DNA from: Bilabrum cf. latius
Taxonomy: Eukaryota
NCBI GenBank assembly: GCA_965178125.1
Contig: OZ237761.1
Location: 310,001 to 374,000 of the forward strand
Reading direction: 5' to 3'
Length of the DNA stretch: 64,000 nt
In this document: piece after piece, positions 1 through 64,000 of the stretch
How the letters are laid out: each line of letters starts with the position of its first letter
Position numbering within the stretch: the stretch's first letter is position 1
Position numbers and translations under genes: made by a program
Notes under the pieces: generated by a model
What the model saw: only the letters and a program-made list of their open reading frames with translations
What the model was told of the DNA's origin: nothing
The model's database searches: none

Positions 1-1178
1 TGCGCGGCGTCGTCGATCGCCGCAGAACCAGAGTCGTCATCGACTGCAACGATCGCTACCACGCCCTCGTCGGCTTCTGCGCCAGCGGAACCAACCGGCG
101 CCGCGCTAGCCGATTCCACCATGGCCCAAACAGTTTCCAATCCTCCCACTTGATCAGCGGCATCGCCAGCAACAGCGCACGCAGCAGCAAGTGCCGCCGC
201 ACCAGCAACGGCTGACCCAGTGACGATCGACGGCGAATCTACGGGTTCGTCACCGCTACCATTCTTCAAACCACACGCTACTTCCAACTGGGATCGCACA
301 TCGTTGGACCAAACGGCACCAGCTGCAGCCAGCCACGGCAATAACCGGAACAGCGCCGCCACAGCCGAGACGCTGCCCCGCCGCAGCGCCGCCTTGAGTG
401 CCTCTCGCACGTGGGCGACAGCGACTGCCCTCACGTCCACGGCAAACGAGTCCGCTGCGGATCCGCCGGTGGTGGCACCTTCCGCTCGAACTTGATCTTC
501 ATGCTCGCTCAGCATACGCCCCCAGCCCGCGACTATTGCGGCGATCGCAGGGGAGGCCCAAGGCCTCTCGAGGGCCATGCGGAGCAGCCACCTGCAAGCC
601 GTGTGCGCTCTGCTCTTTGCGATCGCGCGGAATGCGACGGAACTGGAACTATCCGATTCTTCTGATGCGTCTTGCCCGTTTGATACGGCCTGGGCTTTGT
701 CAGCATCTGCATCCGAGGCGACCATCGGGACAGCAGCGCTGGCGCCTGGCGGCTTCCGATGCACAGCCGCCCAAATGTCATCCGACGCCTCCTTCGCGCT
801 GGTGCTTGAAGAAAGCGCGGACATTATTTTGCCTCGGACATGCCTAGCAAACCTAGATGCGTCCCTAGCTCCGCCGCGGCTTAGGTACTCCTGCACGGCT
901 GCCCGCTCTTCCGTCGTAAGGCTAGCACATGCTCCCAAAGCTAAGGCTGCCGAGGGCTCTCTGGCCTAAATGTCTTCCTCTGTTGCTGCAACAAACTGCG
1001 ACTATAGTCTTGATGCAACAGCAGACGCTCCTCCTCCGCTGCGGCCCCCACCGCTGAACCGCCGTCCCCTGCCTCGTCCACGCCCTCTGCCGCGGCCTCG
1101 CCCCCTCCCGCGGTACCCTCCCCCGCGGCGTGGCTTGAACGTACGTCTATGGTCTCCGTCGTGCTGGTGCGCCTGCAT
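1..1178 (-). CDS. 5' part of a protein with an RG/RGG-rich N-terminus and a helical domain (possibly MIF4G/CBP80-like); runs off the window start
   Basis: ATG at 1178 opens [30 protein letters not shown]... The frame stays open to position 1 except for TAG at 1002-1004 and 966-968. The segment ACRWLLRMALERPWASPAIAAIV...VREALKAALRRGSVSAVAALFRLLPWL resembles the CBP80 MIF4G helices (by eye only). Confidence 0.55.
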
Positions 1179-1299
1179 TTGAATTATAATTGCCTGGGCT
1201 TAGCCCTGACCTTTTTCATTGCTTGTATTGCTGGGTGTCGATGAAAGCACACGCTACCATCCACGAACTGCAATCGAATCATTTGCGCCTTCTAGTAGC

Positions 1300-4200
1300 A
1301 TGAGCGAATCTCCTAGTCCTGCGCGTTCGATTGATAGTGATGCATCACGTCCTGATTCAGCCACTGGCTCGGGCACTGCTGGGGCTGGTGCGGACGACGG
1401 GCGTATTCTAGTGTTTTGTAGAGTTCGTCCGACAAGAAGTCCGTCTGGGTGGATGAAGTTTGTGCCACAGCGTGGTAGGGTCAATTTTGATGTACCAGAT
1501 TCCTATCTTGAGAGCCATGGGGACGCAGCAATCGCAGCCGGCGGTTTGCAAGCCCGAGACAAGCACCACGAATTTGCTTTCAACGGGTTGATAGGGATGG
1601 GGGCAAAATAGAACGAAGTATTCGACGCAGTTGCCAAGCCAGCAGTAGATAGGTTAGTGCATGCGTAAATATCTCCGAAACTTTGGATGCAACACGTTTT
1701 TCTTCTCAATTCCAGTCTGTCACGGCCAGTCCATCTGAGTATCTGATCGGTCTGCCTGCCACGCAGCGCACTGTCTGGATATAATTCAACTATATTCGCC
1801 TATGGTCAGACCGGAAGCGGGAAAACGTTCACCATTACCGGAGGCCCGGACAGGTACGAAGACAGGGGCATTATCCCGCGCACGCTATCGTACATTTTCA
1901 AGCGGGCGCGCGCCATGGAAGGCGAGGACGAGGCTGCCCCTCCCACACCTGCCTCCGGGGACGGCGACCCGGACGGAGGTACCGAGGGGGAGGGTACAGA
2001 GGGCGGGGGCAAGCGGTTGCCACGGCTTACGGTGAAGCTGTCGTACTGCCAGGTATACAACGAGAAGGCGTACGACCTCCTGGACGATGACGCCAGCACG
2101 GAGCTCGGCGGCGGGATCGAGTCCCTGCCCAGGGTCTCTCTATTCGAGGATGATGAGGGCAGGGTGCACCTGAAAGGGCTGTCCATGAAGGCGTGAGAGA
2201 GCGGGTATACATGCGATGCGTGCAATATGCTATGCATGCGAGGCGGGTTTGGAATCGGCACGTCGCTGCAGTCCATGGCTGGAGTCAACACGGATGCTCT
2301 TCATTTGGCGTGCATTCTCTGATGCTCAGCTCTCATCACTAAGCTTCATGTGCTCGCAGGGTTCACGACGAGGAAGAGGCGCTCAATTTCCTATTCATGT
2401 GAGAGAGAAGTGGTCTCCCTTGTGGGGTCCCACAGTCACCCTCAACATGTGGCGGTACTCGCAACACACCTGCAAGCAATTACTGTGCCGCCCCCCTCTA
2501 TGTTTGCATCTCGCAGTGGTGACTAGCAGAAGGAAATCAGGGAGACCCCCATGAACCCGGTTTCATCACGCTCACATTGCGTGTTCACTCTGCTTGTGAG
2601 CCAGTTTAGATGCAGCGCCTGCCAACCCGATACCCATCCCTAGCACCTTTGTACATATGTGTGCTTTTTTACGGCCGCGTATTCGCCTTGCTTCACAATT
2701 TTATTCGTGCAGCTGGAGTCTCGACCGACCGGCAGTGCCCTTGTCCGCCGCTCGAAGCTGCACATAGTGGACCTGGCAGGGTCAGAGAGGGTCAGCAAGA
2801 CAGGTGAGGGGAGCGGGGCCCGATCGATCGTTGACCTTGTCTTGGCTTGGCTCGATGCTGCTGTCTGCATTTTGTTCCGGCTGCGTATACTGCACATATG
2901 TCCGCGCCACGTTTTCCATATACATGAGCAGGCGCCAGCGGGCGCACGCTGGTCGAGGCCACGCACATCAACAAGTCGCTGCACTTTCTGTCTGTCTGCA
3001 TCAGGGCGCTGCACGATCGGGCAAAGCTGTAGGAAAAGTTCGGCAGGCAAGGCTTGGACGGACACCGAGCCATGATGCGTGCTGCACAGCAGGTGCATGT
3101 ACCGTACCGAAACAGCGTGCTGACATCGCTGCTGCGTGACTCGCTGGGAGGCAACAGCCTTACAAGGGTCATCGCCACTGTCAGTGCGGAGGCATCCAAT
3201 ACCGGAGAAAGCGTCAGCACCTGCCGTTTTGCGCAGATGATCGCCAGGATCCGCAACGCACCGGCAGTCAACGTCGAGACGGACCCCGCAGTGCTGGTGC
3301 AGCAGCTGAGGCGTCAGCTCTCCAAAATGGAGGCGGAGAAACAGTTTCTCCGAGGCGAGCACGGGGACACCGGCCCCCTCTCAGACGAAGAGAAGGCAGG
3401 AGTGCTGCGAGGGGTGCTAACCTGGGTGGGGGATCCAGCCAGGGTACTGCCTGCTGCCGTGCTGCAGGGTACGGGGGCTGTTGGGGCCACGGGTGAGGGC
3501 GAGGGCAAGGAGGGGGAAGGGGAGGCCGGGGCCGATGCGGGCGAGGAAGAGGAGAGCGGCGCAGATGAACCCGGAGAGGACCCGGCCATGTTTCCGTTCA
3601 GCAAGTACCACGAGCCCGTGGTGTCCAAACTAGCTGCGGGAGAGATTGACCCTGATGCGGCGCAGCAGCAGAGGAGGGACCCCGTGCCGCCCATCGGTGG
3701 GCTGCAGCTCAGCCGTCTTCACTTTGCCTTCCACGTGCTTCGAGCACTCGTGCTGGCGTGGGCCAGACAGCCACGCTTGAGCGGTGGCGGCAGCGGCGAT
3801 GCGCACGGAACTGCCGCAGGGGCAGAGGGGGCATCTGGTGAGGAGCTCGAGGAGGCCCGCAAGATAGAAAGAAAGCTCAGGCGCAAGCTGAGGCATCGTG
3901 AGGAGGAGATCGAGGCGCTTTTGGCATCCTTGCGCAAGCTTAAGGGGCAGGCAGGTAGGCCCACCGGCGCTGGGAGCCTGGGACACTCCTCTGCTCAGGG
4001 CTAGCAGCAGCGAGGTGCCACTCAGCAACAGCCCGCGGAACCAACCGTCCCGCTGCCCCCTGGGCCGCCCGTCACTGCGTCGCAAGCCCCTGCTCTGGCA
4101 TCAGATCGCTCGCGGGCGTACGATTCCTACCAGAAGTGGTGGCCAAAGATGGGCAGGTTGCAGGCGTGCAGGGAGGATCTGCAGACCATGTATGAGCAGG

Positions 4201-4949
4201 CCAAGGCCGTGGGCAAGGACGTCAACGAGGCGAGGTCACACGTGAGGAGGCTGCAAGGAGAGCTGGAGGAAGCACAGAGGAACGAAGCAAGGAGAGTTGC
4301 GGCAGAGGTGGCTGATGAAGAATCGAGGCGCGCGGATGGAGGGGCAGGGTCTGGTGACGGTGAGGGCGTGGTGGGAACGAGCGGTCGCGGTGCCGCCAGC
4401 GAGTCAAAGTTTGACCCGACTCCCATCCACCAAGAGATGGCACTGCATAAGCAGACGTACCAGCAAGGGTTCGACCGTCTCCGTGACATGAAGAGAAGAA
4501 TACAGGCGTAGCAGAGGGAGATTGAGGCCCTGACAGCCTCCATCAAGGCGGCCTTCCAGGCGTGGCACGCGCGGCTCGTGCTGCACGTGGCAAAGCACGG
4601 CGGAGTCGCTACTGGGTTGTCTTCAGGCGGCCCGGCTGCCGGACAGTATGGATCGGGTGCTGGCACTGCTGGTTCTACGGTGGCTGGTTCCGTGCCGGGT
4701 TCTGTGCCAAGGTCCACATCAGCATCAACAGGGCCGGACCGCAGTTCTGTCTACAGCAGAGGAATGGGTATAGCTGCTGCATCTGGCACCGGTTCTTCGC
4801 ACAGCGGTACAAGGGTGCAGTCCACGGGAGATGCTGCCGCGGATGCTGATGTGCGGGCTTTCTATGCGGCATCGGAAGCGCTCAAGAAGCAGAGGCAGCA
4901 AGTGGGAGCTACGGGCCGAGGTGGCAGCAGCCGAGGGAGTGGAAGATAA
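1300..4949 (+). CDS. KIF6: Kinesin-9 family motor protein, KIF6-like
   Basis: Motifs [73 protein letters not shown] and [20 protein letters not shown], with a C-terminal [18 protein letters not shown] introns at 1653-1766, 2193-2359, 2399-2516, 2596-2712 and 2804-2931. In-frame TAG at 1609, 2524, 3030, 4002 and 4509. Ends at TAA 4947-4949. Confidence 0.92.
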
Positions 4950-5484
4950 CCAGGTGTTGGTTCTCGACTCATCTGCTGGCCTTCCTGCGAGATGCTCTAG
5001 CAGCCGTATGGCAGTGCATTGCAGAGTGTCCGAAGAGCATGCTCTCGTGGCCTGGAGTGTGATCCGAACCAACGGGACGGGGCGTGTGACCCTGGGTATC
5101 CAGATCAGATATCAGATCCGTTGGTATCACCGCCGCACCCAGGATTCAGACTGCATGAAGCGATGCAGAAACGCTTGAACATACCAGCAACAGCAAGTTT
5201 CATTTAAATACCTACTAGCAGCTGCCTTACGCGTTTCAAATGTCGCGACCTGCACGGAGAAGTCAGGTCAAGCCCACCACCGCCTGCTCCGGACACACCC
5301 CAAGCGGTCAAGACAGCTGCCTACATACATTTTTCTTCAAATTTAGTTAGCCTCAACCCTGTAAGAACTTTGCCAAGCCGTTTCAAAGCATGCTTAGCTA
5401 TCTTCCGCATGCAGTCAAGCAAGACTTTGACACTCCAGATACCCCCTTGCGGCTGGTTGCGGGCAGATGCGCCCAATGTGCTGC

Positions 5485-8400
5485 TTATGGCTGAAGGATG
5501 ACGCTCGTTGGAGGTGATTCGTCTGGGCAAATCGCAGCAGTACCGCTCTGTGAAATCGCTGTGACTTGTAGACCCTCTACATGCTTCGGAGCAGCGCAGG
5601 ATGGAGACAAAGTGGACGGCTTGCCCACATTGCCGGAGTCCCCGCTAGCGGTATCCAGATGCCGGCCGAAAGCTCCAAGTCCGCTGCCCGTACGAGTCTT
5701 GCTGAGTACGACGACAACCACACCTCCGACCAGAATCACAGCAGCGCCCACACTGATCACGGCGAGCAACGAGACTGTGCCCAAGTCATCGTTGGAATCG
5801 TCAGCGTTTGTTTCATGCCCTGATTCAACCGGAGCTGACCTGTTGCCCCGTGCTCCGCCTGTCAAAGAAGCGGTGCTGGTGAATGGGTGTACTCCGGTGC
5901 TAGAAAATGGCGTTCCGGCCGAACAGCTTCCATTGGACGCCCAGTGGTATCCTTGAGGACAATCCAAGGAGAACGTTACCAGGCAGACGAGTGGTTGTGC
6001 CGAGCCTTGGATGCGTGTGCCGCCGCTATCAACGCCAACGAGCTGTACATGCGTGCTGTACTCGCCCGGAAATAGATCGTTCCTGTAGACATGTATGACA
6101 ATGCCTTCACCATCGACATATCGTGCTGTGACGTCAGCGACGCTGAGCAATGTGCTCGGCTGCAAAACAACGCTTCGAACCACCACTTCAGCGCCAACAC
6201 CAGCCACAGACGAATCGGCAGCAGCAATGGCACCCGTGATTCCAGTTGATACGCGAGTGATGTAGCCAGGAATTGGGAGCGATGCGTCTGGATCACTCGC
6301 CTGAAAGACAAAGACTCCGTCCGAGGCTGAAGATTCTGCAATGCTTTGGGATGGGTGCTAAAACACTGGGACGCGCGATGCAGCCGATGCGGTGACAGCC
6401 ACGCTGAACCGCACGAAGCCCTGGTATTGATCCGCGCTGCCGTCCTCAATAGCGAAGAGGCCAATACTGTACTGCTGATCCGCTCGGATGGAAGCGGCTG
6501 CCTGGATCCAAACATCCCCGGTGCTCGCATCCACAGCAAAGAAGGATGCATCTGGATAGGCAGGGTCAAGGGAAAACGTGACTGGAGCACCCAGGTGCTG
6601 CTAGCCAGAGACGCGCGCGCGGGCAACAATCGCACCATCATGCGGGTTGTCAATACGTACGACTTGATCCGCGGTAGGCTCATCGAACTGCAGCACGCCT
6701 CGAGTATTGGCTGGACCGCTGCACGTGGCGGTCGATCCGCCGAATCTGTGCGTCCAGTCCACCGCAGCATACCCCTCACGCCCGTTGCCATGAACGTCAG
6801 AGGATCCTATTGGCCCATCTAAACCCATGCCGTAGCCCAGCGCCCCTCTCATGCTATTCCCATGCAGCGTATAGCCGGGACCATCGCAGCCGAAGCACCG
6901 AACGATCTGTGACTCGGGTCCTCCCCGGAGCTACTGCGCGATGGCACACACTGCGCATCCGTTTCCGTGAATGGAGACTACCTGGTACTCTCCGTAGCTT
7001 TCCACGACCTGCACATTCTCTTGAGAATCTTGGTCAACGATACAGGCAGGTATCTCTGGCTGGCTCAGCAGCGGAAACACCAAAAATATGCCCTGGTCCT
7101 CAGCGGCACTGAACTGGTCGCCGGCCGCTCCGTGACGGACGCACTGTACCTAGTGAATGCCATAGCCCGCAGTGGTGCCCGACACGCACACGCCGCCCTC
7201 AATGACCGCCATTGAGAAAACATGCCCCTTGAAATTGGCGATTACCACTGACCTAAGTGCATCATCCCGGACACTGCCCAACTCCTGCTCGACTATTGGC
7301 ATTACGGCAGGGGCTATGGACGCATTGAACGCATGCCACGCATACGGCATCCGTCCAAAGCAGACGGCATCGTGGCGAGTCACAGAGTCAGACGGGGACT
7401 ATCGCCTTTCGTACAGCACGCATATTTTGTCTGTGCTTCCGTCCACCATGACCGGTGTGCCTGTCTCCCTCCATCTGTCCACCGACAGAGCCCGAAACGG
7501 ATAGGCGATCGCCACGCTCGTGTCAAGCAGAAGCCTTCCAAAGCAATGAATTTCGTGCCCGTGAATACCGTCCAAAATCACGCACGCAGTGTGACGAGCA
7601 AGAGCGACAGTGTGACGAGCCGGGAAGGCATCGTGGGCCCAAAAGAGCGGTGCTGACAGAGGCACGCGACGCTCTGCCATGGGCAGGACAACCCCGCCGT
7701 GGCTGTACTCCTTTCCTGTTCGCTCGATGAATGCGTCGGCCTTGAAGAGCGTCATCTTACCCCAGCACTCCAGGTTTGAGAGCCCGAATACCACGTCTTC
7801 GAGCACCGCGCAGAAATGGTTGGCGCCCGCATAGAGGTGCGCAACAGGTCGGTGCAAAGGGACGCTGAAGCCGGAAGCACTCGTCTAAGACCAGCTAATG
7901 TCTCGCGACAGCGGTGAATCTATAGGGGAACGAATGTGGGTACGGTTGAGACTGGGACGCTCGTACGGTGTGTAGTCCCAGTTGCCCCAGCACCTCACGT
8001 TGCCGTGCTCTGTGCGCAAGCACTGCGTCTGCTGGTCGAAGTCATCGCTAGCGAGGCCGATAACCTGAACCACTTTGCCCTCCTCCGGGGTTGGAACGAA
8101 TGGTATCGGCTCTAAGGCAGCTGCGAGGCCGATGCGGCCGTCGGAATCTCGAAGAGAGGCAGCGACTGCAGCTGGGTAGCCTGACGAGTACCCGCACGTC
8201 GCCTCTTCGCAGTGCCCCCAGCACCAAAACTCACCCGACGTGGAGGTCGCGCAGGAGGCCCCACTGGTACCTACGCTGACATCCTGAATGCTACACGGCC
8301 CTCGTACGTCCGTAAACCTCACTGTCAGGTTCACAACGGCTGCGTTCCCTGCCTCGTCCTACCCTCCGACAGCAAGCTTGTGTTCGTGCGCCTCGTGATA

Positions 8401-8753
8401 CCCCTGGGATAATTCGATGCGACCGGAACTGGAATCTATCGTAAAAATTCGATCCACTCTGCGACGGATACGCTAAGTTTAGTATCTTTGGCTAGCGCGT
8501 GAGCGGTACGGGCCTACCGTTCCCCGACGGTCCAAGGCCCAATCTGACTCTCGTCTCACCCGAAAGCTGAGCCAGACAGAATAGCAAACTATGGATGCAG
8601 CGAATGAATTAAATCGATTGTGCCCAAGCTTATCCGCCCCTACGTTGCGATCACCGAGGTTTCAGTGCTTGCAGTTGCGGTCGGGGTAGCATCCGCAGCT
8701 GAATATGCCGACCCAAGCACTGTCAAGGCCGAAAGCCACAAGATCAAAAGCAT
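5485..8753 (-). CDS. Type I membrane protein with cadherin-like domains and RCC1/BLIP-II-like repeats
   Basis: Signal peptide MLLILWLSALTVLGSAYSAA and an intron at 8459-8559. Cadherin-like motifs: FTIDSSSGRIEL, FFAVDASTGDVWI, PVF.HPSQSIAESSASDGVFVFQASDPD. RCC1-like motifs: VSVGTSGASCATSTSGEFWCWG, LYAGANHFCAVLE..LECWG. TM helix LLAVISVGAAVILVGGVVVVVL. ORF-track pieces 7885-8334, 7399-7857, 7150-7383, 6601-6852 and 5485-6207 are one frame separated only by TAG. Ends at TAA. Confidence 0.75.
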
Positions 8754-10212
8754 TTCTGCAGTGCGTTTGAGGTTGAGCAATGCAAAAAATACATTAGTCG
8801 TTGGTAGAAGTTTAAAAGGCGCGCGTTGCTCCACGATACGCCATTGCGCTCCATTGCAGGATGGCCCCGGCATCGCCTGTAGCAACTAGTCACCGAGTGA
8901 GACCAACAAAAAGTTGTATTTTGGAGCATAACGTACCGGTGGTATTAAAGAGATGCTGCTCACTCTTGAACAATTGTGGATGTTGATGTGAAAAGTGACG
9001 CTGCCGGTAGCGACCAGCGAAGAGCACTGCGGTCGCAACCATTATACGGCAACCGTCCCGCGAGCCACCGCTAGCCACCACTGCGCCACAAGCAATCAAG
9101 AAACATCGCAATGATACCTTCTACATTTACCGCCACAGAGCATACGCCCAAGCACTCGCCTGTCTCGCCCGTCAGCGCCACGAGAGTGCCCTACTGTGAC
9201 CCGGACACTGCGCCTCGCTGCTACGCTCCACAAATGATGGCAGCGTGCAGGAAGCAGCTTGCAAAACACCTCACGCGCAGCGTACAGCTCGGTCCGCCAC
9301 ACATCTGCATAGCACCACCGGCAACACAGCTGGCCCAGTAGTGCTGACGGGTGGTGATGGATCATGATATGTCGCAGCAGCGCGTGCCACATAGCACATG
9401 GACAACTCGCTGGCTACTATGCCCTGTGAGCATGAATAAAGTGTTCTTTCCATTGTGATCGCTACGCACGGGTGCACTGTCCTGAATGGCAGGGACAGCG
9501 ACCAGCCCGTGCAGGGGCTAGTCCAGTCCCCGCAGACCGCCCAGAGGTGATCGCGGAACCAGGTGACCCATGCTCCAACCAAGAGCGATGCTACGCTACG
9601 AATACAAGCCATTGGTCAGGCATAGGCTGAAAGCGCCCTTCCTGGCACTTCAAGAGCTGCTACTCGACCTGTCACGAACCGGCACCCGACGAAGGCAACC
9701 CTGCGTCTGCATCCGGAGGCACTTCAGTGACATGCACAGCAGATTCAGCAGGTACTGCGCTCAACTTCCCGGAGATAGACTTGTTGCTGTCCATTGCCTA
9801 ACCGAGATCCACTGCTGTCCGCCCAAGCTACGCAGCGGCCCTCGTTGCAGCAAACATGCTTTCGGAACTCTCATTCAGCAGTTTCTACTGTCGAATAAGC
9901 GATTCTTTTCCACCTCTTAGTATCAAGGCGTCAGTCGCATCCACAGCTTCCCGCAGTGTTAGCAGTGCGCCAGCTGCGAGCGAGTCCAGCCGCAAGCTAT
10001 ACAAACTAACTCAATGAGGCATCCATTCGCGCTCGGAGCAAGGTAATATTGAACATATACGTATACATTCATGTTTACTCACACAGGACGCGGTCGCATG
10101 GCTTTTCGGACGCCATTTTTTGGATCGGACGCCAGCCAAATGTTTTACAGTGCACTGCAAAATCCATAGATTCCGGGAATTAGAATCTCAATGCTCCTCA
10201 CCCCTGGTCAAG

Positions 10213-11892
10213 ATGATTAAGGCTGCTGGTATTGCCAGTGCATTGCTGTACAATCTTACGTCTAACCTTCCGACCCCTTCATTTGAATAGCAGCTGATTC
10301 TGTATTCGATGCAAGGCCTCTTAAACCGCGATCAAGCATCTCTATTCTATGACGTTGGCAGAGCTGATTTCGACTGGCCTGGAGCTGAGGCGGAATGGGT
10401 GCATTTGCTTGAATCGGATGGTCGCGTTGCGTGGCAGTTGGTCGATGGTGGGCTGTGCGAACTAGTCGAAGCGACTGGAAAGAGGCGATCTTCGCAGTGG
10501 CAAGCTGTGAGGTACGCAGCCAACGACGGTATCGGCCCCTATTTAGCCATGACAGTAGCCGGTTTGGAAGGTTTGCTACCGATTTCCGAAGAGTTCGCTC
10601 GCTCGACGCCCTGCTTGTCGGCAGAACGCGTTCCCGTGGCATACGATTTGCGCGACAAGTATCCTGCAGGCGACAAGTATGCCGGCTTGCGCTGGGGCAT
10701 GGAAACTCTCCTCCCTCGATGCTCCAAAAGCGTGCTATTCAACGCGAACAACTTCACGAACGCTGCCCCGTTCGCCCGAAACGTGACAATCCTCTCAGCC
10801 GACTTCCCCATCGCCAACCGAGCCTTCATCACCAACCTCAACCCACTCGACACTGACAACCAGACGTGCACCGACTGCGATACCGGATACTACCGGCGGA
10901 TCGTTCGATCGAGAGACCCGTTGGTCCGCGTGTTTGGCTGGTCCGACCCCGAGAGCAGCTATACGAACATAACCAGTTAGGAGGGGGGTGACATCTACTG
11001 CACGTTTGCCAGCCCCAACCTGAGTTTCTGGGCCAAGCTCAAGAGGGCAAGCTCTGGGCCGCTGGTATTGCCCCACAACGACCCGGGCACGCAGCTGAGC
11101 GGCTCTAAAACCTACGTCATGTTCTAGACCAATGAGGGTGACACGCCACGCATACTGACGTCATTCATGGCCCGCGGCTGGATCTCGGAACGCAGGGGAA
11201 ACGCTCCCGTGGCCTGGGGAATCGATCCCGCGCTTGCAGACGATTTTCCGGCGCTGTTTGAGCACTACGTATCCACTGCCAGCGGCAACGACACGTTCGT
11301 GGCTGGCGTTGCCGGTGTCGGATACGTATTCCTTGATGCGATGCTTCCCTCTGCCAGGGTGCTGTACGAGAAAAAGGCCGGTGCGGCGCTTGCGTCGCAC
11401 GGCCCCGACGTCATCGACACGTACGGCCACGGGTCGCCAGCGGTGCTGCAGGAGTATCTGGAGAATGCGAGGGCCGGCGGAAGAGGACCAGTCGCTTTCG
11501 TGTCGCAGCCCGGGCCCGCCTCCCAGTTCGGGCGGGCGTCCGGCGTGACGTATTTAAAGGTGGGCGCCGGACAAGCGCCGGTTCCCGTTGTGCAGACATC
11601 GAGGGACCCACGTCTGTTCTATTACCTGAGCGAGCTGAACCAGACCGACCCAGCGGGTGACCTGTCTTCGAGGATACGGGCGGTCGCCGATGCGCAGGCA
11701 CCCACACCGTCCGGTGCCCGATTCATCACGGTGTACGGCGGATTGTCGGCGATTGGTTCTGATGACGACCATTCGATTCCGTTCTTTCCGCTTGTGGAGA
11801 ACGTGACGGCGCGGCTGAACGCTTCGTTTGAGGTGGTCGGAGCGCAGGCGTACGCCAGGCTGGCATCGGAGGCCGGGCGAGGCAGCCTGTGA
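10213..11892 (+). CDS. GxGYxYP-family putative glycoside hydrolase / polysaccharide deacetylase-like protein
   Basis: Motifs MQGLLNR, VRVFGW, SPNLSFW, YVMF[TAG]TNEGDT, RGNAPVAWGIDP and FVAGVAGVGYVF. Intronless, with TAG at 10288, 10978 and 11125. Ends at TGA. Start codon uncertain. Confidence 0.7.
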
Positions 11893-12078
11893 ATTTGCTG
11901 GCTGGATGCATGCGTGTCTGCGCCATTGAATGAGGGTGGAATGGCGCTGCTCGCCTGTACGCATCGTCACGCCTCGGCCAGTCAGTTGAGTTGGTAGTGC
12001 ACCTTACATTTTGAAAATAAACGGATTTCGTAGAACCCGTCTTTCCAATTCCATCCCCGTGTTTTGGATTTGTCTGTC

Positions 12079-15000
12079 ATGTTACACCATATGAGCACTG
12101 TATGTGCTTTCGTTCTTACCATTGGGGCACATGCCATGTTCGAAGACGAGGCAGGTACCATGACATGGGTCCGCGAGCACGTCGGAGTACCAACGAAGAT
12201 GGATTGGTACGAATCAGCCAAGGGTTCCGGGGCAATCGTTGCAACGGACGAGGGTGTTATAGCATCAATGGATCTCCGATCCCATAGCCTGAAGTGGCGA
12301 GCCGTGTTGCCAGAGCGTAAGCCCAAGTATCGGCTCAAGCCAACAGCTGGATCACGAGTTGTGACCGAATTCGCACGGATTCCCTTCGTCGCATGCTGCT
12401 CTCGTATTTCGCAGGCGAGACGTTTACCACGACGGCTGTTACGAAGGGCTCTGTTGTCGCGGCTTCATTCGATAAGTCTCGGGGCGGGTGCACGATTCGA
12501 GCGTACGAGCGATCGGACGGCCGTCTGCGCTGGGACGCCCTGGTGGGAGTAGATATCGGGTCTGAGGACGCCACCCAGTAGCTCGGTGCAGTGAGCATCC
12601 GAGTCGTCGGTCCTGACAAGCCCACTGGCCCCCACAAGGCGCTCGTCACGTGCGGCCCCACGGTGGCGGCGCTGTCACTCGTCACGGGCGATGAGCTCTG
12701 GACTCTCGACCTGGACGACGGGCAGGTTGCAACCGAGGGTGGCCCGTGGGTGGCCCTGGCGGCCGATGCCAACCCCTCAGCTAGCGGAACCGCCGGCGCC
12801 GCGACTCTCCTCGTCGCTGCCGGGCGCCTGGCTCCAGGCACTACTGCCGTCGGCTCCTCCTCCTCCTCCTCCACACCGCTGCTGCTGTCAGCTCGCGCAG
12901 TGGCGATCGAGGTGACGAGTGGAGAGGCCGGTGCCCCCGTCACGATGCTGGAGAACTTCCCTGTGCTGGTCCCGGCTTCGGCCTCGGGGGCAGCGGCAGC
13001 GGCAGTCGTCGCTCGCGGAGCCACTTTGGCGTCCCTCGGGGGGGTTGCCATCGCCGCGATCGGATCGGATGGATCGACCGCTAAGGTTGCAACCGCATCG
13101 GTCGGGTCATCGGGGTCGATCCAAACCGGAACAATGGACGCGTCAGCGGGTCCCGGATCCGAGTCGCCGTTCCGGAGCCTGTCCGTGGTGAGCGGGGCCG
13201 CCTGGGTAGCCCCAGCTTCTAGGGCCAAGGCGGACGGCTGGTCCGCGCACGGTGCACTCATCACACTGGTGCGGTCCGACGGGAGCACCGCAGTCGTGGG
13301 GCACAGCGCCAGAGCCGGCGGGGAACAGGACGAGGGCTCCCCCGCTGCATCCGCCAGGGTGCTCGGGTGGGCTGGCCCCGTGGCTGCCACCGGTGGATCG
13401 AGCGTGCACGTGCCGTCCAAAAACGCGAAGAGTCCCGGGACGCACGGACATCACGCGGTCGAGATGGTCGCCAGGGAAGGCGGCTCTGCGGAATCGACAG
13501 GCGCCGCGCACGCTGCGGTGGGGCTGTCGCTGCTACCGGTGCCTGGTTCGAGCAGCGGCCTCACCTGCGTGGTCTTCTCCCAGGGCGCACCACTGCAAGG
13601 CGATGCACCTGCGGGCGACTCATCTCCCAAGCCCGCGTCACAGGCTCACGCGCTGCACTACCCTTGCGGCGCCGCGCAATCCACTGATGGTTCCGCACAG
13701 CGGCCCGAGGTCTCCAGCCGCCGCTTCCTCCTGCCCGCGGGCAGCACCCGCGGGGCCACCGTGGCGCTGTTCCCCAGCCGCTGCAGGGAACACAAAGGCA
13801 GCAGCAGCAAGTCGAGCGATTGGCTGGATGCTTGGCTTGGGGGGGGCGCTGGGGGCAGCAGCAGCAGCGGAAGCATCAGCAGCAGGTCCCGCCTGTGCGG
13901 CCTGCAGTCGACCGCCGACGGTGCCCTGACCGGCCGTGGGTCCGACGTCCACCACCCCTGGACCTCGGAGGAATCCGTGGGGAGGGCGAGGACCGTGCTG
14001 GCAGTCGAGGCATCACCCACGGGGGGAGTGAGCACGGCCTCTGGCCGCGACGGGTCCAAAGCAGGCCGCGCCACAAGCAGGCTGCATGGCGTGAGGGAAG
14101 AGATCGCAGCGGACCCTGCCCTGAGTTTCAGCGCCCGGATGGGTTCCCAGCTCCATGCCGTCCTGGATGCAACCGCAGCCGTGCAGCAGGCGGCAAGCGC
14201 GGTGGCTGCAGACCCGATGAGCCTCCTGGACGCAGCCTCCTGGGAGTCGTGGGCCTCATCGATCAGCGGGCAGCTCGCAGCGGGTGCGTCCTCGTACGCT
14301 GGCAAGGGCAGGCACACTCGCGAGAGGCTGCTGATTGCAGTGGCACCCCCGCGGCTGCCCGAGAGCGCTGCAAGCCGCGGGATGGCACCGCTCACCGGCG
14401 GGATCGTGGCACTGCTCGGGCGCACTGGTGCCGTGTCCTGGTCCAGGTCGTTCCCACTCGGCGGTGGGGCCGTGCAGGTGCGCGGCGCCGCCGCAGTTCC
14501 GCTGCGGAGCTCGCCCCTGGGCCAGGCGCCACCGGAGATTCTGGTCGTGGAGACTGCATCTGGTCCAGGCACCAGCGGCAAGCCCGTCGTGAGGATGACC
14601 GTTGTGGATGCGTGGAGCGGGGAGACGCTGTCGTCGGCCGCTGCCAAAGGGAAAGCACAGCAGGTCGTGCCACTCCCTGTGGAGGACGAGCACGGCAGGC
14701 AGGCGGTTCTCGTGATCGCGTCCACCGCTACTGCCGGGCAAGATGAGACAGAAGCGGCGGCCTCCTCGCAGGTGGCCTACCTGGTCCCGAGCACGCCCCA
14801 GACCAGGCAGAGACTGGGCGAGATCTCGTCCACACTCGTCATCCATTCCGAGCGTCGCGCGGCGCCCGGTTCCGCGAGCCCGGATTACGTCGACGGCCTC
14901 GCCCTCTCTGGCCCGGCCCTCGATGAGGCCCTCGAGGGGGCAGTGGCCAGCAGGGAGGCGGGGCTGGGCGAGGACGAGCTCCTGGTGACGGGCCCCGTGC

Positions 15001-16178
15001 CCGTGGAGACCATCTGGTCCTTGTCATCCAGGTCTGCAGGGGCGCTCCTGATGGACGGCTTGGACGAGAGCGAGGATGAAGCCTCAGCGAGCGAGGAGTC
15101 AGCGGCCGCTCCCGCCAACGACAGGCTGCTCGCTGTGTCGTCTCCTCTCGGCGAAACCGAGAGGAAGTCGCAGGCCGACCAGATGTCCGCTGGACTGGCC
15201 CTGGGAGATGACTCTGTGCTGGTCAGGTACCCTTCTGCCCACCTGCTGGCGGTTGTTACTGGGTCTGAGGCCGGCGGCAGGGGGCCTCCTCCCGCGAGCG
15301 GCTCGGACGCATCGGGTTTGCCAGCTCTTGCCGCGGGTGGGAGCGATGGTGCGGCAGGTACCGCTCTCGTGTCTGCTTCGGGTGCGCTCGCTGTGGAAGC
15401 GCCCAAGCCGAGCCAGCAGTCAATCACTGTCAGGCTGGTGGACGCGGTGTCGGGAAGGGTGCTGTACTCCAAGAGGCACCTACAGGCAAGCGGGCCCGCC
15501 TCGGTGGCCAGGCTAGCGGACGGCGTGGCCGTGTCCTACTGGCAGTCAAAGGCCAACAGGTACGAGCTTGTGGTACTCCAGCCGAACCTGGGCGCCATCC
15601 CGAGGTTCGGGCTGAACCCCTTTCAGCAGCCAAAGGCTGCCGCTGCTGTGAGCAAGCCACGCTCCGCATTCGCGGCAACTGCGCCCCGCGTGCTGGAGCA
15701 AAAGTACGTGCTGCCGGTCGGCGTGCAGGCCATGGGCGCCACCGTCACCAGGGGGGGCATCAACCGCCGGCAGGTGCTGGTTGCAACTCCTCAGGGAACA
15801 GTGTACGCGATGGATGAGTCGATGTTGAGCCCCCGGCGACCCGCGGGCAAGCCAACGGACGCTGACAAGAAGGAGGGGCTGGCCATGTACTCGCCCTACC
15901 TGCCTCTGGTGCACCTGAGGATGCCCACGCACAGCGTTGCCGTGGCTCGACCGCGCAGCGTGACGAGCGCTGCCGCCGCGCTAGAGAGCACGAGCATGGT
16001 GGTGCTGAGTGGACTGGATCTGTTCGTGGGCAAGACCCGGCCCACGACCGCTTTCGATGCCCTGCCCCCGGACTTTAACTTTGCGGTGACTGGGGCGCTC
16101 GTGCTCGGAGCAGTTGTGCTGGCGGTGACGTCTGTGGTTTTGCTGCGGCAGAGGCGCCTAGCAGACGCGTGGCGGTGA
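12079..16178 (+). CDS. EMC1: ER membrane protein complex subunit 1
   Basis: Signal peptide followed by AMFEDEAGTMTWVREHVG. C-terminal EMC1 motifs LGDDSVLVRY, LVDAVSGRVLY, TVTRGGINRRQVL, LSPRRP, LESTSMVVLSGLDLF..PTTAFDALPPDFNF, a TM helix and LADAW. Intron 12317-12414. One TAG at 12579. Ends at TGA. Confidence 0.88.
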
Positions 16179-16282
16179 GTGAGGCATATCTAGATTCCGG
16201 ATGCGTGGTTGCCTCGGATCGGATCAGAGGGTGGCTCGCCGTATCCATGGATGTACCCTAGGTGTCCATAGGCCGTCTATGA

Positions 16283-19200
16283 TCAAATCTCGTTCATTTC
16301 AAACCCAAGCACACCGACCAGACCAAGAACAGACTAACACACGATAACCCTCACGCCCTCTTCTCTAGCTTCAACCTCGGTAAGATCCGACACAGCACCA
16401 GCACCAGGTGTTGCCGCGAACTTGGTCCTGGCCGCGACATGCAGCGCTTTGCTAGAAAGGAGCAGGTCTGGGTATCTCGTGCTAGGATCAGCTCTGCTTT
16501 CCTATGCCGATCCAAATGCAGCGCTTGAAGGTACACCTTTCGAATCAAGCTACTGAGCACAAGCCGCATGACCTCGCGACTCGCTGGTGTCATCATTTTC
16601 TCTGCTGCTTGAGGTGCGCCCAGCTTCCCTGATCTGCTGGATACCTTCGTCGGTCACATTCGCCGTCACGATGCTTCCATGGGCCGCAGGCGTGGCCCCC
16701 GTGGCCAATGGGTGCCCGGCAGCCGCGGTTTCCAGCTCTTTGAGCGTGTTTCTACCGCGGCCCGTCAGCACCAGCACAGGGCGCAGACCTGAGCGCATCC
16801 CGCATAGCAGGTCAGTGGCCCGATCGCCCACGAAGTAGCCTTTCAGGACTGCTGCAGCGCTGCTGCCGACCTTCTCACCCTTCCCCTCTTGTTGCCTTTT
16901 TGGTCGAGGGGCAACCTGCAGCAAGTGCCGGGCAAGCAGCTGGACCATGTCAGTGTTCGGCTTGGCATCAGCAGTGCTGCCGTATGCCTCAGCACACACT
17001 GGTGCTCTTGCATCACCGGTGGTAAACGTGATCGCATCTGGCACAGGTGCTGCGCGCATGTCTTCAAATGCCGCCAGCTATTGTTCCTTCGCGAATGGCA
17101 CTGTACTAGTCGCCTCGCGCTCTCCGCCGAGAACGCGATCAAGGATACCAAGTACAGTTGATGGCTTTTTGTGAGCTGATACAGACATCTCGTCTACAGG
17201 GAGCCCAATCTGCGCGCCACTGCGCCGTTCTGCTGCTTGTTTTGCCTGCAAGTGCTCCAAATACTGCGCCTGCATGAGTTCGCACAGGCGGTCCATCACG
17301 GCGTGGACCGTGTCTTCCGTCACATGGCCCCCGCCCACGCACGACTGGGACGACAGCACGCCAACGGCATACCCGGCCCTCTTGGCAGCCGCGATAGCAA
17401 GGCCCGCGCCCGGTACTGCCTCGATCACGGAAGGTCCGTACCTATAAGCCGCTCTCTCATTCAGCACGCCGTCGCGGTCAAACACCACGAGCCCATTGCA
17501 CGCAAACGCTTGTGTGAGAGCCCCACTATCCGAACCGTAAGAGACTCCATTTGTGTCCGTTATTTCATGCTTAGGGTATACCTCCGCTGCTGAGGCGGCG
17601 CTTGCCTCATCAGGCGCTAGAGGCAGTGCATGAGACGGCCTCCCGGCTGGTTGAACACCTGCTGGCAGCCGCCATACGATGTCGAAATTTGTTGCGTTCA
17701 CCTAGTCTCTGCCCGGTCCTGCATTCTTTCCGGATCCGGATCCAGATGCATACCTCAACGGCGTTTCGGCAGACAGGGCCGGCTCCAGGAGCGGCCTGAG
17801 GATTGGCGGGGGACCGGCAAATTCTGCTAGCCGGAGCAAGCCGCACCTCCAGTACATCTAGCTGGAAGCTGGACCGCACGTCTCATCTGCCGGCCCTTCA
17901 GGTTGAATCAGGCTGATCCATCGATCCACAGACAGGTGGGCCTTGGGCTGCTCGCAAAAAGGAGCCGCACAATTCTTCTTTGCGCCTTTGGCCTCAAACA
18001 ATGGCTTGCTGCTGCTGTCGCAATCCAGTGCAATCGCCACGTCAGTGATGCTGAAGCTAGTCTCGTGAACGATGCAGCCGAACGGAAATATGCCCAGCTC
18101 GGGTGCGGCCACCTGCCATACTCCTGGGTAAAGCTCTTGGATCCCGCCTTGCTCAGTCTACTAGTTGCGATCATCTGCACCTGCACCTGCACCTGCACCT
18201 GCACCTGCACCTGCACCTGCACCTGCACCTGCACCTGCACCTGCACCTGCACCTGCACCTGCACCTGCACCTGCACCTGCACCTGCACCTGCACCTGCAC
18301 CTGCACCTGCACCTGCACCTGCACCTGCACCTGCACCTGCACCTGCAGTAGTACCCGCTTCAGCGCTTGCACTCGCAGGGCTAGAATCAGTAGTAGCACC
18401 TGAATGCGAACCCTTGCCGCAAATGGCAGCATCTCGAGTTTGCCAGCCAGCGGCTCCACCACGACAGCAAAGCCTTGCCTCCCAGCCAAGTGACAGAGGC
18501 CACAGCCCCGCTGTATCTGAGCACATAATCACAGAGATAGGAAGGCTAGAAACTCCTACTGTACTGCTGCTGAAGGTTTTTGCAGCTGGTGCCGGTGCCG
18601 GTGCTGCTGCGCTCACATCTCGAAGCGAAGAGCCTGTTGAGGGCAACACGGCGCCAAGAGCGGGAGAGCATGAGGGCAGTGCTCGTCTCGACTGAATCCA
18701 CCGAGACATCCTCCTGGCAATATCGTGACCTTCCCAAAGGCAGCCGCTGCCTTCTTCAAGTTCCATCGGGTGGGGCTTTTTCCACCAGCTGAACTCTCCA
18801 GGGATCGAGCCGTCCTGCTTCGGCGTACCACAAGTTGTACCGTCTCCGGCGACAGCAGATCCTCCTCCGGACTCTGTTGCCGCTGAAAGACTCGATGGGG
18901 TACTAGCGCATTTGAGTGGGAACCGCTACATGAGGACCGAAACAGATATGCGCTCTGATTCCCGAGGACTTCTGGTGCTGCAAGCTCGCAGGAACTTGCT
19001 CCAGTGGCTCCCGATCCTGCGAGGAGCGTAAACGCGGGGCAACCGGCGGCGTGCACCAGCGCCTGCGTGTGTGTGACTGCAATCAGTACTTGGTGCGTGT
19101 GTCGTCCATGATTGCATGGAATCCATGAAGCCGCTCAATGCGACTGCTCTCCGATGCTGCTCCGTTGGTTCCAGTTCTCGTTCTAATCTGTCATCGAGAC

Positions 19201-19585
19201 CGAGCGTCGTGCATTCCTGGAGAAACACATTCGTAGCGGTGCCAGGGCTGCGTCTTTGCATATCCTAAAGCACTGCTCGTAGAATGCTATGGTCGCGTGC
19301 ATCTCCGATAATTATTACAGGGACAACTGCGCTCGCCAAACAGAGCAACAAATGCATTGCCGATTCGAAGTCATCGGGACTACCGATGCAGTGATCATCA
19401 ATCTACTGCTATTGACAATTGTCACGCATCAATACAGAGCCGCAAACAACCACCATGTCTGGGTTTGTCCTAGCAACAGCAGCTGCCACAATTCGGCGGA
19501 CCTCTCTGGGCCGTCTCCGGACAGACCGGGCCGATGTAGCTCCAGCCACACATACATGAAGATCCCCAAGCTGCAAAATTCTCAT
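16283..19585 (-). CDS. ~1100-aa fusion of a degenerate N-terminal calcineurin-like metallophosphoesterase domain and a C-terminal HAD-IIIA (GmhB/HisB-like) phosphatase
   Basis: N-terminus MRILQLGDLHV...PDMVVVCG...VPVIIIGDARDH. HAD motifs VVFDRDGVLN, VLSSQS, KPNTDM and FVGDRATDLLCGMRSGLRPVLVLTGRG. A single frame from ATG 19585 to TGA 16283 is interrupted only by TAG codons (about 12). Confidence 0.7.
18175..18347. repeat. (CTGCAC)n microsatellite, ~28 perfect units, encoding a poly(Ala-Gly) linker on the minus strand
   Basis: Directly visible perfect hexamer array, in frame within the 16283-19585 gene. Confidence 0.95.
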
Positions 19586-19716
19586 GTTGGGGCTAGCATT
19601 TTGCAGCGATATGGCATTGTTCGGCGGCTATAGGTGCAATCGTCATTCGTTGAGACTGTTGACGAGCAGCTGATCAGCAACTTGTCTCACATATAGAGCG
19701 CTTGCTCGGCCAGACC

Positions 19717-20331
19717 ATGGCGCAAGATCCGAGGTAGCTCCAAGAGATGCAGCGAATCATGCGAGAGAAGGGAATGGGTGATACGCGCAAGGCTGGAGAG
19801 ATGGGCAAGTTCAGAAGGCAGCCTGACTGGCTGTACCTTACTCCCTTGATATTCGCGCCGACCCTTCCACTTATCCGAATTGTGTTCAGGTAAGTCCTGT
19901 AGCGATTGATTCTGAAGTCGCCCGGCAGTTTGCATCCATATGTAGGCTGATAGCTCGCCTTGCCGGTCTTGCGTTGCACATGATTCTCAAGCAACTATTT
20001 GCAATAGTACGGGCAGCTCTGATACGATACGTAAATGTATATTGTGCATTTTCCAACATGATGCGACTACCTTTGCACTGTCGAAGAAATAATTGCCCCT
20101 GCACGCTTTCGCAGGAAGCAGCCAGTCCTACGCGATCGCCTTTTTTTCGGTGGAATAGCCCTTGGTCTTATGCATGGTGCGTGGCTTATTGGCAGGTCAT
20201 ATGATCTAGCTGATGAGCGCAAGGAAGCAGCCAAGAAGAAGCGGGTTGCTCAGATGAAAGAGGCGGCAGCGGAGGCAGAATCTGGCGCAGGGACCCAAAA
20301 AAGCGACCAAGGCTGGATTGATAGAGAATGA
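19717..20331 (+). CDS. Small two-helix membrane protein (~130 aa), function unknown
   Basis: MAQDPR[TAG]LQEMQR...WLYLTPLIFAPTLPLIRIVF, then intron 19890-20114 (GTAAGT..GCAG), then RKQPVLRDRLFFGGIALGLMHGAWLIG...DRE and TGA. The standard-code ORF track misses it. Confidence 0.65.
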
Positions 20332-20661
20332 TTTGCCAATTTGGTCGCACGTGGCTTGAATTTGACTCGGATGCACAGCTAGATCAGATATTTATCATAC
20401 CGACCTTGTGGGAGGCGAGCAAGTGCTTGCTTGGAATTCACGTGGTGCAGTGGCGATAGGCAAGCATGATCGAAACGACATTTGCTTGATATGTTGCTCT
20501 CCCATGAGTGACGAAGACTACTACTTTGACAGTTGTTCGGGTCATTTCGGGTAGGGATGGCTCTCCACCCAGGCCCCAATACGGACCCACATGCCCCCCG
20601 TGCTGCGAGGGCCCAGCTAGCAAGCAGCCCGCATGCTGCACCACACAGCCCTCTCCATCTC

Positions 20662-23600
20662 TCACACCCGCGCCTGCATGGGATTGGAGTCGGCAAAGGT
20701 GCTCCCTTGCTGCACCTTAATGGTCAGGTCCCTGCCGGTGCCCGCGTTGACCTGCTGCATCTTCCGCGCATCCTGGTGCTTGGCACCGCTGCTGCCGCAC
20801 ATCCAGTAGTAAACCCCGCCGCAGATGCACAGAAGAACAAGGGCGCCGATGATACCCCCGATGAGAGGTGCCAGCGAGCCCCCGTCCTCGTCGTCATCTA
20901 CTGGCTCCGCGTCCTCGCGCGTCCCCGCGGCCTGCGCCACGACCACGTCCTCGGTCTGCACAGCCGTCTGGATCTCCATGGCGGATGAATCCACCGACAG
21001 GCGCGATGCGAGGGCAGGTACGGCCGCCTGCAGGTCCTCGAGCAGCCCGTTTCCACCCCTCGTTGAGTTGCTCTGCACGTAGGCCGTCACGCTGGCCTGG
21101 GCCGCGACCACGTCCACAGACTCGTCGAAGCGCAGAGATGTGTCCACCTCGATGGCAGGCGAGGCTGAAGCGGCCTGCACGCGGCGCCCCGTCGCTGCAG
21201 TGCCGCTCACCTCCGCGACCTCGTTGATGATGGCCTCGATGGCGCCTGTCCTCTCCACGAGCTTGGCCTTGTACGGCTCGGCCAGCGTGTCGAGGAACTG
21301 CGTGGGGGTGACCCCCTGAATCTTGAGGGCAGCCACCTCCACGTAGGCACCCTTGGGCTTGATCGCGGGGCTGCACATGCCTCTGGCCTCGGAGCAGACC
21401 AGCTCGCCCTGGCAGTTCTCGGCCGACAAGCAACCGAATCCCTGGGCGCACAGCCCACACTCGCCCTCTAGCTCAAAGCCGCAGTCCAGGCCGGTCTCAT
21501 CCCCGTTGAGCTGTCCATCGAAACAGGTTGGCTCTGCCTCCTCCGGGATCTACTCGGTACACGAGCCCGCGGCGTCCCGGAGCCAGCCCGGGTCGCAGAA
21601 GCACTCGTACCCAGCGGTCGAAGTCTCAGTGTCAAAGCAGACGCCGTTGCCGCAAGGCTCATCAGCGCACGGCCCCTATATCACCGCGACCTGGCAGAGG
21701 TCGCCCTCGAACAGATCGGATGCGCACTCGCACGTGAAGTCAATGCCCTTGCCGGAGGAGCAAGTAGCCCCGTTGCGGCACGGGTTGGGCACGCACGGGT
21801 CTGAGGTCGAGCTGGTCTGATCGTCATCTAGCTCCTCCACAAAGTCATCGACAGACGTGTCGTCCAGAAGCGTATCATCGGATAGCACGGCAGAGCAGAT
21901 GCCGCCGTCGGCAATCTCGTTTGCCACCATCATCCTCGTAGTCTCGGTGAGGCCAGCTTCAAGATCGGTGCCCATGCATCCGGTGATGGCCGCCTGTGCC
22001 CTACCGAGAGGGTGTTCGGCCAGCGGATGGAGGTAGATGCTTCCCCCGGCTGCAACCTCGATGCCAGTGCATGCAAGGGTCGGCGTCTCGACAAGTGGCT
22101 GGCCCTTCCCGTCCACTTCACCACTATGCGGCATGTCGACCAGCAGGAGCACTACGGCCCTGCTGCCGTCCTCGCTTCTGGATGCAGCGACCGGTGTCTG
22201 CACTGACAGAATCTCGGCGATACCACCGCCTTGGAGGAGTCGAGTTTGCCCAGACGAGCCCTCATCATCTCCAGCACTTGCCGCGGTTCCACTCAATGAG
22301 GTGATCGTTCCAATATCCTCTACGCAAAGCGTAGTGGGGTCTCCCCCCTACAACTATACAAGTTCCCAGCTGCCGCCAAAGAACTGTCCCAGAACTTGCC
22401 CTGCCGCAGCACCGCTCGCTGCTCCATCAGGCACAGTTGCATTTTCAAGTATCTTCTGGACCAGTTCGTCGCCTCCAAGACCATCTTCGAAGTCACCGAA
22501 GTCATCTTCGTCATTCTCATCGTCGTCGTCGTGGCTATCATCGTCGTCGTCGTGACCGGCATCGTCGTCGTCGTGACCGGCATCGTCGTCGTCGTGACCG
22601 GCATCGTCGTCGTCGTGACCAGCATCGTCGTCGTCGTGACCAGCATCGTCGTCGTCGTGACCAGCATCGTCGTCGTCGTGACCGGCATCGTCGTCGTCGT
22701 CGTGGCTACCACTCACAATGTCAGTGCAGTTCACCGCCTTGTTCGAGACCAGCCCCCCATCCGGTGAGACGAACGGACCGACCAAGAGCTTCTCGGCGTA
22801 CGCCGCGCACTTGATCTGTGCCTCCACGTTATCGTCGTACTGCACGTCAGGCATGTACAGGCCGTATCCGCCGAGGTTGTCAGAGCGGAATAGCACACAG
22901 CCGAAGCTCGCGGCAGCCGGCTGGCCCGAAGAAGACCCCTGCTTCCCGTCATCGTCATCGCCATCGCTGTGGTCATCATCGTGGTCCTCGTAGTCCATCT
23001 GAATGGCCAGCAGGTGCTCCTTGTTGCTCCCGAGCGGCTCCCATGCCGTGAAAGCGCTCTCGCCCACTTCTCCATCGGAGCTGATGTAGAACGTGCCGCT
23101 GCTTGCACAAGCCTGGCTCTGCTCCATATCAGGCAGAGACGCGTCGTATCCAGTTGGGAAGTAGCTGTCGAAGACGTCCATCTTGCTGGTCCAGTTGTAC
23201 TTGCTGCTGCCGCCCGCGAAGGCATCGTCATCGACACCGTCAAAATCGTCATCGTCGCCTGCATCGGTGAAGATCATATCGCACACTCCCTCCTGCGCCT
23301 CGTTGCGATGCCCAGACATTGTCATCGTGTTGGCGGTCAGCTCGTCGAAGGCCCTGCCCATGCATGATTGTCCCGCCTCGGCCACATCGTCTAGGCCCCA
23401 CGAGTCCAAGGTGTGCACCTGCACCGTGCTGCCGTCGGATCCGATCACCATGCCCGCGCACGACAGCTCGAAGTCCGTGCCGTCCGACTCGATGAACAGC
23501 ACCAGGTGCGTGCCAGTCTCGACCGTGTCGGTCCGAAGGGCCAGGGGGATCATGGTGGTCACGCTCACGCTAAACTGCTACAAGCGGCGGCGCAAGACAC

Positions 23601-26600
23601 TGTCAGAGCCAGTGCTAGAGCCCGAGCCCCAGCTGCTTCCGTTGGAGTCGTGGCCGTCCCATCCAGGACCCCAGTCGCCCCCGCTGCCCACGTCGCCTGA
23701 GATCATCACGATGGTGCCGTTGGAGTCCACGCACACCACATACGACTCTCCATCGGTGCTGTTGAGCTCCCACGCACCCTCGAGGGCGGCTCCTAGCTGC
23801 TGCATAGCCAGCTCGGCGATGAGGGATCCAGCGGTCAGGTTGGCTCCGGCCAGATCATGGATCAGCTCATCGAGGCCCGCATCGTCGTCGTCGTGACCGG
23901 CATCGTCGTCGTCGTCGTGACCGGCATCGTCGTCGTCGTCGTGGCTACCACTCACAATGTCAGTGCAGTTCACCGCCTTGTTCGAGACCAGCCCCCCATC
24001 CGGTGAGACGAACGGACCGACCAAGAGCTTCTCGGCGTACGCCGCGCACTTGATCTGTGCCTCCACGTTATCGTCGTACTGCACGTCAGGCATGTACAGG
24101 CCGTATCCGCCGAGGTTGTCAGAGCGGAATAGCACACAGCCGAAGCTCGCGGCAGCCGGCTGGCCCGAAGAAGACCCCTGCTTCCCGTCATCGTCATCGC
24201 CATCGCTGTGGTCATCATCGTGGTCCTCGTAGTCCATCTGAATGGCCAGCAGGTGCTCCTTGTTGCTCCCGAGCGGCTCCCATGCCGTGAAAGCGCTCTC
24301 GCCCACTTCTCCATCGGAGCTGATGTAGAACGTGCCGCTGCTTGCACAAGCCTGGCTCTGCTCCATATCAGGCAGAGACGCGTCGTATCCAGTTGGGAAG
24401 TAGCTGTCGAAGACGTCCATCTTGCTGGTCCAGTTGTACTTGCTGCTGCCGCCCGCGAAGGCATCGTCATCGACACCGTCAAAATCGTCATCGTCGCCTG
24501 CATCGGTGAAGATCATATCGCACACTCCCTCCTGCGCCTCGTTGCGATGCCCAGACATTGTCATCGTGTTGGCGGTCAGCTCGTCGAAGGCCCTGCCCAT
24601 GCATGATTGTCCCGCCTCGGCCACATCGTCTAGGCCCCACGAGTCCAAGGTGTGCACCTGCACCGTGCTGCCGTCGGATCCGATCACCATGCCCGCGCAC
24701 GACAGCTCGAAGTCCGTGCCGTCCGACTCGATGAACAGCACCAGGTGCGTGCCAGTCTCGACCGTGTCGGTCCGAAGGGCCAGGGGGATCATGGTGGTCA
24801 CGCTCACGCTAAACTGCTACAAGCGGCGGCGCAAGACACTGTCAGAGCCAGTGCTAGAGCCCGAGCCCCAGCTGCTTCCGTTGGAGTCGTGGCCGTCCCA
24901 TCCAGGACCCCAGTCGCCCCCGCTGCCCACGTCGCCTGAGATCATCACGATGGTGCCGTTGGAGTCCACGCACACCACATACGACTCTCCATCGGTGCTG
25001 TTGAGCTCCCACGCACCCTCGAGGGCGGCTCCTAGCTGCTGCATAGCCAGCTCGGCGATGAGGGATCCAGCGGTCAGGTTGGCTCCGGCCAGATCATGGA
25101 TCAGCTCATCGAGGCCCGCATCGTCGTCGTCGTGACCGGCATCGTCGTCGTCGTCGTGACCGGCATCGTCGTCGTCGTCGTGGCTACCACTCACAATGTC
25201 AGTGCAGTTCACCGCCTTGTTCGAGACCAGCCCCCCATCCGGTGAGACGAACGGACCGACCAAGAGCTTCTCGGCGTACGCCGCGCACTTGATCTGTGCC
25301 TCCACGTTATCGTCGTACTGCACGTCAGGCATGTACAGGCCGTATCCGCCGAGGTTGTCAGAGCGGAATAGCACACAGCCGAAGCTCGCGGCAGCCGGCT
25401 GGCCCGAAGAAGACCCCTGCTTCCCGTCATCGTCATCGCCATCGCTGTGGTCATCATCGTGGTCCTCGTAGTCCATCTGAATGGCCAGCAGGTGCTCCTT
25501 GTTGCTCCCGAGCGGCTCCCATGCCGTGAAAGCGCTCTCGCCCACTTCTCCATCGGAGCTGATGTAGAACGTGCCGCTGCTTGCACAAGCCTGGCTCTGC
25601 TCCATATCAGGCAGAGACGCGTCGTATCCAGTTGGGAAGTAGCTGTCGAAGACGTCCATCTTGCTGGTCCAGTTGTACTTGCTGCTGCCGCCCGCGAAGG
25701 CATCGTCATCGACACCGTCAAAATCGTCATCGTCGCCTGCATCGGTGAAGATCATATCGCACACTCCCTCCTGCGCCTCGTTGCGATGCCCAGACATTGT
25801 CATCGTGTTGGCGGTCAGCTCGTCGAAGGCCCTGCCCATGCATGATTGTCCCGCCTCGGCCACATCGTCTAGGCCCCACGAGTCCAAGGTGTGCACCTGC
25901 ACCGTGCTGCCGTCGGATCCGATCACCATGCCCGCGCACGACAGCTCGAAGTCCGTGCCGTCCGACTCGATGAACAGCACCAGGTGCGTGCCAGTCTCGA
26001 CCGTGTCGGTCCGAAGGGCCAGGGGGATCATGGTGGTCACGCTCACGCTAAACTGCTACAAGCGGCGGCGCAAGACACTGTCAGAGCCAGTGCTAGAGCC
26101 CGAGCCCCAGCTGCTTCCGTTGGAGTCGTGGCCGTCCCATCCAGGACCCCAGTCGCCCCCGCTGCCCACGTCGCCTGAGATCATCACGATGGTGCCGTTG
26201 GAGTCCACGCACACCACATACGACTCTCCATCGGTGCTGTTGAGCTCCCACGCACCCTCGAGGGCGGCTCCTAGCTGCTGCATAGCCAGCTCGGCGATGA
26301 GGGATCCAGCGGTCAGGTTGGCTCCGGCCAGATCATGGATCAGCTCATCGAGGCCCGCATCGTCGTCGTCGTGACCGGCATCGTCGTCGTCGTCGTGACC
26401 GGCATCGTCGTCGTCGTCGTGGCTACCACTCACAATGTCAGTGCAGTTCACCGCCTTGTTCGAGACCAGCCCCCCATCCGGTGAGACGAACGGACCGACC
26501 AAGAGCTTCTCGGCGTACGCCGCGCACTTGATCTGTGCCTCCACGTTATCGTCGTACTGCACGTCAGGCATGTACAGGCCGTATCCGCCGAGGTTGTCAG

Positions 26601-29600
26601 AGCGGAATAGCACACAGCCGAAGCTCGCGGCAGCCGGCTGGCCCGAAGAAGACCCCTGCTTCCCGTCATCGTCATCGCCATCGCTGTGGTCATCATCGTG
26701 GTCCTCGTAGTCCATCTGAATGGCCAGCAGGTGCTCCTTGTTGCTCCCGAGCGGCTCCCATGCCGTGAAAGCGCTCTCGCCCACTTCTCCATCGGAGCTG
26801 ATGTAGAACGTGCCGCTGCTTGCACAAGCCTGGCTCTGCTCCATATCAGGCAGAGACGCGTCGTATCCAGTTGGGAAGTAGCTGTCGAAGACGTCCATCT
26901 TGCTGGTCCAGTTGTACTTGCTGCTGCCGCCCGCGAAGGCATCGTCATCGACACCGTCAAGATCGTCATCGTCGCCTGCATTGGTGAAGATCATATCGCA
27001 CACTCCCTCCTGCGCCTCGTTGCGATGCCCAGACATTGTCATCGTGTTGGCGGTCAGCTCGTCGAAGGCCCTGCCCGTGCATGATTGTCCCGCCTCGGCC
27101 AGATCGGCAAGGTCCCACAAGCCCAGCGCGTGGAACTGCACCGTGCTGCCGTCGGATCCGATCACCATGCCCGCGCACGACAGCTCGAAGTCCGTGCCGT
27201 CCGACTCGATGAACAGCACCAGGTGCGTACCAGTCTCGACCGTGTCGGTCCGAAGGGCCAGGGGGATCATGGTGGTCACGCTCACGCCCGAGCCCCAGTC
27301 GCTTCCGTTGCCCGTGCCCACGTCGCCTGAGAGCATCACGATGGTACCATTGGAGTCCACGCACGCCACATGCGTGCCTCCGTCGGTGCTGTTGAGGTCC
27401 CAGGCGCCCTGGGAGGCTCCCAGCTCCTGCATGGCCAGCTCGCCGATGAGGGATCCAGCGGTCAGGTTGGCTCCGGCCAGATCATGGATCATGTCAAGAA
27501 GGCCGGCATCATCGTCATTGCCGCCGTCAAGATCGTCATCGTCGCCTGCATCGGTGAAGAACGGACCGCACACTCCCTCCTGCGCCTCGTTGCGATGCCC
27601 AGACATTGTCATCGTGTTGGCGGTCAGCTCGTCGAAGGCCCTGCCCGTGCATGATTGTCCCGCCTCGGCCAGATCGGCAAGGTCCCACAAGCCCAGCGCG
27701 TGGAACTGCACCGTGCTGCCGTCGGATCCGATCACCATGCCCGCGCACGACAGCTCGAAGTCCGTGCCGTCCGACTCGATGAACAGCACCAGGTGCGTAC
27801 CAGTCTCGACCGTGTCGGTCCGAAGGGCCAGGGGGATCATGGTGGTCACGCTCACGCCCGAGCCCCAGTCGCTTCCGTTGCCCGTGCCCACGTCGCCTGA
27901 GAGCATCACGATGGTACCATTGGAGTCCACGCACGCCACATGCGTGCCTCCGTCGGTGCTGTTGAGGTCCCAGGCGCCCTAGGAGGCTCCCAGCTCCTGC
28001 ATGGCCAGCTCGCCGATGAGGGATCCAGCGGTCAGGTTGGCTCCGGCCAGATCATGGAACATGTCAAGAAGGCCGGCATCATCGTCATTGCCGCCGTCAA
28101 GATCGTCATCGTCGCCTGCATCGGTGAAGATCATATCGCACACTCCCTCCTGCGCCTCGTTGCGATGCCCAGACATTGTCATCGTGTTGGCGGTCAGCTC
28201 GTCGAAGGCCCTGCCCATGCATGATTGTCCCGCCTCGGCCAGATCGGCAAGGTCCCACAAGCCCAGCGCGTGGAACTGCACCGTGCTGCCGTCGGATCCG
28301 ATCACCATGCCCGCGCACGACAGCTCGAAGTCCGTGCCGTCCGACTCGATGAACAGCACCAGGTGCGTACCAGTCTCGACCGTGTCGGTCCGAAGGGCCA
28401 GGGGGATCATGGTGGTCACGCTCACGCCCGAGCCCCAGTCGCTTCCGTTGCCCGTGCCCACGTCGCCTGAGAGCATCACGATGGTACCATTGGAGTCCAC
28501 GCACGCCACATGCGTGCCTCCGTCGGTGCTGTTGAGGTCCCAGGCGCCCTGGGAGGCTCCCAGCTCCTGCATGGCCAGCTCGCCGATGAGGGATCCAGCG
28601 GTCAGGTTGGCTCCGGCCAGATCATGGATCATGTCAAGAAGGCCGGCATCATCGTCATTGCCGCCGTCAAGATCGTCATCGTCGCCTGCATCGGTGAAGA
28701 ACGGACCGCACACTCCCTCCTGCGCCTCGTTGCGATGCCCAGACATTGTCATCGTGTTGGCGGTCAGCTCGTCGAAGGCCCTGCCCGTGCATGATTGTCC
28801 CGCCTCGGCCAGATCGGCAAGGTCCCACAAGCCCAGCGCGTGGAACTGCACCGTGCTGCCGTCGGATCCGATCACCATGCCCGCGCACGACAGCTCGAAG
28901 TCCGTGCCGTCCGACTCGATGAACAGCACCAGGTGCGTACCAGTCTCGACCGTGTCGGTCCGAAGGGCCAGGGGGATCATGGTGGTCACGCTCACGCCCG
29001 AGCCCCAGTCGCTTCCGTTGCCCGTGCCCACGTCGCCTGAGAGCATCACGATGGTACCATTGGAGTCCACGCACGCCACATGCGTGCCTCCGTCGGTGCT
29101 GTTGAGGTCCCAGGCGCCCTAGGAGGCTCCCAGCTCCTGCATGGCCAGCTCGCCGATGAGGGATCCAGCGGTCAGGTTGGCTCCGGCCAGATCATGGATC
29201 ATGTCAAGAAGGCCGGCATCATCGTCATTGCCGCCGTCAAGATCGTCATCGTCGCCTGCATCGGTGAAGAACGGACCGCACACTCCCTCCTGCGCCTCGT
29301 TGCGATGCCCAGACATTGTCATCGTGTTGGCGGTCAGCTCGTCGAAGGCCCTGCCCATGCATGATTGTCCCGCCTCGGCCAGATCGGCAAGGTCCCACAA
29401 GCCCAGCGCGTGGAACTGCACCGTGCTGCCGTCGGGTCCGATCACCATGCCCACGCACGACAGCTCGGAGTCCGTGCCGTCCGACTCGATGAACAGCACC
29501 AGGTGCGTGCCAGTCTCGACCGTGTCGGTCCGAAGGGCCAGGGGGATCATGGTGGTCACGCTCACGCCCGAGCCCCAGTCGCTTCCGTTGCCCGTGCCCA

Positions 29601-31005
29601 CGTCGCCTGAGAGCATCACGATGGTACCATTGGAGTCCACGCACGCCACATGCGTGCCTCCGTCGGTGCTGTTGAGGTCCCAGGCGCCCTAGGAGGCTCC
29701 CAGCTCCTGCATGGCCAGCTCGCCGATGAGGGATCCAGCGGTCAGGTTGGCTCCGGCCAGATCATGGAACATGTCAAGAAGGCCGGCATCATCGTCATTG
29801 CCGCCGTCAAGATCGTCATCGTCGCCTGCATCGGTGAAGATCATATCGCACACTCCCTCCTGCGCCTCGTTGCGATGCCCAGACATTGTCATCGTGTTGG
29901 CGGTCAGCTCGTCGAAGGCCCTGCCCATGCATGATTGTCCCGCCTCGGCCAGATCGGCAAGGTCCCACAAGCCCAGCGCGTGGAACTGCACCGTGCTGCC
30001 GTCGGGTCCGATCACCATGCCCGCGCACGACAGCTCGGAGTCCATGCCTTCCGATTCGATGAACAGCACCAGGTGCGTGCCAGTCTCGACCGTGTCGGTC
30101 CGAAGGGCCAGGGGGATCATGGTGGTCACGCTCACGTTCCAGCCCCATGTGCTTCCGTTGCCGCCGGTGGATCCATTGGAGTCGTGACCGTCCCATCCAG
30201 GACCCCAGTCGCCCCCGCTGCCCACGTCGCCTGAGAGCATCACGATGGTACCATTGGAGTCCACGCACGCCACATGCGTGCCTCCGTCGGTGCTGTTGAG
30301 GTCCCAGGCGCCCTAGGAGGCTCCCAGCTCCTGCATGGCCAGCTCGCCGATGAGGGATCCAGCGGTCAGGTTGGCTCCGGCCAGATCATGGAACATGTCA
30401 AGGAAGCCGGCACTGCCACCATTGGCGTCACCATCATGTTCGTTATCCTCAGCCGAAAAGAATTCGTTGTCGCCGGTCAGCTGGGCGCACACCGCAGGTG
30501 TACCATCTTCTGCTTTAAACGTCCGGCTTGTGTCCAGGAGATTCGCGTAGTCGCGCTGCATGCAGCTGCTCAGCGCTTCCTGTGCCTCGGACTGGTTCCA
30601 GGAACCCAGCTCGTGGAAGTAGACGGCTTCATCTGTGTTTTCGATCCCCTCGCAGGACAGGCTTACGTTCTGCTGTCCTGGTGCCTCTACGGCGAAGAGC
30701 ACTGCAGCACCTGTCTCTCCGTCGGTTGCAACCGCGAGCACGTGCTTGCGCGTGTCGCTCGACGCGTCGAAGCTCGTCGCTCCGGGCGACACCACGAGCA
30801 TGGTGCCGTTTCCATCTATGCAAGCGACATGCTTGTCTTGGTTCTGGTCGGTCGTCGTAAAATTCCAAGCGCCACCGAGCTGCTCGCCTGCAAACTCGCG
30901 TGCCACTTGGCCGACCATGGCACCGCTCGGAGCTGCGGCCGGGCCAAAAATGTCTTCGTACGATATCGCCGTGGCAGTGCCTTGGAGGACAATCGCTGCA
31001 GTCAT
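20662..31005 (-). CDS. Giant (~3450 aa) acidic repetitive cell-surface protein with tandem 190-aa and 413-aa modules, two EGF-like domains, a Cys-rich CxDGxxNGDETxxDCG module and a C-terminal TM helix
   Basis: The ORF-track pieces from 30313-31272 down to 20662-21429 share one frame and are separated only by TAG. EGF-like: DPCVPNPCRNGATCSSGKGIDFTCEC and PCADEPCGNGVC..YECFCDPGW. TM: LIGGIIGALVLLCICGGVYYW. Ends at TGA 20662. The start is uncertain (possible upstream exon). Confidence 0.85.
22539..22704. repeat. 21-bp coding minisatellite encoding (GHDDDDA)n, ~8 units
   Basis: Tandem copies of CATCGTCGTCGTCGTGACC(G/A)G. Confidence 0.9.
22680..27080. repeat. 1239-bp near-identical tandem repeat (~3.5 copies; 413 codons each)
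   Basis: Identical ORFs recur at 22718, 23957, 25196 and 26435, and stops recur at 23578, 24817 and 26056 (spacing 1239). Boundaries approximate. Confidence 0.92.
26960..30410. repeat. 570-bp near-identical tandem repeat (~6 copies; 190 codons each), sharing a core with the 1239-bp unit
   Basis: ORFs recur at 27085, 27655, 28225, 28795, 29365 and 29935 (spacing 570). Boundaries approximate. Confidence 0.92.
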
Positions 31006-32619
31006 TGCTGCTATGGCTGCGAGGTGAAAGTAAATTCGATTCGGAGGGGCTGCAAATGTGGCCGGGGTGCCGAGACATCGCCGGACCTTGGCCTGTTTGG
31101 TCCACAAATCGCGCCTCAGCTGATTTAGCGGATCAAAGCATGTGCACGTCGCATTCATCCTAAGACTATTGACAACAGAGCATAGAGCAACAATTATACG
31201 TTTCACGCTGTTTAAAGCGCAAAAGGCCTCCATTCTAGCAAGGTTGGCTCGGCTTTTTGCTAGATCTAGCACGTCGCGTCGAGTGTGCTTGCTCCTTGTT
31301 CAGCCAGAATCCTGCACGCAGTGCAAGCTGCAGTGAAACACTGCTACTGTTTCAAATCGTTACAATTATTTTCTCTGGCTCTTGCACCTTGCGTGATCAT
31401 ATTGGAAGCCAGGATTGCCTCGCAGCCTCAGAGCCGGCAGGCGTGCGCTTGTGCCGACGTCAGGTGCCAAGCAAGCTACCCAACAGGGTTCTGCAAGCAC
31501 AAGTCCGACGCAATCGATTGTTTGATTAATCTCACCCAGCATCATTACCGCAGCAATCAGCAAGTCTGCTGGTGTATGTGTGGCGAATCGGCGACTCGCA
31601 CAGTGCCCTGGACCCCGCCGGGGGTCTCCCGGAGGGGTGGGCCACCGGCGTTCCCCTGGGGGTCACGGCCCGTACCAGTGGGGTCCTTTCCGGTATGATT
31701 GCTCGAAAAACCACGATTCTCTTGCTTGCTTGCACATCTTCGAAGACAAGGAATGGTATGCATGATGGGCGAAAGTTCCAATAACTAAACGTGTATTCCT
31801 GGAGCACAGCACACCGCCGGCGACGGAACCAGTTGCAGCGGCACGAAACAGAGGTGATTACCTTGAAATGTTCAGCGTAGAGCTCTGGAACCAGAGGAAT
31901 TTTGCAACTTCGCCTGAGGGCTATCAATTTCGCGAGGCCGTCGTATGTACGGAGACACTCGCCAGGTGCATCGCTAGAGACGCAGAAAGAGACCGGAGCA
32001 ATCAACTCCTGAAGTGGAGCCGGATACAACGGAAAAAGAGGCCGCGCCACCAACGGCTATCAACACGCTCACCCGTGAGATGTGCATGTTGACCTATTTC
32101 GTTCGTTGGTGAGGCCAGCAAGGTCTCTGAGATTGAGGTCGCGCGGTGGGCGCAGGACCCGTTCGAGGTGCAGGAGCAGATGCGACGTTGCGATGCGGAG
32201 GAGTGAGAGAGAGAGAGAAAGCGGCTAGGGATGCAGACCAGGAGCGGCGGCGACGCGGGGTGGGCGACGGATGTAAAGGGGGGTGGTGTGGGTGGAGCAG
32301 AGAGAGAGAAGGCGATAGATGGGCGGGGGGGCAAAGCAGGGAGGAGGGGGGGGACGGCGGTTCACCAAGTGGGGAGGAAGTAGTGGAGGAGAAGATGAGT
32401 GGTGGGGTCATCGGGTTGATACGGCGGATAGAAAGGGGGAGGCATAGGCCGGGCAGGTGGGGGTTTGGGCATGTGGGGGACGAGTGACTCGGATCAGGGG
32501 GGATCGGATCACCCGACCACATGCGGATGTGGAAGTTGAGAGGTCACAAATAGACTCGAGCGGCAATCAAGCCGCGTGCTATTCGGGCGCTGAGGGGCAG
32601 CGCTCGCCAGTTTTCTTTT

Positions 32620-33400
32620 TGGTAACTTTGAGGATGGGCTCTTGGAGGAAACCAACAGCAACCATGTGTGACTGTCTGCGAGATTAGGGTGCTGTGTACA
32701 ACGTGTGATCTCAAGCGCACATTAGCCCTCTGACGAGCCAGGTAAAATCGGAGGAGTGCGCAATCACCACCGGCCCAGGCCACGCCGAGATCGACAAGAC
32801 CAAGGCCCAGAGAGGGGCCAGTGGCGGCCGAGCCGCTGCTGCAGGAGAGCCACCGGACGTTGAGGCGGAAGGGGCCACCAAAGCGGAGGAAAGAGCTGCT
32901 ATGGGCAGGCGTCCAGGAGATAGAGAGACGGAGGTCCAGGAGATAGAAAGACGGAGGGCGCTGTGTGGGACAGGCCTCGGGACGACCCCGGAGATGGATG
33001 GCCCGATGAGAGCGGCGAGAAGAGCACGAGCGGTTTCCAATAGTATGCGGAGCGGACCCTCATGAAGATCGTGCAGGAGGCGACAGTGCAAGAGACACCC
33101 AGGGAGATCAGCACGGTGGATACCGAGGACAGAAACGACTCGGTTGACATCATCATGGCGAGGGACGGCGAGAAACCTATCCACGTGGACGTCACCACGA
33201 TAGACCCGGCCGCAAGGGAGAGGCAGTTCGGGAATGAGAGGGGGATAGGCACCAGTGACCGATAGGCCCACAGGTTGAGGTCGATAGCGAAGAGGACCCA
33301 GGCCATCTCCCAGGACGTTGCAGTCCTGGCTATAGGGCGCCTAGGTTGTGGGGCGCGCGGGCCGGGGCTGCCACTGGCACGAGGATGTGACGAGCTCGAA
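32620..33400 (+). mobile_element. Probable decayed non-LTR retrotransposon 3' fragment (CRE/RLE-endonuclease type)
   Basis: Motifs in order but in shifting frames: LVTLRMG..MCDC, GGVRNHH, PVAAEPLL, DSVDIIMARDGEKPIHVDVTTIDP, RSIAKRTQ..VAVLAIGRLG. These resemble the Zn-knuckle and restriction-like endonuclease of CRE-type elements. No RT domain seen; recognition is by eye. Confidence 0.35.
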
Positions 33401-33664
33401 ATATGCGTTCCGCGACTAATGTTGGTCAGCATTAATCACCAAAGACGAGCCTAGTTTGCAGCTAGTAGCTGTAGGAGGGGTCCAGCAACATCAGCCTTCT
33501 AAATCTTGAAGAGGTCCCGCGATCGAGTGTCAGCTGGCCGCGGCGGTGGCGACCACTTGCTGCCAGCCTGGTGCAACGGTCAGCGACGGCAAAGAAACGA
33601 GCTTGCTGCTTGCAACCTTCTACGGCACTGCATTATACTGCCCACAAGTTGTGTCTCTAATAGT

Positions 33665-36600
33665 ATGCCGAGTGGAATGCCGCGGAATGACAGCAAGAAT
33701 GAGCGGCAGCATGCTCGATGGCTGTATGAGTGTGCAGACAAACTAAGACAGTGCAAACGCGAGGTTGGGTGGCTAGGCTCCGTAAGACGAACCAGATCAT
33801 ATTGTCCAGTGACTACTTCATTCCAATCGAAACAGGCGTATGGCACAGTCATGTTCTCGACTGCAACACTTTCATTGGCTTCGGCGCTATTAAACGGCCT
33901 CGCAGTTTACTGACCAGGAGATGGAGACAACGTATCGCGCGTACAAGCCTGATTGTTAGACTCGGAAGTATTACTGGGTGTTTCCATCCATTTGCATGTC
34001 GTCAGGCATTACCATTGTCGCAGCGGTTTCCTGTCTCTTGCGTTCAATCCTTCACGCCACCGCCTGGGACAGGGCAACCTTTGTTCCAGATCGAGTAGGC
34101 AGGTCTGTACCATCTGAAGTATATGGTATCGACAGCAAACCGGTGGACGGCGCCCGCTTAGTTGGATGGGAAGCACTTCTCGGGGTGGGTTGTGGGTCTG
34201 CCATCGCCGCAGCGCTTCTATCCGCTGTTGTAGCGATCGGATGCACCGCCAGTTAGCCGGATCCTTTGAAGCTTGATGGCTTGGATTCTGAAATGTCAAT
34301 GCTACGATCGTCATAGCTCCGGTGGCGAAGGCAGCTCATTGCGATTTCGCTGTCGGTGTGCACCTGCGGCCTGATACTCCAAGAAGCGCTCCTCGGTGGC
34401 GGGGGAGGAGCTGGGTGCCTGGTTCCAGCGCTGATTGTTGCGGCAGCATCCGCAATTCTCGGCCTGGACGACGCGTCGCTGCTGCTTTGGAACACGGTGC
34501 TTCCGTTCGCCGTGTGTGCAACTGGAAGCGTTGTTGTCGACGGAGCACTGCAGGCAGGCAGTGCCCCCGTCCTGCGGGATCCAGTGGCTAGTGCGACCGA
34601 TGGTCTCTGTGCCGTTCTTCTTGTCCTTGTCGCGCTGGCCGGGGCCGTGGTGCAGGCCTCCAGGGAACGGGTCCGCTTCAGCGAGCTGATCGACTCGGAA
34701 TCAAAGCGCTCGTCCATCGCAAAGAGCTACAGGGTCGTCAAGCGGATCTCCATGGCCCACTCGGACCCCGCAACGGCTGCAGCCGCTGCCACCACGGGTG
34801 CCGACACGGCGAGAACCGGTACCGTGTCCACCACCGGCTCTGCTGGCACGGCGGGCACTGGCACGAGCGGAAAGGCGGCACGAGCCGGTGGTGCCGCCGC
34901 GGCGATGGAAATGATGGACCCGGCAGCGGAGCTCGGGCCGGGCACCGAGCTGACCGAGGAGGAAATGTCCCTGTCACCCATGCAGCTGGCCCTCAGGCGA
35001 CTCAAGGAAATCTCGAGGGAGGAGCCCAGGATCAGGGAACAAATCGAGGACCTGGTGACCATCGTGCTGGAGAACACGGCACATGGGGGGAACAGCGACG
35101 CCGGCAGGGGTGGGGGGTGGACGCCGTCGGGGGGAAAAGGAGTGGGTGACGCGCTGGAGGCCACGGTGCGGGGCACGCTGCAACGAGCTGCCAAACTGGA
35201 GATGATGAGAAAGAGGAGGCGAGAGGCCATCAGCGGCAAGCAATCCAACTCTGCGTCCGATGCCTCGATCGAGTCGAAGCAGGCAGCGGGATGGGGTGCT
35301 GCGGCGGGTGGCGCTGCTGCTGGAAGGCAGGCCATCATCGATGAGGAGCAAAAGCAGGGGCAGAGACAGGCGCAGCTGTTCGGTCCGGAGGGCGAAGCCT
35401 TGGACGGCCAGCCCTTCGAAATGGACCCCGGCACCAAGCAGTGGCTCGTGTCCATCCTAGCCCCATGGGAGCAGGATGAGCAGTCGAACCAGGGCCTCTC
35501 TCTAGAGGCAGGCAGCGCAGGGTCCTTTGCAGGAGTCGGGGCAGAGACTTCGCGCGGTTCCGGCCGCCCCGAGTCTGCTTCCAGTGGCAGCGTCACGCAC
35601 AGCACGGGCAGCCGATCAGGCGACGAGGGTGAGGCTGTACCCGGGCCGTCCGGAATGTCTGGCGTCTTGGCACCTTCCACCGGGGGCGGCATGCATCGAG
35701 CCCAGTCGCAGAAGACTAGTGGTGGGACGCTGCAGCCGCCGTCCATGCACAAGGCAACTTCTGACGGTGTCGCACTGGACAGTGGCGGGTCGGAGCAGTC
35801 CCCTCGTTCCGACCCGTTTGCGCAAAGACAGCCCATGGCAGTCAACGGTATGGGTGCATCATCGCATGGCGGTGCTAAAGCACAGAGCCAGAACAGGATG
35901 CTGCCCCGCTCGACAACGACCGCAGTCGCGCCTCGCTCCAACATCTTCGGAAGAGCGAAGGACGCCGCGACCGTGGAGAGGGCCTCTGGTGGCACACCAC
36001 GCCGAGAGAAGCGACGGCGGGGCAGCACAACAGGGGTGCACTCCCCACGGAAAGCATCTGCAGAAGTGGCTGGAGCTAACGGAAAGCCACCCAAGCCGCG
36101 GCGGCAGAGGCGGCTGTCAGCTCCCGTCGGAATGCGGTTCCGGAGGGTATTTGTATCGCTGGACGAGGACGAAACTCTCGTGCGTGTAGACCGTAGAGGT
36201 CGCAAGATCGGGCCGGCGGTGGACAGCGGAGCCTCTTCAAAGCCCTCAGAGCAGGGAGCTGATGTGAGCGCGCACAAGGAGTCCGGCATGCCCACCTCCA
36301 AGCCAACTGCGCCCACCTCGGACGGGTCATCAGGGATTACCGCAGTGGCCGTCAGCTCCGGTGGGGCAAGTACCTCCACAGAGGCCAACTCCAGGGCCGT
36401 TGCTGGCTCTCTGGCTGCGGAAGGTTCCTTGGGGCACACTGCCGGTGGATCGCAGCGGGCACCCGACAAGTCTTTCGTTTTGGTGCGGAAGGGGCCCGGC
36501 CCAACGGGCCCTGTGGCAGCCGCAGCCTCGCAGGCCCAGGTCACGAGGGGAAGCAGCCAAACGGAGCGAAGGAGCGCAAGCGATCCAGACGCATCACAGT

Positions 36601-39600
36601 CATTCAAGACAACGACCACGGCTGGGAAGGGCACCGGAGAAGCACCAAGGCCCTCTGAAGGCGGCCGTGGTAGCAGGGCATCAGCGAAAGTCGCACCGAT
36701 GCCCATGGACCACGGCGACGCACACAAGGTCCCCGGTGGCCTGGCCCGCTCCAAGAGAGATATCAGCGTCCCGGTGACCGTGGCCGCGAGTGACAGCGGG
36801 GAGGACGGCAGGGAGGACGAGCCCGACCTGGAGCTGGGCAATCTGGGCGGCACTGGGGGCCGGCCGGGCGCGACACCGTTCTCCCAGACCTTTGGCGGGT
36901 CTCTCAACAACGTGGATAGGTACTCTGCCTCACCGAAGAACGACTCCACGGATCCCCCGGATGAACACGAGGGTACCGTGACCCGCATGGGCGGGCAGGG
37001 CGTGGCGCCCGGCACGGGCTCCGCACTGACCAAGGGTCGCCGCAAGTCACGTGGAGGAAGCCTGCTTACGACCGAGGAGGTGGCGCAGCTAGCCGAGACC
37101 TCCAAGAGCAGCGGGGAAGAGCCCGGCAGCGGTGATGAGCACGAGGAGCCGTTGGGTCGGGTGCACAGTGGCGGCAAGGCCGATCTCTCGCCTCGGGGCA
37201 GTCGCGCGATGTCTGAGGGTAGCGACAGCGAGTCTGGCAGTGGCCGGCACTCGAGCCGCTCCTCGAAGAACAGCAACGGACGGTCCGACTCGGCTGGGAT
37301 TCCGCAGAGGCAGCCGAGTGTGAAGGACGCTGTGGGGCTAGAAGCAGCGGATTATGAGCAGGTGTGGATCCGGTTCTGGCAGAGCGGGAGCCGTGCACTG
37401 CAGCGGCAGCGGGCTGCGGCGATAGAAGCTGCCAAGGCGAAGCGGGACGGTCGAGCCGCCGGGCTGGGCCGTGCGGCGGATGATGCAGATATTCTCGAGG
37501 GCCAGCGGTTGGGCGTGTGCGGTGCATCGGGAGACGGGGAGGACGAGGACAATGATGATGATGATGATGCTAAGCAGGGTGGAGATCCGGAGCATCCCAT
37601 GGTCCGCATGTTTCCCATCGTGACTGACGACGGCTTCCCCAGGGGCGCGGCCGCGAGAGCGCACTTCGTGCAGACCCCGAGGCTGGCCATTCTAGGCAGG
37701 GAACCCTCGGATGGGTCGGATGCAAAGGCCGTTGTCGGGGGGATCCTGCTCAATCCAGCCATGGCCATCAGTAGGGAGCTCTCGAGGATGAGCGATCCCG
37801 CCTTCGATCCCGACTTGGTGAACCGACTCACCGACAAGCAGGCCCTTCTGGCGAGCTTTATGTACGTACTGATGAAGCTGCAGCTGCCCCGGCTGATGCG
37901 GCTGGACTTGCAGTCGTGCCAGCTGTTCCTCAAGGTGATCGAGGCGGGTTACGATACGACCGTGCCGTACCACTACGGCGTGCACGCGGCTGACGTGCTG
38001 GCTTCGGCCTATCGCGTGCTGCGTCACAACTACGGCAAGTTTTCGATCGATTTCAGGCCGATCGAGATGCTGGCGTTCATTGTGGCGGCGGCAGGTCACG
38101 ACCACGGCCACCCCGGCGTCAACAACGGGCTCCTCGTTAAGACGGGCCACCCCATTGCGATCGATCATAACGACAGCAGCGTGCTGGAGAACCATCACGC
38201 TGCAAGCACCTTTCACGTGCTAAGGCACCCACAGCTGAACTTCATGAGGGGAATCCAGACGAAGGAGTTTAGGCTGTTTCGGTCCCAGGTGATCGAGCTG
38301 ATCTTGGCCACCGACATGTCGCAGCACTCCAAGCACGTGGCTGTGTTCAACGAGGTGGTGGATGAGGGCCTGGCGGGGCGGCACCATTTCCATCAGCCGC
38401 AGTACAGGATGGCAGTCAGGCGAGTTGCCCTCAAGATCGCAGACCTTGGTCATGCCTTCAAGCCCCCGGCGCTGCACAGGCGCTGGAGCTTCCGGATCAT
38501 GGAAGAGATGTACCGCCAGGGAGATAGGGAGAGGAGCGAGGGACTAGACGTGGTGCCGGTCTTCGACCGCACGCTGCTGCCGGGAGCTTCTAAGCACCAG
38601 GTCGGTTTCCTCGCCGCGGTGGTTCTGCCCCTGGCCAAAACGTGGGGCAAGCTCTCCCACTGGTGCTACCCGGCTGACCAGATCCAGGCGAACATTTCCA
38701 TGTGGCAGAGGATGGCCCAGGACGGGACTAAGCTCACGCAGAAGATGCTCGACGCCGTGTCTCCGCCTCCCAGCCTGGCAATCGGATCGGAGGACAAGGG
38801 CATTGAGCTCAGCTCGAGCGGCCACAGTTCGCTCCCGCTGAGTCCTTTGAAAGACCCCAGCAGCGACCCGAATAGCAGCAGCGGTGGCGGAAGCGGGCCG
38901 CCAAAGGGCAGCCTGCCGCACCTCATGTCGGGCCTGTCAGATCGTGGCCACTTTTCCTCTCAGTACACCTTGGGCGGCCCCCGGCACGAGGACAGGAACG
39001 TTCCTCCTGAGGCAGCCATCGTTCGGCAGCTGCCCACGCACTCGGCGAGGGCGCAGCTGGAAATCGTGAATCAGACGCAGGCGCAGCAGCATGGCTCTCA
39101 TGCGCAGGGCCAAGCATCGACCACAACCACGGTGCACGGCCACCCGGCGATGGCTAGGATTCACCCTGGGGCTGGGCCTGGACTCGTCATGCGACAGCCA
39201 TCCAACACGCCCAGCGTCGGCGTAAGGACCAACGACATCGTGTCGATGCATCAGTTTGACGCCAGCAGGGACGTCCCGATCGAGAGCGACAACGACTTTG
39301 GCAGGGTGGTGGACCAGGAGATCTCCACTGTCGGTAGCTTCACGACAGCTCCGAGGTCAGGGTCGAATTCTTTCGCAAGGATGCCATCAGATCAGATCGA
39401 GGAGGCCATGGCAATCAAGAGCGGGCGGATCAACAAGCCGCAGAGCTTCGTGCCGCAGCCCGATGGTTCGAGCTCGCCGGTGGCGAAGGGTGTCGCCGGA
39501 GCTGGCCGCAGCAGGCGCATGTCTCGCCAACAGCGACTCAGCGTCACGCAGCTACCCCAGATCGGTGAAGACGATGAGCATGGACCAGACACGTCCTCCG

Positions 39601-41465
39601 GCGTCGAACCGCCCTCCGCGGACGCCGGCGAAGATGCCGAGCTATTTGTAAAGGGCGCGAACCAGGCCGCGGGCATCACGTCAGTCAGTGGAGCAGGTGC
39701 CGGTACAGGCCAGCGAGCCGGCCGATGGGGAGCACACGGTGCCCGAGGGGGGATTGTGGGTGGGCAGGCGCATGCATTGCCAGGGTCGTTGCAGCGAGGC
39801 AACGGACCCGCTCCTATCAGCACCGATCTCCCGACCGCTGCCACGGGAATCATGTCTCCTCCTCCAGCGGCCCAGTTCTCCGGTTACATGGCTCCTGCCA
39901 CCCAGCAGGTGGAGCAGAGCAGTTCTTCTTCAGCGCACGGCCAGCCCGATGGTGCAAACAGCGAGTACTCCCCCGCTGGGTCGATGACTCATTTCGGCAT
40001 GCATTCTGGAGGCTCTCCGGCCGGCGTCCTGTCGGACGCTGATTAGAACAACCTAAGGTAGCATCCTTCATTCCGGGCAGCGGCAGGAGTAGCGTACGCT
40101 CAGCGAAACGACGGCCAGCCCATGGCTGTGCCGGTGTACCAGCTCGGTGTCGGCGGGCAGGAGACGGATAGGGCCCACGGCCACGGTCGCCTACGTCATC
40201 GCATGACATGGGAAGAAATGTCTGGTTCCTTCAACACAAGCCATGACTCGCCCATCCCCGGGCAAGCGACGGGTGGAAAGGTAGACGTGTGGGGCAACCC
40301 GATTGACGATGCGAGACCCACGCCGTACGATCAATGGCAGCAGAGCGGTGGAGGTGAGAGAGGTGGGACTGGCGATCCTCAGCCTGGGCCTGGGTTCCGA
40401 CGAAGCGTGAAGCAGCACGGAAAACGGTCTCATCAGTAGTAGAAGCAGGCCACAGGACAGAATACTCAGACGCAGCAGCCTGCTTCGTCCGGCAGAGGAT
40501 CAGGGACGCGAGGCGGCATCAAGCCTGCGATCCCAGAGGCAGAAAAAGAGGGTCTCGGATCGGGGGGAGACGGCGACAGCGTTGCCTCTTCGGTTCGCAA
40601 GATCGACTCTGGCAAGTACAACGGAGATATCGCCGCGCTAGATCGCCTCCCTTCTCTGGGTGTGGATAGGTCTCGTACCTCGGTCCAGTCCGGCAGCGAG
40701 TCCGCTCGTCGCGCGGAACGCAGTCAGGAGGGTCTTGATGAAACGCAACCCGGCGATGCTGGAGCGGTCAACACGGGCGGTGGTTTGTAGGTGGCGCTGG
40801 ACACCGCGCGTGAGAGCAGCGAAGATACTGGCGGCAGCTCAAGTCGGTCGAGTGCTGGCAAGCCCCCCGCGGCTGCAAAGGCGCGTCAGGGCGGTCGGCT
40901 GGGCACCGCACGGCCATACCACGGCGCTGCCGATCGTCGCGATCTCGATCGAGATCGAGCAGCGGGAGAGGGAGAGGGTGTTGGTGGCGAGGTGCCAGGC
41001 AGGGGCCCGGGCACGCCCTCTGGTATGGTGGAAGCCACCATCAGCGTGAAGGGCAGCATGGCTGAAGACCTGGGAATGGACGTGCACGGAGGGACAGGGG
41101 GCGGTAGAGTGCCTCACGTGGGCGGGATGCAGACAAGGAGCAGCGGGCAGACAGGCGCTGGCGGTGCAGGCGGCTAGCGGAGTAGCATGGGCACGGGCAA
41201 CGCGTACGAATCGATGGATTCTCTGCACTCGATGCAGGTTGGTGGGGAGCAGGGAGACGGTGCTGTGGGGCGCGCAAGTCGAGGGACCGATGGGGCCAGT
41301 CGCGGTGATGGTGATGGCGATGGCGATGGTGTGCCGCGAGGCCGGCCCGGCCTGGCTCGGCTGCCGCTGGGGTCTTCCTCGATGCTGATGAGCGGTCTGC
41401 GGTCTCCCGCCTCGTCTATATCTCTGTTCAATCAGGGATAGCCCAGAGCCAGCGAAGAACAGTGA
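33665..41465 (+). CDS. Class I 3',5'-cyclic nucleotide phosphodiesterase with N-terminal transmembrane helices (~2560 aa)
   Basis: Catalytic motifs PYHYGVHAADV, AAAGHDHGHPGVNN, SVLENHH, LILATDM, KIADL, EEMYRQGDRE and QVGF. Intron 33782-33905, then FTDQEMETTY and several hydrophobic helices. TAG at 33957, 34254, 34314, 40044, 40059, 40437, 40440, 40788, 41175 and 41439. Ends at TGA 41463-41465. Confidence 0.88.
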
Positions 41466-41695
41466 TTGGTTCCTTTGCCGGTGTGAAAGCGTGCAGTTTC
41501 GAATTAGGAATTCTTGCATCCTGGCCAGTAGCACTACGGACTATAGCACTGCGTGGCACAAGTAAGTTGAGTTACTGCCAGTTGCCAACTCGCATCCTTT
41601 CACACACCGCATATTGAACAACTCACTTGTGTCCATACCCCGTAAGCCTGCGAAGTGTTCTCAGTCCGAACCAATTAAGACGGAACCAAATCAGC

Positions 41696-42031
41696 ATGGC
41701 TCACTTTGGTCTTACTCTGCCGCGCGAATGGTGTCCGCACACGGTAGATACATTCAATGGACTAATACACAAATATATCATTCCAGTGCTTGAAGACGAC
41801 ACCTTAGCGGAGGCACATGGCTACATGAAAAGCGAAGTGCGAGGTTTCATACAACAGCACTCCAGGAGCTCTTACATCAGCAGTCATGAGATGGAGAAGT
41901 GGATTGTACGCGTATTCGATAGATTCAATGATTCGTGGTTTTGTGTTGCAAGCGATCAGCGCTTTCAGAGTGAGCGCAGCACCATTTGCCTGTCTGTCCA
42001 TGCTGCCAAGCAACTGCAATCTGACGAATGA
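41696..42031 (+). CDS. Possible small hypothetical protein
   Basis: 111-aa ATG..TGA ORF with protein-like composition in a low-GC gap; no recognisable motif. Confidence 0.25.
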   Translation: MAHFGLTLPREWCPHTVDTFNGLIHKYIIPVLEDDTLAEAHGYMKSEVRGFIQQHSRSSYISSHEMEKWIVRVFDRFNDSWFCVASDQRFQSERSTICLSVHAAKQLQSDE

Positions 42032-42334
42032 GAGCAATATGCACATGTTTTTTCGTTCGCAGCTTGTCTGAAATGGATCACACCATACCTAGACATACAT
42101 GACATTGCCAGGCTTTCTCTGGTTTTCTCCAGAAGCGTCCAAGCTGGCCTCGCAACGCATAGGAATGGGCTCTCCGCTTCGCTGAGCCAAGCCCTGCGAG
42201 CGAAGTTCGACCGTGCTGAAATGCCACCATGCGTAGGTATATATTGGTCGCTAGCGTATCGCGTGGTATTATCTGGTGGGCTACTTGTGCGGGCTAGCCA
42301 GCATCTGGCCGAGGAGCCCACGAGCGCATCCGCC

Positions 42335-45300
42335 ATGGACGACCAATGCGAATCAAACGATACTGCGTCGGTTCATGTATCTTGTGGTGGCTCAGACCAA
42401 ATTATCAAGAGAGGTACGTCCTGCGGAGTAGCCAGTACGGCGGGCGGGAACTCATGCGGCGCGTCTCAACATCCGAATCCGTGCCACGGTAGCCCTTTCG
42501 CGGACAACCAAGCAGACGATGATGCTGGCCCGGCCAGAGGCGGGGCAGCCGCTGCAGCTGCTGCTGCCATGGCCTCAGATTCTACCCTTGACTCAGGGAC
42601 AAACGTCAGTGAGTCCCTGCGAAGGAACATGTTGAGATCACCTGTGGCTGTGATCGGTCGTTTGCGAGACGGTGTACGGATGCATCGCGTGGGGCAGGTG
42701 GGCATGCTTCAGGCGCTACGAAGGGACAAAGAAGTGGGTGGTATGGTGCGTGCTCTTGTGGAATGGAATGCGGCTGGACAGTGGCTCTTGGATCATCCCT
42801 CCCAACAGCACCCATTGCACCCATTGAAAAGTGGCATCAGCTGCAGCTCCTCGGCTGTCTCTCACATTCGAGCTGGGCGAGGTCAGATGCAGGACGCCAT
42901 CGCAACATCGCTGCTACTGCTTGCAGTCGCTGCCTCATCCACGGATCTACCGGGACGCTTGCTGGTTTTGCGAGAGGTCTTCATCGGGGCGCATGCCGGA
43001 AGGCGGACCCGTTGGCTGACTCAGCGGGAGCCTCTGTCGGGCTAGCAGAGGTGGGAGGGTACAGACCGCACGCAAACTCCGCAGGAAAAGCTCATATCAC
43101 CGAATCCGTTCTCGGTGCTATCTCCAGCTAACAGTACTTCACAGCTAGACTTACATGTTGATCTATTCAGACCACGTAGCGTGCTGCTAGATCCTGACAT
43201 CTTGGAGCTTGACGAGGCCAGAGGACATCTCGATCAAATAGCTTCCCCTGCCCGGATGATTCCACGCAATACGCATGGATAGATGCACTCAACTACCCCT
43301 GAAGGCTCTCTAGACAGTCTTCCTCCCAAACTTCATGGCCTTCGAGACTTTGAACCGATCGACAGCACAACGCGGGCCCAGGCTCTTGGAATTGATGGCC
43401 CGGTTCCCACTTTGGGCTGTGTCGGAAGACTGCAGAAACGCATGGATGAAACAAGGGTAGAGCAGTACGAAGTTGGCCGTGAGATGCTACGAATAGACGC
43501 TGCACGCTCCATGGAGGTGCCTGGGCTTATAAGGCATGCTCGTGAGGTGGACGAGAATCAATATCAGGGGTATATCTCACAGTGTAGTGAGGTAGTAGTG
43601 GAGCGTGCTCCAGCAGAAACAGAGATATTAGGCCGGCATAGGGTTGTAGCCCAGACAGAGACTGCTTGCACGCCTAGAATCGTACCAGTACAGATCAATG
43701 GTGATACTTACATGTCAGTTGTGCCGGTTACTAGAGATACAGATCCGTGTGCCCCTGCCACAGCCCCAGCAGGCCCTCGGACCCAATCATATCGTGCACG
43801 GGGCCGTCCTCGCCAATCAAGAGCAACGTCAGCGGCGCCAAGCCCTCTGGAAGCAATGAAGTGGCTACATACGCAGACATCGAGTAAAGATCAAGACTTG
43901 CACACAGGGCTTTCGTACATCCTGGAGGCGCACAGTCAGGCAGCTCGGTAGATCGAACGTCTTAATGGGTACTGGTGCTATTGCAAGAATTGGTCCTGCT
44001 GCAGGATTTTCTGCTCATCATACCCCTGGCGGATCTGTCTTGTCTCGTGGCTTGATGCTTGCTTGGTGCCCGTACCCCTTGTGATGTGGCTCGCCCTGGC
44101 TGCCATGACGATTGGACGCGCGTTCCCCATGGCTTGCATGCAGGCCACTCTATTGCACAAGGCCGGCGATTAGGAAATTTCTTCGATTTCAGACTTCCAG
44201 GGTTCAATTAACCACCGCTATAGAGTGCTATATGATTCTACGTACAACTGTGGGGCCGGTGTTGAGCTGCAGTGGAACGGCGACTATGACGTGTAGCAAA
44301 TCAACGATGCGTTCATCAAAGTTGCACAATTCCGTACAAAGGACCATTTCCTGCTGCCACTTGTTCCTGTAGCAGTAATGCTAAGTGGATTATTGTACAC
44401 CGGTGTTTGTCTAGCTGCTCACTAGACATGCGGCTATGGCGGGCAGCTCGTACCGGCGTCCATGCACCTCATGTGGAGCACCTGGACATTCGCAAGGCCT
44501 GATGGGATCCTGAACAGCGATTCAGCACAGTCTATTTGGACATCGAAACGTGTGTCGTGTTGGTCTGTTGGTCCTCCAACATCTGAGAGTAGGCTAGACT
44601 ACGACCGGTTGAGTGAAATTTCACGTGATTCTCGCGGTGAGGTCATTTCGAGTGAAGCCTACGTTGGAGCACAAGCCAGCGATGCTGCTGCAACCATGAT
44701 GGCCTTAGCGAGCGTTCTATCTTTAGTTGGATGGCAGGCTAGCCTCGCTTGGGACAGCTTACTCGACAGTGGTTCACTGCTGCCGAATAGTAGTACAGAT
44801 GAGGAGTGGACAACTGCAGATGCGAGGCTGTCGGAGGTGGTTAGGTTTCACTGTGCCACAGCTGCCAACTGTATCGTCGCGTGCATGATGCTATTGCAGC
44901 TATTGGCGGTGTATCGTCTGCAGTTCGGATCACAAGAGACCCCGACATGCTGCGGTGCCTCCGAGTCAAACTGCATTCGTGGGTTATGCAGGGCGCAACC
45001 GATACGACTGGCGGCCCTGCTTATTGCCTGCTGGCTATGTATTTGCGCTATGCTCCTCGTGTAGAGAGACGCTCTTGATTTTGAGGCAGTGAATCGATGG
45101 GCTACCGGCTGGCTGATTGTTTTCGTCTGTATCGTCGTTGCCTGGTGCGTCAGTATTGTCATGATACATGATGCCTGCGGGTATTGCAGGAGGTGTGCAC
45201 GTAACCGGCCGCAGGAACCAGAAACTTGCAGCGACTAGATGAATGCATGGCTGTCCACACCGTGTTAGGACTGCCATGACATATCATGGCCTCCGTGGGT

Positions 45301-46579
45301 TATAGAGCTGTGTAGCAACTAGTACGAGGTGTACACCATTCTGCTTGGCACAGTCATGGTCTTCATACCAATGATGATGATTTTGAGGCGGTACATGCGA
45401 GAGGGTCGAAGCGCTGCACACCCCTTCTTATTAGCATTCCCACTTATGTCGACCCTCGCTCTTGGAACAATTGGTTCGTTCCTGATCTTGCTGGTGTGTC
45501 GGGCAAAGCCGGGTTCATGGCAGTTGAGACTTTATGGTGGAATTTCCTGCATGCCAGTAGCATATGCTAGATCGAATACGTACGCTGGCACACTGGCAGA
45601 CACCTTTAACTATGTTGGGTATGAACAGGGCACCACTGGACGCTTTACAGACTTGAGGTGGTTGAGGCTGCCAGGCCTGTCCTGTGAAGTAACGTAGCTA
45701 GCTCGAGCGGTCCGAAGACGTCTGAAAACGAGCAGAGTAGGTTCAGACCTAGATTGGCTGGGTTCATAGTATGCTGTACCAGGCAACCATGCCTGCTTTA
45801 GCGAGCAGTGGCCCACAGGTGCACGAAACCTGGCTGAGCACAACGAATACGACCTGCAAGACGGCGCAGTTTCGTGTATATCATTGATTCGAGCGATACG
45901 TTCGTGTTCAACCACGAGCACATACTTTCTGAGACACTCTGTATCACTGGCCAAGAGCCAGTATGGAAATGCAACTGAGGCAGGACTGGCACTGCTGCGG
46001 ACGCATGTCAGGCTTGAGGCTCTGCTGCGAGCAGCAAAACAGTTGCGTAAGCTGCAACAGCAAACTCCGGACTTGGACAGGATTCGGCCACCTGGCTCTG
46101 CCATTCAGCTAGACGCCGCATGCGGATATATGCAGATGCTTTATCGCATGAACCTTTCCGACAGGGATTGCCACTAGATTGAGTGCATGAGCGCGGCTGC
46201 CGTTGGGGCCGCCATGTTGCTGCTGGGAGGGGCTAGGTCGCTCTGCAGGGGGTTCCTAACGGTTCAGCGCGAGCTCAATGCTCATCCAAAGGGTGAACAC
46301 GATGGAATGCATGCTGGCAGTGACTGTTTATCCCATGCTGGAGGCAGTCAGCAGCGGGGGCAAGCAGCCGTGGTTGGGCCGTCACGGCTACGCAAGTTGG
46401 TTCAGCCACTACGAGTTCAGTAGGCATTGGTTGCCGGCTAGAGGGCATGGGTAGACTGTGTGGGTGGACTGAACCACATGTGTAGCACACACTGGGTGCC
46501 TTCAGGCGCAAGGTTAGTGGAGGAGCTAGTCGCGACTGAAGTCGTGGATGGCCATGGTGGCCGCGTGTAGCCAAACTGA
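42335..46579 (+). CDS. Unknown Cys-rich multipass membrane protein (~1410 aa), paralog 1
   Basis: The frame has no TAA or TGA for ~1400 codons but holds about 16 TAG. It joins ORF-track pieces starting at 42221, 43283, 44462, 45329, 45884 and 46187. Many hydrophobic helices. Ends at TGA 46577-46579. An alternative start lies at 42221. Confidence 0.75.
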
Positions 46580-46841
46580 TTCGATTGTTGCGGAGCTCGC
46601 TTGGAGTGAAATATCGACTATGTACGTGTGCTGATAGAAAATGAACATCTAGATGGCATCTGCTTCAAATCTCGAGAACTAGGCCAGTGACACACCCCCC
46701 CGCTACGGTAATAAAATAAATTTATGGGGGACACACATAGGTGCCCATCTGATCCAGTTTCCATTGATTGGCCCTACCTTCGTACCATCGAGACACAGTC
46801 ACGAATGGTGGTGCAGCTTGTGTCCCACATCCCCTGTCTTT

Positions 46842-49800
46842 TTAATCGCGATAACTGCAATTCCGCGACCATGACAGCGCATGCACATTTGCCTCAGGCC
46901 AACCGCTCGGACCAAGCCATGCTGCCTGGGCTTCACGCACGGCAAGCATCGCACTTGACCCGGACAAAATGCCGTCGTTATTCTCCTCAGCGCTGGCTAC
47001 TGCACAAACACGTCGACCACGATGCTTATTCTTGCCGTGAGCCAGTCTACCTCTCTGCCTCTGGATACCCTGTGAGCTATCAAAGGACTGCTACGGCACA
47101 GCAGCACCGGTTTGCCGGCGCATCTACTACAGCACTCGTCCCCGCATTGCCTGAAACGATACAGCATCAATTTTGCCTTGGTTCAGTGCCACGTATGCCC
47201 CCGCAATGCAGTCTAGAAGCGTCTCGAGCTCCACAACCAGTCGATGCTTTTCATGCGAGCTGTATCGAAGATCAATGCGGGTAGCTTGACTTGTAGGCGG
47301 GCCCTACGGCCACATGCTCCTTTTCGCTGACTCAGCCGCCGATGCTGCTGCTGCTGCCGTTGCAACGGTGCCCTTGATACACACGCTGACTGGACCGACT
47401 GAATCTGTCTCCACCTCGCACTCGATATCGCTGTCGCTATCGCTTGATGCATCGTCCCCAAGGCGTTGTGGACCTGCCGACATCCTGGGGTCATACAGTG
47501 GTCCGAGCTCGCTTCGGAGCTTACTCGCGAGAGCCTCGATGCTGACATGCCGTGAGACAAGCCCCTGTCCTAACATGTAACGAGACGAGCGTTCTTTGGT
47601 CAGCTTGAAAACGGCTCGAGTCGCCTGACGCATAGCAAACAGAGAAGCAGCATTAAAAGTGCGGATCCTATCTTTCGCCATCCAAACGACTTGTAGATCG
47701 CCGTGCCAACTTCGAAGCAGATTAAACTCTTTGCTTAGTTGTGAGGGCCGCCACACAATCGCAGGTAATCTAGCTCCATCACCAGCTGAGAGGTCATTGT
47801 ATACCTAGAAGTTTTGCCTGCGAGCATATATCTTGCAAGCTAGCCTGGTAGAATCTTGCAGAGTGCTCGCCAGCATCGGGACGTCAGTTTGCATCTGCGC
47901 TGTTCCAGCTGTGCTGCTCCTGGCTCGGTGGAGGTGCCCGCGCCTTTGCCCTGCTGCAGCATGGCGAGCTCGACTCCGTAGATGCCACAGCAACGATACG
48001 CAAGCACTGTCTCGATCGGTTATCTTGTTGGTGTACTGCTATCCGTCGTGCCTTCTACTACAAATGACAGTACACATCGCGAGAAACGAGGGAAATGCAA
48101 ACCCAGCCATTGCCACTGGAAAGACCCAAATGGATACTGGCATGAAGAGAATGGCACTGCTCAGAGAATTCTTGGATTGATCGGTGGGTGCGAACACCAA
48201 CGAGGTCCCAAATGCAATTGTTCCGATCCAGCTGAGCACCGTGGACGGCAGCGACAGGACTGGCCGGACCATAGCAACCCAGGACCGCATGGGGTTCCAA
48301 TCCATATATCGTACTCTGTACCACCTTGGACACGATCCTTCGCATCCGCAGCAGCTGGCGCACCTCTAGGGCTCACATTGAACGTTCAGGCAGTTAAGGA
48401 CGGTCCTACAGAGGCACAACAAAAAAAGGGTGGACACTGATAGTCTGAGCACTAGGCGAACCACTGTTTCAAGCTCAGCTGGGCTACAAATACCATCCTA
48501 TGCGCAGGCAACTGATATTGCTCCAATGTCAAGTACGGTGCAACCGCATGCGCCTAAAAGGAAGCCTGGAAAGTTCTCTGCCGTCAGGCCTCTCCACAGA
48601 GCGTCTCGACGAGGCACATCATTTGATGAACAACAGCAATAGTAGTCATTCGAAGCCGCAAATATCTGCAAGCAATAAGCAATGGTCTAGTATGCAATCC
48701 CAACCAACAATGACGAGCCTGCGGCTATCCCTGTCCAACCTAGCAAATATAAGCCATCACGATCCGCAGGCAGCCAGTCGTGCTCTGGAATCTGATAAGG
48801 GGCTTGCCATGCCCTTTCAATTCCGACTGCTCCATCTATCTTGCTGGTAATCAATATGTTCCATGCCGGCAGCAACCACAGGCAGAAACAGCAACAGAAG
48901 ACCATAGTAGCGACGTTAAGGATCATGACGAGCCGATGCAAGGCAACAACGGTACTTTGTGCAGAAGCATCAAGCCGCCTAGGGTTCGCTTGTTTAAATT
49001 GCTGTGGAAAATCCATCCAAAAGGCGTTTAGGACATCAGGTGCCTCACCGTTGAGTACCTAGTCATCATCCGAGATAAAAGCGGACTGTCCAACCCACCA
49101 AGGACACCAAAGAATCGCAAATGTAGGTGGTATGTACCCTTGCTGCATACCGCCGCACAAATTCAGTGAATTCGTAGCGCATGTTGCCAGCAGAAGAAAG
49201 AGGGCAATAGTCGGTGCCACCAGAGAACCACTCTAGATCAGAAATGGGCTTCATAGCGTCTTCATAGGTCACTGCCACTGTTTTGTTGTCTGCGTCCCAA
49301 CGCTGCTCGGCGGGGGTGTACACACAGTAGTGCATCGTGCTTGCCATGGTGTCTATGGCAACCGTGCTATTCTCAGTAACGAATGCCGTCACGTTCTCAA
49401 ATCCACTCAAGCCTGCCTCGTGTCGCAGCACTAGCTGGACGCACCCGCGCGGGACGACCCCCCAACACAAGGACGTCATCGCACCAACGATGAAAGTAGT
49501 GGTACATACCATGTGAAACATGTCGGCCGCGCACGTAAGAATGGTGTTGGTCGGGCACCAAGCGTAGAAGCCACGCCCGCAGGACGTTGTCCTGCAGCAC
49601 CAGTGCATCTGACTTCTCAAGCGAGCCAATCCATCATACGAGAGAATCAGCTTGCGCTGAGCACGCTGTATTACTCTTGAACGGCCGTTGGAGCCTATGC
49701 CCATGGCCGTGCGCATCCAACGAGCCGTATGGAGCGCCATACCATCCACAAGACCAGACGAACTACTTACTCCAAGACACCGACTTGTATCTGCGCCTTG

Positions 49801-51123
49801 AATTCCGTTCAACTCACTAATGGCCACTGCCCCGTACTGCGAGCCTGCAGCTTGTGCACTAGCAAGCACCCCATGCGAGTCGCTGGGTGCCGATAATGTC
49901 GCTCCGTAGCAAGCACGAGCTGCGCTACCCCCTAGATCCCTGGCGGCTCGGCCGAAACGCGCGCCTGTTCTCTGTGCAGGACCCTTTGCACTGGCAGGGG
50001 GGTCCAGAAGTGGTGCTGTGACGGCCGCCGAGTCACGCGAGGCCATCAAATCGAACAAATCCCCCTGAGATCCCAACGCTAGCCTTGTCCGGTTTAAACT
50101 TGAATGGACAACTTCACGGGTAGCCTGTGGTGCTGGGCTCCTTGGTTGGAATGAAATGCTGGCTGACTGGGCCTCAACGATGGGCGCCTCCCCTGGTGGC
50201 ACTGGTGTGCTACCAGGTGGCGTCATGAGAATTTTGTTGCGGCTTGATTCTGCAATCACGGACCGCCACCGCTACTCTACGTCCACTTGAAAGCTTGTCT
50301 GTCTATTTTCGTCGCCGCTGTAGCCCTTGCGCCCTGGCCATCTAGTAGATCTGCCAGTGGAGACCTCTGCAGGGGTGGCACACTTCGTCGTCGTCTCTGT
50401 CGACGCTTCGAGCTACCGGTTGCCTTCCGCTGCGCCCGGCGGATCGATCGCCCTAGATCCGGTACTCTGCACTATTGAGTGAAGCTTTGATGATGTATGG
50501 GTGGCCCAAGAGTGGGCTACTTTGAATGAGGCTGCACATGCAACCAGCGTGGCGGCATCGATTAGCTCGTCTAACTGCTTCTCCCGGTCCAAGGCCCCAG
50601 GTGCAGTTTTGTCCGCATCTCCTCGTAATATATTGTTTCCTGCGTGATGCCACTCGTGCAAAGCTCGCAAAAGTGAGCAAACCTCCGGGTTTGCCCGCAG
50701 CGTGGCATACCGTGCCGATCTGACCATGCGAGCCCGAACGAGAGTTGCTTGGTTGAACACAGCGGTAGCTGCATCGCCCCAGGGACGACAAGTAGCTGAA
50801 TGTTCTGTAGCTCTTGAAGCCATGCTTGCTTGCAATGCCGAGGCAATTAAGCGTGATCCTGAAAAATACTAGTGACATTGCTTTGAAGTCACAGCTACTA
50901 GACCAATTTCGGGGAGATCAAAGAACGGCGCGGCGAATGGTAGTATCTCTGCTTTGCAATAGTAAAATTCTGACGATCTTGAGGCTAGACTGGGGCTGTA
51001 CATGCACAGATGGCCCTTGGAAATCGCATTCGTGAAACATTCTCTCACGGCGAATTCGGATCCGGCTTTCGTCTCGGTGGTCATCGCCGCTGGGACGCCC
51101 GGACATAGCTGATGCATGATCAT
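46842..51123 (-). CDS. Unknown Cys-rich multipass membrane protein, paralog 2, with one frameshift near 49225 (pseudogene or assembly error)
   Basis: Pieces 50869-51123, 50413-50835 and 49066-50259 are in one frame. Pieces 48687-49016, 48039-48305, 47805-47993 and 47304-47756 are in a second frame. Each set is linked only by TAG. Ends at TAA 46842. Colinear similarity to paralog 1. Start uncertain. Confidence 0.65.
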
Positions 51124-51325
51124 GCGTCTTTTTCATATCTTCAAGCAAAATGATTCCAATCCACAGGTCCTTTTTTGCGGTGTGGTCTCCCAATTTTCGA
51201 TTGCGTGTGTGCCTCACCGCGACGTCCGTGCGTCGATCGGAGCAACTACGCAAATCCAAGATCTATTCGCTGGCGGTGACATGGACACCATTGAATCGGC
51301 ATGTGCGCAGCTGATGACACTTCCA

Positions 51326-52666
<1,341 letters not shown>

Positions 52667-52987
52667 TTTCGGTTAAACGAATTCTGTGAAATGATTGACT
52701 GCGCCGAGAGCGAATGCTGCGAACGGTTTCATTGGCGAGAAAAGACGCATCGGTCAGTATCGGTGCACGGCAAGATTGCTTGATAGACACCCCGTTGCTC
52801 GCGGCCACAGGGTACAGCAGCATAACGTCAATCAATTTCAGGCAAATTTTAAATCATATCTCACCTCTCTTACTGGCAGTGCCTCCTAGCTACAAATAAG
52901 CGACCGCTGGATTTCGTTGCACTCGGAGCGGCTCGTTGCACGGTTTGGCTGCATTGCATCGACTGCATACAATAACGTAAAAAGTTC
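52667..52987. promoter_or_regulatory. Putative bidirectional promoter between leuB and leuA
   Basis: 321-nt lower-GC spacer between two divergent start codons. Inferred from geometry only. Confidence 0.45.
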
Positions 52988-55507
52988 ATGCTCAGACTTG
53001 CATCCAATATACTTCGTAGGCATGCTGTGAGGCGTTGTATCGTTGCTGGTGGCAGGCAAGGCCAGGCAACTTGGCGACCCTTTTCAACTGCCCAGACCAA
53101 CGAAGCGGACCGCTTGATTGTGTTCGATACCACGCTTCGGGACGGTGAATAGTCCCCTGGTGCTACTTTGACATATAATGAAAAGCTGGCACTGGCTAGA
53201 TAGCTGGCGTGAGATCGTGCTGTGCCGTGTTTGGGCCTTTTCGGGAGCCTCGAGACAGATCTTACCGTTTGGTGTCTTGGTCTGAGCTAAGGTCCCGCAT
53301 ACTGCAGTTGGTATTGCATCAAATGACGATTATTCTTCATCCTACTGGTTGCTGCAATTTACGCGTTCAAAAAGCTCTAGGGCTTGCGTTCGAGGTCGTA
53401 GTCCACTGGTTGGCTGCGCTACCGAAGGGCGCCCCCCACCTCGTTTACAGTAGCTGCGGGCGAAGAATTGCAATCGCTTTCCCTCGCATCGAGGTGCCAA
53501 CTCTCTGTTCGTCAATTGCCCTCCTGCAGCGAGATCGTCTCAACTCTCCCCGTTGTGCCGCCCTACGTACGCAGGCTGCTCGGCGTCGATGTGTGCGAAG
53601 CGGGCTTTCCCATCGCAAGCGACGGAGACTTTGACGCAGTGCGCGCAGTAGCAACGGAAGTCGGGCCCCTGGTAGAGGGCCGGTCGGACGGCACTCCCAT
53701 GAGGATCGCAGGACTCGCAAGGGCACTCCCAAAGGACATTGAGCGGTGCCATGCCGCCGTCAGTGCGGCGCCGGTGCACAGAATCCACACGTTCCTGGCT
53801 ACATCCGACGTGCACCTCGAGCACAAGCTGAAGATTTCACGTCCAGAGTGCATCGAGCGGGCGGCGAACGCAGTGCGTCTCGCCAGAGGCCTCGTTGACT
53901 CTACCACCGATGGGGCGAGGGGCAAGCACGGGGATGTCGAGTTCTCTCCAGAGGACGCTGGCCGGTCAGATCCCGAGTTCCTGGTAGATGTGCTGACCGC
54001 TGTCATCGAGGCGGGTGGGACCACCCTCAACATCCCAGACACGGTCGGATTCGTCACACCGGGGGAGTATAAGGAGCTCTTCGCGCTCCTCCGCGCTCGC
54101 CTCCCGACCGAGTCGCCCATCGACGGCCGACCCATCATCCTGTCTACGCACGCGCACAACGACCTCGGCCTCGCCGTCGCAAACACGCTCGCTGGTGTTG
54201 AAGGGGGTGCCCGGCAGGTGGAGGTGACCATGAACGGGATCGGAGAGAGGGCGGGCAACGCTTCGCTCGAGGAGGTGGTCATGTCGATCCGAACCAGGCC
54301 GGAGAGGTTCCCGGTGCAGGCGCCCCAGATTGACACAACCCGGATCACCTCCACCTCGCGCCTCGTGTCTGCAGTGACCGGTATGGGCGTACAGCCCAAC
54401 AAGAGCATCGTGGGCGCAAACGCATTCGCTCACGAGTCGGGCATCCACCAGGACGGAGTGCTGAAGCACGCCGCAACCTACGAGATCCTCACACCCGAGA
54501 GCGTGGGGCTTGGCCGCAACAGCCTCGTGCTGGGCAAGCACAGCGGTCGGGCGGCCTACAGGCAGAGGCTGGAAGCACTCGGCTTCGGTGGACTCTCTGA
54601 CTCGCAGCTGAACGGATTCGTGCAGCGGTTTAAGACGCTCGCAGACACCAAGAAGAGTGTGAGCGACGCTGACATCCTGGCCATCGTGCAAGAAGGCATC
54701 GATTCGATCGTGCCGCTGGTGCAGCTGAGCGGCCTTCACGTGACGTGCGGCTCGGACGTCAAGCCGACCGCCACGGTGACTGTGATCGAAGCAGAAGGGG
54801 CTGTGGAGGAGGGCGAGGGCGACGGCGGAGAGATGCAGCACTCCTCTGCCGCCATTGGAAACGGTCCCATCGATGCTCTCTTCCGGGCGTTCGGCCTGAT
54901 CCCATGCCTGCCCGCGGCGGATCTGACAGACTTCGCGGTCCGGTCCGTCACGGACGGCCGAAAGGCTCTGGGCGAGGTGACAATCCGGCTGCGCCCGGCG
55001 GAGCACGGCGCCGGCGGGCAGCGAGACCTCTCTGGTCTGGAGGCGGTGAAGGCCTCCTTGGCTGACCCGCACACGGCCTCACCCAGGGACGGGGCGGGCG
55101 ACGACCACGATAGCGCGGCGGACGGGCTGCACAGCGACGACAAGAACTTCGAGGAGGCGCGGATGTCTAGCGCCGACGCGCTCGTGAGGTACTAGCAGGC
55201 AGTGGAGCGCAAGGAGCAGGAGAGGAGGAGGAGCATGGCAGGTGGAAGCGCCGATGCCGCCACCATGCTAGGTGAGGATCCCCTGACGTCAGAGGCGTCC
55301 GGTGTCGGTCTGTCCACCGACATCCTTCAGGCTGCGGCCAGGGCGTATCTCTCGGCTGCGAACCGCCTGCTGCACCGAGGAGTCCCGGCGAGGCGAGAGC
55401 TTGCGCGGCAGCAGGGTACCGCGGTTGACGGCGCGAATGGCGGCGTCGTAGCTGGTGCGCCGGTGTCTGCGAGGCGACCGACGCGTGGGGTCGAGGCTGC
55501 CATGTGA
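52988..55507 (+). CDS. leuA: 2-isopropylmalate synthase with a putative mitochondrial targeting peptide
   Basis: MLRLASNILRRHAVRR...PFST leader, then LIVFDTTLRDGE[TAG 53150]SPGATL..EKLALAR[TAG 53201]LA, intron 53209-53574, then LLGVDVCEAGFP, HAHNDLGLAVAN, GIGERAGNA, AFAHESGIHQDG and GNGPIDA. After TAG 55193 comes the regulatory-domain end GVGLSTDILQAAARAYLSAAN. Ends at TGA. Confidence 0.95.
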
Positions 55508-55822
55508 AACGCCGCAGAGCTCCACGTCCAGGTCTTGTCTCCCGTTTGATCCGGAGTTTTAGGCAGGCCTATCTGTGCATTTGGTGCCTAACTAAGTCAT
55601 GACGGGGAAATGAGATTTACACGTGTGCTTGAGCCAGACTTCAATTTTTTTTCCTGTGCAAGTGTTTAAGTATATCTGGCCCACAGCCTCGTTTCTGATG
55701 GCCACATCCATGCGCATGTGCCCGCAGGGCCGGGTGTGGGCAAGGACCCGTGTCTCCCGTGGCGGCCCAGTGGCTCTGGTCCATCCGATCTTTAGATCAA
55801 ATCCATCCAGACTCTAGACAGA

Positions 55823-58800
55823 TCACCTGCGCTTGCCGCGCCGGCCCCGCTTCTTCTTGCCCCCCGTCCCAGACCCGCTGCCAGCCGTGTGCTCATGAGC
55901 TGCAGATGAACCAGAGCCACTGGCCGGCACGCTGGGATCGGCGGACCCGACCGCGCCAGCCCCGGGTGCGCCCGACCTGCCGCCGGCAACCGACACCTTG
56001 ACCGCCCTTGACTCGCCGCCCTCGGCGTGCACCCACAGGCCGAACGCCCAACGGCAGCTGCGAGCTCGCGGAGTCACCATGAGCAGGCCACCTTGGGGTG
56101 CTGCGGCGGAGGACCCCTCAGCGTTCATGAGCCCGAGGCCGGCAAGCCCTTCCTTCAGCACGGCGGGAAGGGCCTGGGCGTCTGCCAGCAACGCGCTTGC
56201 AGCGCGCAGCACCTCGCGTGCCTCTGCACGCACCGTGCGAATGTAGCCCGCGTGCGTGTCTGCGGCAGCTCGGAGCAGGGAGGCGAGCGCGGCGCCGCTG
56301 CCACCCGCCACCCGTTGCCCAGCCCACGCGCGCGCCGCATCCCGACCAGCCTCACCGCACTCGGCGGGCGCGGGCATCATTTCCAGTGCCTGTTTGGCCA
56401 TATCTACGGCCTTTCGCAGCGGATCGGTCCAGGTGGCCAGAGCTGCACGAGCGGCGGCTTCGTCTGCCGTGCCGTCGCGGGGCGCGTCCGGAGGCCCCAC
56501 GCTCTCCGGTATGGCAGACTCTTTCGTGAATCTCATTTCCATCGCAAACTCGCGGTAGCTCTGCGGGATCCCCTCCAGTCGCGACTCCAGGAGCGGCTCC
56601 ATCCTGCGAGCAAAGGCACGGATGGAATTCCACATGGGCTGCTTGGCCTTGGCGGCACCGCCGTGCCAGGCAGGCAGCCGCATCGCCTCCAGCCAGCCCA
56701 GCAAGCGAGACTGGCCCTGATGCAGGTAGGCCCGCGCCCGGTGGTGCGGGATCCTCCAGTCGGCCTTTGTTGCGAGCTCGATGGCATGCTCGAGCTCCTT
56801 GGCGCCAGGCAAGTGCAGCAGGCCAGAAGAGTGGGCAGCAGACGACCCGGCCGCAAGCTCTGCTCCCGACGACGCCTTTGGCCCAGCATCCGCGGCCACC
56901 TTCCGAAGCGACAGCTCGCTGCGCCGGTCGGTCCAGTCATCCTTGGCCGCTGCTGCAAGCGCCTTGACGGTCGTAGTCACCACGTCTGCATGTCTGTGCA
57001 GCACACGATGCAGGGGCCAAGTCATCCAAACGGCTTCCCTAGGCAGGCACAGCTAGCCCTCCAGAGCGCCCTGAAAGTAGGCCGCGATCATGGAGCTCAC
57101 GTGCTCCCAGCTCCAGGAGCCCATCCTGCGGACGTACACGGGCGCCAGGGCCTCGAGCCTCTCCGCGACGTGCTTCTGCAGGGCGGCCTCATCCACCCCG
57201 CCCTCGCCCGCAGGTGCCGACGACGACGTGCCGCCCCCGCCACCGCCCCCTCGCCGGCCCTTGCGGCCTCGCCGTCCCGACTTGCCCTTGGACGAGGACT
57301 GCTTCGCGGCTGAAGCAGCTGCCGCCGCCTCGGCCGCGGCCTCTTTCGCTGCGACTTCGGCTTCGTCCTGGCCCATGATAGCGTGCCGCAGCTGGAGCCT
57401 GTCTACCACCGAGGGCCAGGGCGCAGAGTCCGGCAGCCGGCGATGCGGCGCGCGGCGAGCGGCTGCCAGCGGATCATCGACCTTGTCGACACCCTCTGTT
57501 GCCGCGGCACCGCCGGACGCACCCTCGCTGCGTCCGGCAGCAGCGGCCTGCGACGGCGCCAAGGGCAGCAGCGCGCGGGCGTCCACGGGGCTCCCGCTCG
57601 GAAGGAATCCGACGACGGGGTTTGCCGCACCTTTCGCGATCAGGTCGTCCACGTACTCTCCTTCTGCAGACACGACGCCCATCTGCTGGGCCCGGATGTC
57701 TGCACGCCGCTGCCTCCTCACGTGCCTCGAGCACGCCTCGTACGCCAGCCACGCGGGCGCAGACTCGGACAGCACGGCGGCGTACTGCTGGCCCTCCTGG
57801 GTGGCGAGCAGCTCCTGAGGGACGCCGTGTTCCCTGGCGAGTGCCTCGGCTACCGCTCGCTTCCCAAGCCAGGGAAGGTTCATGAACCGCCCGTCGCGGT
57901 GGGTGGATCCTGGAATCTTGACCATGCCGGGGCGACCCATCAGCTGAAAGACGCGGCAGCGGGCGTACCCGTCGGCACCGCGGGCCACAAGCTGCGCCTC
58001 GATCACACGCACCGCGGCGGCTCGCACCGCTGCAGGCGCCGCCCGTCTGGCCTCCACAGTCGAAGAGGACGCAGCCGCGTCGCCCTCGATCACCGACGCG
58101 GCTTGTCTCGCCGCCTGCAGCGACGCAAGCGCTCTCCTGATGTCCCTCTGCTGCAGCGCCTCGCTGCCCCTCGCGCACAGCCCAAAGTCCACGAACCCGA
58201 GCAGGTGCACGCCCATTCCACCGGCGGGCACACAAGGCGAAGGTTGCTTGTTGCCAGCGCCGTCCTCGCCGCCGGAGGAAGAGCCCGATGCGCCCCTCGT
58301 GGCAGCCTCCGCCAGGAGCGCGAGGCCGGGCGCACGAGCGTGCGACCCCAACCCGCGGTGGTTCGCGTGCCACCGCAGGAAATTGGGTGCGATTCGGCTG
58401 CCGGCACCCAGGCTAGCCCCCTGCTGTTCTAAATCGCCAGCGCCCTCCATCGCCTTGTCGTCCGGGAGCGGCGGCACCGGGGTGCTATCGATGGCGGCCA
58501 GCTGCTCCGCGTCGGCATTGCGCGGCCGCACGGCAAAGTCCACCGTGGCTGGCGCGGGGAGCAGGGCGGGCCAGCTGGCCTCGGAAGGGGGCGCGTGGCT
58601 CGGGCCGTCGGACTCTGCCGCCGAATCATCGTCATCGTCATCATCACCACCAGCGGCGGCGGCGGCACCAGCACCAGCACCAGCGGCGGCGGCAGAGGAC
58701 GAGGAGGAGGAGGAGGAGGAGGAACCTTCGGAACCGCCCGAAGCCAACTGGCCCGCGCTGCTCCGAACCGCACCCACAGCGGACGCAAAGCCGCCCCGTC

Positions 58801-61569
58801 GCAGCGGGTTGATGAGGCGAGAAGCTGCACTCGCGGGCCGCTCGCCGTCACCGCTGACAGCGCTCACAACAGCACCGCCGGACGCGCCGGCACCCAGCGC
58901 CGATGCCGACCCCAGGGCTGCCTTGGAGACGACAGCGGAAGGGGGCGCCAGCAGCACGGCGGGGAGGGCCGCCACCTGCGCCAGCCTGCGGGCGTGCATC
59001 CGGAGCCCCAGGATCGCCTCGAAAGAGGACGGCAGCACCGTCTTGCGGGGGTGCGAGCCCGGGGTCTTCTGCAGCGGGGCCCGAGGGTCGAACCATCGTC
59101 CCAGGTTGCCCCGCTCGGGGCTGGGTCGGAAGACCGCCCGCAGGCCGTCCGTGCGAATCGACGCAGCAGTACCGTCCTCCTCCTCCTCCTTCTCTTCCTC
59201 TTCCTCTTCAGCGCCTAGCACGGCAGAGAGATCGACGGCGTGCGTCCCGACGGAGAGAGGCCCGTCCCCGGCTTCAGGCCCCGCCGCGCCGCCGGACCCG
59301 CCTGCACCGTCGTCGTCATCACTGGCTGGCTCGGGTTCCACGCTCCCCATGGCGCTGGGCGCCTTTTCGTCCCCGGGCGGGAGCGGATCCAGGCCGCTGG
59401 CGAGGGCAGACCGCAGCAAGATCTCGGCCTGCCGCTGGCACTGGGCAGCGGCAGCCGCCGCGAGGGGCGCCGCCGTCTCGGTGTGCAGCAGCGCGCCGGT
59501 CCCAAGGACGCTGTAGCAGCACAGCAGGGAGCGCAGCAGCCTGAGGGCCGGCAGGATCACGCAAGCCACGTCCAGGCTTGCGGCCCCGCCGCCGCTCTCG
59601 GCTGTCGCAGGCTACACGGCAGGCACGGCTCCAGAAACAGAAATAGAAGCGGCAGGGTCCGCTGCGCCTTGCCCGCCGCCACCAGCCGTCGCGCAGCTGT
59701 CCGCGATGCCCGGGAGGGAGGCACCAAGCGCGCCACCCTCTCGGGCAAACGAGCGGATGGCCTCGTCGGAGCGCTCCATCCACGGCTCGGCCAGCCGCGC
59801 CCGCTGCGCGTACCTGCCGGGGTCCCGCACTACGTCCCCGTCCGCACTGGCCCCGGCCGAACCGGCACCGCCGGCGCCCGGGCCTGGTGGCGCGTCGTCC
59901 GATCCCTTGGCTTCGTGCCCGCCAGACTACCCCGCATCACCACCACCACCCCCACCTCCACCGGAGGAGGTGGACCACCCATGGGACGCCGCCCAGCGCC
60001 TGCCGCCGTGCGACTCGAATTCCCTCATCGCCGGCACACCATGCACTCTGGCGAGCGCCCTGGTGGCCGACGCTAGCCGGCCCCCGCCCCCGCCCCCGCC
60101 TTCTGCCACCTGGAAGAGAGAGGGCGCCGCGACGGACCAGGCAGGCGCGCCGCCGCCGGCCGCTCCCGCCGCGGATCCAGAGACCGTCCCAGCCCCGAGC
60201 CGCAGCGAATCAAAGGCGCAGCACAGCACGGACCGCGTGCGGTGCCCCACGAAGCCCTCCGAGCGAGCCCGCTCCACCAAGGCGGAGTCGGCCGCGGCGG
60301 GCAGCTCCTGCGAGCCCGAGGCCTGCGGCGACAACCCACCGGCCTCTGCAAACAGGAGGACGGCCTGCTCCGCGTCGAGCAGGGCGGCGATGGCCGCGTC
60401 CGTGCTTAGGTCGGAGGCCGGGTCCTCCACGTGCGCCTGCAGGCAGAGGTCCTCGTCCTCGTCCACGGAGCTGTAGCGCATCGCGGCGCGGGCCAGGTGG
60501 TGCGCACGCAGGGCACCCTGCACGGCAGCGGCCGCCACCAGGGCGGCGGTGGACCGCGGCAGGGTGGTGGGGGAATCAGAAGGGCTGCTCAGCGGCGTCG
60601 GAGGCGAGAGGACGGCAGCGGTGCACGCCTCGAGCGGCTCCTCCGGGCACGACGCCACGGACCTGGGGTCTGCCTCCCTCGGGAGCTCCTCGTCGCCCAT
60701 GTGCCACACCGGCCCCTAGTGTCCGGCTCGGTTGGCGCACCCGTGGCTCGCACCTCCGGCGCCGGCTGCCGCTGCCGCTGCCTTGTCGCCATCCGTTCCT
60801 GCTCGCGCAGGAGGCGCGGGCCTGTGCCTCTGCACCGAGTCGGAGTCGTGCATGGTCCAGCAGAGGACGGGGGGCAGGCCCGCCAGCCGCCGCAGGGCGT
60901 TGAGACGGTCGGGACGCGAGAGGGTGCAGGAGCACACCGTGTCGCACATGGCGTTTCCGTCCAGCTGCGCGCTGGCCTGCGAGGTGAGGGAAAGGAAGGC
61001 GAGCACGACGCGGACTGGTGGAAGGGCACGCTGGAAGGCGCATCACAAGAAGAAAAACGACCTGAATTCGTGAAGAGGGGGGGGGGGGAAGAGACCTCCC
61101 CGTTGCGCAGACCACTCCCCAGGGGGCATGCTCGCTCTCTCACCAGCGCGCGCACGAGGCCAATGAGCAGCTCGGACACTGACCGAGGCGATCGAAGGGA
61201 GCGGGGGCGAGCGGCCGCAGCGGAGTCTGCGCCGCGTTGCGATGGGAGGGCCGGGCCTGCGCCTGCGCCTGGACTGCACGCCGCGTCCAGCCAGCAGCGA
61301 TCCATCTTTGGATGGAACAGCTCGAAGGCATTGCTGGCCACTTGGTGCCCGTATCCCGGGGCATGAACCATCTGCCCGCTTGGCACGGCCCGAGTACAAT
61401 GCATAAATAATGCAGTCACGTCGCTCCAGTGGCTGCCGTCTCGTTCTTCGTCGCAACGAGCCGCCAGCGCCGCTTGCGGCTCGGCCGCCGGCAGTCGCTC
61501 CGCGGGGTCCGAACGCCTGCCGGACCGAGGCTTTTTCTGGCGCCATGGAGCAATTTCTAGCAGACTCAT
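55823..61569 (-). CDS. NAA35: N-alpha-acetyltransferase 35, NatC auxiliary subunit (Mak10), with large low-complexity insertions
   Basis: WSDVTALF...GQMVHAPGY...NAFELFHPKMD, intron 60977-61143, QLDGNAMCDTVCSC, SSVDEDEDL and YFQGALEG[TAG]LCLPREAVWMTW. TAG at 60716, 59927, 59612 and 57053. Ends at TGA 55823. Confidence 0.75.
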
Positions 61570-61877
61570 GCGCCCGTTTCTTCTTGGGGCGCTCTAGATT
61601 GCTTGCGAGTCGGCGCCAAGCGCGGGCTGCGGGCGGACCTGCGCAGAGAGTTGGAAGGGGGACACATCACGCCCAATCGTATCAGAAACCCAAGAGCCCT
61701 GGTACGATTTTCAGAAAACAATGCGTGTATCTGCAAAGCAGAGACGAGCAAAAACATGGGCCGGCATCCGCTTACGAATCACAATTCAATAATGGGAGCG
61801 CGGTTCGCATCAGTGGAAGGTACTCTAAACCACGACATTTCTTTTTGTATACTGCTATTTCCACCAACTTCCAAGCA

Positions 61878-61949
61878 GGGCTGCTGGTCTAGTGGTATGA
61901 TTCTCCCTTCGGGTGGGAGAGGTCCCGGGTTCGATTCCCGGGTGGCCCC
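61878..61949 (+). tRNA. tRNA-Pro (anticodon CGG)
   Basis: GGGCTGC acceptor stem pairs with GTGGCCC. D-arm TGGTCTAGTGGTATGA, anticodon arm CTCCC-TTCGGGT-GGGAG, T-arm CCGGG-TTCGATT-CCCGG. A downstream T-run fits a Pol III terminator. Confidence 0.95.
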
Positions 61950-62943
61950 AACCGACTTTTTGCCCCCCAGCCCCCCCCCCGATTCAGACTTGGTATTTTT
62001 ATTTTTGTCGTTCTTGGCCCTCTGCCGCCCTCCACGCCATGTGCCTCCGAGGGAGGCCCGAGCCAAGGAGAGGGCGGGGCCGCCGTGCGGCGGGATCGCG
62101 CCGAGGAACGTGGGCGACTGCGGATATCGCTGGACAGTCACAGTCTCGCTTGCATCCTGGCGGTGGCGCCCCGCTCTGGCTGGTGTCTCGGGCCGTGTCT
62201 CGGGCCGGCTGTTCGGCAAACATCCTCGCATCGAATGATCAGGAGAATGAGAGCTCATGCATGGGCTACGAATGCATCAGTTGCAGAAGCGTGAGCCAGG
62301 CTCCCGTCCCGGCGAGTGCGAGGGCATCCGAATTGGCCTCTCTGCCCGCGCTGTGTCACTTCAGATACCTCTGCATCCGGCGTAGGTGAGTGTGCCACAC
62401 CCCACACCGCTGAGGAGGCAACATGAACAAGACACGCTGTACGGCAAAGAACGCCTATGCCTCAAGTCTGCGCCATAACGGTGCGGCCACAGCGCCAGCC
62501 AGAGCGGGGCGCCGCCGTCAGGATGTAGCAAGATTATCCTTCACCTTTTGATGATTTAGCAGTCGCCCACGCTTCGTCGAGTCATGCGCGATTCAGACAT
62601 GGTGCCCCGCCTGGGGACAGACAGATCTGTTCAAATTTATACGCTTGTCTCGCTATCAGTCACACTTGCGATTCTTCCGAGGACGGCATCTAGATGTAGG
62701 GATGAATTCCCTCCCCGGCACTTCCACGCGTTCAACATCGTATGTGCCTCGTCCACCCCAGCAGCCCCGCCTGCTTCGTCCATTGCGCCGTCCTTTCATG
62801 CCTTTTGCGGCCATCTACACCACGCCACACGACTGGTCCACTCTCCAAAGCGCCGCATCCCGCGCGCAGCCTCAGCTACCGAGGCGCAAGCCCCTCGCGC
62901 ACGCTCCGACATCAGAGAAGCGCCGCACGAGCCGAACCCACCA

Positions 62944-64000
62944 TCACCGCTCCCGCTTGCGCTGCCCCGGTGCACCGTTAGCAGACTTGTTGCCACCACG
63001 TTCCAAGAACATGGACAGCTGCCCTGGTGGTGGTGGGCCAAACATTCGCTTGGCCACAGCCGCCGCAGCCGCGGCGGTTGCCACTGCCACACTCCGAGAA
63101 CCGACGTGCCTCTTCTCGGCCGCTACAATCATCTCGTCCGCGTACGTCTCTCCAGTGCGGGGGTTGTTCGACCACGCTAGCCTCTGGAAGTCCAAGGACA
63201 TGTACTGCGGCACGCTGTCCTTGAGCGCATCTGCCGGTCGCCGAAGTGCCTTGAGAAGGAACCCTTTCCAGCCGAAGGTTGTACCGTTGTTCTTGACTCT
63301 GACCTCTCGCTCGATCTCGGCCAGGCAGGTCTGCACCCGAAGCACCGCTTCTGGATTCTCCGGGACGCCCATGTTCCCCCAGGCCTTGCGGCGCTTTGTC
63401 TCTGTCCCGTAGCTGCAGTCCTGCTCTACGAACAAGCCAGAGCTCTGAGCAAGCTCCACGACCCTTTCCGCGAGAGAGACACACTCCCGAAATCCGCGAT
63501 TCCCAGCTAGAAGGTTCTGAAGATCGCAACCGACAGGACGGGCGGGATCCATCTCCTCCGCGAGCATTGCCGGGGCACTGCTGCTAGCAACGGCGGACGA
63601 TGAGGCTGACGACGAGGCTGACGACGAGGCTGATGACGAGGCTGCTCCGACGGCCGACGCACCTCCACTTGCGGCGCTTTCCTCGGAACCTCTCTGATCG
63701 CGAACGCGCCCGGACGCGTCCTCGCACAGCCGCAGCACAGCCCCTGCTGCGGCTCCAGAGGCGTGATCGATGCGATACTGCGCCAACAAGTTCTTGATCC
63801 CGCCTTCTGTGATTGTGCTGCCGTCCCGCGCGCAGCAACGAGACAAGCTTGGTCCTTGGCACGATCATCACGATTGCTCGGGCCATGCTCCGCGCCGTGG
63901 TCTGCTTGGATGCAGCTTGGTGGTCGCGCAAGCTCACCATCGCGAGCGCTTTGCCAGCTTCGCTGCCCATCGCTCGCACGAGCTTCGCAAGCATGTCTTG
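62944..64000 (-). CDS. 3' part of a hypothetical protein; apparent frame change near 63830
   Basis: Protein-like frame 63994 to ~63830 (MLAKLVRAMG...KLVSLLRAG), then the 62944-63846 frame (DGSTITEGGIKNLLAQYR...) ending at TGA. No family recognised. Confidence 0.4.

Follow-up and report, generated by a model that had tools for sequence, protein, structure and literature searches.

In-frame TAG codons at glutamine positions point to a UAG-only reassignment in a GC-rich eukaryote lineage

Introduction

Changes of the nuclear genetic code are rare, and the uncoupling of UAG from UAA is rarer still. In codes of the NCBI table 6 type, UAA and UAG together (UAR) encode glutamine. Such codes are used by many ciliates, hexamitin diplomonads, Streblomastix, some Ulvophyceae, and Amoeboaphelidium protococcarum. 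Outside of eukaryotic nuclei, TAG encodes glutamine in amber-recoded phages (code 15; crAss-like and Lak phages), where the code is switched during infection.

The closest described nuclear systems are those in which UAG alone became glutamine. Iotanema spirale, a member of Fornicata, uses UAG for glutamine and both UAA and UGA as stops (Panek et al. 2017, PMC5304391). Three ciliates with a UAG-only reassignment to glutamine are Hartmannula sinica, Trochilia petrani, and Protocruzia tuzeti (PMC11687900). The other UAG-only reassignments described in these two sources are a few cases of UAG read as leucine, serine, or glutamate (PMC5304391, PMC11687900). A search of main-text literature for UAG-only reassignment to glutamine in a non-ciliate, GC-rich eukaryote returned known cases only.

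Here we describe a 64,000-nt stretch of DNA, referred to as the window. Judged from its sequence, UAG is very probably read as glutamine by the cytoplasmic ribosomes of the window organism and UAA and UGA as stops, which corresponds to NCBI table 15.

The window and its lineage

The window comes from the nuclear genome of an intron-poor, GC-rich (~60%) eukaryote that is probably flagellated. The best named matches of its proteins reach at most 59% identity. The top named eukaryotic matches of its LeuA and LeuB proteins come from an oomycete, an alveolate, and an ichthyosporean, and its phosphodiesterase domain matches only generic phosphodiesterase clusters, chordate for the most part. A LeuB tree was built from 40 rows hand-picked from 120 matches, comprising all 13 labelled named rows, two relatives, and 24 unnamed rows. 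The starred clade in this tree consists of the window and the two relatives on a branch of length 1.17, and no named sister to the clade was supported in the 40-row tree (74/48). The lineage is one without a close named relative.

Coding frames interrupted by TAG

Frames were delimited by TAA and TGA. In this way, 92 in-frame TAGs were counted in 17 stop-to-stop frame or exon segments with a total of 17,368 codons, close to the original prediction of about 90 in about 14 genes, and every coordinate given in that prediction (1609, 3999-4010, 40431-40448, 53150, and 53201) reads as it had been given. In four of the 92 cases, the TAG is among the first 25 codons of its stop-to-stop frame, where it may precede the start codon.

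The frames are spread over both strands. At the left edge, a 399-codon frame on the minus strand (3-1199) runs off the window and holds 2 TAGs. A kinesin motor exon on the plus strand (1210-1668) carries a TAG at 1609-1611, and the last exon and tail of the kinesin (2928-4949, plus) carry 3 TAGs and end in TAA; the latter, like the exons that neighbour the motor exon, matches the Pfam kinesin family and KIF9. These are followed by a membrane protein without a Pfam family (997 codons, 5485-8478, minus, 8 TAGs, ending in TAA), a GxGYxYP-family protein assigned by Pfam (10018-11892, plus, 3 TAGs, ending in TGA), and a 1285-codon frame (12321-16178, plus, 1 TAG) that had been labelled earlier as EMC1 and is kept here as putative. 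On the minus strand, a 1119-codon frame with a HAD-like domain (16283-19642) has 13 TAGs and a 3545-codon frame for a repeat-rich EGF/transmembrane protein (20662-31299) has 11, and both end in TGA. The 2523-codon frame of a cyclic-nucleotide phosphodiesterase (33894-41465, plus; Pfam PDEase_I, 4.9e-61) holds 10 TAGs, including a tandem TAG TAG at 40437-40442, and ends in TGA.

The highest number of TAGs, 16, is found in a 1515-codon frame (42032-46579, plus, ending in TGA) with a GT..AG intron (41970-42062) upstream. Two frames on the minus strand follow, one of 802 codons (46842-49250, 11 TAGs, ending in TAA at 46842-46844) and one of 688 codons (49066-51132, 3 TAGs, ending in TGA). LeuB, the 3-isopropylmalate dehydrogenase, is a single exon (51326-52672, minus) with TAGs at 52007-52009, 51884-51886, and 51842-51844, and ends in TGA. 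LeuA, the 2-isopropylmalate synthase, lies on the plus strand and consists of a first coding exon (53051-53208) with TAGs at 53150-53152 and 53201-53203, a 366-nt GT..AG intron (53209-53574), and a second exon (53575-55507) with a TAG at 55193-55195 that ends in TGA and matches Pfam HMGL-like, HCS_D2, and LeuA_dimer. The last frame, of 1739 codons (55823-61042, minus), has 4 TAGs and ends in TGA. The original prediction had counted several of these genes as housekeeping genes. LeuA and LeuB are borne out by Pfam and PDB matches, but NAA35 is not, because no frame scanned matched the NAA35/Mak10 family at E<=0.01.

The absence of internal TAA and TGA noted in the original prediction holds by construction when frames are delimited by these two codons, and a shuffle test was therefore run separately. 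All stop positions were kept fixed and their labels were permuted 1000 times. When TAG is read through, the longest frame is 3545 codons, compared to a shuffled mean of 1945, and frames of at least 1000 codons hold 14,954 codons, compared to 5283 in the shuffles; none of the 1000 shuffles equalled or exceeded the real value in either case. When TAA or TGA is read through in the same test, frame lengths stay inside the null.

The TAGs also keep company with glutamine codons. In the frames, glutamine is written CAG 477 times, CAA 130 times, and, if counted with them, TAG 92 times, or 13%. A CAG or CAA adjoins the TAG in 20 of the 92 cases, compared to 6.5% for non-glutamine codons (Fisher p 1.6e-6). 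TAG was also found within glutamine runs, as had been predicted, for example in CAT CAG TAG TAG AAG CAG (40431-40448) and GGC TAG CAG CAG (3999-4010).

The residue encoded by TAG

Which residue does TAG encode? The most informative sites are in LeuA. The TAG at 53150-53152 (GGT GAA TAG TCC CCT) reads DGE-x-SP, and 117 of 120 homologues have Q at this position. The TAG at 53201-53203 (GCT AGA TAG CTG GCG) reads AR-x-LA, with Q in 96 of 120 homologues. Thus, the glutamines of the DGEQSPG and ARQL motifs are both written TAG, as the original prediction held. The PDB chains of isopropylmalate synthase have Q at both of these exon-1 positions, except for a single chain in which the second is A. Past the third LeuA TAG (55193-55195), the conserved C-terminal ...DILQAAARAYLSAANRLL aligns with the C-terminal ...DIIVASAKAYINALNRML of the homologue P0134. 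The predicted glutamine of the kinesin motif likewise coincides with a TAG: at 1609-1611, GCA AAA TAG AAC GAA GTA reads AK-x-NEV, whose x stands opposite the Q of KIFC1 in ...gsgQdEVFeeia, and the protein is a KIF9-like kinesin by Pfam and PDB.

Other sites are less decisive. LeuB matches Pfam Iso_dh (E 2.5e-108), and a PDB match (3.9e-91) spans all three of its TAGs. The homologue columns are R 41, M 33, and Q 21 at TAG codon 222, M 105 and Q 2 at codon 263, and S 93 and Q 0 at codon 277. In the GxGYxYP protein, aligned with 150 representatives, the columns are E 32 and Q 5 at TAG 91, K 23 and Q 13 at TAG 321, and Q 38, E 35, and M 31 of 137 at TAG 370. Five of the eight scored TAG sites (LeuB 222, 263, and 277; GxGYxYP 91 and 321) therefore fall in variable columns whose commonest residue is not Q. 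These five were set aside as residue identifiers, being too variable on their own, and the glutamine assignment leans mainly on the three conserved sites and on the codons of a close relative. The log-odds summed over all eight sites, five of which are variable columns, are +7.0 for Q, -3.7 for M, and -9.2 for A.

It could be argued that UAG encodes a residue other than glutamine, such as glutamate, leucine, methionine, or lysine, because M is the commonest residue at LeuB 263, S at 277, and E and K at GxGYxYP 91 and 321. This is extremely unlikely. The DGEQSPG column is near-invariant for Q, the summed log-odds of Q exceed those of the runner-up residue by more than 10 natural-log units, TAG sits inside CAG runs, and the close relative has CAA or CAG at four of six window TAG sites. 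Random residues at TAG columns, which the original prediction had named as a sign against it, do not appear at the conserved columns.

Relatives that share the trait

The close relative (L001) is represented by a 4.1-kb metagenome contig that is 72-85% identical to the window and has the same divergent arrangement of LeuA and LeuB. At the three LeuA TAGs (53150, 53201, and 55193), L001 has CAA, CAG, and CAG. At the three LeuB TAGs (52007, 51884, and 51842), it has AGA (arginine), CAG, and TAG. One LeuB TAG is therefore kept between two proteins with ~78% amino-acid identity, and the L001 LeuB frame passes through TAG and ends in TGA. L001 also has a TAG of its own, which faces GCG (alanine) of the window in a low-complexity stretch.

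The predicted LeuB proteins of two relatives (P0013 and P0014) end directly before the window TAG codons 263 and 277, and one of the two has Q at position 263. None of the 8000 scored candidates passed as a relative of the lineage-specific 1515-aa protein with 16 TAGs (shorter proteins were searched), and the tally of close relatives is therefore that of LeuA and LeuB only. The UAG trait is common to at least one related organism. It is shared by the window organism and the 72-85% identical one, two species-level relatives, and probably by a 90% identical organism as a third.

Comparison of the sequences shows that selection downstream of the TAGs is purifying. In LeuB, dN/dS is 0.092 after the first TAG and 0.082 before it, and in LeuA exon 2 it is 0.057, values that are rough because dS is saturated (~2).

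TAG in spliced transcripts

Assembled contigs from sequencing runs provide a view of the transcripts. In runs X5, X6, and X7, the contigs pass directly from 53208 to 53575 and thereby skip the LeuA intron, and those of X5 and X6 also skip 41970-42062. A DNA contig of run X1 retains both introns. The contigs of X5, X6, and X7 appear to be cDNA given the skipped introns, their gene-sized lengths, and the gaps of X5 at two intergenic stretches; the automatic run label for X5 is 'RNA? (probably DNA)', and records list no RNA source for the window. One X5 contig of 4939 nt consists of 41564-41969 and 42063-46595 without a single difference from the window, and another is colinear with the window over 36001-41295. 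The listed X5 pieces contain 39 of the 43 frame TAGs of 36001-56000. Several long-range joints (37571 to 47342, 42567 to 47334, and similar ones) were rejected as low-complexity, having sides of 20-24 nt on GAT/GCT trinucleotide runs.

No differing letters relative to the window were reported in X1, X5, X6, and X7, four runs from three studies. The original prediction had listed what would speak against it, and these results bear on that list. Read disagreement was seen in none of seven runs, CAG at TAG sites was seen in none of the RNA contigs, and no intron removed a TAG, since the TAGs lie outside both of the introns seen. The TAGs are thus kept in spliced mRNA, on the reading of these contigs as cDNA, and this speaks against sequencing error as well as against editing or removal within introns.

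The conventional explanation would be that the standard code applies and that the TAGs are pseudogene nonsense codons or sequencing or assembly errors, or are lost by editing or splicing. It can be given virtually no credence. TAG alone breaks the frames, with no TAA, TGA, or frameshift among the interruptions; the four runs carry no differing letters; and the TAGs persist in spliced contigs, outside both introns. Furthermore, dN/dS is 0.06-0.09 downstream of TAGs, and one LeuB TAG has been kept in the ~78% identical relative. Leaky read-through would presumably fail to give full-length protein from genes that hold as many as 16 TAGs. TAG is, in short, frequent in frames that are expressed, conserved, and selectively constrained, and it stands at glutamine positions of homologues and of a close relative.

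UGA and UAA as stops

Of 13 long frames, 10 end in TGA and 3 in TAA. UGA still terminates translation and is the main stop, and in LeuB of both the window and L001 the TGA stands where homologues end. UAA also still terminates, on a small sample of 64 kb.

If UAA encoded glutamine together with UAG (NCBI table 6 type), it might be rare simply because the genome is GC-rich. This arrangement is the commonest nuclear variant (PMC11687900), and CAA is already scarce here (130 vs 477 CAG). However, if TAA:CAA equalled TAG:CAG, ~25 internal TAAs should be present, and in the 64-kb window no gene has two substantial coding blocks linked by a TAA. Reading through TAA extends the three TAA-ended genes by only 33-97 codons and otherwise does no more than fuse antisense frames. 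In a conditional TAA test, one statistic was marginal (23 of 1000 shuffles) because of these short end extensions and antisense frames, and the remaining two were null. The X5 contig of the 46842-49250 gene is also informative. It ends at 46741, ~100 nt beyond the TAA and before the next TGA at ~46668, so that it would hold no stop if TAA were sense. A code in which both UAG and UAA are glutamine is therefore very unlikely.

An ambiguous code is another alternative. In codes of the Condylostoma, karyorelict, and Blastocrithidia type, UAG would be glutamine inside genes but a stop near mRNA 3' ends. Several TAGs do stand close to the terminal TGA, for example 3 codons upstream of it in the 42032-46579 frame and 8 in the phosphodiesterase gene, and true translation ends are not visible from the window DNA. 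However, each of the 13 long frames closes with TGA or TAA and none needs TAG as a stop, and LeuB ends at a TGA at the homologous position in both the window and L001. TAGs are also uniform along the frames (KS p 0.41; 19, 12, 19, 12, and 25 of 87 in successive fifths), without depletion toward the 3' end. Such a code has only a slim chance of being the right one, and UAG as a glutamine codon with UAA and UGA as the stops is the preferred reading.

Proposed code and mechanism

The homologue columns, the log-odds, the L001 codons, the purifying selection, and the spliced contigs agree with the table 15-like reassignment put forward in the original prediction. That UAG is glutamine genome-wide is an extrapolation from 64 kb and one 4.1-kb L001 contig. 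How might UAG be decoded? A tRNA-Gln with anticodon CUA would read it, and such a tRNA would be one mutation away from tRNA-Gln(CUG). UAA may have stayed a stop because tRNA-Gln(CUA) cannot pair with it. An eRF1 with weakened recognition of UAG would presumably accompany the tRNA. An Rfam scan of the window gave one match, a tRNA; the sole tRNA in the 64 kb is Pro(CGG). A tRNA-Gln(CUA) gene is thus absent from the 64-kb window, as is the eRF1 gene.

Standard-code gene callers cut the proteins of this lineage short, as illustrated by the LeuB entries P0013 and P0014. Annotation, BUSCO scores, and metagenome binning will be wrong for the group unless table 15 is used.

Comparison with known systems

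Amber-recoded phages differ from the window in that the window is nuclear DNA of a eukaryote, with genes that are spliced at GT..AG introns. The UAR codes share with the window the change of a stop to glutamine and the use of UGA as a stop, but in the window TAA acts as a stop. Amoeboaphelidium further differs in having ~40% GC and proteins named in NCBI (PMC10608142), whereas the window has ~60% GC and named matches of at most 59%.

The ciliates with UAG-only reassignment are closer. They too keep UAA as a stop, and UAG makes up 18.5% and 31.8% of glutamine codons in the two phyllopharyngeans among them (PMC11687900), compared to 13% in the window. However, according to the same source, UAA ends 78-92% of their genes and UGA is rare (PMC11687900), whereas UGA is dominant in the window. 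Iotanema has identical codon assignments and is likewise a non-ciliate protist, and a tRNA-Gln(CUA) unable to pair with UAA and an altered eRF1 are predicted for it as well; the eRF1 change described is T32G in the GTS motif, a position that contacts the third base (PMC5304391). Nothing links Iotanema and the window organism. The two differ in that UAA is the primary stop in Iotanema and its code was deduced from a transcriptome alone (PMC5304391), whereas the window is genomic DNA of ~60% GC in which TGA ends 10 of 13 long frames.

It is conceivable, though somewhat doubtful, that the window represents an independent and unreported origin of UAG-only reassignment to glutamine in a deep-branching, GC-rich, UGA-terminating lineage, shared by no fewer than two species-level relatives and probably by three. 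If true, this would be the first such reassignment in a genome whose GC pressure acts in favour of TAG instead of against it, and one that took place without a stage of near-vanished UAG under AT pressure. With genomic DNA, what appear to be RNA data, and one or more relatives with the trait already available, the changes in the tRNA and in eRF1 can be tested directly, as can the age of the switch. The known cases of UAG as glutamine, Iotanema and the three ciliates, favour UAA as a stop, whereas the window organism is GC-rich, closes the majority of its genes with UGA, and writes 13% of its glutamines as UAG; a genome with these properties therefore tests the need for prior codon loss under AT pressure.

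In-frame TAG codons and gene content

The GC content of the window ranges from 54 to 71% (4-kb windows across 64 kb), and the 64 kb contain no N letters. The longest open frames measure 5727, 3594, and 2622 nt in the standard code, compared with 10,635, 7569, 5217, and 4545 nt once TAG is treated as sense. Translation with TAG as glutamine (Gln) yields recognisable eukaryotic genes. Pfam identified LeuB (51326..52672, minus strand; Iso_dh, E 2.5e-108), LeuA (exon 1 at 53051..53208 and exon 2 at 53575..55507, plus strand; HMGL-like, HCS_D2, and LeuA_dimer), a cyclic-nucleotide phosphodiesterase (4.9e-61), a GxGYxYP-family protein, a HAD-like protein, a KIF9-like kinesin divided among several exons, and an EGF-domain repeat protein of 3545 residues (20662-31299, minus strand). 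Several long frames showed no Pfam family in the profile scan. Among the housekeeping genes named in the original prediction, leuA and leuB were confirmed by Pfam and NAA35 was not, its family having no match in any frame scanned. The presence of GT..AG introns and a flagellar-type kinesin indicates that the DNA is nuclear and eukaryotic. Judging from the kinesin family name, the host probably builds a flagellum.

Encoded by a single 3545-codon frame, the repeat protein consists of near-identical ~410-residue repeats, with linkers that are acidic and rich in D and H. It also has two EGF-like domains, a single predicted transmembrane stretch, and a short tail; long spurious open frames lie antisense to its gene. 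A (GA)n-type microsatellite at ~18165-18335 (minus strand), within the 16283-19642 frame, encodes ~55 alternating Ala-Gly residues. The terminal TGAs at 16176-16190 and 20655-20664 lie in sequences resembling GT splice donors (GG/TGAGTGAGG and GGGTG/TGAGAG, with the slash at the junction), and the two genes concerned (12321-16178 and 20662-31299) may continue into further exons before their true 3' ends. The minus-strand frames 49066-51132 and 46842-49250 are in different phases and share 185 nt (49066-49250), and a contig of sequencing run X5 (48521-50109) spans the overlap colinearly. Either two closely spaced genes have overlapping transcripts here, or a frame change within a single gene has gone unrecognised.

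The original prediction gave ~90 in-frame TAGs in ~14 genes. Every coordinate in it read as given when the sequence was re-read, and our count is 92 TAGs, distributed over 17 stop-to-stop frame or exon segments (17,368 codons in total); 4 of the 92 lie within 25 codons of a frame start and may fall in leaders. Frames delimited by TAA or TGA cannot hold these codons by definition, and the claim that they lack TAA and TGA was therefore given a separate control. All stop positions were kept in the six frames and the three stop labels were shuffled 1000 times. With the real TAGs read through, the longest frame was 3545 codons (shuffled mean 1945, maximum 2858), and frames of at least 1000 codons held 14,954 codons (shuffled mean 5283, maximum 9844). 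None of the 1000 shuffles equalled either value. In the same test, read-through of TAA (331 sites) or TGA (1685 sites) stayed within the null. Only TAG read-through exceeds the shuffles, indicating that TAG alone acts as a sense codon.

Identity of the encoded amino acid

Which amino acid does TAG specify? LeuA exon 1 was aligned with TAG written as X. The first X (DTTLRDGE-Q-SPG) faces Q in all four isopropylmalate synthase chains of solved structures shown, and in the best 120 homologues its column holds Q in 117, a gap in 2, and P in 1. The second X (AR-Q-L) faces Q in two of the three solved chains reaching the site and A in the third, and Q occupies its column in 96 of the best 120 homologues. 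Likewise, the kinesin TAG lies opposite a Q of KIFC1. Other TAGs occupy variable columns in which Q is not the commonest residue, namely all three in LeuB (222: R 41, M 33, Q 21; 263: M 105, Q 2; 277: S 93, Q 0) and two of three in the GxGYxYP protein (91: E 32, Q 5; 321: K 23, Q 13); at the third GxGYxYP site, 370, the counts are Q 38, E 35, and M 31. The CAG/CAA glutamines of these two proteins show the same blend of variable and conserved columns as the TAG sites. Summed log-odds over all eight TAG sites were +7.0 for Q, -3.7 for M, and -9.2 for A. TAG also lies within Gln-rich runs (CAT CAG TAG TAG AAG CAG; GGC TAG CAG CAG) and adjoins CAG or CAA in 20 of 92 cases, compared with 6.5% of all non-Gln codons (Fisher p 1.6e-6); CAG/CAA codons themselves do so at a rate of 12.4%.

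Termination at UGA and UAA

The 13 long frames end in TGA (10) or TAA (3). If TAA were used in the TAG:CAG proportion, ~25 sense TAAs would be expected. With TGA as the sole stop, the three TAA-terminated genes lengthen by just 33-97 codons, and the remaining fusions either overlap the kinesin exon or consist of antisense frames within the very GC-rich region at 57-61 kb. Furthermore, for the 46842-49250 gene, the X5 contig stops ~100 nt past the TAA, ahead of the next TGA. A conditional TAA test yielded one marginal statistic out of three (23 of 1000 shuffles), which we attribute to short end extensions of TAA-terminated genes. TAGs are spread uniformly along the frames (KS p 0.41) and are not depleted near 3' ends, which makes a context-dependent code, with UAG as both stop and sense, less likely.

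TAG in probable transcript contigs

Seven runs from three studies contain this stretch, and the contigs of four (X1, X5, X6, and X7) were compared over 36001-56000. A 31-kb contig from X1 matches the window colinearly and retains the introns. The pieces from X5 (labelled 'RNA? (probably DNA)'), X6, and X7 (both labelled 'RNA?') are gene-sized, e.g. LeuB 1672 nt, LeuA 2377 nt, and a gene with 16 TAGs (frame 42032..46579, plus strand) 4939 nt. Contigs of X5, X6, and X7 join 53208 to 53575, and those of X5 and X6 join 41969 to 42063 (both GT..AG). The listed X5 pieces do not bridge 46596-46740, between convergent genes, or 52691-52915, the divergent LeuB/LeuA promoter region, and depth ranges from 7.8 to 108 from gene to gene. 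Because introns are skipped, we infer that the X5, X6, and X7 contigs derive from spliced transcripts. No differing letters, insertions, or deletions were reported in the four runs over 36001-56000, where the listed X5 pieces hold 39 of 43 frame TAGs, X6 pieces 8, and X7 pieces 9. If these contigs are transcripts, three outcomes that would have spoken against the original prediction, namely editing of UAG to CAG, splicing-out of TAGs, and base-calling error, are excluded at the covered sites.

Relatives and coding constraint

Database LeuB proteins of two relatives end at window TAG codons. P0013 (90% identical) ends exactly before codon 263; P0014 (75% identical) carries Q at 263 and extends to the codon just before 277. 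It appears that standard-code annotation fragments the proteins of this lineage in public collections. A 4145-nt metagenome contig, L001, encodes a P0014-like LeuB whose frame reads through a TAG at codon 277 and a further TAG specific to the contig before ending in a TGA. In the window LeuB and LeuA lie head to head, ~380 nt apart (51326-55507), and both this divergent arrangement and the LeuA intron position recur in L001 (1-4145). Codon for codon, the six alignable window TAGs face CAA, CAG, CAG, CAG, TAG, and AGA in L001; its extra TAG faces GCG in a loosely aligned alanine-rich stretch. pN was far below pS, and dN/dS was 0.082 upstream of the first LeuB TAG, 0.092 downstream of it, and 0.057 for LeuA exon 2, which follows two TAGs, all rough values because dS is saturated at ~2. 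Judged by this divergence, protein-level constraint is equal before and after a TAG. A conserved C-terminal stretch of LeuA also follows the third LeuA TAG.

The best named LeuA matches are from Phytophthora (oomycetes) and Anaerolineae (Chloroflexi) at ~57-60% identity, and those of LeuB from Sphaeroforma, oomycetes, and Vitrella, none above 53%. When 40 selected LeuB rows were placed in a tree, the window sequence grouped with its two relatives on a long, isolated branch that lacked a supported sister.

Decoding of UAG and comparison with known codes

UAG is thus present in mRNA, lies within constrained coding sequence, and corresponds to Gln; translation terminates at UGA and UAA. A gene can hold up to 16 TAGs, so UAG must be decoded efficiently, since leaky suppression would leave almost no full-length protein. 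According to Panek et al. (PMC5304391), no anticodon other than CUA reads UAG without also reading UAA, a single mutation separates it from the CAG-reading tRNA-Gln(CUG), and eRF1 N-domain changes usually accompany efficient reassignment. By the same reasoning, a tRNA-Gln with a CUA anticodon would decode UAG here, and an altered eRF1 N-domain may accompany the reassignment. Across the 64-kb window, tRNA-Pro(CGG) at 61878-61949 (plus strand) is the sole tRNA and the sole Rfam match.

The shuffles, homologue columns, L001 codons, dN/dS, transcript contigs, and stop usage together support the original prediction that UAG encodes Gln, and the code is of the NCBI table 15 type. The finding bears on genetic-code evolution and the annotation of protist genomes. 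The lineage is probably new for this code. No prior report of UAG alone as Gln in such an organism was found in the open-access main texts searched. An earlier report may exist, as data from three studies are available for the organism. Amoeboaphelidium was ruled out as the window organism by its ~40% GC and named NCBI proteins (PMC10608142, Table 1). UAR encodes Gln in many ciliates, in hexamitins and Streblomastix, and in some ulvophytes and Amoeboaphelidium. Reassignment of UAG alone to Gln is described for four organisms (PMC11687900, PMC5304391), of which one is a fornicate, Iotanema spirale, and three are ciliates, Protocruzia tuzeti, Hartmannula sinica, and Trochilia petrani. Whereas phyllopharyngeans and Iotanema prefer UAA as a stop, the window organism is GC-rich and terminates with UGA.

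Follow-up and report, generated by a model that had tools for sequence, protein, structure and literature searches.

UAG as a glutamine codon beside UAA and UGA at gene ends in a 64-kb stretch of GC-rich eukaryotic DNA

The 64-kb stretch of DNA analysed here (the window) very probably comes from the nuclear genome of a eukaryote that is GC-rich (about 60%) and poor in introns, and in which UAG has been reassigned to glutamine and the stops are UGA, which is preferred, and UAA, a code equivalent to NCBI table 15. The change is common to at least two related organisms and is hence very probably fixed across a small clade. Expressed, conserved genes use UAG as sense, and the residue it corresponds to is glutamine; UAA and UGA do not occur inside genes and are present at gene ends. 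A preliminary description of this DNA had claimed that UAG is decoupled and means glutamine while UAA and UGA still terminate, and this claim is borne out by LeuA and LeuB alignments, by internal repeats, by protein fragments of relatives and by a count of zero in-frame TAA. The sample is this one window with 14 genes, whose features are listed below in window positions.

2928-4949, plus strand: last large exon of a kinesin-9-like gene, with Pfam matches to the end of the kinesin motor and to the KIF9 domain; 3 TAG; TAA at 4947-4949.
5485-8478, minus strand: cadh, a membrane protein without a Pfam match, in which C-W-G motifs recur; 8 TAG; TAA at 5485-5487.
10018-11892, plus strand: GxGYxYP-family protein (Pfam); 3 TAG; TGA end; open reading frame (ORF) bounded by TGA on both sides.
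12321-16178, plus strand: EMC1 homologue (Pfam); 1 TAG; TGA end.
16283-19642, minus strand: HAD-hydrolase-like protein (Pfam); 13 TAG; TGA-to-TGA ORF.
20062-20331, plus strand: small ORF or last exon of 89 residues, coding score +0.13; TGA at 20329-20331.
20662-31299, minus strand: giant tandem-repeat surface protein of 3545 residues; 11 TAG; TGA end.
33894-41465, plus strand: cyclic-nucleotide phosphodiesterase (PDE) of 2523 residues; 10 TAG, none of them in the catalytic domain; TGA end.
41564-46595, plus strand: transcript of TM1515, a membrane protein of 1515 residues; GT..AG intron at 41970-42062; 16 TAG; TGA at 46577-46579.
46741-49250, minus strand: ORF of TM802, a membrane protein of 802 residues; 11 TAG (10 after the first ATG); TAA at 46842-46844.
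49066-51132, minus strand: ORF of 688 residues; 3 TAG; ends in TGA TGA.
51326-52666, minus strand: LeuB (3-isopropylmalate dehydrogenase), 446 residues; TAG at codons 220, 261 and 275; TGA at 51326-51328.
52916-55658, plus strand: transcript of LeuA (2-isopropylmalate synthase, IPMS); exon 1 at 52916-53208, intron at 53209-53574, exon 2 at 53575-55658.
55635-61042, minus strand: Ala/Gly-rich protein of 1739 residues; 4 TAG; TGA at 55823-55825; RNA-like contig reaching 55635.
61878-61949, plus strand: tRNA-Pro(CGG), found with Rfam; not a suppressor.

When TAG is read as sense, the longest ORF of the window grows from 1909 to 3545 residues, and ORFs of at least 300 residues add up to 28,529 residues instead of 15,343; reading TAA as sense gives just 17,100. 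Across the 16,554 codons of the 13 long ORFs, eight of which carry Pfam domains, there are 86 TAG, no TAA and no TGA in frame, and glutamine codons together with TAG make up about 4% of these codons. For these ORFs the two shifted frames give counts of 124 and 104 for TAG, 32 and 43 for TAA and 317 and 374 for TGA. Because start codons are unfixed for most genes, a few of the 86 TAG near the 5' ends of ORFs may be non-coding. In LeuA and LeuB, TAGs precede conserved catalytic parts of the protein. The LeuA coding sequence starts at 52988 and runs for 718 codons to a TGA at 55505-55507, with TAG at codons 55, 72 and 614; two TAGs previously counted in this ORF turn out to fall in the intron, and exon 1 carries two others.

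Contigs of sequencing run X5 skip GT..AG introns, whereas the DNA run X1 does not, and X5 depth ranges over 8 to 108 from one gene to the next, against a flat 15.8 for X1. X5 is treated here as RNA-like solely from its spliced contigs and gene-wise depth, its automatic label being 'RNA? (probably DNA)'. Over the TAG-bearing ORFs the X5 contigs show 0 differing letters relative to the window, and all 16 TAGs of TM1515 are unchanged in its RNA-like contig; identity in spliced contigs indicates that TAG is unedited. The probability that the in-frame TAGs are an artefact, whether from pseudogenes, misassembly or editing of the RNA back to CAG, is negligible, and no point in its favour was found. 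Against it, the X1 DNA matches the window letter for letter over these ORFs, as do the spliced X5 contigs, TAG positions are common to relatives at 64-92% identity, and the protein identity of 78-84% to the metagenome relative L001 persists downstream of the TAGs. Cross-species variants in the aligned reads comprise two differing places, both from a paralogous contig and neither informative on TAG sites.

LeuA provides the most conserved position. Its codon 55 TAG corresponds to the Q of the DTTLRDGEQ motif in all three solved IPMS chains, and its codon 72 TAG aligns with Q in two of the three. L001, with amino-acid identities of 84% for LeuA and 78% for LeuB, has CAA, CAG and CAG at the three LeuA TAG sites and AGA, CAG and TAG at LeuB codons 220, 261 and 275, so that CAA or CAG stands at four of the five sites where a TAG of the window aligns with a sense codon. 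The LeuB stop of L001 is also TGA, and opposite one TAG of L001 the window has GCG (Ala). Within the giant repeat protein, six copies share an identical 24-residue context in which four have TAG (residues 329, 537, 727 and 1107) and two have CAG (residues 917 and 1297).

Other relatives extend this pattern. A cadh relative, P0128, has Q at TAG443, and relatives of TM802 have Q at TAG370 and S at TAG615. Among close relatives with a sense residue at a TAG of the window, Q occupies six of eight sites (LeuA three times, LeuB 261, TM802 370 and cadh 443), the other two informative sites having R/K and S. Fragments of close relatives predicted with the standard code (n = 10, 64-98% identity) end exactly at a TAG of the window in five cases, at a CAG of the window in four and elsewhere in one; the terminating codon is seen as DNA for L001 only, and for the others TAG is inferred. 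Three TM802 fragments end exactly at TAG154, TAG448 and TAG674, and P0002 ends at LeuB codon 261. Three fragments end at CAG codons 130, 341 and 526 of the kinesin gene, and P0126 (77% identity to cadh) ends at CAG996, two residues before the stop; since it ends early at a CAG of the window, its own true stop is unseen. L002, a second metagenome locus (41% identity), has an unrelated LeuB and was left unused.

It has been described for the rhizarian exLh, Scotinosphaera and some ciliates that a reassigned stop codon can specify another residue, and relatives do have R, K, S, T or P opposite some TAG sites of the window. It is nevertheless extremely improbable that UAG here means Leu, Glu, Ser, Tyr or Lys. 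The R, K, S, T and P sites are variable columns, and the sole invariant column (RDGEQ) has Gln; Gln is found at six of the eight informative sites, four of the ten fragment ends fall on a CAG of the window, and TAG and CAG alternate in identical repeats. No Leu, Ser or Glu was met at a TAG in a conserved column: conserved columns have Gln, with a single S at a variable site. T, P and a second S come from three TAG sites aligned with P0127, a homologue at 48% identity that was set aside as evidence on glutamine because it is too distant and its columns are too variable.

The gene ends point to UAA and UGA as the stops. The 14 gene ends comprise 11 TGA and three TAA, and none needs TAG. All 13 stops of the preliminary description are found in place, namely TAA at 4947, 5485 (minus strand) and 46842 (minus) and TGA at 11890, 16176, 16283 (minus), 20329, 20662 (minus), 41463, 46577, 51326 (minus), 55505 and 55823 (minus); the TGA at 49066 (minus) adds an eleventh. 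The earlier statement that no TAA occurs in frame also holds, with 0 in 16,554 codons. If TAA were a glutamine codon as in table 6, kept rare simply by the high G+C content, 22.7 would be expected from the 86 TAG and the CAA/CAG ratio of 123/465. Codons ending in A are indeed under-used (the same ratio, and a GC3 of 0.53-0.79), and of the three stop triplets TAA occurs least often in the window (160 + 171 times). However, in a set of seven gene ORFs delimited by TGA at either end, and so defined independently of TAA, 9,956 codons contain 53 TAG and 0 TAA where 16.3 TAA are expected; in the other gene ORFs TAA is found at the extreme ends only, whereas it is scattered internally in antisense ORFs and present in the shifted frames. 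The sequence past the kinesin TAA, moreover, scores as non-coding, the coding score falling from +0.16 to -0.15 over the next 183 codons. A table 6 code is therefore very improbable, and UAA is best read as a stop.

Homology had been said to fix the C-termini of KIF6, EMC1, LeuA and LeuB. This stands for EMC1 and LeuB, both of which end at TGA, and does not stand for LeuA or for the kinesin, which moreover matches Pfam KIF9 instead of being KIF6. In EMC1, the match to the EMC1_C profile (5-214 of 214) ends one residue before the TGA, so that the C-terminus is fixed by homology. None of the three TAA gene ends is fixed in this way. Past the TAA the coding score goes from +0.01 to -0.09 for cadh and from -0.04 to +0.04 for TM802 and is uninformative for both, and a search for C-terminal fragments of relatives returned none for the kinesin or TM802. 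The cadh and kinesin genes are convergent with 535 nt between them. The RNA-like contig of TM802 ends 101 nt past its TAA, before the next in-frame TAA or TGA; such contig ends are a weak hint of 3' ends, which are unmapped by raw reads, and inspection of four contig ends by eye for a poly(A) signal gave no common motif.

Context-dependent reading of UAR or UGA is described for Condylostoma and Blastocrithidia. By analogy, UAG might be glutamine inside genes and yet act as a stop close to the 3' terminus of certain mRNAs. A TAG does come shortly before the final TGA in three ORFs (residue 1513 of 1515 in TM1515, 2516 of 2523 in PDE and 1103 of 1119 in the HAD-like protein, or 2, 7 and 16 codons before), where termination at TAG and at TGA would be indistinguishable, and the RNA-like contig of TM1515 ends at 46595, merely 16 nt past its TGA. 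On the other hand, none of the 14 gene ends, a small sample, needs TAG, and EMC1 and LeuB, whose C-termini are fixed by homology, stop at TGA and have no TAG close by. The same pattern in Iotanema was settled as pure reassignment (PMC5304391, available text). A context-dependent code is thus unlikely, and plain reassignment of UAG to glutamine is the preferred reading.

The code itself is known already from Iotanema and some ciliates; it is a rare, catalogued variant, of which the window provides a further member. The available text of PMC5304391 gives UAG as glutamine and UAA and UGA as stops in the fornicate Iotanema spirale, which thus shares with the window the codon table, an abundance of UAG inside reading frames at Gln positions, a lack of UAA and UGA inside them, and gene ends in UAA or UGA. 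UAA is the predominant stop there (same text), whereas in the window it is TGA (11 of 14). The organism of the window also differs from Iotanema in being GC-rich and in carrying LeuA and LeuB, and the window is genomic DNA while the published Iotanema data, as far as that text goes, are a transcriptome. Ciliate macronuclear genomes are AT-rich and have very short introns, whereas the window has about 60% G+C and introns of 93-366 nt. UAG alone has changed to glutamine, with UAA still a stop as in the window, in two phyllopharyngean ciliate lineages and in Protocruzia tuzeti, by independent and recent origins (PMC11687900, accessible part).

Both UAA and UAG mean glutamine (table 6) in many ciliates, ulvophyte green algae, Hexamita, Streblomastix and Amoeboaphelidium, according to the accessible parts of PMC11687900 and PMC5304391. 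The likeness lies in the conversion of a stop to glutamine through a mutated tRNA-Gln, and the difference in UAA, which is unreassigned in the window (0 against about 23 expected). UAG is leucine in the rhizarian exLh (PMC5304391) and serine in Scotinosphaera (PMC11687900), again in the text available; these non-ciliates, too, have separated UAG from UAA and have UAA or UGA at gene ends, but the amino acid differs from the glutamine of the window. Code 15 of crAss-like and other phages is the same formal table; in the sources as available, however, phages recode late genes in bacteria, whereas the window has cellular eukaryotic genes with spliceosomal introns. A literature search, of incomplete coverage and thus no proof of unpublished status, found no published UAG = Gln in a GC-rich eukaryote outside ciliates and fornicates, including in the available text of PMC5304391, PMC11687900 and PMC6733595.

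In a quick LeuB tree of 41 rows (the window and 40 of the 120 listed matches, picked by name or rank), the LeuB of the window has a long branch (1.12), lies in no starred clade and groups with no named lineage. The presence of a kinesin-9 gene suggests that the organism is probably flagellated. We tentatively propose, at just short of an even chance, a previously unreported, independent origin of UAG = Gln with UAA as a stop in a GC-rich, leucine-prototrophic, kinesin-9-bearing and probably flagellated clade of at least three species outside ciliates and fornicates, with TGA and not TAA as the main terminator.

By precedent, UAG may be read by a tRNA-Gln(CUA), one anticodon change from tRNA-Gln(CUG), which would pair with UAG and not with UAA, and the N-domain of eRF1 may have lost efficient recognition of UAG while keeping that of UAA and UGA. 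A tRNA-Gln(CUA) derived from tRNA-Gln(CUG) and an altered eRF1 have been proposed for Iotanema (PMC5304391, available text). Within the 64-kb window, an Rfam search gave nothing but tRNA-Pro(CGG), the sole tRNA gene there, and no eRF1 gene is present.

UAA and UAG nearly always change together, and just a few nuclear lineages are exceptions (PMC11687900, available text). Each new independent case tests the ideas that a tRNA with a CUA anticodon makes the capture of UAG alone easy and that the constraint sits in eRF1. Standard-code gene callers cut the proteins of this organism at every TAG; since fragments of its relatives' proteins in databases break off exactly at a TAG or a Gln position, both this genome and those of its relatives need annotation with table 15. 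If the origin is independent, this lineage, for which both genomic DNA and RNA data are available, would offer a tractable means of studying how a single eRF1 separates UAG from UAA; one could also examine whether UAG can be freed for capture by GC pressure instead of AT pressure.

The G+C content of the 64-kb window is 60%, and both of its strands are dense in long open reading frames (ORFs), with frequent convergent pairs. The presence of long ORFs, Pfam families and spliceosomal GT..AG introns identifies the window as eukaryotic nuclear DNA. Gene identities were assigned via Pfam, and a single tRNA gene is present:

2928-4949, plus strand, kinesin-9-like gene (Kinesin and KIF9 domains)
10018-11892, plus strand, GxGYxYP protein
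12321-16178, plus strand, EMC1
16283-19642, minus strand, HAD-like protein
33894-41465, plus strand, cyclic-nucleotide phosphodiesterase
51326-52666, minus strand, LeuB
52988-55507, plus strand, LeuA
61878-61949, plus strand, tRNA-Pro(CGG)

Five other long ORFs of the window have no Pfam family, and the eRF1 gene is not among the genes of these 64 kb. A long (GA)n microsatellite lies in frame within the HAD-like ORF and encodes about 30 Ala-Gly repeats.

The preliminary description had proposed that UAG is decoupled from UAA, UAG encoding glutamine and UAA and UGA both remaining stops, and the stop positions on which it relied are all correct in the window. Gene ends are TAA at 4947, 5485 (minus) and 46842 (minus) and TGA at 11890, 16176, 16283 (minus), 20329, 20662 (minus), 41463, 46577, 51326 (minus), 55505 and 55823 (minus); a further TGA end lies at 49066 (minus). 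Thus, 11 of the 14 gene ends are TGA and three are TAA, and none requires TAG. When TAG is read as sense, the longest ORF grows from 1909 to 3545 residues, and ORFs of at least 300 residues sum to 28,529 instead of 15,343 residues, as compared with only 17,100 when TAA is read as sense. Thirteen long ORFs (16,554 codons) contain 86 TAG, no TAA and no TGA in frame, and the two shifted frames of the same ORFs contain 124 and 104 TAG, 32 and 43 TAA, and 317 and 374 TGA. Because this ORF set had been bounded using TAA as a stop, the count was redone with TGA as the sole stop. Seven gene ORFs running from TGA to TGA (9,956 codons) have 53 TAG and, again, no TAA; in the other gene ORFs TAA is confined to the extreme 5' or 3' ends, and in antisense ORFs it is scattered in the interior. 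If TAA were a second new glutamine codon, used as CAA is relative to CAG (123/465), 22.7 would be expected in the 16,554 codons and 16.3 in the seven TGA-to-TGA ORFs. These results confirm that UAG is decoupled from UAA and that TAA is absent in frame, and a code in which UAG is glutamine and UAA and UGA are stops is well supported.

Four independent lines of evidence, namely a LeuA motif, the codons of a relative, repeat copies and the ends of relatives' protein fragments, agree that TAG is glutamine. TAG codon 55 of LeuA occupies the Q position of the DTTLRDGEQ motif, which is Q in all three matched solved isopropylmalate synthases, and TAG codon 72 aligns with Q in two of the three. The divergent LeuA-LeuB pair, intron position included, recurs on L001, a 4145-nt metagenome contig of a relative, where LeuA shares 84% and LeuB 78% of its amino acids with the window protein. 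The L001 codons that align with the three window TAGs of each gene are CAA, CAG and CAG in LeuA, and AGA, CAG and a shared TAG in LeuB; one TAG private to L001 aligns with a window GCG. In the 3545-residue repeat protein, the same position is TAG in four of six copies and CAG in two, within an identical 24-residue context. Ten database proteins of close relatives (64-98% identity) are fragments because they were predicted with the standard code. Their ends coincide exactly with a window TAG in five cases (LeuB 261 and 275; residues 154, 448 and 674 of the 802-residue membrane protein), with a window CAG in four (residues 130, 341 and 526 of the kinesin; residue 996 of the cadherin-like protein) and with neither in one. 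Since glutamine codons and TAG together make up only about 4% of codons, these ends cannot be due to chance. Among the eight window TAG sites with a sense residue in a close relative, six have Q, and the other two, with R/K at LeuB 220 and S at residue 615 of the 802-residue protein, are in variable columns. At three more TAG sites a homologue with 48% identity has T, P and S; it was considered too distant to carry weight.

The fragment ending at CAG of kinesin residue 130 is 98% identical to the window protein, suggesting that near-identical strains or alleles differ between CAG and TAG at this codon. The repeat protein itself is a single ORF (20662-31299, minus strand) with tandem repeats of about 190 residues (at least six copies) and about 413 residues (three to four copies). 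It also has linkers rich in Asp and His, an EGF-like part rich in Cys and a single transmembrane helix close to the C-terminus. Because the copies are nearly identical, the repeats may have been recently expanded or homogenised.

The TAG codons of LeuB (220, 261 and 275) fall midway through the Iso_dh domain, and the conserved C-terminal half follows downstream. Contigs of the run X5, labelled "RNA? (probably DNA)" by the analysis software, skip two GT..AG introns (41970-42062 and 53209-53574, the shorter flank being 255 nt in each case) that are retained in the DNA run X1. The depth of X5 ranges from about 8 to about 108 across neighbouring genes, and that of X1 is flat at 15.8. From the intron skipping and the gene-wise depth shifts, we infer that X5 is cDNA-derived. 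X5 contigs show no differing letter over the 1515-residue membrane protein gene (16 TAG), the 802-residue membrane protein gene, LeuB, LeuA and part of the gene for the 1739-residue Ala/Gly-rich protein. Therefore, if X5 is indeed cDNA-derived, the TAGs are present in mature RNA and unedited. The LeuA gene model is likewise corrected by the splicing: two of the raw ORF's TAGs fall in the intron, and exon 1, with the coding sequence starting at 52988, adds two others.

Several local features were also noted. The X5 contig of the 1515-residue protein gene stops 16 nt past its TGA (46577-46595), and the other three contig ends seen are 101-190 nt past the stop. CT..AC joints (GT..AG on the minus strand) flank LeuB at 50949-51048 and 52717-52864, one upstream of its ATG and the other 277 nt downstream of its TGA, and reflect either UTR introns or read-through into the next gene. 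At 55124-55217, in the 3' part of LeuA, a second contig with 11 differences and a 3-nt insertion is found in all four runs, being 40 kb long in the DNA run, which suggests that a diverged second copy or homeologue exists at another place in the genome. The 688-residue ORF (49066-51132, minus) and the 802-residue ORF (46842-49250, minus) share about 185 nt, read in different frames, and their junction is crossed unspliced by RNA-like contigs of equal depth (about 8). A relative's fragment begins at a Met aligned with residue 45 of the 802-residue protein. The two ORFs represent either a single frameshifted gene or a pair of genes packed very closely together.

As for termination, the TGA of EMC1 lies one residue past the end of the EMC1_C profile, and that of LeuB lies where homologues end, the LeuB genes of the window and of L001 both ending at TGA no more than two codons apart. 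In three genes a TAG precedes the final TGA by 2 to 16 codons, where stopping at TAG and at TGA are not distinguishable. Beyond the TAA of the kinesin gene, the 183 codons that precede the next TGA have an in-frame coding score of -0.15, down from +0.16; the averages are +0.22 for in-frame and -0.20 for off-frame windows. The RNA-like contig of the 802-residue protein gene ends 101 nt past the TAA, before the next in-frame TAA (+40 codons) and TGA (+59 codons), although contig ends are a weak hint. A relative's fragment of the cadherin-like protein ends at a window CAG, two residues ahead of the window TAA; it stops before its own true stop, and would fit an L-Q-P-stop end in both species. Statistically there is a good case that TAA terminates, with only three gene ends, none fixed by homology.

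The codon table of the window corresponds to NCBI table 15. UAG-only reassignment to glutamine has been reported in Iotanema spirale, Protocruzia tuzeti and two phyllopharyngean ciliate lineages, to leucine in a rhizarian and in ciliates, and to serine in Scotinosphaera (PMC11687900; PMC5304391). A tRNA-Gln(CUA) together with an altered eRF1 has been argued for Iotanema (PMC5304391). By extension from that case, it is plausible that UAG is read here by a tRNA-Gln(CUA), one anticodon change from tRNA-Gln(CUG), which would read UAG and not UAA, and that eRF1 would no longer recognise UAG. UAA predominates as the stop in Iotanema (PMC5304391), whereas TGA is the main stop here. The window organism also differs from the reported UAG-only cases in its high G+C, in a gene content with LeuA, LeuB and kinesin-9, and in having at least two relatives that appear to share its code, the source of L001 and one or more organisms from which the Logan-derived fragments come. 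A quick LeuB tree places the window on a long branch with no lineage; the nearest named LeuB proteins among the matches listed, at 52-53% identity, are from oomycetes, Sphaeroforma and Vitrella. A literature search, which is no proof of absence, found no description of such an organism. The finding adds to the UAG-only codes already reported without introducing a new principle, is of real interest to students of code evolution, and matters for annotation.

Follow-up and report, generated by a model that had tools for sequence, protein, structure and literature searches.

Probable reassignment of UAG to glutamine in the nuclear genome of Bilabrum cf. latius

Results

TAG and CAG at one codon of a repeat gene

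The window (the whole 64-kb stretch of DNA analysed here) carries on its minus strand a long repeat gene that remains open when TAG is read through. Its product is an acidic repeat protein with an EGF domain at residues 3169-3199 and a hydrophobic C-terminal segment. The features of this gene and of other genes in the window are as follows:

20662..31299, minus strand: open frame with TAG read through (3,545 codons, 11 in-frame TAG, TGA end)
31005, minus strand: putative start Met of this frame, inferred; it opens a hydrophobic stretch and gives ~3,447 codons
30313..30315, minus strand: TAG of repeat unit 1 (this and the next five codons read from the sequence)
29689..29691, minus strand: TAG of repeat unit 2
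29119..29121, minus strand: TAG of repeat unit 3
28549..28551, minus strand: CAG of repeat unit 4
27979..27981, minus strand: TAG of repeat unit 5
27409..27411, minus strand: CAG of repeat unit 6
27185..29180, minus strand: exact higher-order duplication with both CAG alleles (lag 1,140 bp, identical throughout 855 bp)
22651..26328, minus strand: three 413-codon units (differing at 0, 5 and 5 of 400 codons)
21550..22356, minus strand: four more in-frame TAG (22354, 22348, 21676 and 21550), covered by run X1 contigs with 0 differences
33782..33905, plus strand: GT..AG intron (124 nt) of a phosphodiesterase gene, skipped in a run X5 contig
33957..33959, plus strand: in-frame TAG of the phosphodiesterase gene, unchanged in the spliced run X5 contig
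51326..52672, minus strand: 3-isopropylmalate dehydrogenase gene (LeuB) with three TAG within the Pfam domain
53327..55507, plus strand: isopropylmalate synthase-like gene with TAG at codon 623

The first-pass annotation had described TAG and CAG alternating at a single codon, and this was reproduced exactly: four of the six short units carry TAG and two carry CAG, with 15 identical bases on either side. The repeat period of 570 bp given there holds for most spacings, but the first two sites lie 624 bp apart. Aligning the units, as had been suggested, confirmed both codons and also revealed that 27185-28040 is identical to 28325-29180 (0 differences, lag 1,140 bp). Because both CAG copies sit in this exact duplication, they represent one T/C change, and the six codons are not independent of each other. 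Among units 2-6, eight of the nine other variable codons alter the residue, and units 1 and 2 differ by 11 non-synonymous codons and one synonymous codon; changes in the array are therefore more often non-synonymous than synonymous. The position that alternates in the short units is GAG (Glu) in the three longer, 413-codon units, each of which has one TAG (26056, 24817 and 23578), and Gly in two diverged end units. The earlier argument that the repeat identifies the amino acid without outside homologues thus finds no support, and with a single T/C event among mostly non-synonymous changes we rejected the alternation as proof of synonymy.

Contigs of run X1, which may be the source sample, matched the repeat gene with 0 differences over four TAG in 21320-22568 and one in 23541-23846. 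None of the listed contig pieces from four runs, three of which barely cover the gene, spans any of the six alternating codons. A search of the ESM Atlas with the repeat unit gave no usable match.

In-frame TAG in other genes and at gene ends

All 13 long frames of the window contain TAG (81 in total), and across the window plus 39 sampled 10-kb loci TAG occurs in 56 of 70 frames. The 55 closed frames of this set end in TGA (49) or TAA (6). With frames chosen by a codon model and not by annotation, TAG made up 7 of 1,650 terminal codons, 207 of 56,382 body codons and 26 of 1,650 flank triplets; within the last 30 codons it is neither enriched nor depleted (4.2 vs 3.7 per 1,000). The terminal and body counts, although from a small sample, argue against a context-dependent stop/sense code as in Condylostoma and Blastocrithidia. 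A UAR=Gln code (table 6), as in Tetrahymena and hexamitids, was rejected as TAA is not read as Gln in the dyneins, the frames or eRF1.

Residues opposite TAG vary between individual genes. In DDX41, both aligned TAG fall opposite Q in the best structure match. In the two listed GluRS structures, the residues opposite one TAG are W and Y; prohibitin has S/N and D opposite TAG, and the RPB2 TAG fall outside the aligned part. At the three LeuB sites the commonest residues among 120 homologues are R (40), M (104) and S (94), with Q found in 20/120, in 2/120 and not at all among the residues listed, respectively. Taken by themselves, the TAG opposite other residues in LeuB, GluRS, prohibitin and at eRF1 site 69 speak against a Gln reading. 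Two proteins (P0001 and P0002) stop exactly at TAG sites of the present genes.

TAG at conserved dynein positions

Eighteen of 19 dynein stretches stay open for 3,224-3,333 codons, free of TAA and TGA, when only TAG is read through; the stretches contain 270 TAG in 61,982 codons. At columns of the 19 dynein genes conserved in at least 90% of 120 homologues, TAG coincided with Q in 29 of 42 cases, with E in 7 and with Y in none. Ordinary glutamine codons behaved similarly (CAG: Q at 326/474; CAA: Q at 35/54). A likelihood test on those TAG at which 60 or more residues aligned (165 of 270) favoured Q (log-likelihood +75.8; next E, -106.7), and the same procedure assigned all 61 ordinary codons correctly. 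L076, one frame of L070 (its second) and the 105 TAG below this depth of alignment were excluded from the tally. The residue profile at TAG correlated with those of CAA (0.95) and CAG (0.94), compared with at most 0.71 for any other codon, and the mean share of Y was 0.006 at TAG columns vs 0.008 at CAG columns. TAG columns contain Glu more often than CAG columns do (Fisher p=0.014); relative to CAA columns no such excess was seen (p=0.76). Seven dyneins close at a common C-terminal motif, six with TGA and one with TAA.

The release factor eRF1

We found one eRF1 gene, which ends in TAA and has two in-frame TAG in 436 codons. One falls at a position that is Q in 83 of the 84 homologues having the motif; the other occupies residue 69 (Gln if read through), where homologues have L (89/95) or Q (6/95). 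Changes in the N domain comprise S60V in TASNIKS, L69Q, N129S and K130H in YxCxxxF, and GN to AD ahead of an intact GTS. Among 95 homologues, V60 occurs once, Q69 six times, S129 four times and H130 never. L69Q and N129S are not diagnostic, since both are also present in the eRF1 of relatives P0244, P0246 and P0247, which gave no sign of recoding here. Autoregulation of eRF1 through its two UAG found no support, as 2/436 is close to the 3.7 TAG per 1,000 codons seen across the genome.

A tRNA with a CUA anticodon

The only CUA tRNA found (G000:C23:907607-907679) scored 69.8 bits, second of 48, and shows a cloverleaf fold and a downstream T run. Over the acceptor and anticodon stems it matches tRNA-Tyr(GTA) at 20 of 24 positions, including C1-G72, tRNA-Gln(CTG) at 12 and tRNA-Gln(TTG) at 6. 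None of 335 tRNA pairs of different isotype reaches 20/24 (highest 17). With tRNA-Gln(TTG) it has in common the D stem (8/8) and G73. The stem comparison thus argues against the derivation from tRNA-Gln that Panek et al. predicted, and is Tyr-like instead. A Tyr-like acceptor stem in the sole CUA tRNA found is, taken alone, an observation against the Gln reading. A review lists four eukaryotic Tyr determinants, A73 and G34 among them, and no tested eukaryotic Gln determinants (PMC9976931).

The Rfam tRNA search scored 63 of 780 candidates, a coverage that falls short of proving a UUA tRNA absent. None appeared among 17 of 34 pattern matches and five others rechecked with ARAGORN. No further CUA or UUA tRNA was called among these 17/34 and 5/6 matches at the default or 90% threshold; at 80%, ARAGORN gave two weak intron-type calls with anticodons that are neither CUA nor UUA.

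Relatives

The organism was placed as the sister clade of Cafeteria with a support of 1.00 (FastTree only, 33 of 120 homologues, 1,143 columns). Cafeteria roenbergensis was the best named match (dynein 66%, eRF1 69%). Its dynein, deposited as 4,210 aa, has Q at 10 of 22 of the present TAG sites, and its eRF1 retains S60, L69 and N129, all three of which differ here. The Cafeteria roenbergensis genome has 34-36 Mb and ~70% GC, compared with 48.6 Mb here and ~60% GC in the window.

Eight of nine metagenome loci were distant (47-50%) and left out of the analysis. In the metagenomic relative L122, the isopropylmalate dehydrogenase orthologue has AGA, CAG and TAG at the three TAG sites, and the isopropylmalate synthase-like orthologue has CAG at TAG codon 623. 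One TAG is hence held in common, two TAG sites of the present organism are CAG, and the gene end is TGA. From these codons, L122 appears to have the same code.

Discussion

Our analysis strongly indicates that in this nuclear genome UAG is very probably read as glutamine, with UAA and UGA remaining stops. TAG as Gln in an otherwise intact frame, as the first-pass annotation had read the repeat gene, is borne out by genome-wide evidence from dyneins, frame ends and eRF1.

Several other explanations were weighed against this. Ambiguous decoding, in which UAG chiefly encodes Gln and also terminates near transcript ends or partly inserts Glu, is quite unlikely. The Glu in 7/42 conserved TAG columns fits it, and true gene ends were examined in few genes; against it, CAA columns match the Glu excess, TAG stays flat over the last 30 codons, the seven dyneins end in TGA or TAA at their common motif, and eRF1 ends in TAA. 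We regard it as very improbable that UAG is read wholly or partly as Tyr by a tRNA-Tyr that was altered at the first anticodon position and is still charged by TyrRS. The 20/24 stem match, beyond the maximum of 17 between different isotypes, and the one GluRS TAG opposite W or Y would suit this; yet Y is absent from all 42 conserved columns and no commoner at TAG than at CAG columns, and of the four eukaryotic Tyr determinants listed, A73 and G34 are missing from the tRNA (PMC9976931).

U-to-C RNA editing of UAG to CAG under the standard code would leave the same Gln signal in alignments, but an intact CUA tRNA is present and the spliced run X5 contig keeps the TAG at 33957 (a single site of a single contig, and rare variants are lost from contigs), which makes editing extremely improbable. 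That the repeat gene is decaying, with its TAG being nonsense alleles or errors of the consensus, has a vanishingly small probability. No contig pieces bridge the array codons, and the array tolerates many amino-acid changes; however, TAG occurs in all 13 long window frames as well as in eRF1, dyneins, GluRS, prohibitin and DDX41, and the separately assembled relative L122 carries TAG at the same codon. At the genome level, this explanation is already refuted.

With UAG as Gln, the CUA tRNA would be charged with Gln and would decode UAG and not UAA, and eRF1 would recognise UAG poorly owing to its N-domain changes. The TAG/CAG alternation would go back to a single synonymous change that duplication then copied, and the repeat gene would yield a full-length membrane protein.

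More tentatively, and with slightly less than even confidence, we suggest that this is the first stramenopile variant nuclear code and that it was born of a tRNA identity switch, in which a Tyr-derived CUA tRNA is now charged by GlnRS. A duplicated tRNA-Tyr may have gained CUA, exchanged A73 for G with loss of the Tyr discriminator, and acquired a Gln-type D arm; these changes would therefore account for GlnRS charging of a Tyr-derived tRNA, and the lineage may have gone through a UAG=Tyr stage. If true, UAG=Gln would have arisen here without a mutated tRNA-Gln as its origin, contrary to what has been assumed. Our literature search found no variant nuclear code for any stramenopile, and the present case would extend the independent instances of UAG uncoupled from UAA to this large lineage. 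Because a GC-rich, TGA-ending genome adjoins the standard-code Cafeteria, the branch on which the code changed can be bracketed. The long-contig assembly holds the tRNA, eRF1 and GlnRS genes, the last near 559 kb of G000:C33, which the consulted parts of the reports on earlier UAG=Gln cases do not offer; the origins of stop-reading tRNAs and how eRF1 loses UAG alone thereby become testable. In practical terms, gene calling under the standard code truncates proteins of this clade, as in P0001 and P0002.

Comparison with known codes

In the literature portions consulted, UAG=Gln alone had been described in Iotanema and some ciliates. The nuclear code of Iotanema spirale, as given in the part of Panek et al. 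2017 used here (PMC5304391), has UAG=Gln with UAA and UGA as stops, the assignment formerly listed as NCBI code 15. It is identical to that proposed here and was likewise inferred from conserved positions, in an unrelated lineage (fornicates). According to the same part, the main stop there is UAA, whereas TGA dominates here (49/55 frames); the eRF1 GTS motif carries T32G there and is intact here; and the tRNA was only predicted there, from tRNA-Gln(CUG), whereas here a gene was found that is Tyr-like in two stems.

The ciliates Hartmannula sinica, Trochilia petrani and Protocruzia tuzeti also assign UAG alone to Gln, as here, in a different lineage (McGowan et al. 2024, PMC11687900, sections consulted). 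Those sections report that H. sinica and T. petrani yielded no suppressor tRNA, and that the CUA tRNAs of UAG=Leu ciliates resemble tRNAs for the inserted amino acid (PMC11687900). UAG is uncoupled from UAA, as here, in the rhizarian exLh (UAG=Leu) and in Scotinosphaera (UAG=Ser), with other amino acids and in other lineages; in the eRF1 of exLh, Ala replaces Leu69, the site where the present eRF1 has TAG/Gln.

A shift of tRNA identity towards Gln would have parallels in E. coli amber suppressors, where a CUA anticodon combined with either G73 or a changed 1-72 pair brings Gln onto non-Gln tRNA bodies such as Lys, Asn, Ser, Trp and fMet (PMC9976931). These suppressors are engineered and bacterial, unlike the present CUA tRNA. 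Tyr su3 is a further amber suppressor that becomes Gln-inserting.

TAG as a sense codon

All 13 long frames in the window contain TAG (81 in total, counted from the first methionine) and eight of them have Pfam matches. The three TAG of LeuB (3-isopropylmalate dehydrogenase; 51326-52672, minus strand) all fall within the Pfam domain. To this we added 39 loci, each from another contig, with frames chosen by a codon model without annotation; 56 of the 70 frames, from 33 of the 40 sources (39 loci plus the window), carried TAG. With only TAG read through, 18 of 19 dynein stretches remained open for 3,224-3,333 codons, the last being broken by TGA after 2,404 codons. A single eRF1 gene turned up, along with a pelota-like gene; the N domain of this eRF1 carries two in-frame TAG. 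We consider it virtually certain that TAG is a sense codon genome-wide.

TAG use in the dyneins was uneven (1 in 3,224 to 48 in 3,333 codons) and TAG was frequent in window genes with low GC3, as expected for a rare codon with one tRNA gene as its reader. A 29.9-kb contig holds a TAG-free frame of 2,896 codons (within G000:C60:1-10000).

TAA and TGA function as stops: the 55 closed frames ended with TGA (49) or TAA (6), and seven dyneins had their stop right after a common motif (TGA six times, TAA once). TAG accounted for 7/1,650 codons within the last 30 positions, 207/56,382 codons of gene bodies and 26/1,650 codons of the flanks past the stop; in this small, unannotated sample, the rates at ends and in bodies thus give no sign of TAG ending genes or of its avoidance near their ends.

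The repeat array

The first-pass annotation had assigned glutamine from the array gene on the minus strand, where TAG and CAG alternate at one codon of six near-identical repeat units. The feature itself is real: TAG lies at 30313, 29689, 29119 and 27979 and CAG at 28549 and 27409, with identical flanks, and, with TAG read, the frame at 20662-31299 runs for 3,545 codons before TGA closes it. Besides the six short acidic repeats, the encoded protein has three repeats of 413 codons, an EGF region and a hydrophobic segment close to the C-terminus.

The argument drawn from it is invalid. Because both CAG codons sit in one exact duplication (lag 1,140 bp), a single base change lies behind the alternation. 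Aligning the units, which had been proposed as a check, showed that 8/9 other variable codons in units 2-6 alter the residue, while units 1 and 2 differ by 11 non-synonymous codons and one synonymous codon. At the corresponding position the three long units have Glu and the end units Gly. Assembly searches yielded no further match to the repeat, the Atlas gave no usable one, and none of the run contigs compared with the array bridged the six codons. TAG is tolerated in the array, which is silent on its meaning.

Amino acid assignment

Glutamine itself was borne out by the dyneins. At columns conserved to at least 90% among 120 homologues, 42 TAG faced Q 29 times, E seven times, R twice and S, V, G and K once each; the counts for ordinary codons were CAG = Q 326/474, CAA = Q 35/54 and TAC = Y 343/439. 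A likelihood test on the 165/270 dynein TAG with enough aligned residues favored Q (log-likelihood +75.8; runner-up E, -106.7) and assigned 61/61 ordinary codons correctly. The Glu share at TAG columns exceeded that at CAG columns (p=0.014), not that at CAA columns (p=0.76). These alignments make it very probable that TAG encodes Gln.

Sites outside the dyneins disagree with one another, as is common for single sites. One eRF1 TAG faces Q in 83/84 homologues, and both aligned TAG of DDX41 face Q. Counting against Gln are the LeuB sites (mainly R/M, M and S), prohibitin (S/N and D), eRF1 position 69 (mostly L) and a catalytic-domain TAG in GluRS (L121, on contig C15), which faces W or Y in two structures and is the best single site for testing Tyr insertion.

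RNA editing of TAG could also produce the Gln signal. A contig from X5, one of four sequencing runs, lacks a 124-nt GT..AG intron, as expected of a spliced product, yet retains the in-frame TAG at 33957 unchanged, which makes editing unlikely.

Proposed decoding of TAG by a CUA tRNA

One tRNA gene matches the codon:

G000:C23:907607-907679, tRNA, anticodon CUA, second among 48 Rfam matches

The gene, single-copy in the assembly, folds into a cloverleaf (z=-2.7); a T run follows. Four pattern searches, rechecks of 22 candidates and an Rfam search in which 63 of 780 candidates were scored gave no further CUA or UUA tRNA. Among 28 distinct nuclear tRNAs, it resembles tRNA-Tyr(GTA) in the acceptor stem (12/14, including C1-G72), the anticodon stem (8/10) and a 5-base variable loop. 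The stem total of 20/24 exceeds all 335 different-isotype pairs (maximum 17); the two Gln tRNAs reach 12/24 and 6/24. Likeness to tRNA-Gln(TTG) lies in the D stem (8/8), the T loop and G73.

According to PMC9976931, the eukaryotic Tyr determinants are A73, C1-G72, G34 and U35; it names no tested determinants for eukaryotic Gln, and describes Gln insertion by E. coli amber suppressors that carry G73 or a changed first pair. Our tentative reading, held at even or slightly lower confidence, is that the CUA tRNA may be Tyr-derived or chimeric and now charged with Gln. Convergence, or a second gene yet undetected, would undo it.

eRF1

In eRF1 (human numbering) the GTS motif is intact and directly preceded by AD, versus GN in 79/84 homologues. 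Among 95 homologues, V60 recurs in one, Q69 in six, S129 in four and H130 in none; Cafeteria eRF1, unlike that of Bilabrum cf. latius, retains S60, L69 and N129. A Leu69 change has been tied to UAG read-through (Panek et al., PMC5304391). Since other relatives (proteins P0244, P0246 and P0247) carry both Q69 and S129, these are insufficient as markers; P0248, a partial sequence, has S129 only. We infer that eRF1 has lost UAG recognition.

Relatives and spread of the code

The best named match is Cafeteria roenbergensis (dynein 66%, eRF1 69%), and a tree of 33 of 120 homologues places the query sister to the Cafeteria clade (support 1.00); we read the organism as a bicosoecid. A metagenome contig (L122) has 79% and 85% identity in two leucine enzymes. 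It shares one TAG with the window, has CAG at two window TAG sites and one TAG of its own, and its gene ends with TGA. This contig supplies the cross-copy control that the first-pass annotation had sought, and its codons show that the code extends across a clade. In a protein of 90% identity (P0001), the terminus coincides with the second LeuB TAG. LeuB and an isopropylmalate synthase-like gene stand head to head in the window (51326-55507), a layout kept in L122.

Other features of the assembly

Contig C95 (17.9 kb) carries a second 18S gene (6099-7900; 1,802 nt), flanked by low-complexity DNA and different from the 1,700-nt array on C12. It appears dinoflagellate-like, so some foreign contigs may be in the assembly. 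The mitochondrial contig C111 (38,401 bp) has internal TGA and a TAA end in 21/21 long frames and a tRNA with anticodon TCA; Cafeteria mitochondria are reported to use a similar code, with UGA=Trp. At window 32100-32710 lies an intergenic element that contigs of all four runs cover at very high depth and in many variant copies; a dispersed repeat or a small mobile element is the probable explanation. Two nuclear tRNA-Ile genes have anticodon GAT; eukaryotic tRNA-Ile usually has AAT. Several AT-rich Met(CAT) and Pro(TGG) tRNA genes form a family whose acceptor stems and D arms resemble each other; three copies show T37 and leave the first position unpaired, and one member, L022, sits in DNA of 33% GC. 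The family is possibly borne by inserted elements.

Comparison with known variant codes

Searches on stramenopile, bicosoecid, Cafeteria, Halocafeteria and protist codes, mostly in journals without subscription, found no variant stramenopile nuclear code, and those on mischarged suppressors no stramenopile nuclear case. UAG is reported as Leu in one rhizarian and some ciliates and as Ser in Scotinosphaera. Reassignment of UAG to Gln, with UAA kept as a stop, is described for Iotanema spirale (PMC5304391) and for Hartmannula sinica, Trochilia petrani and Protocruzia tuzeti (PMC11687900). The type of code is already known; its lineage and the Tyr-like tRNA appear to be new.
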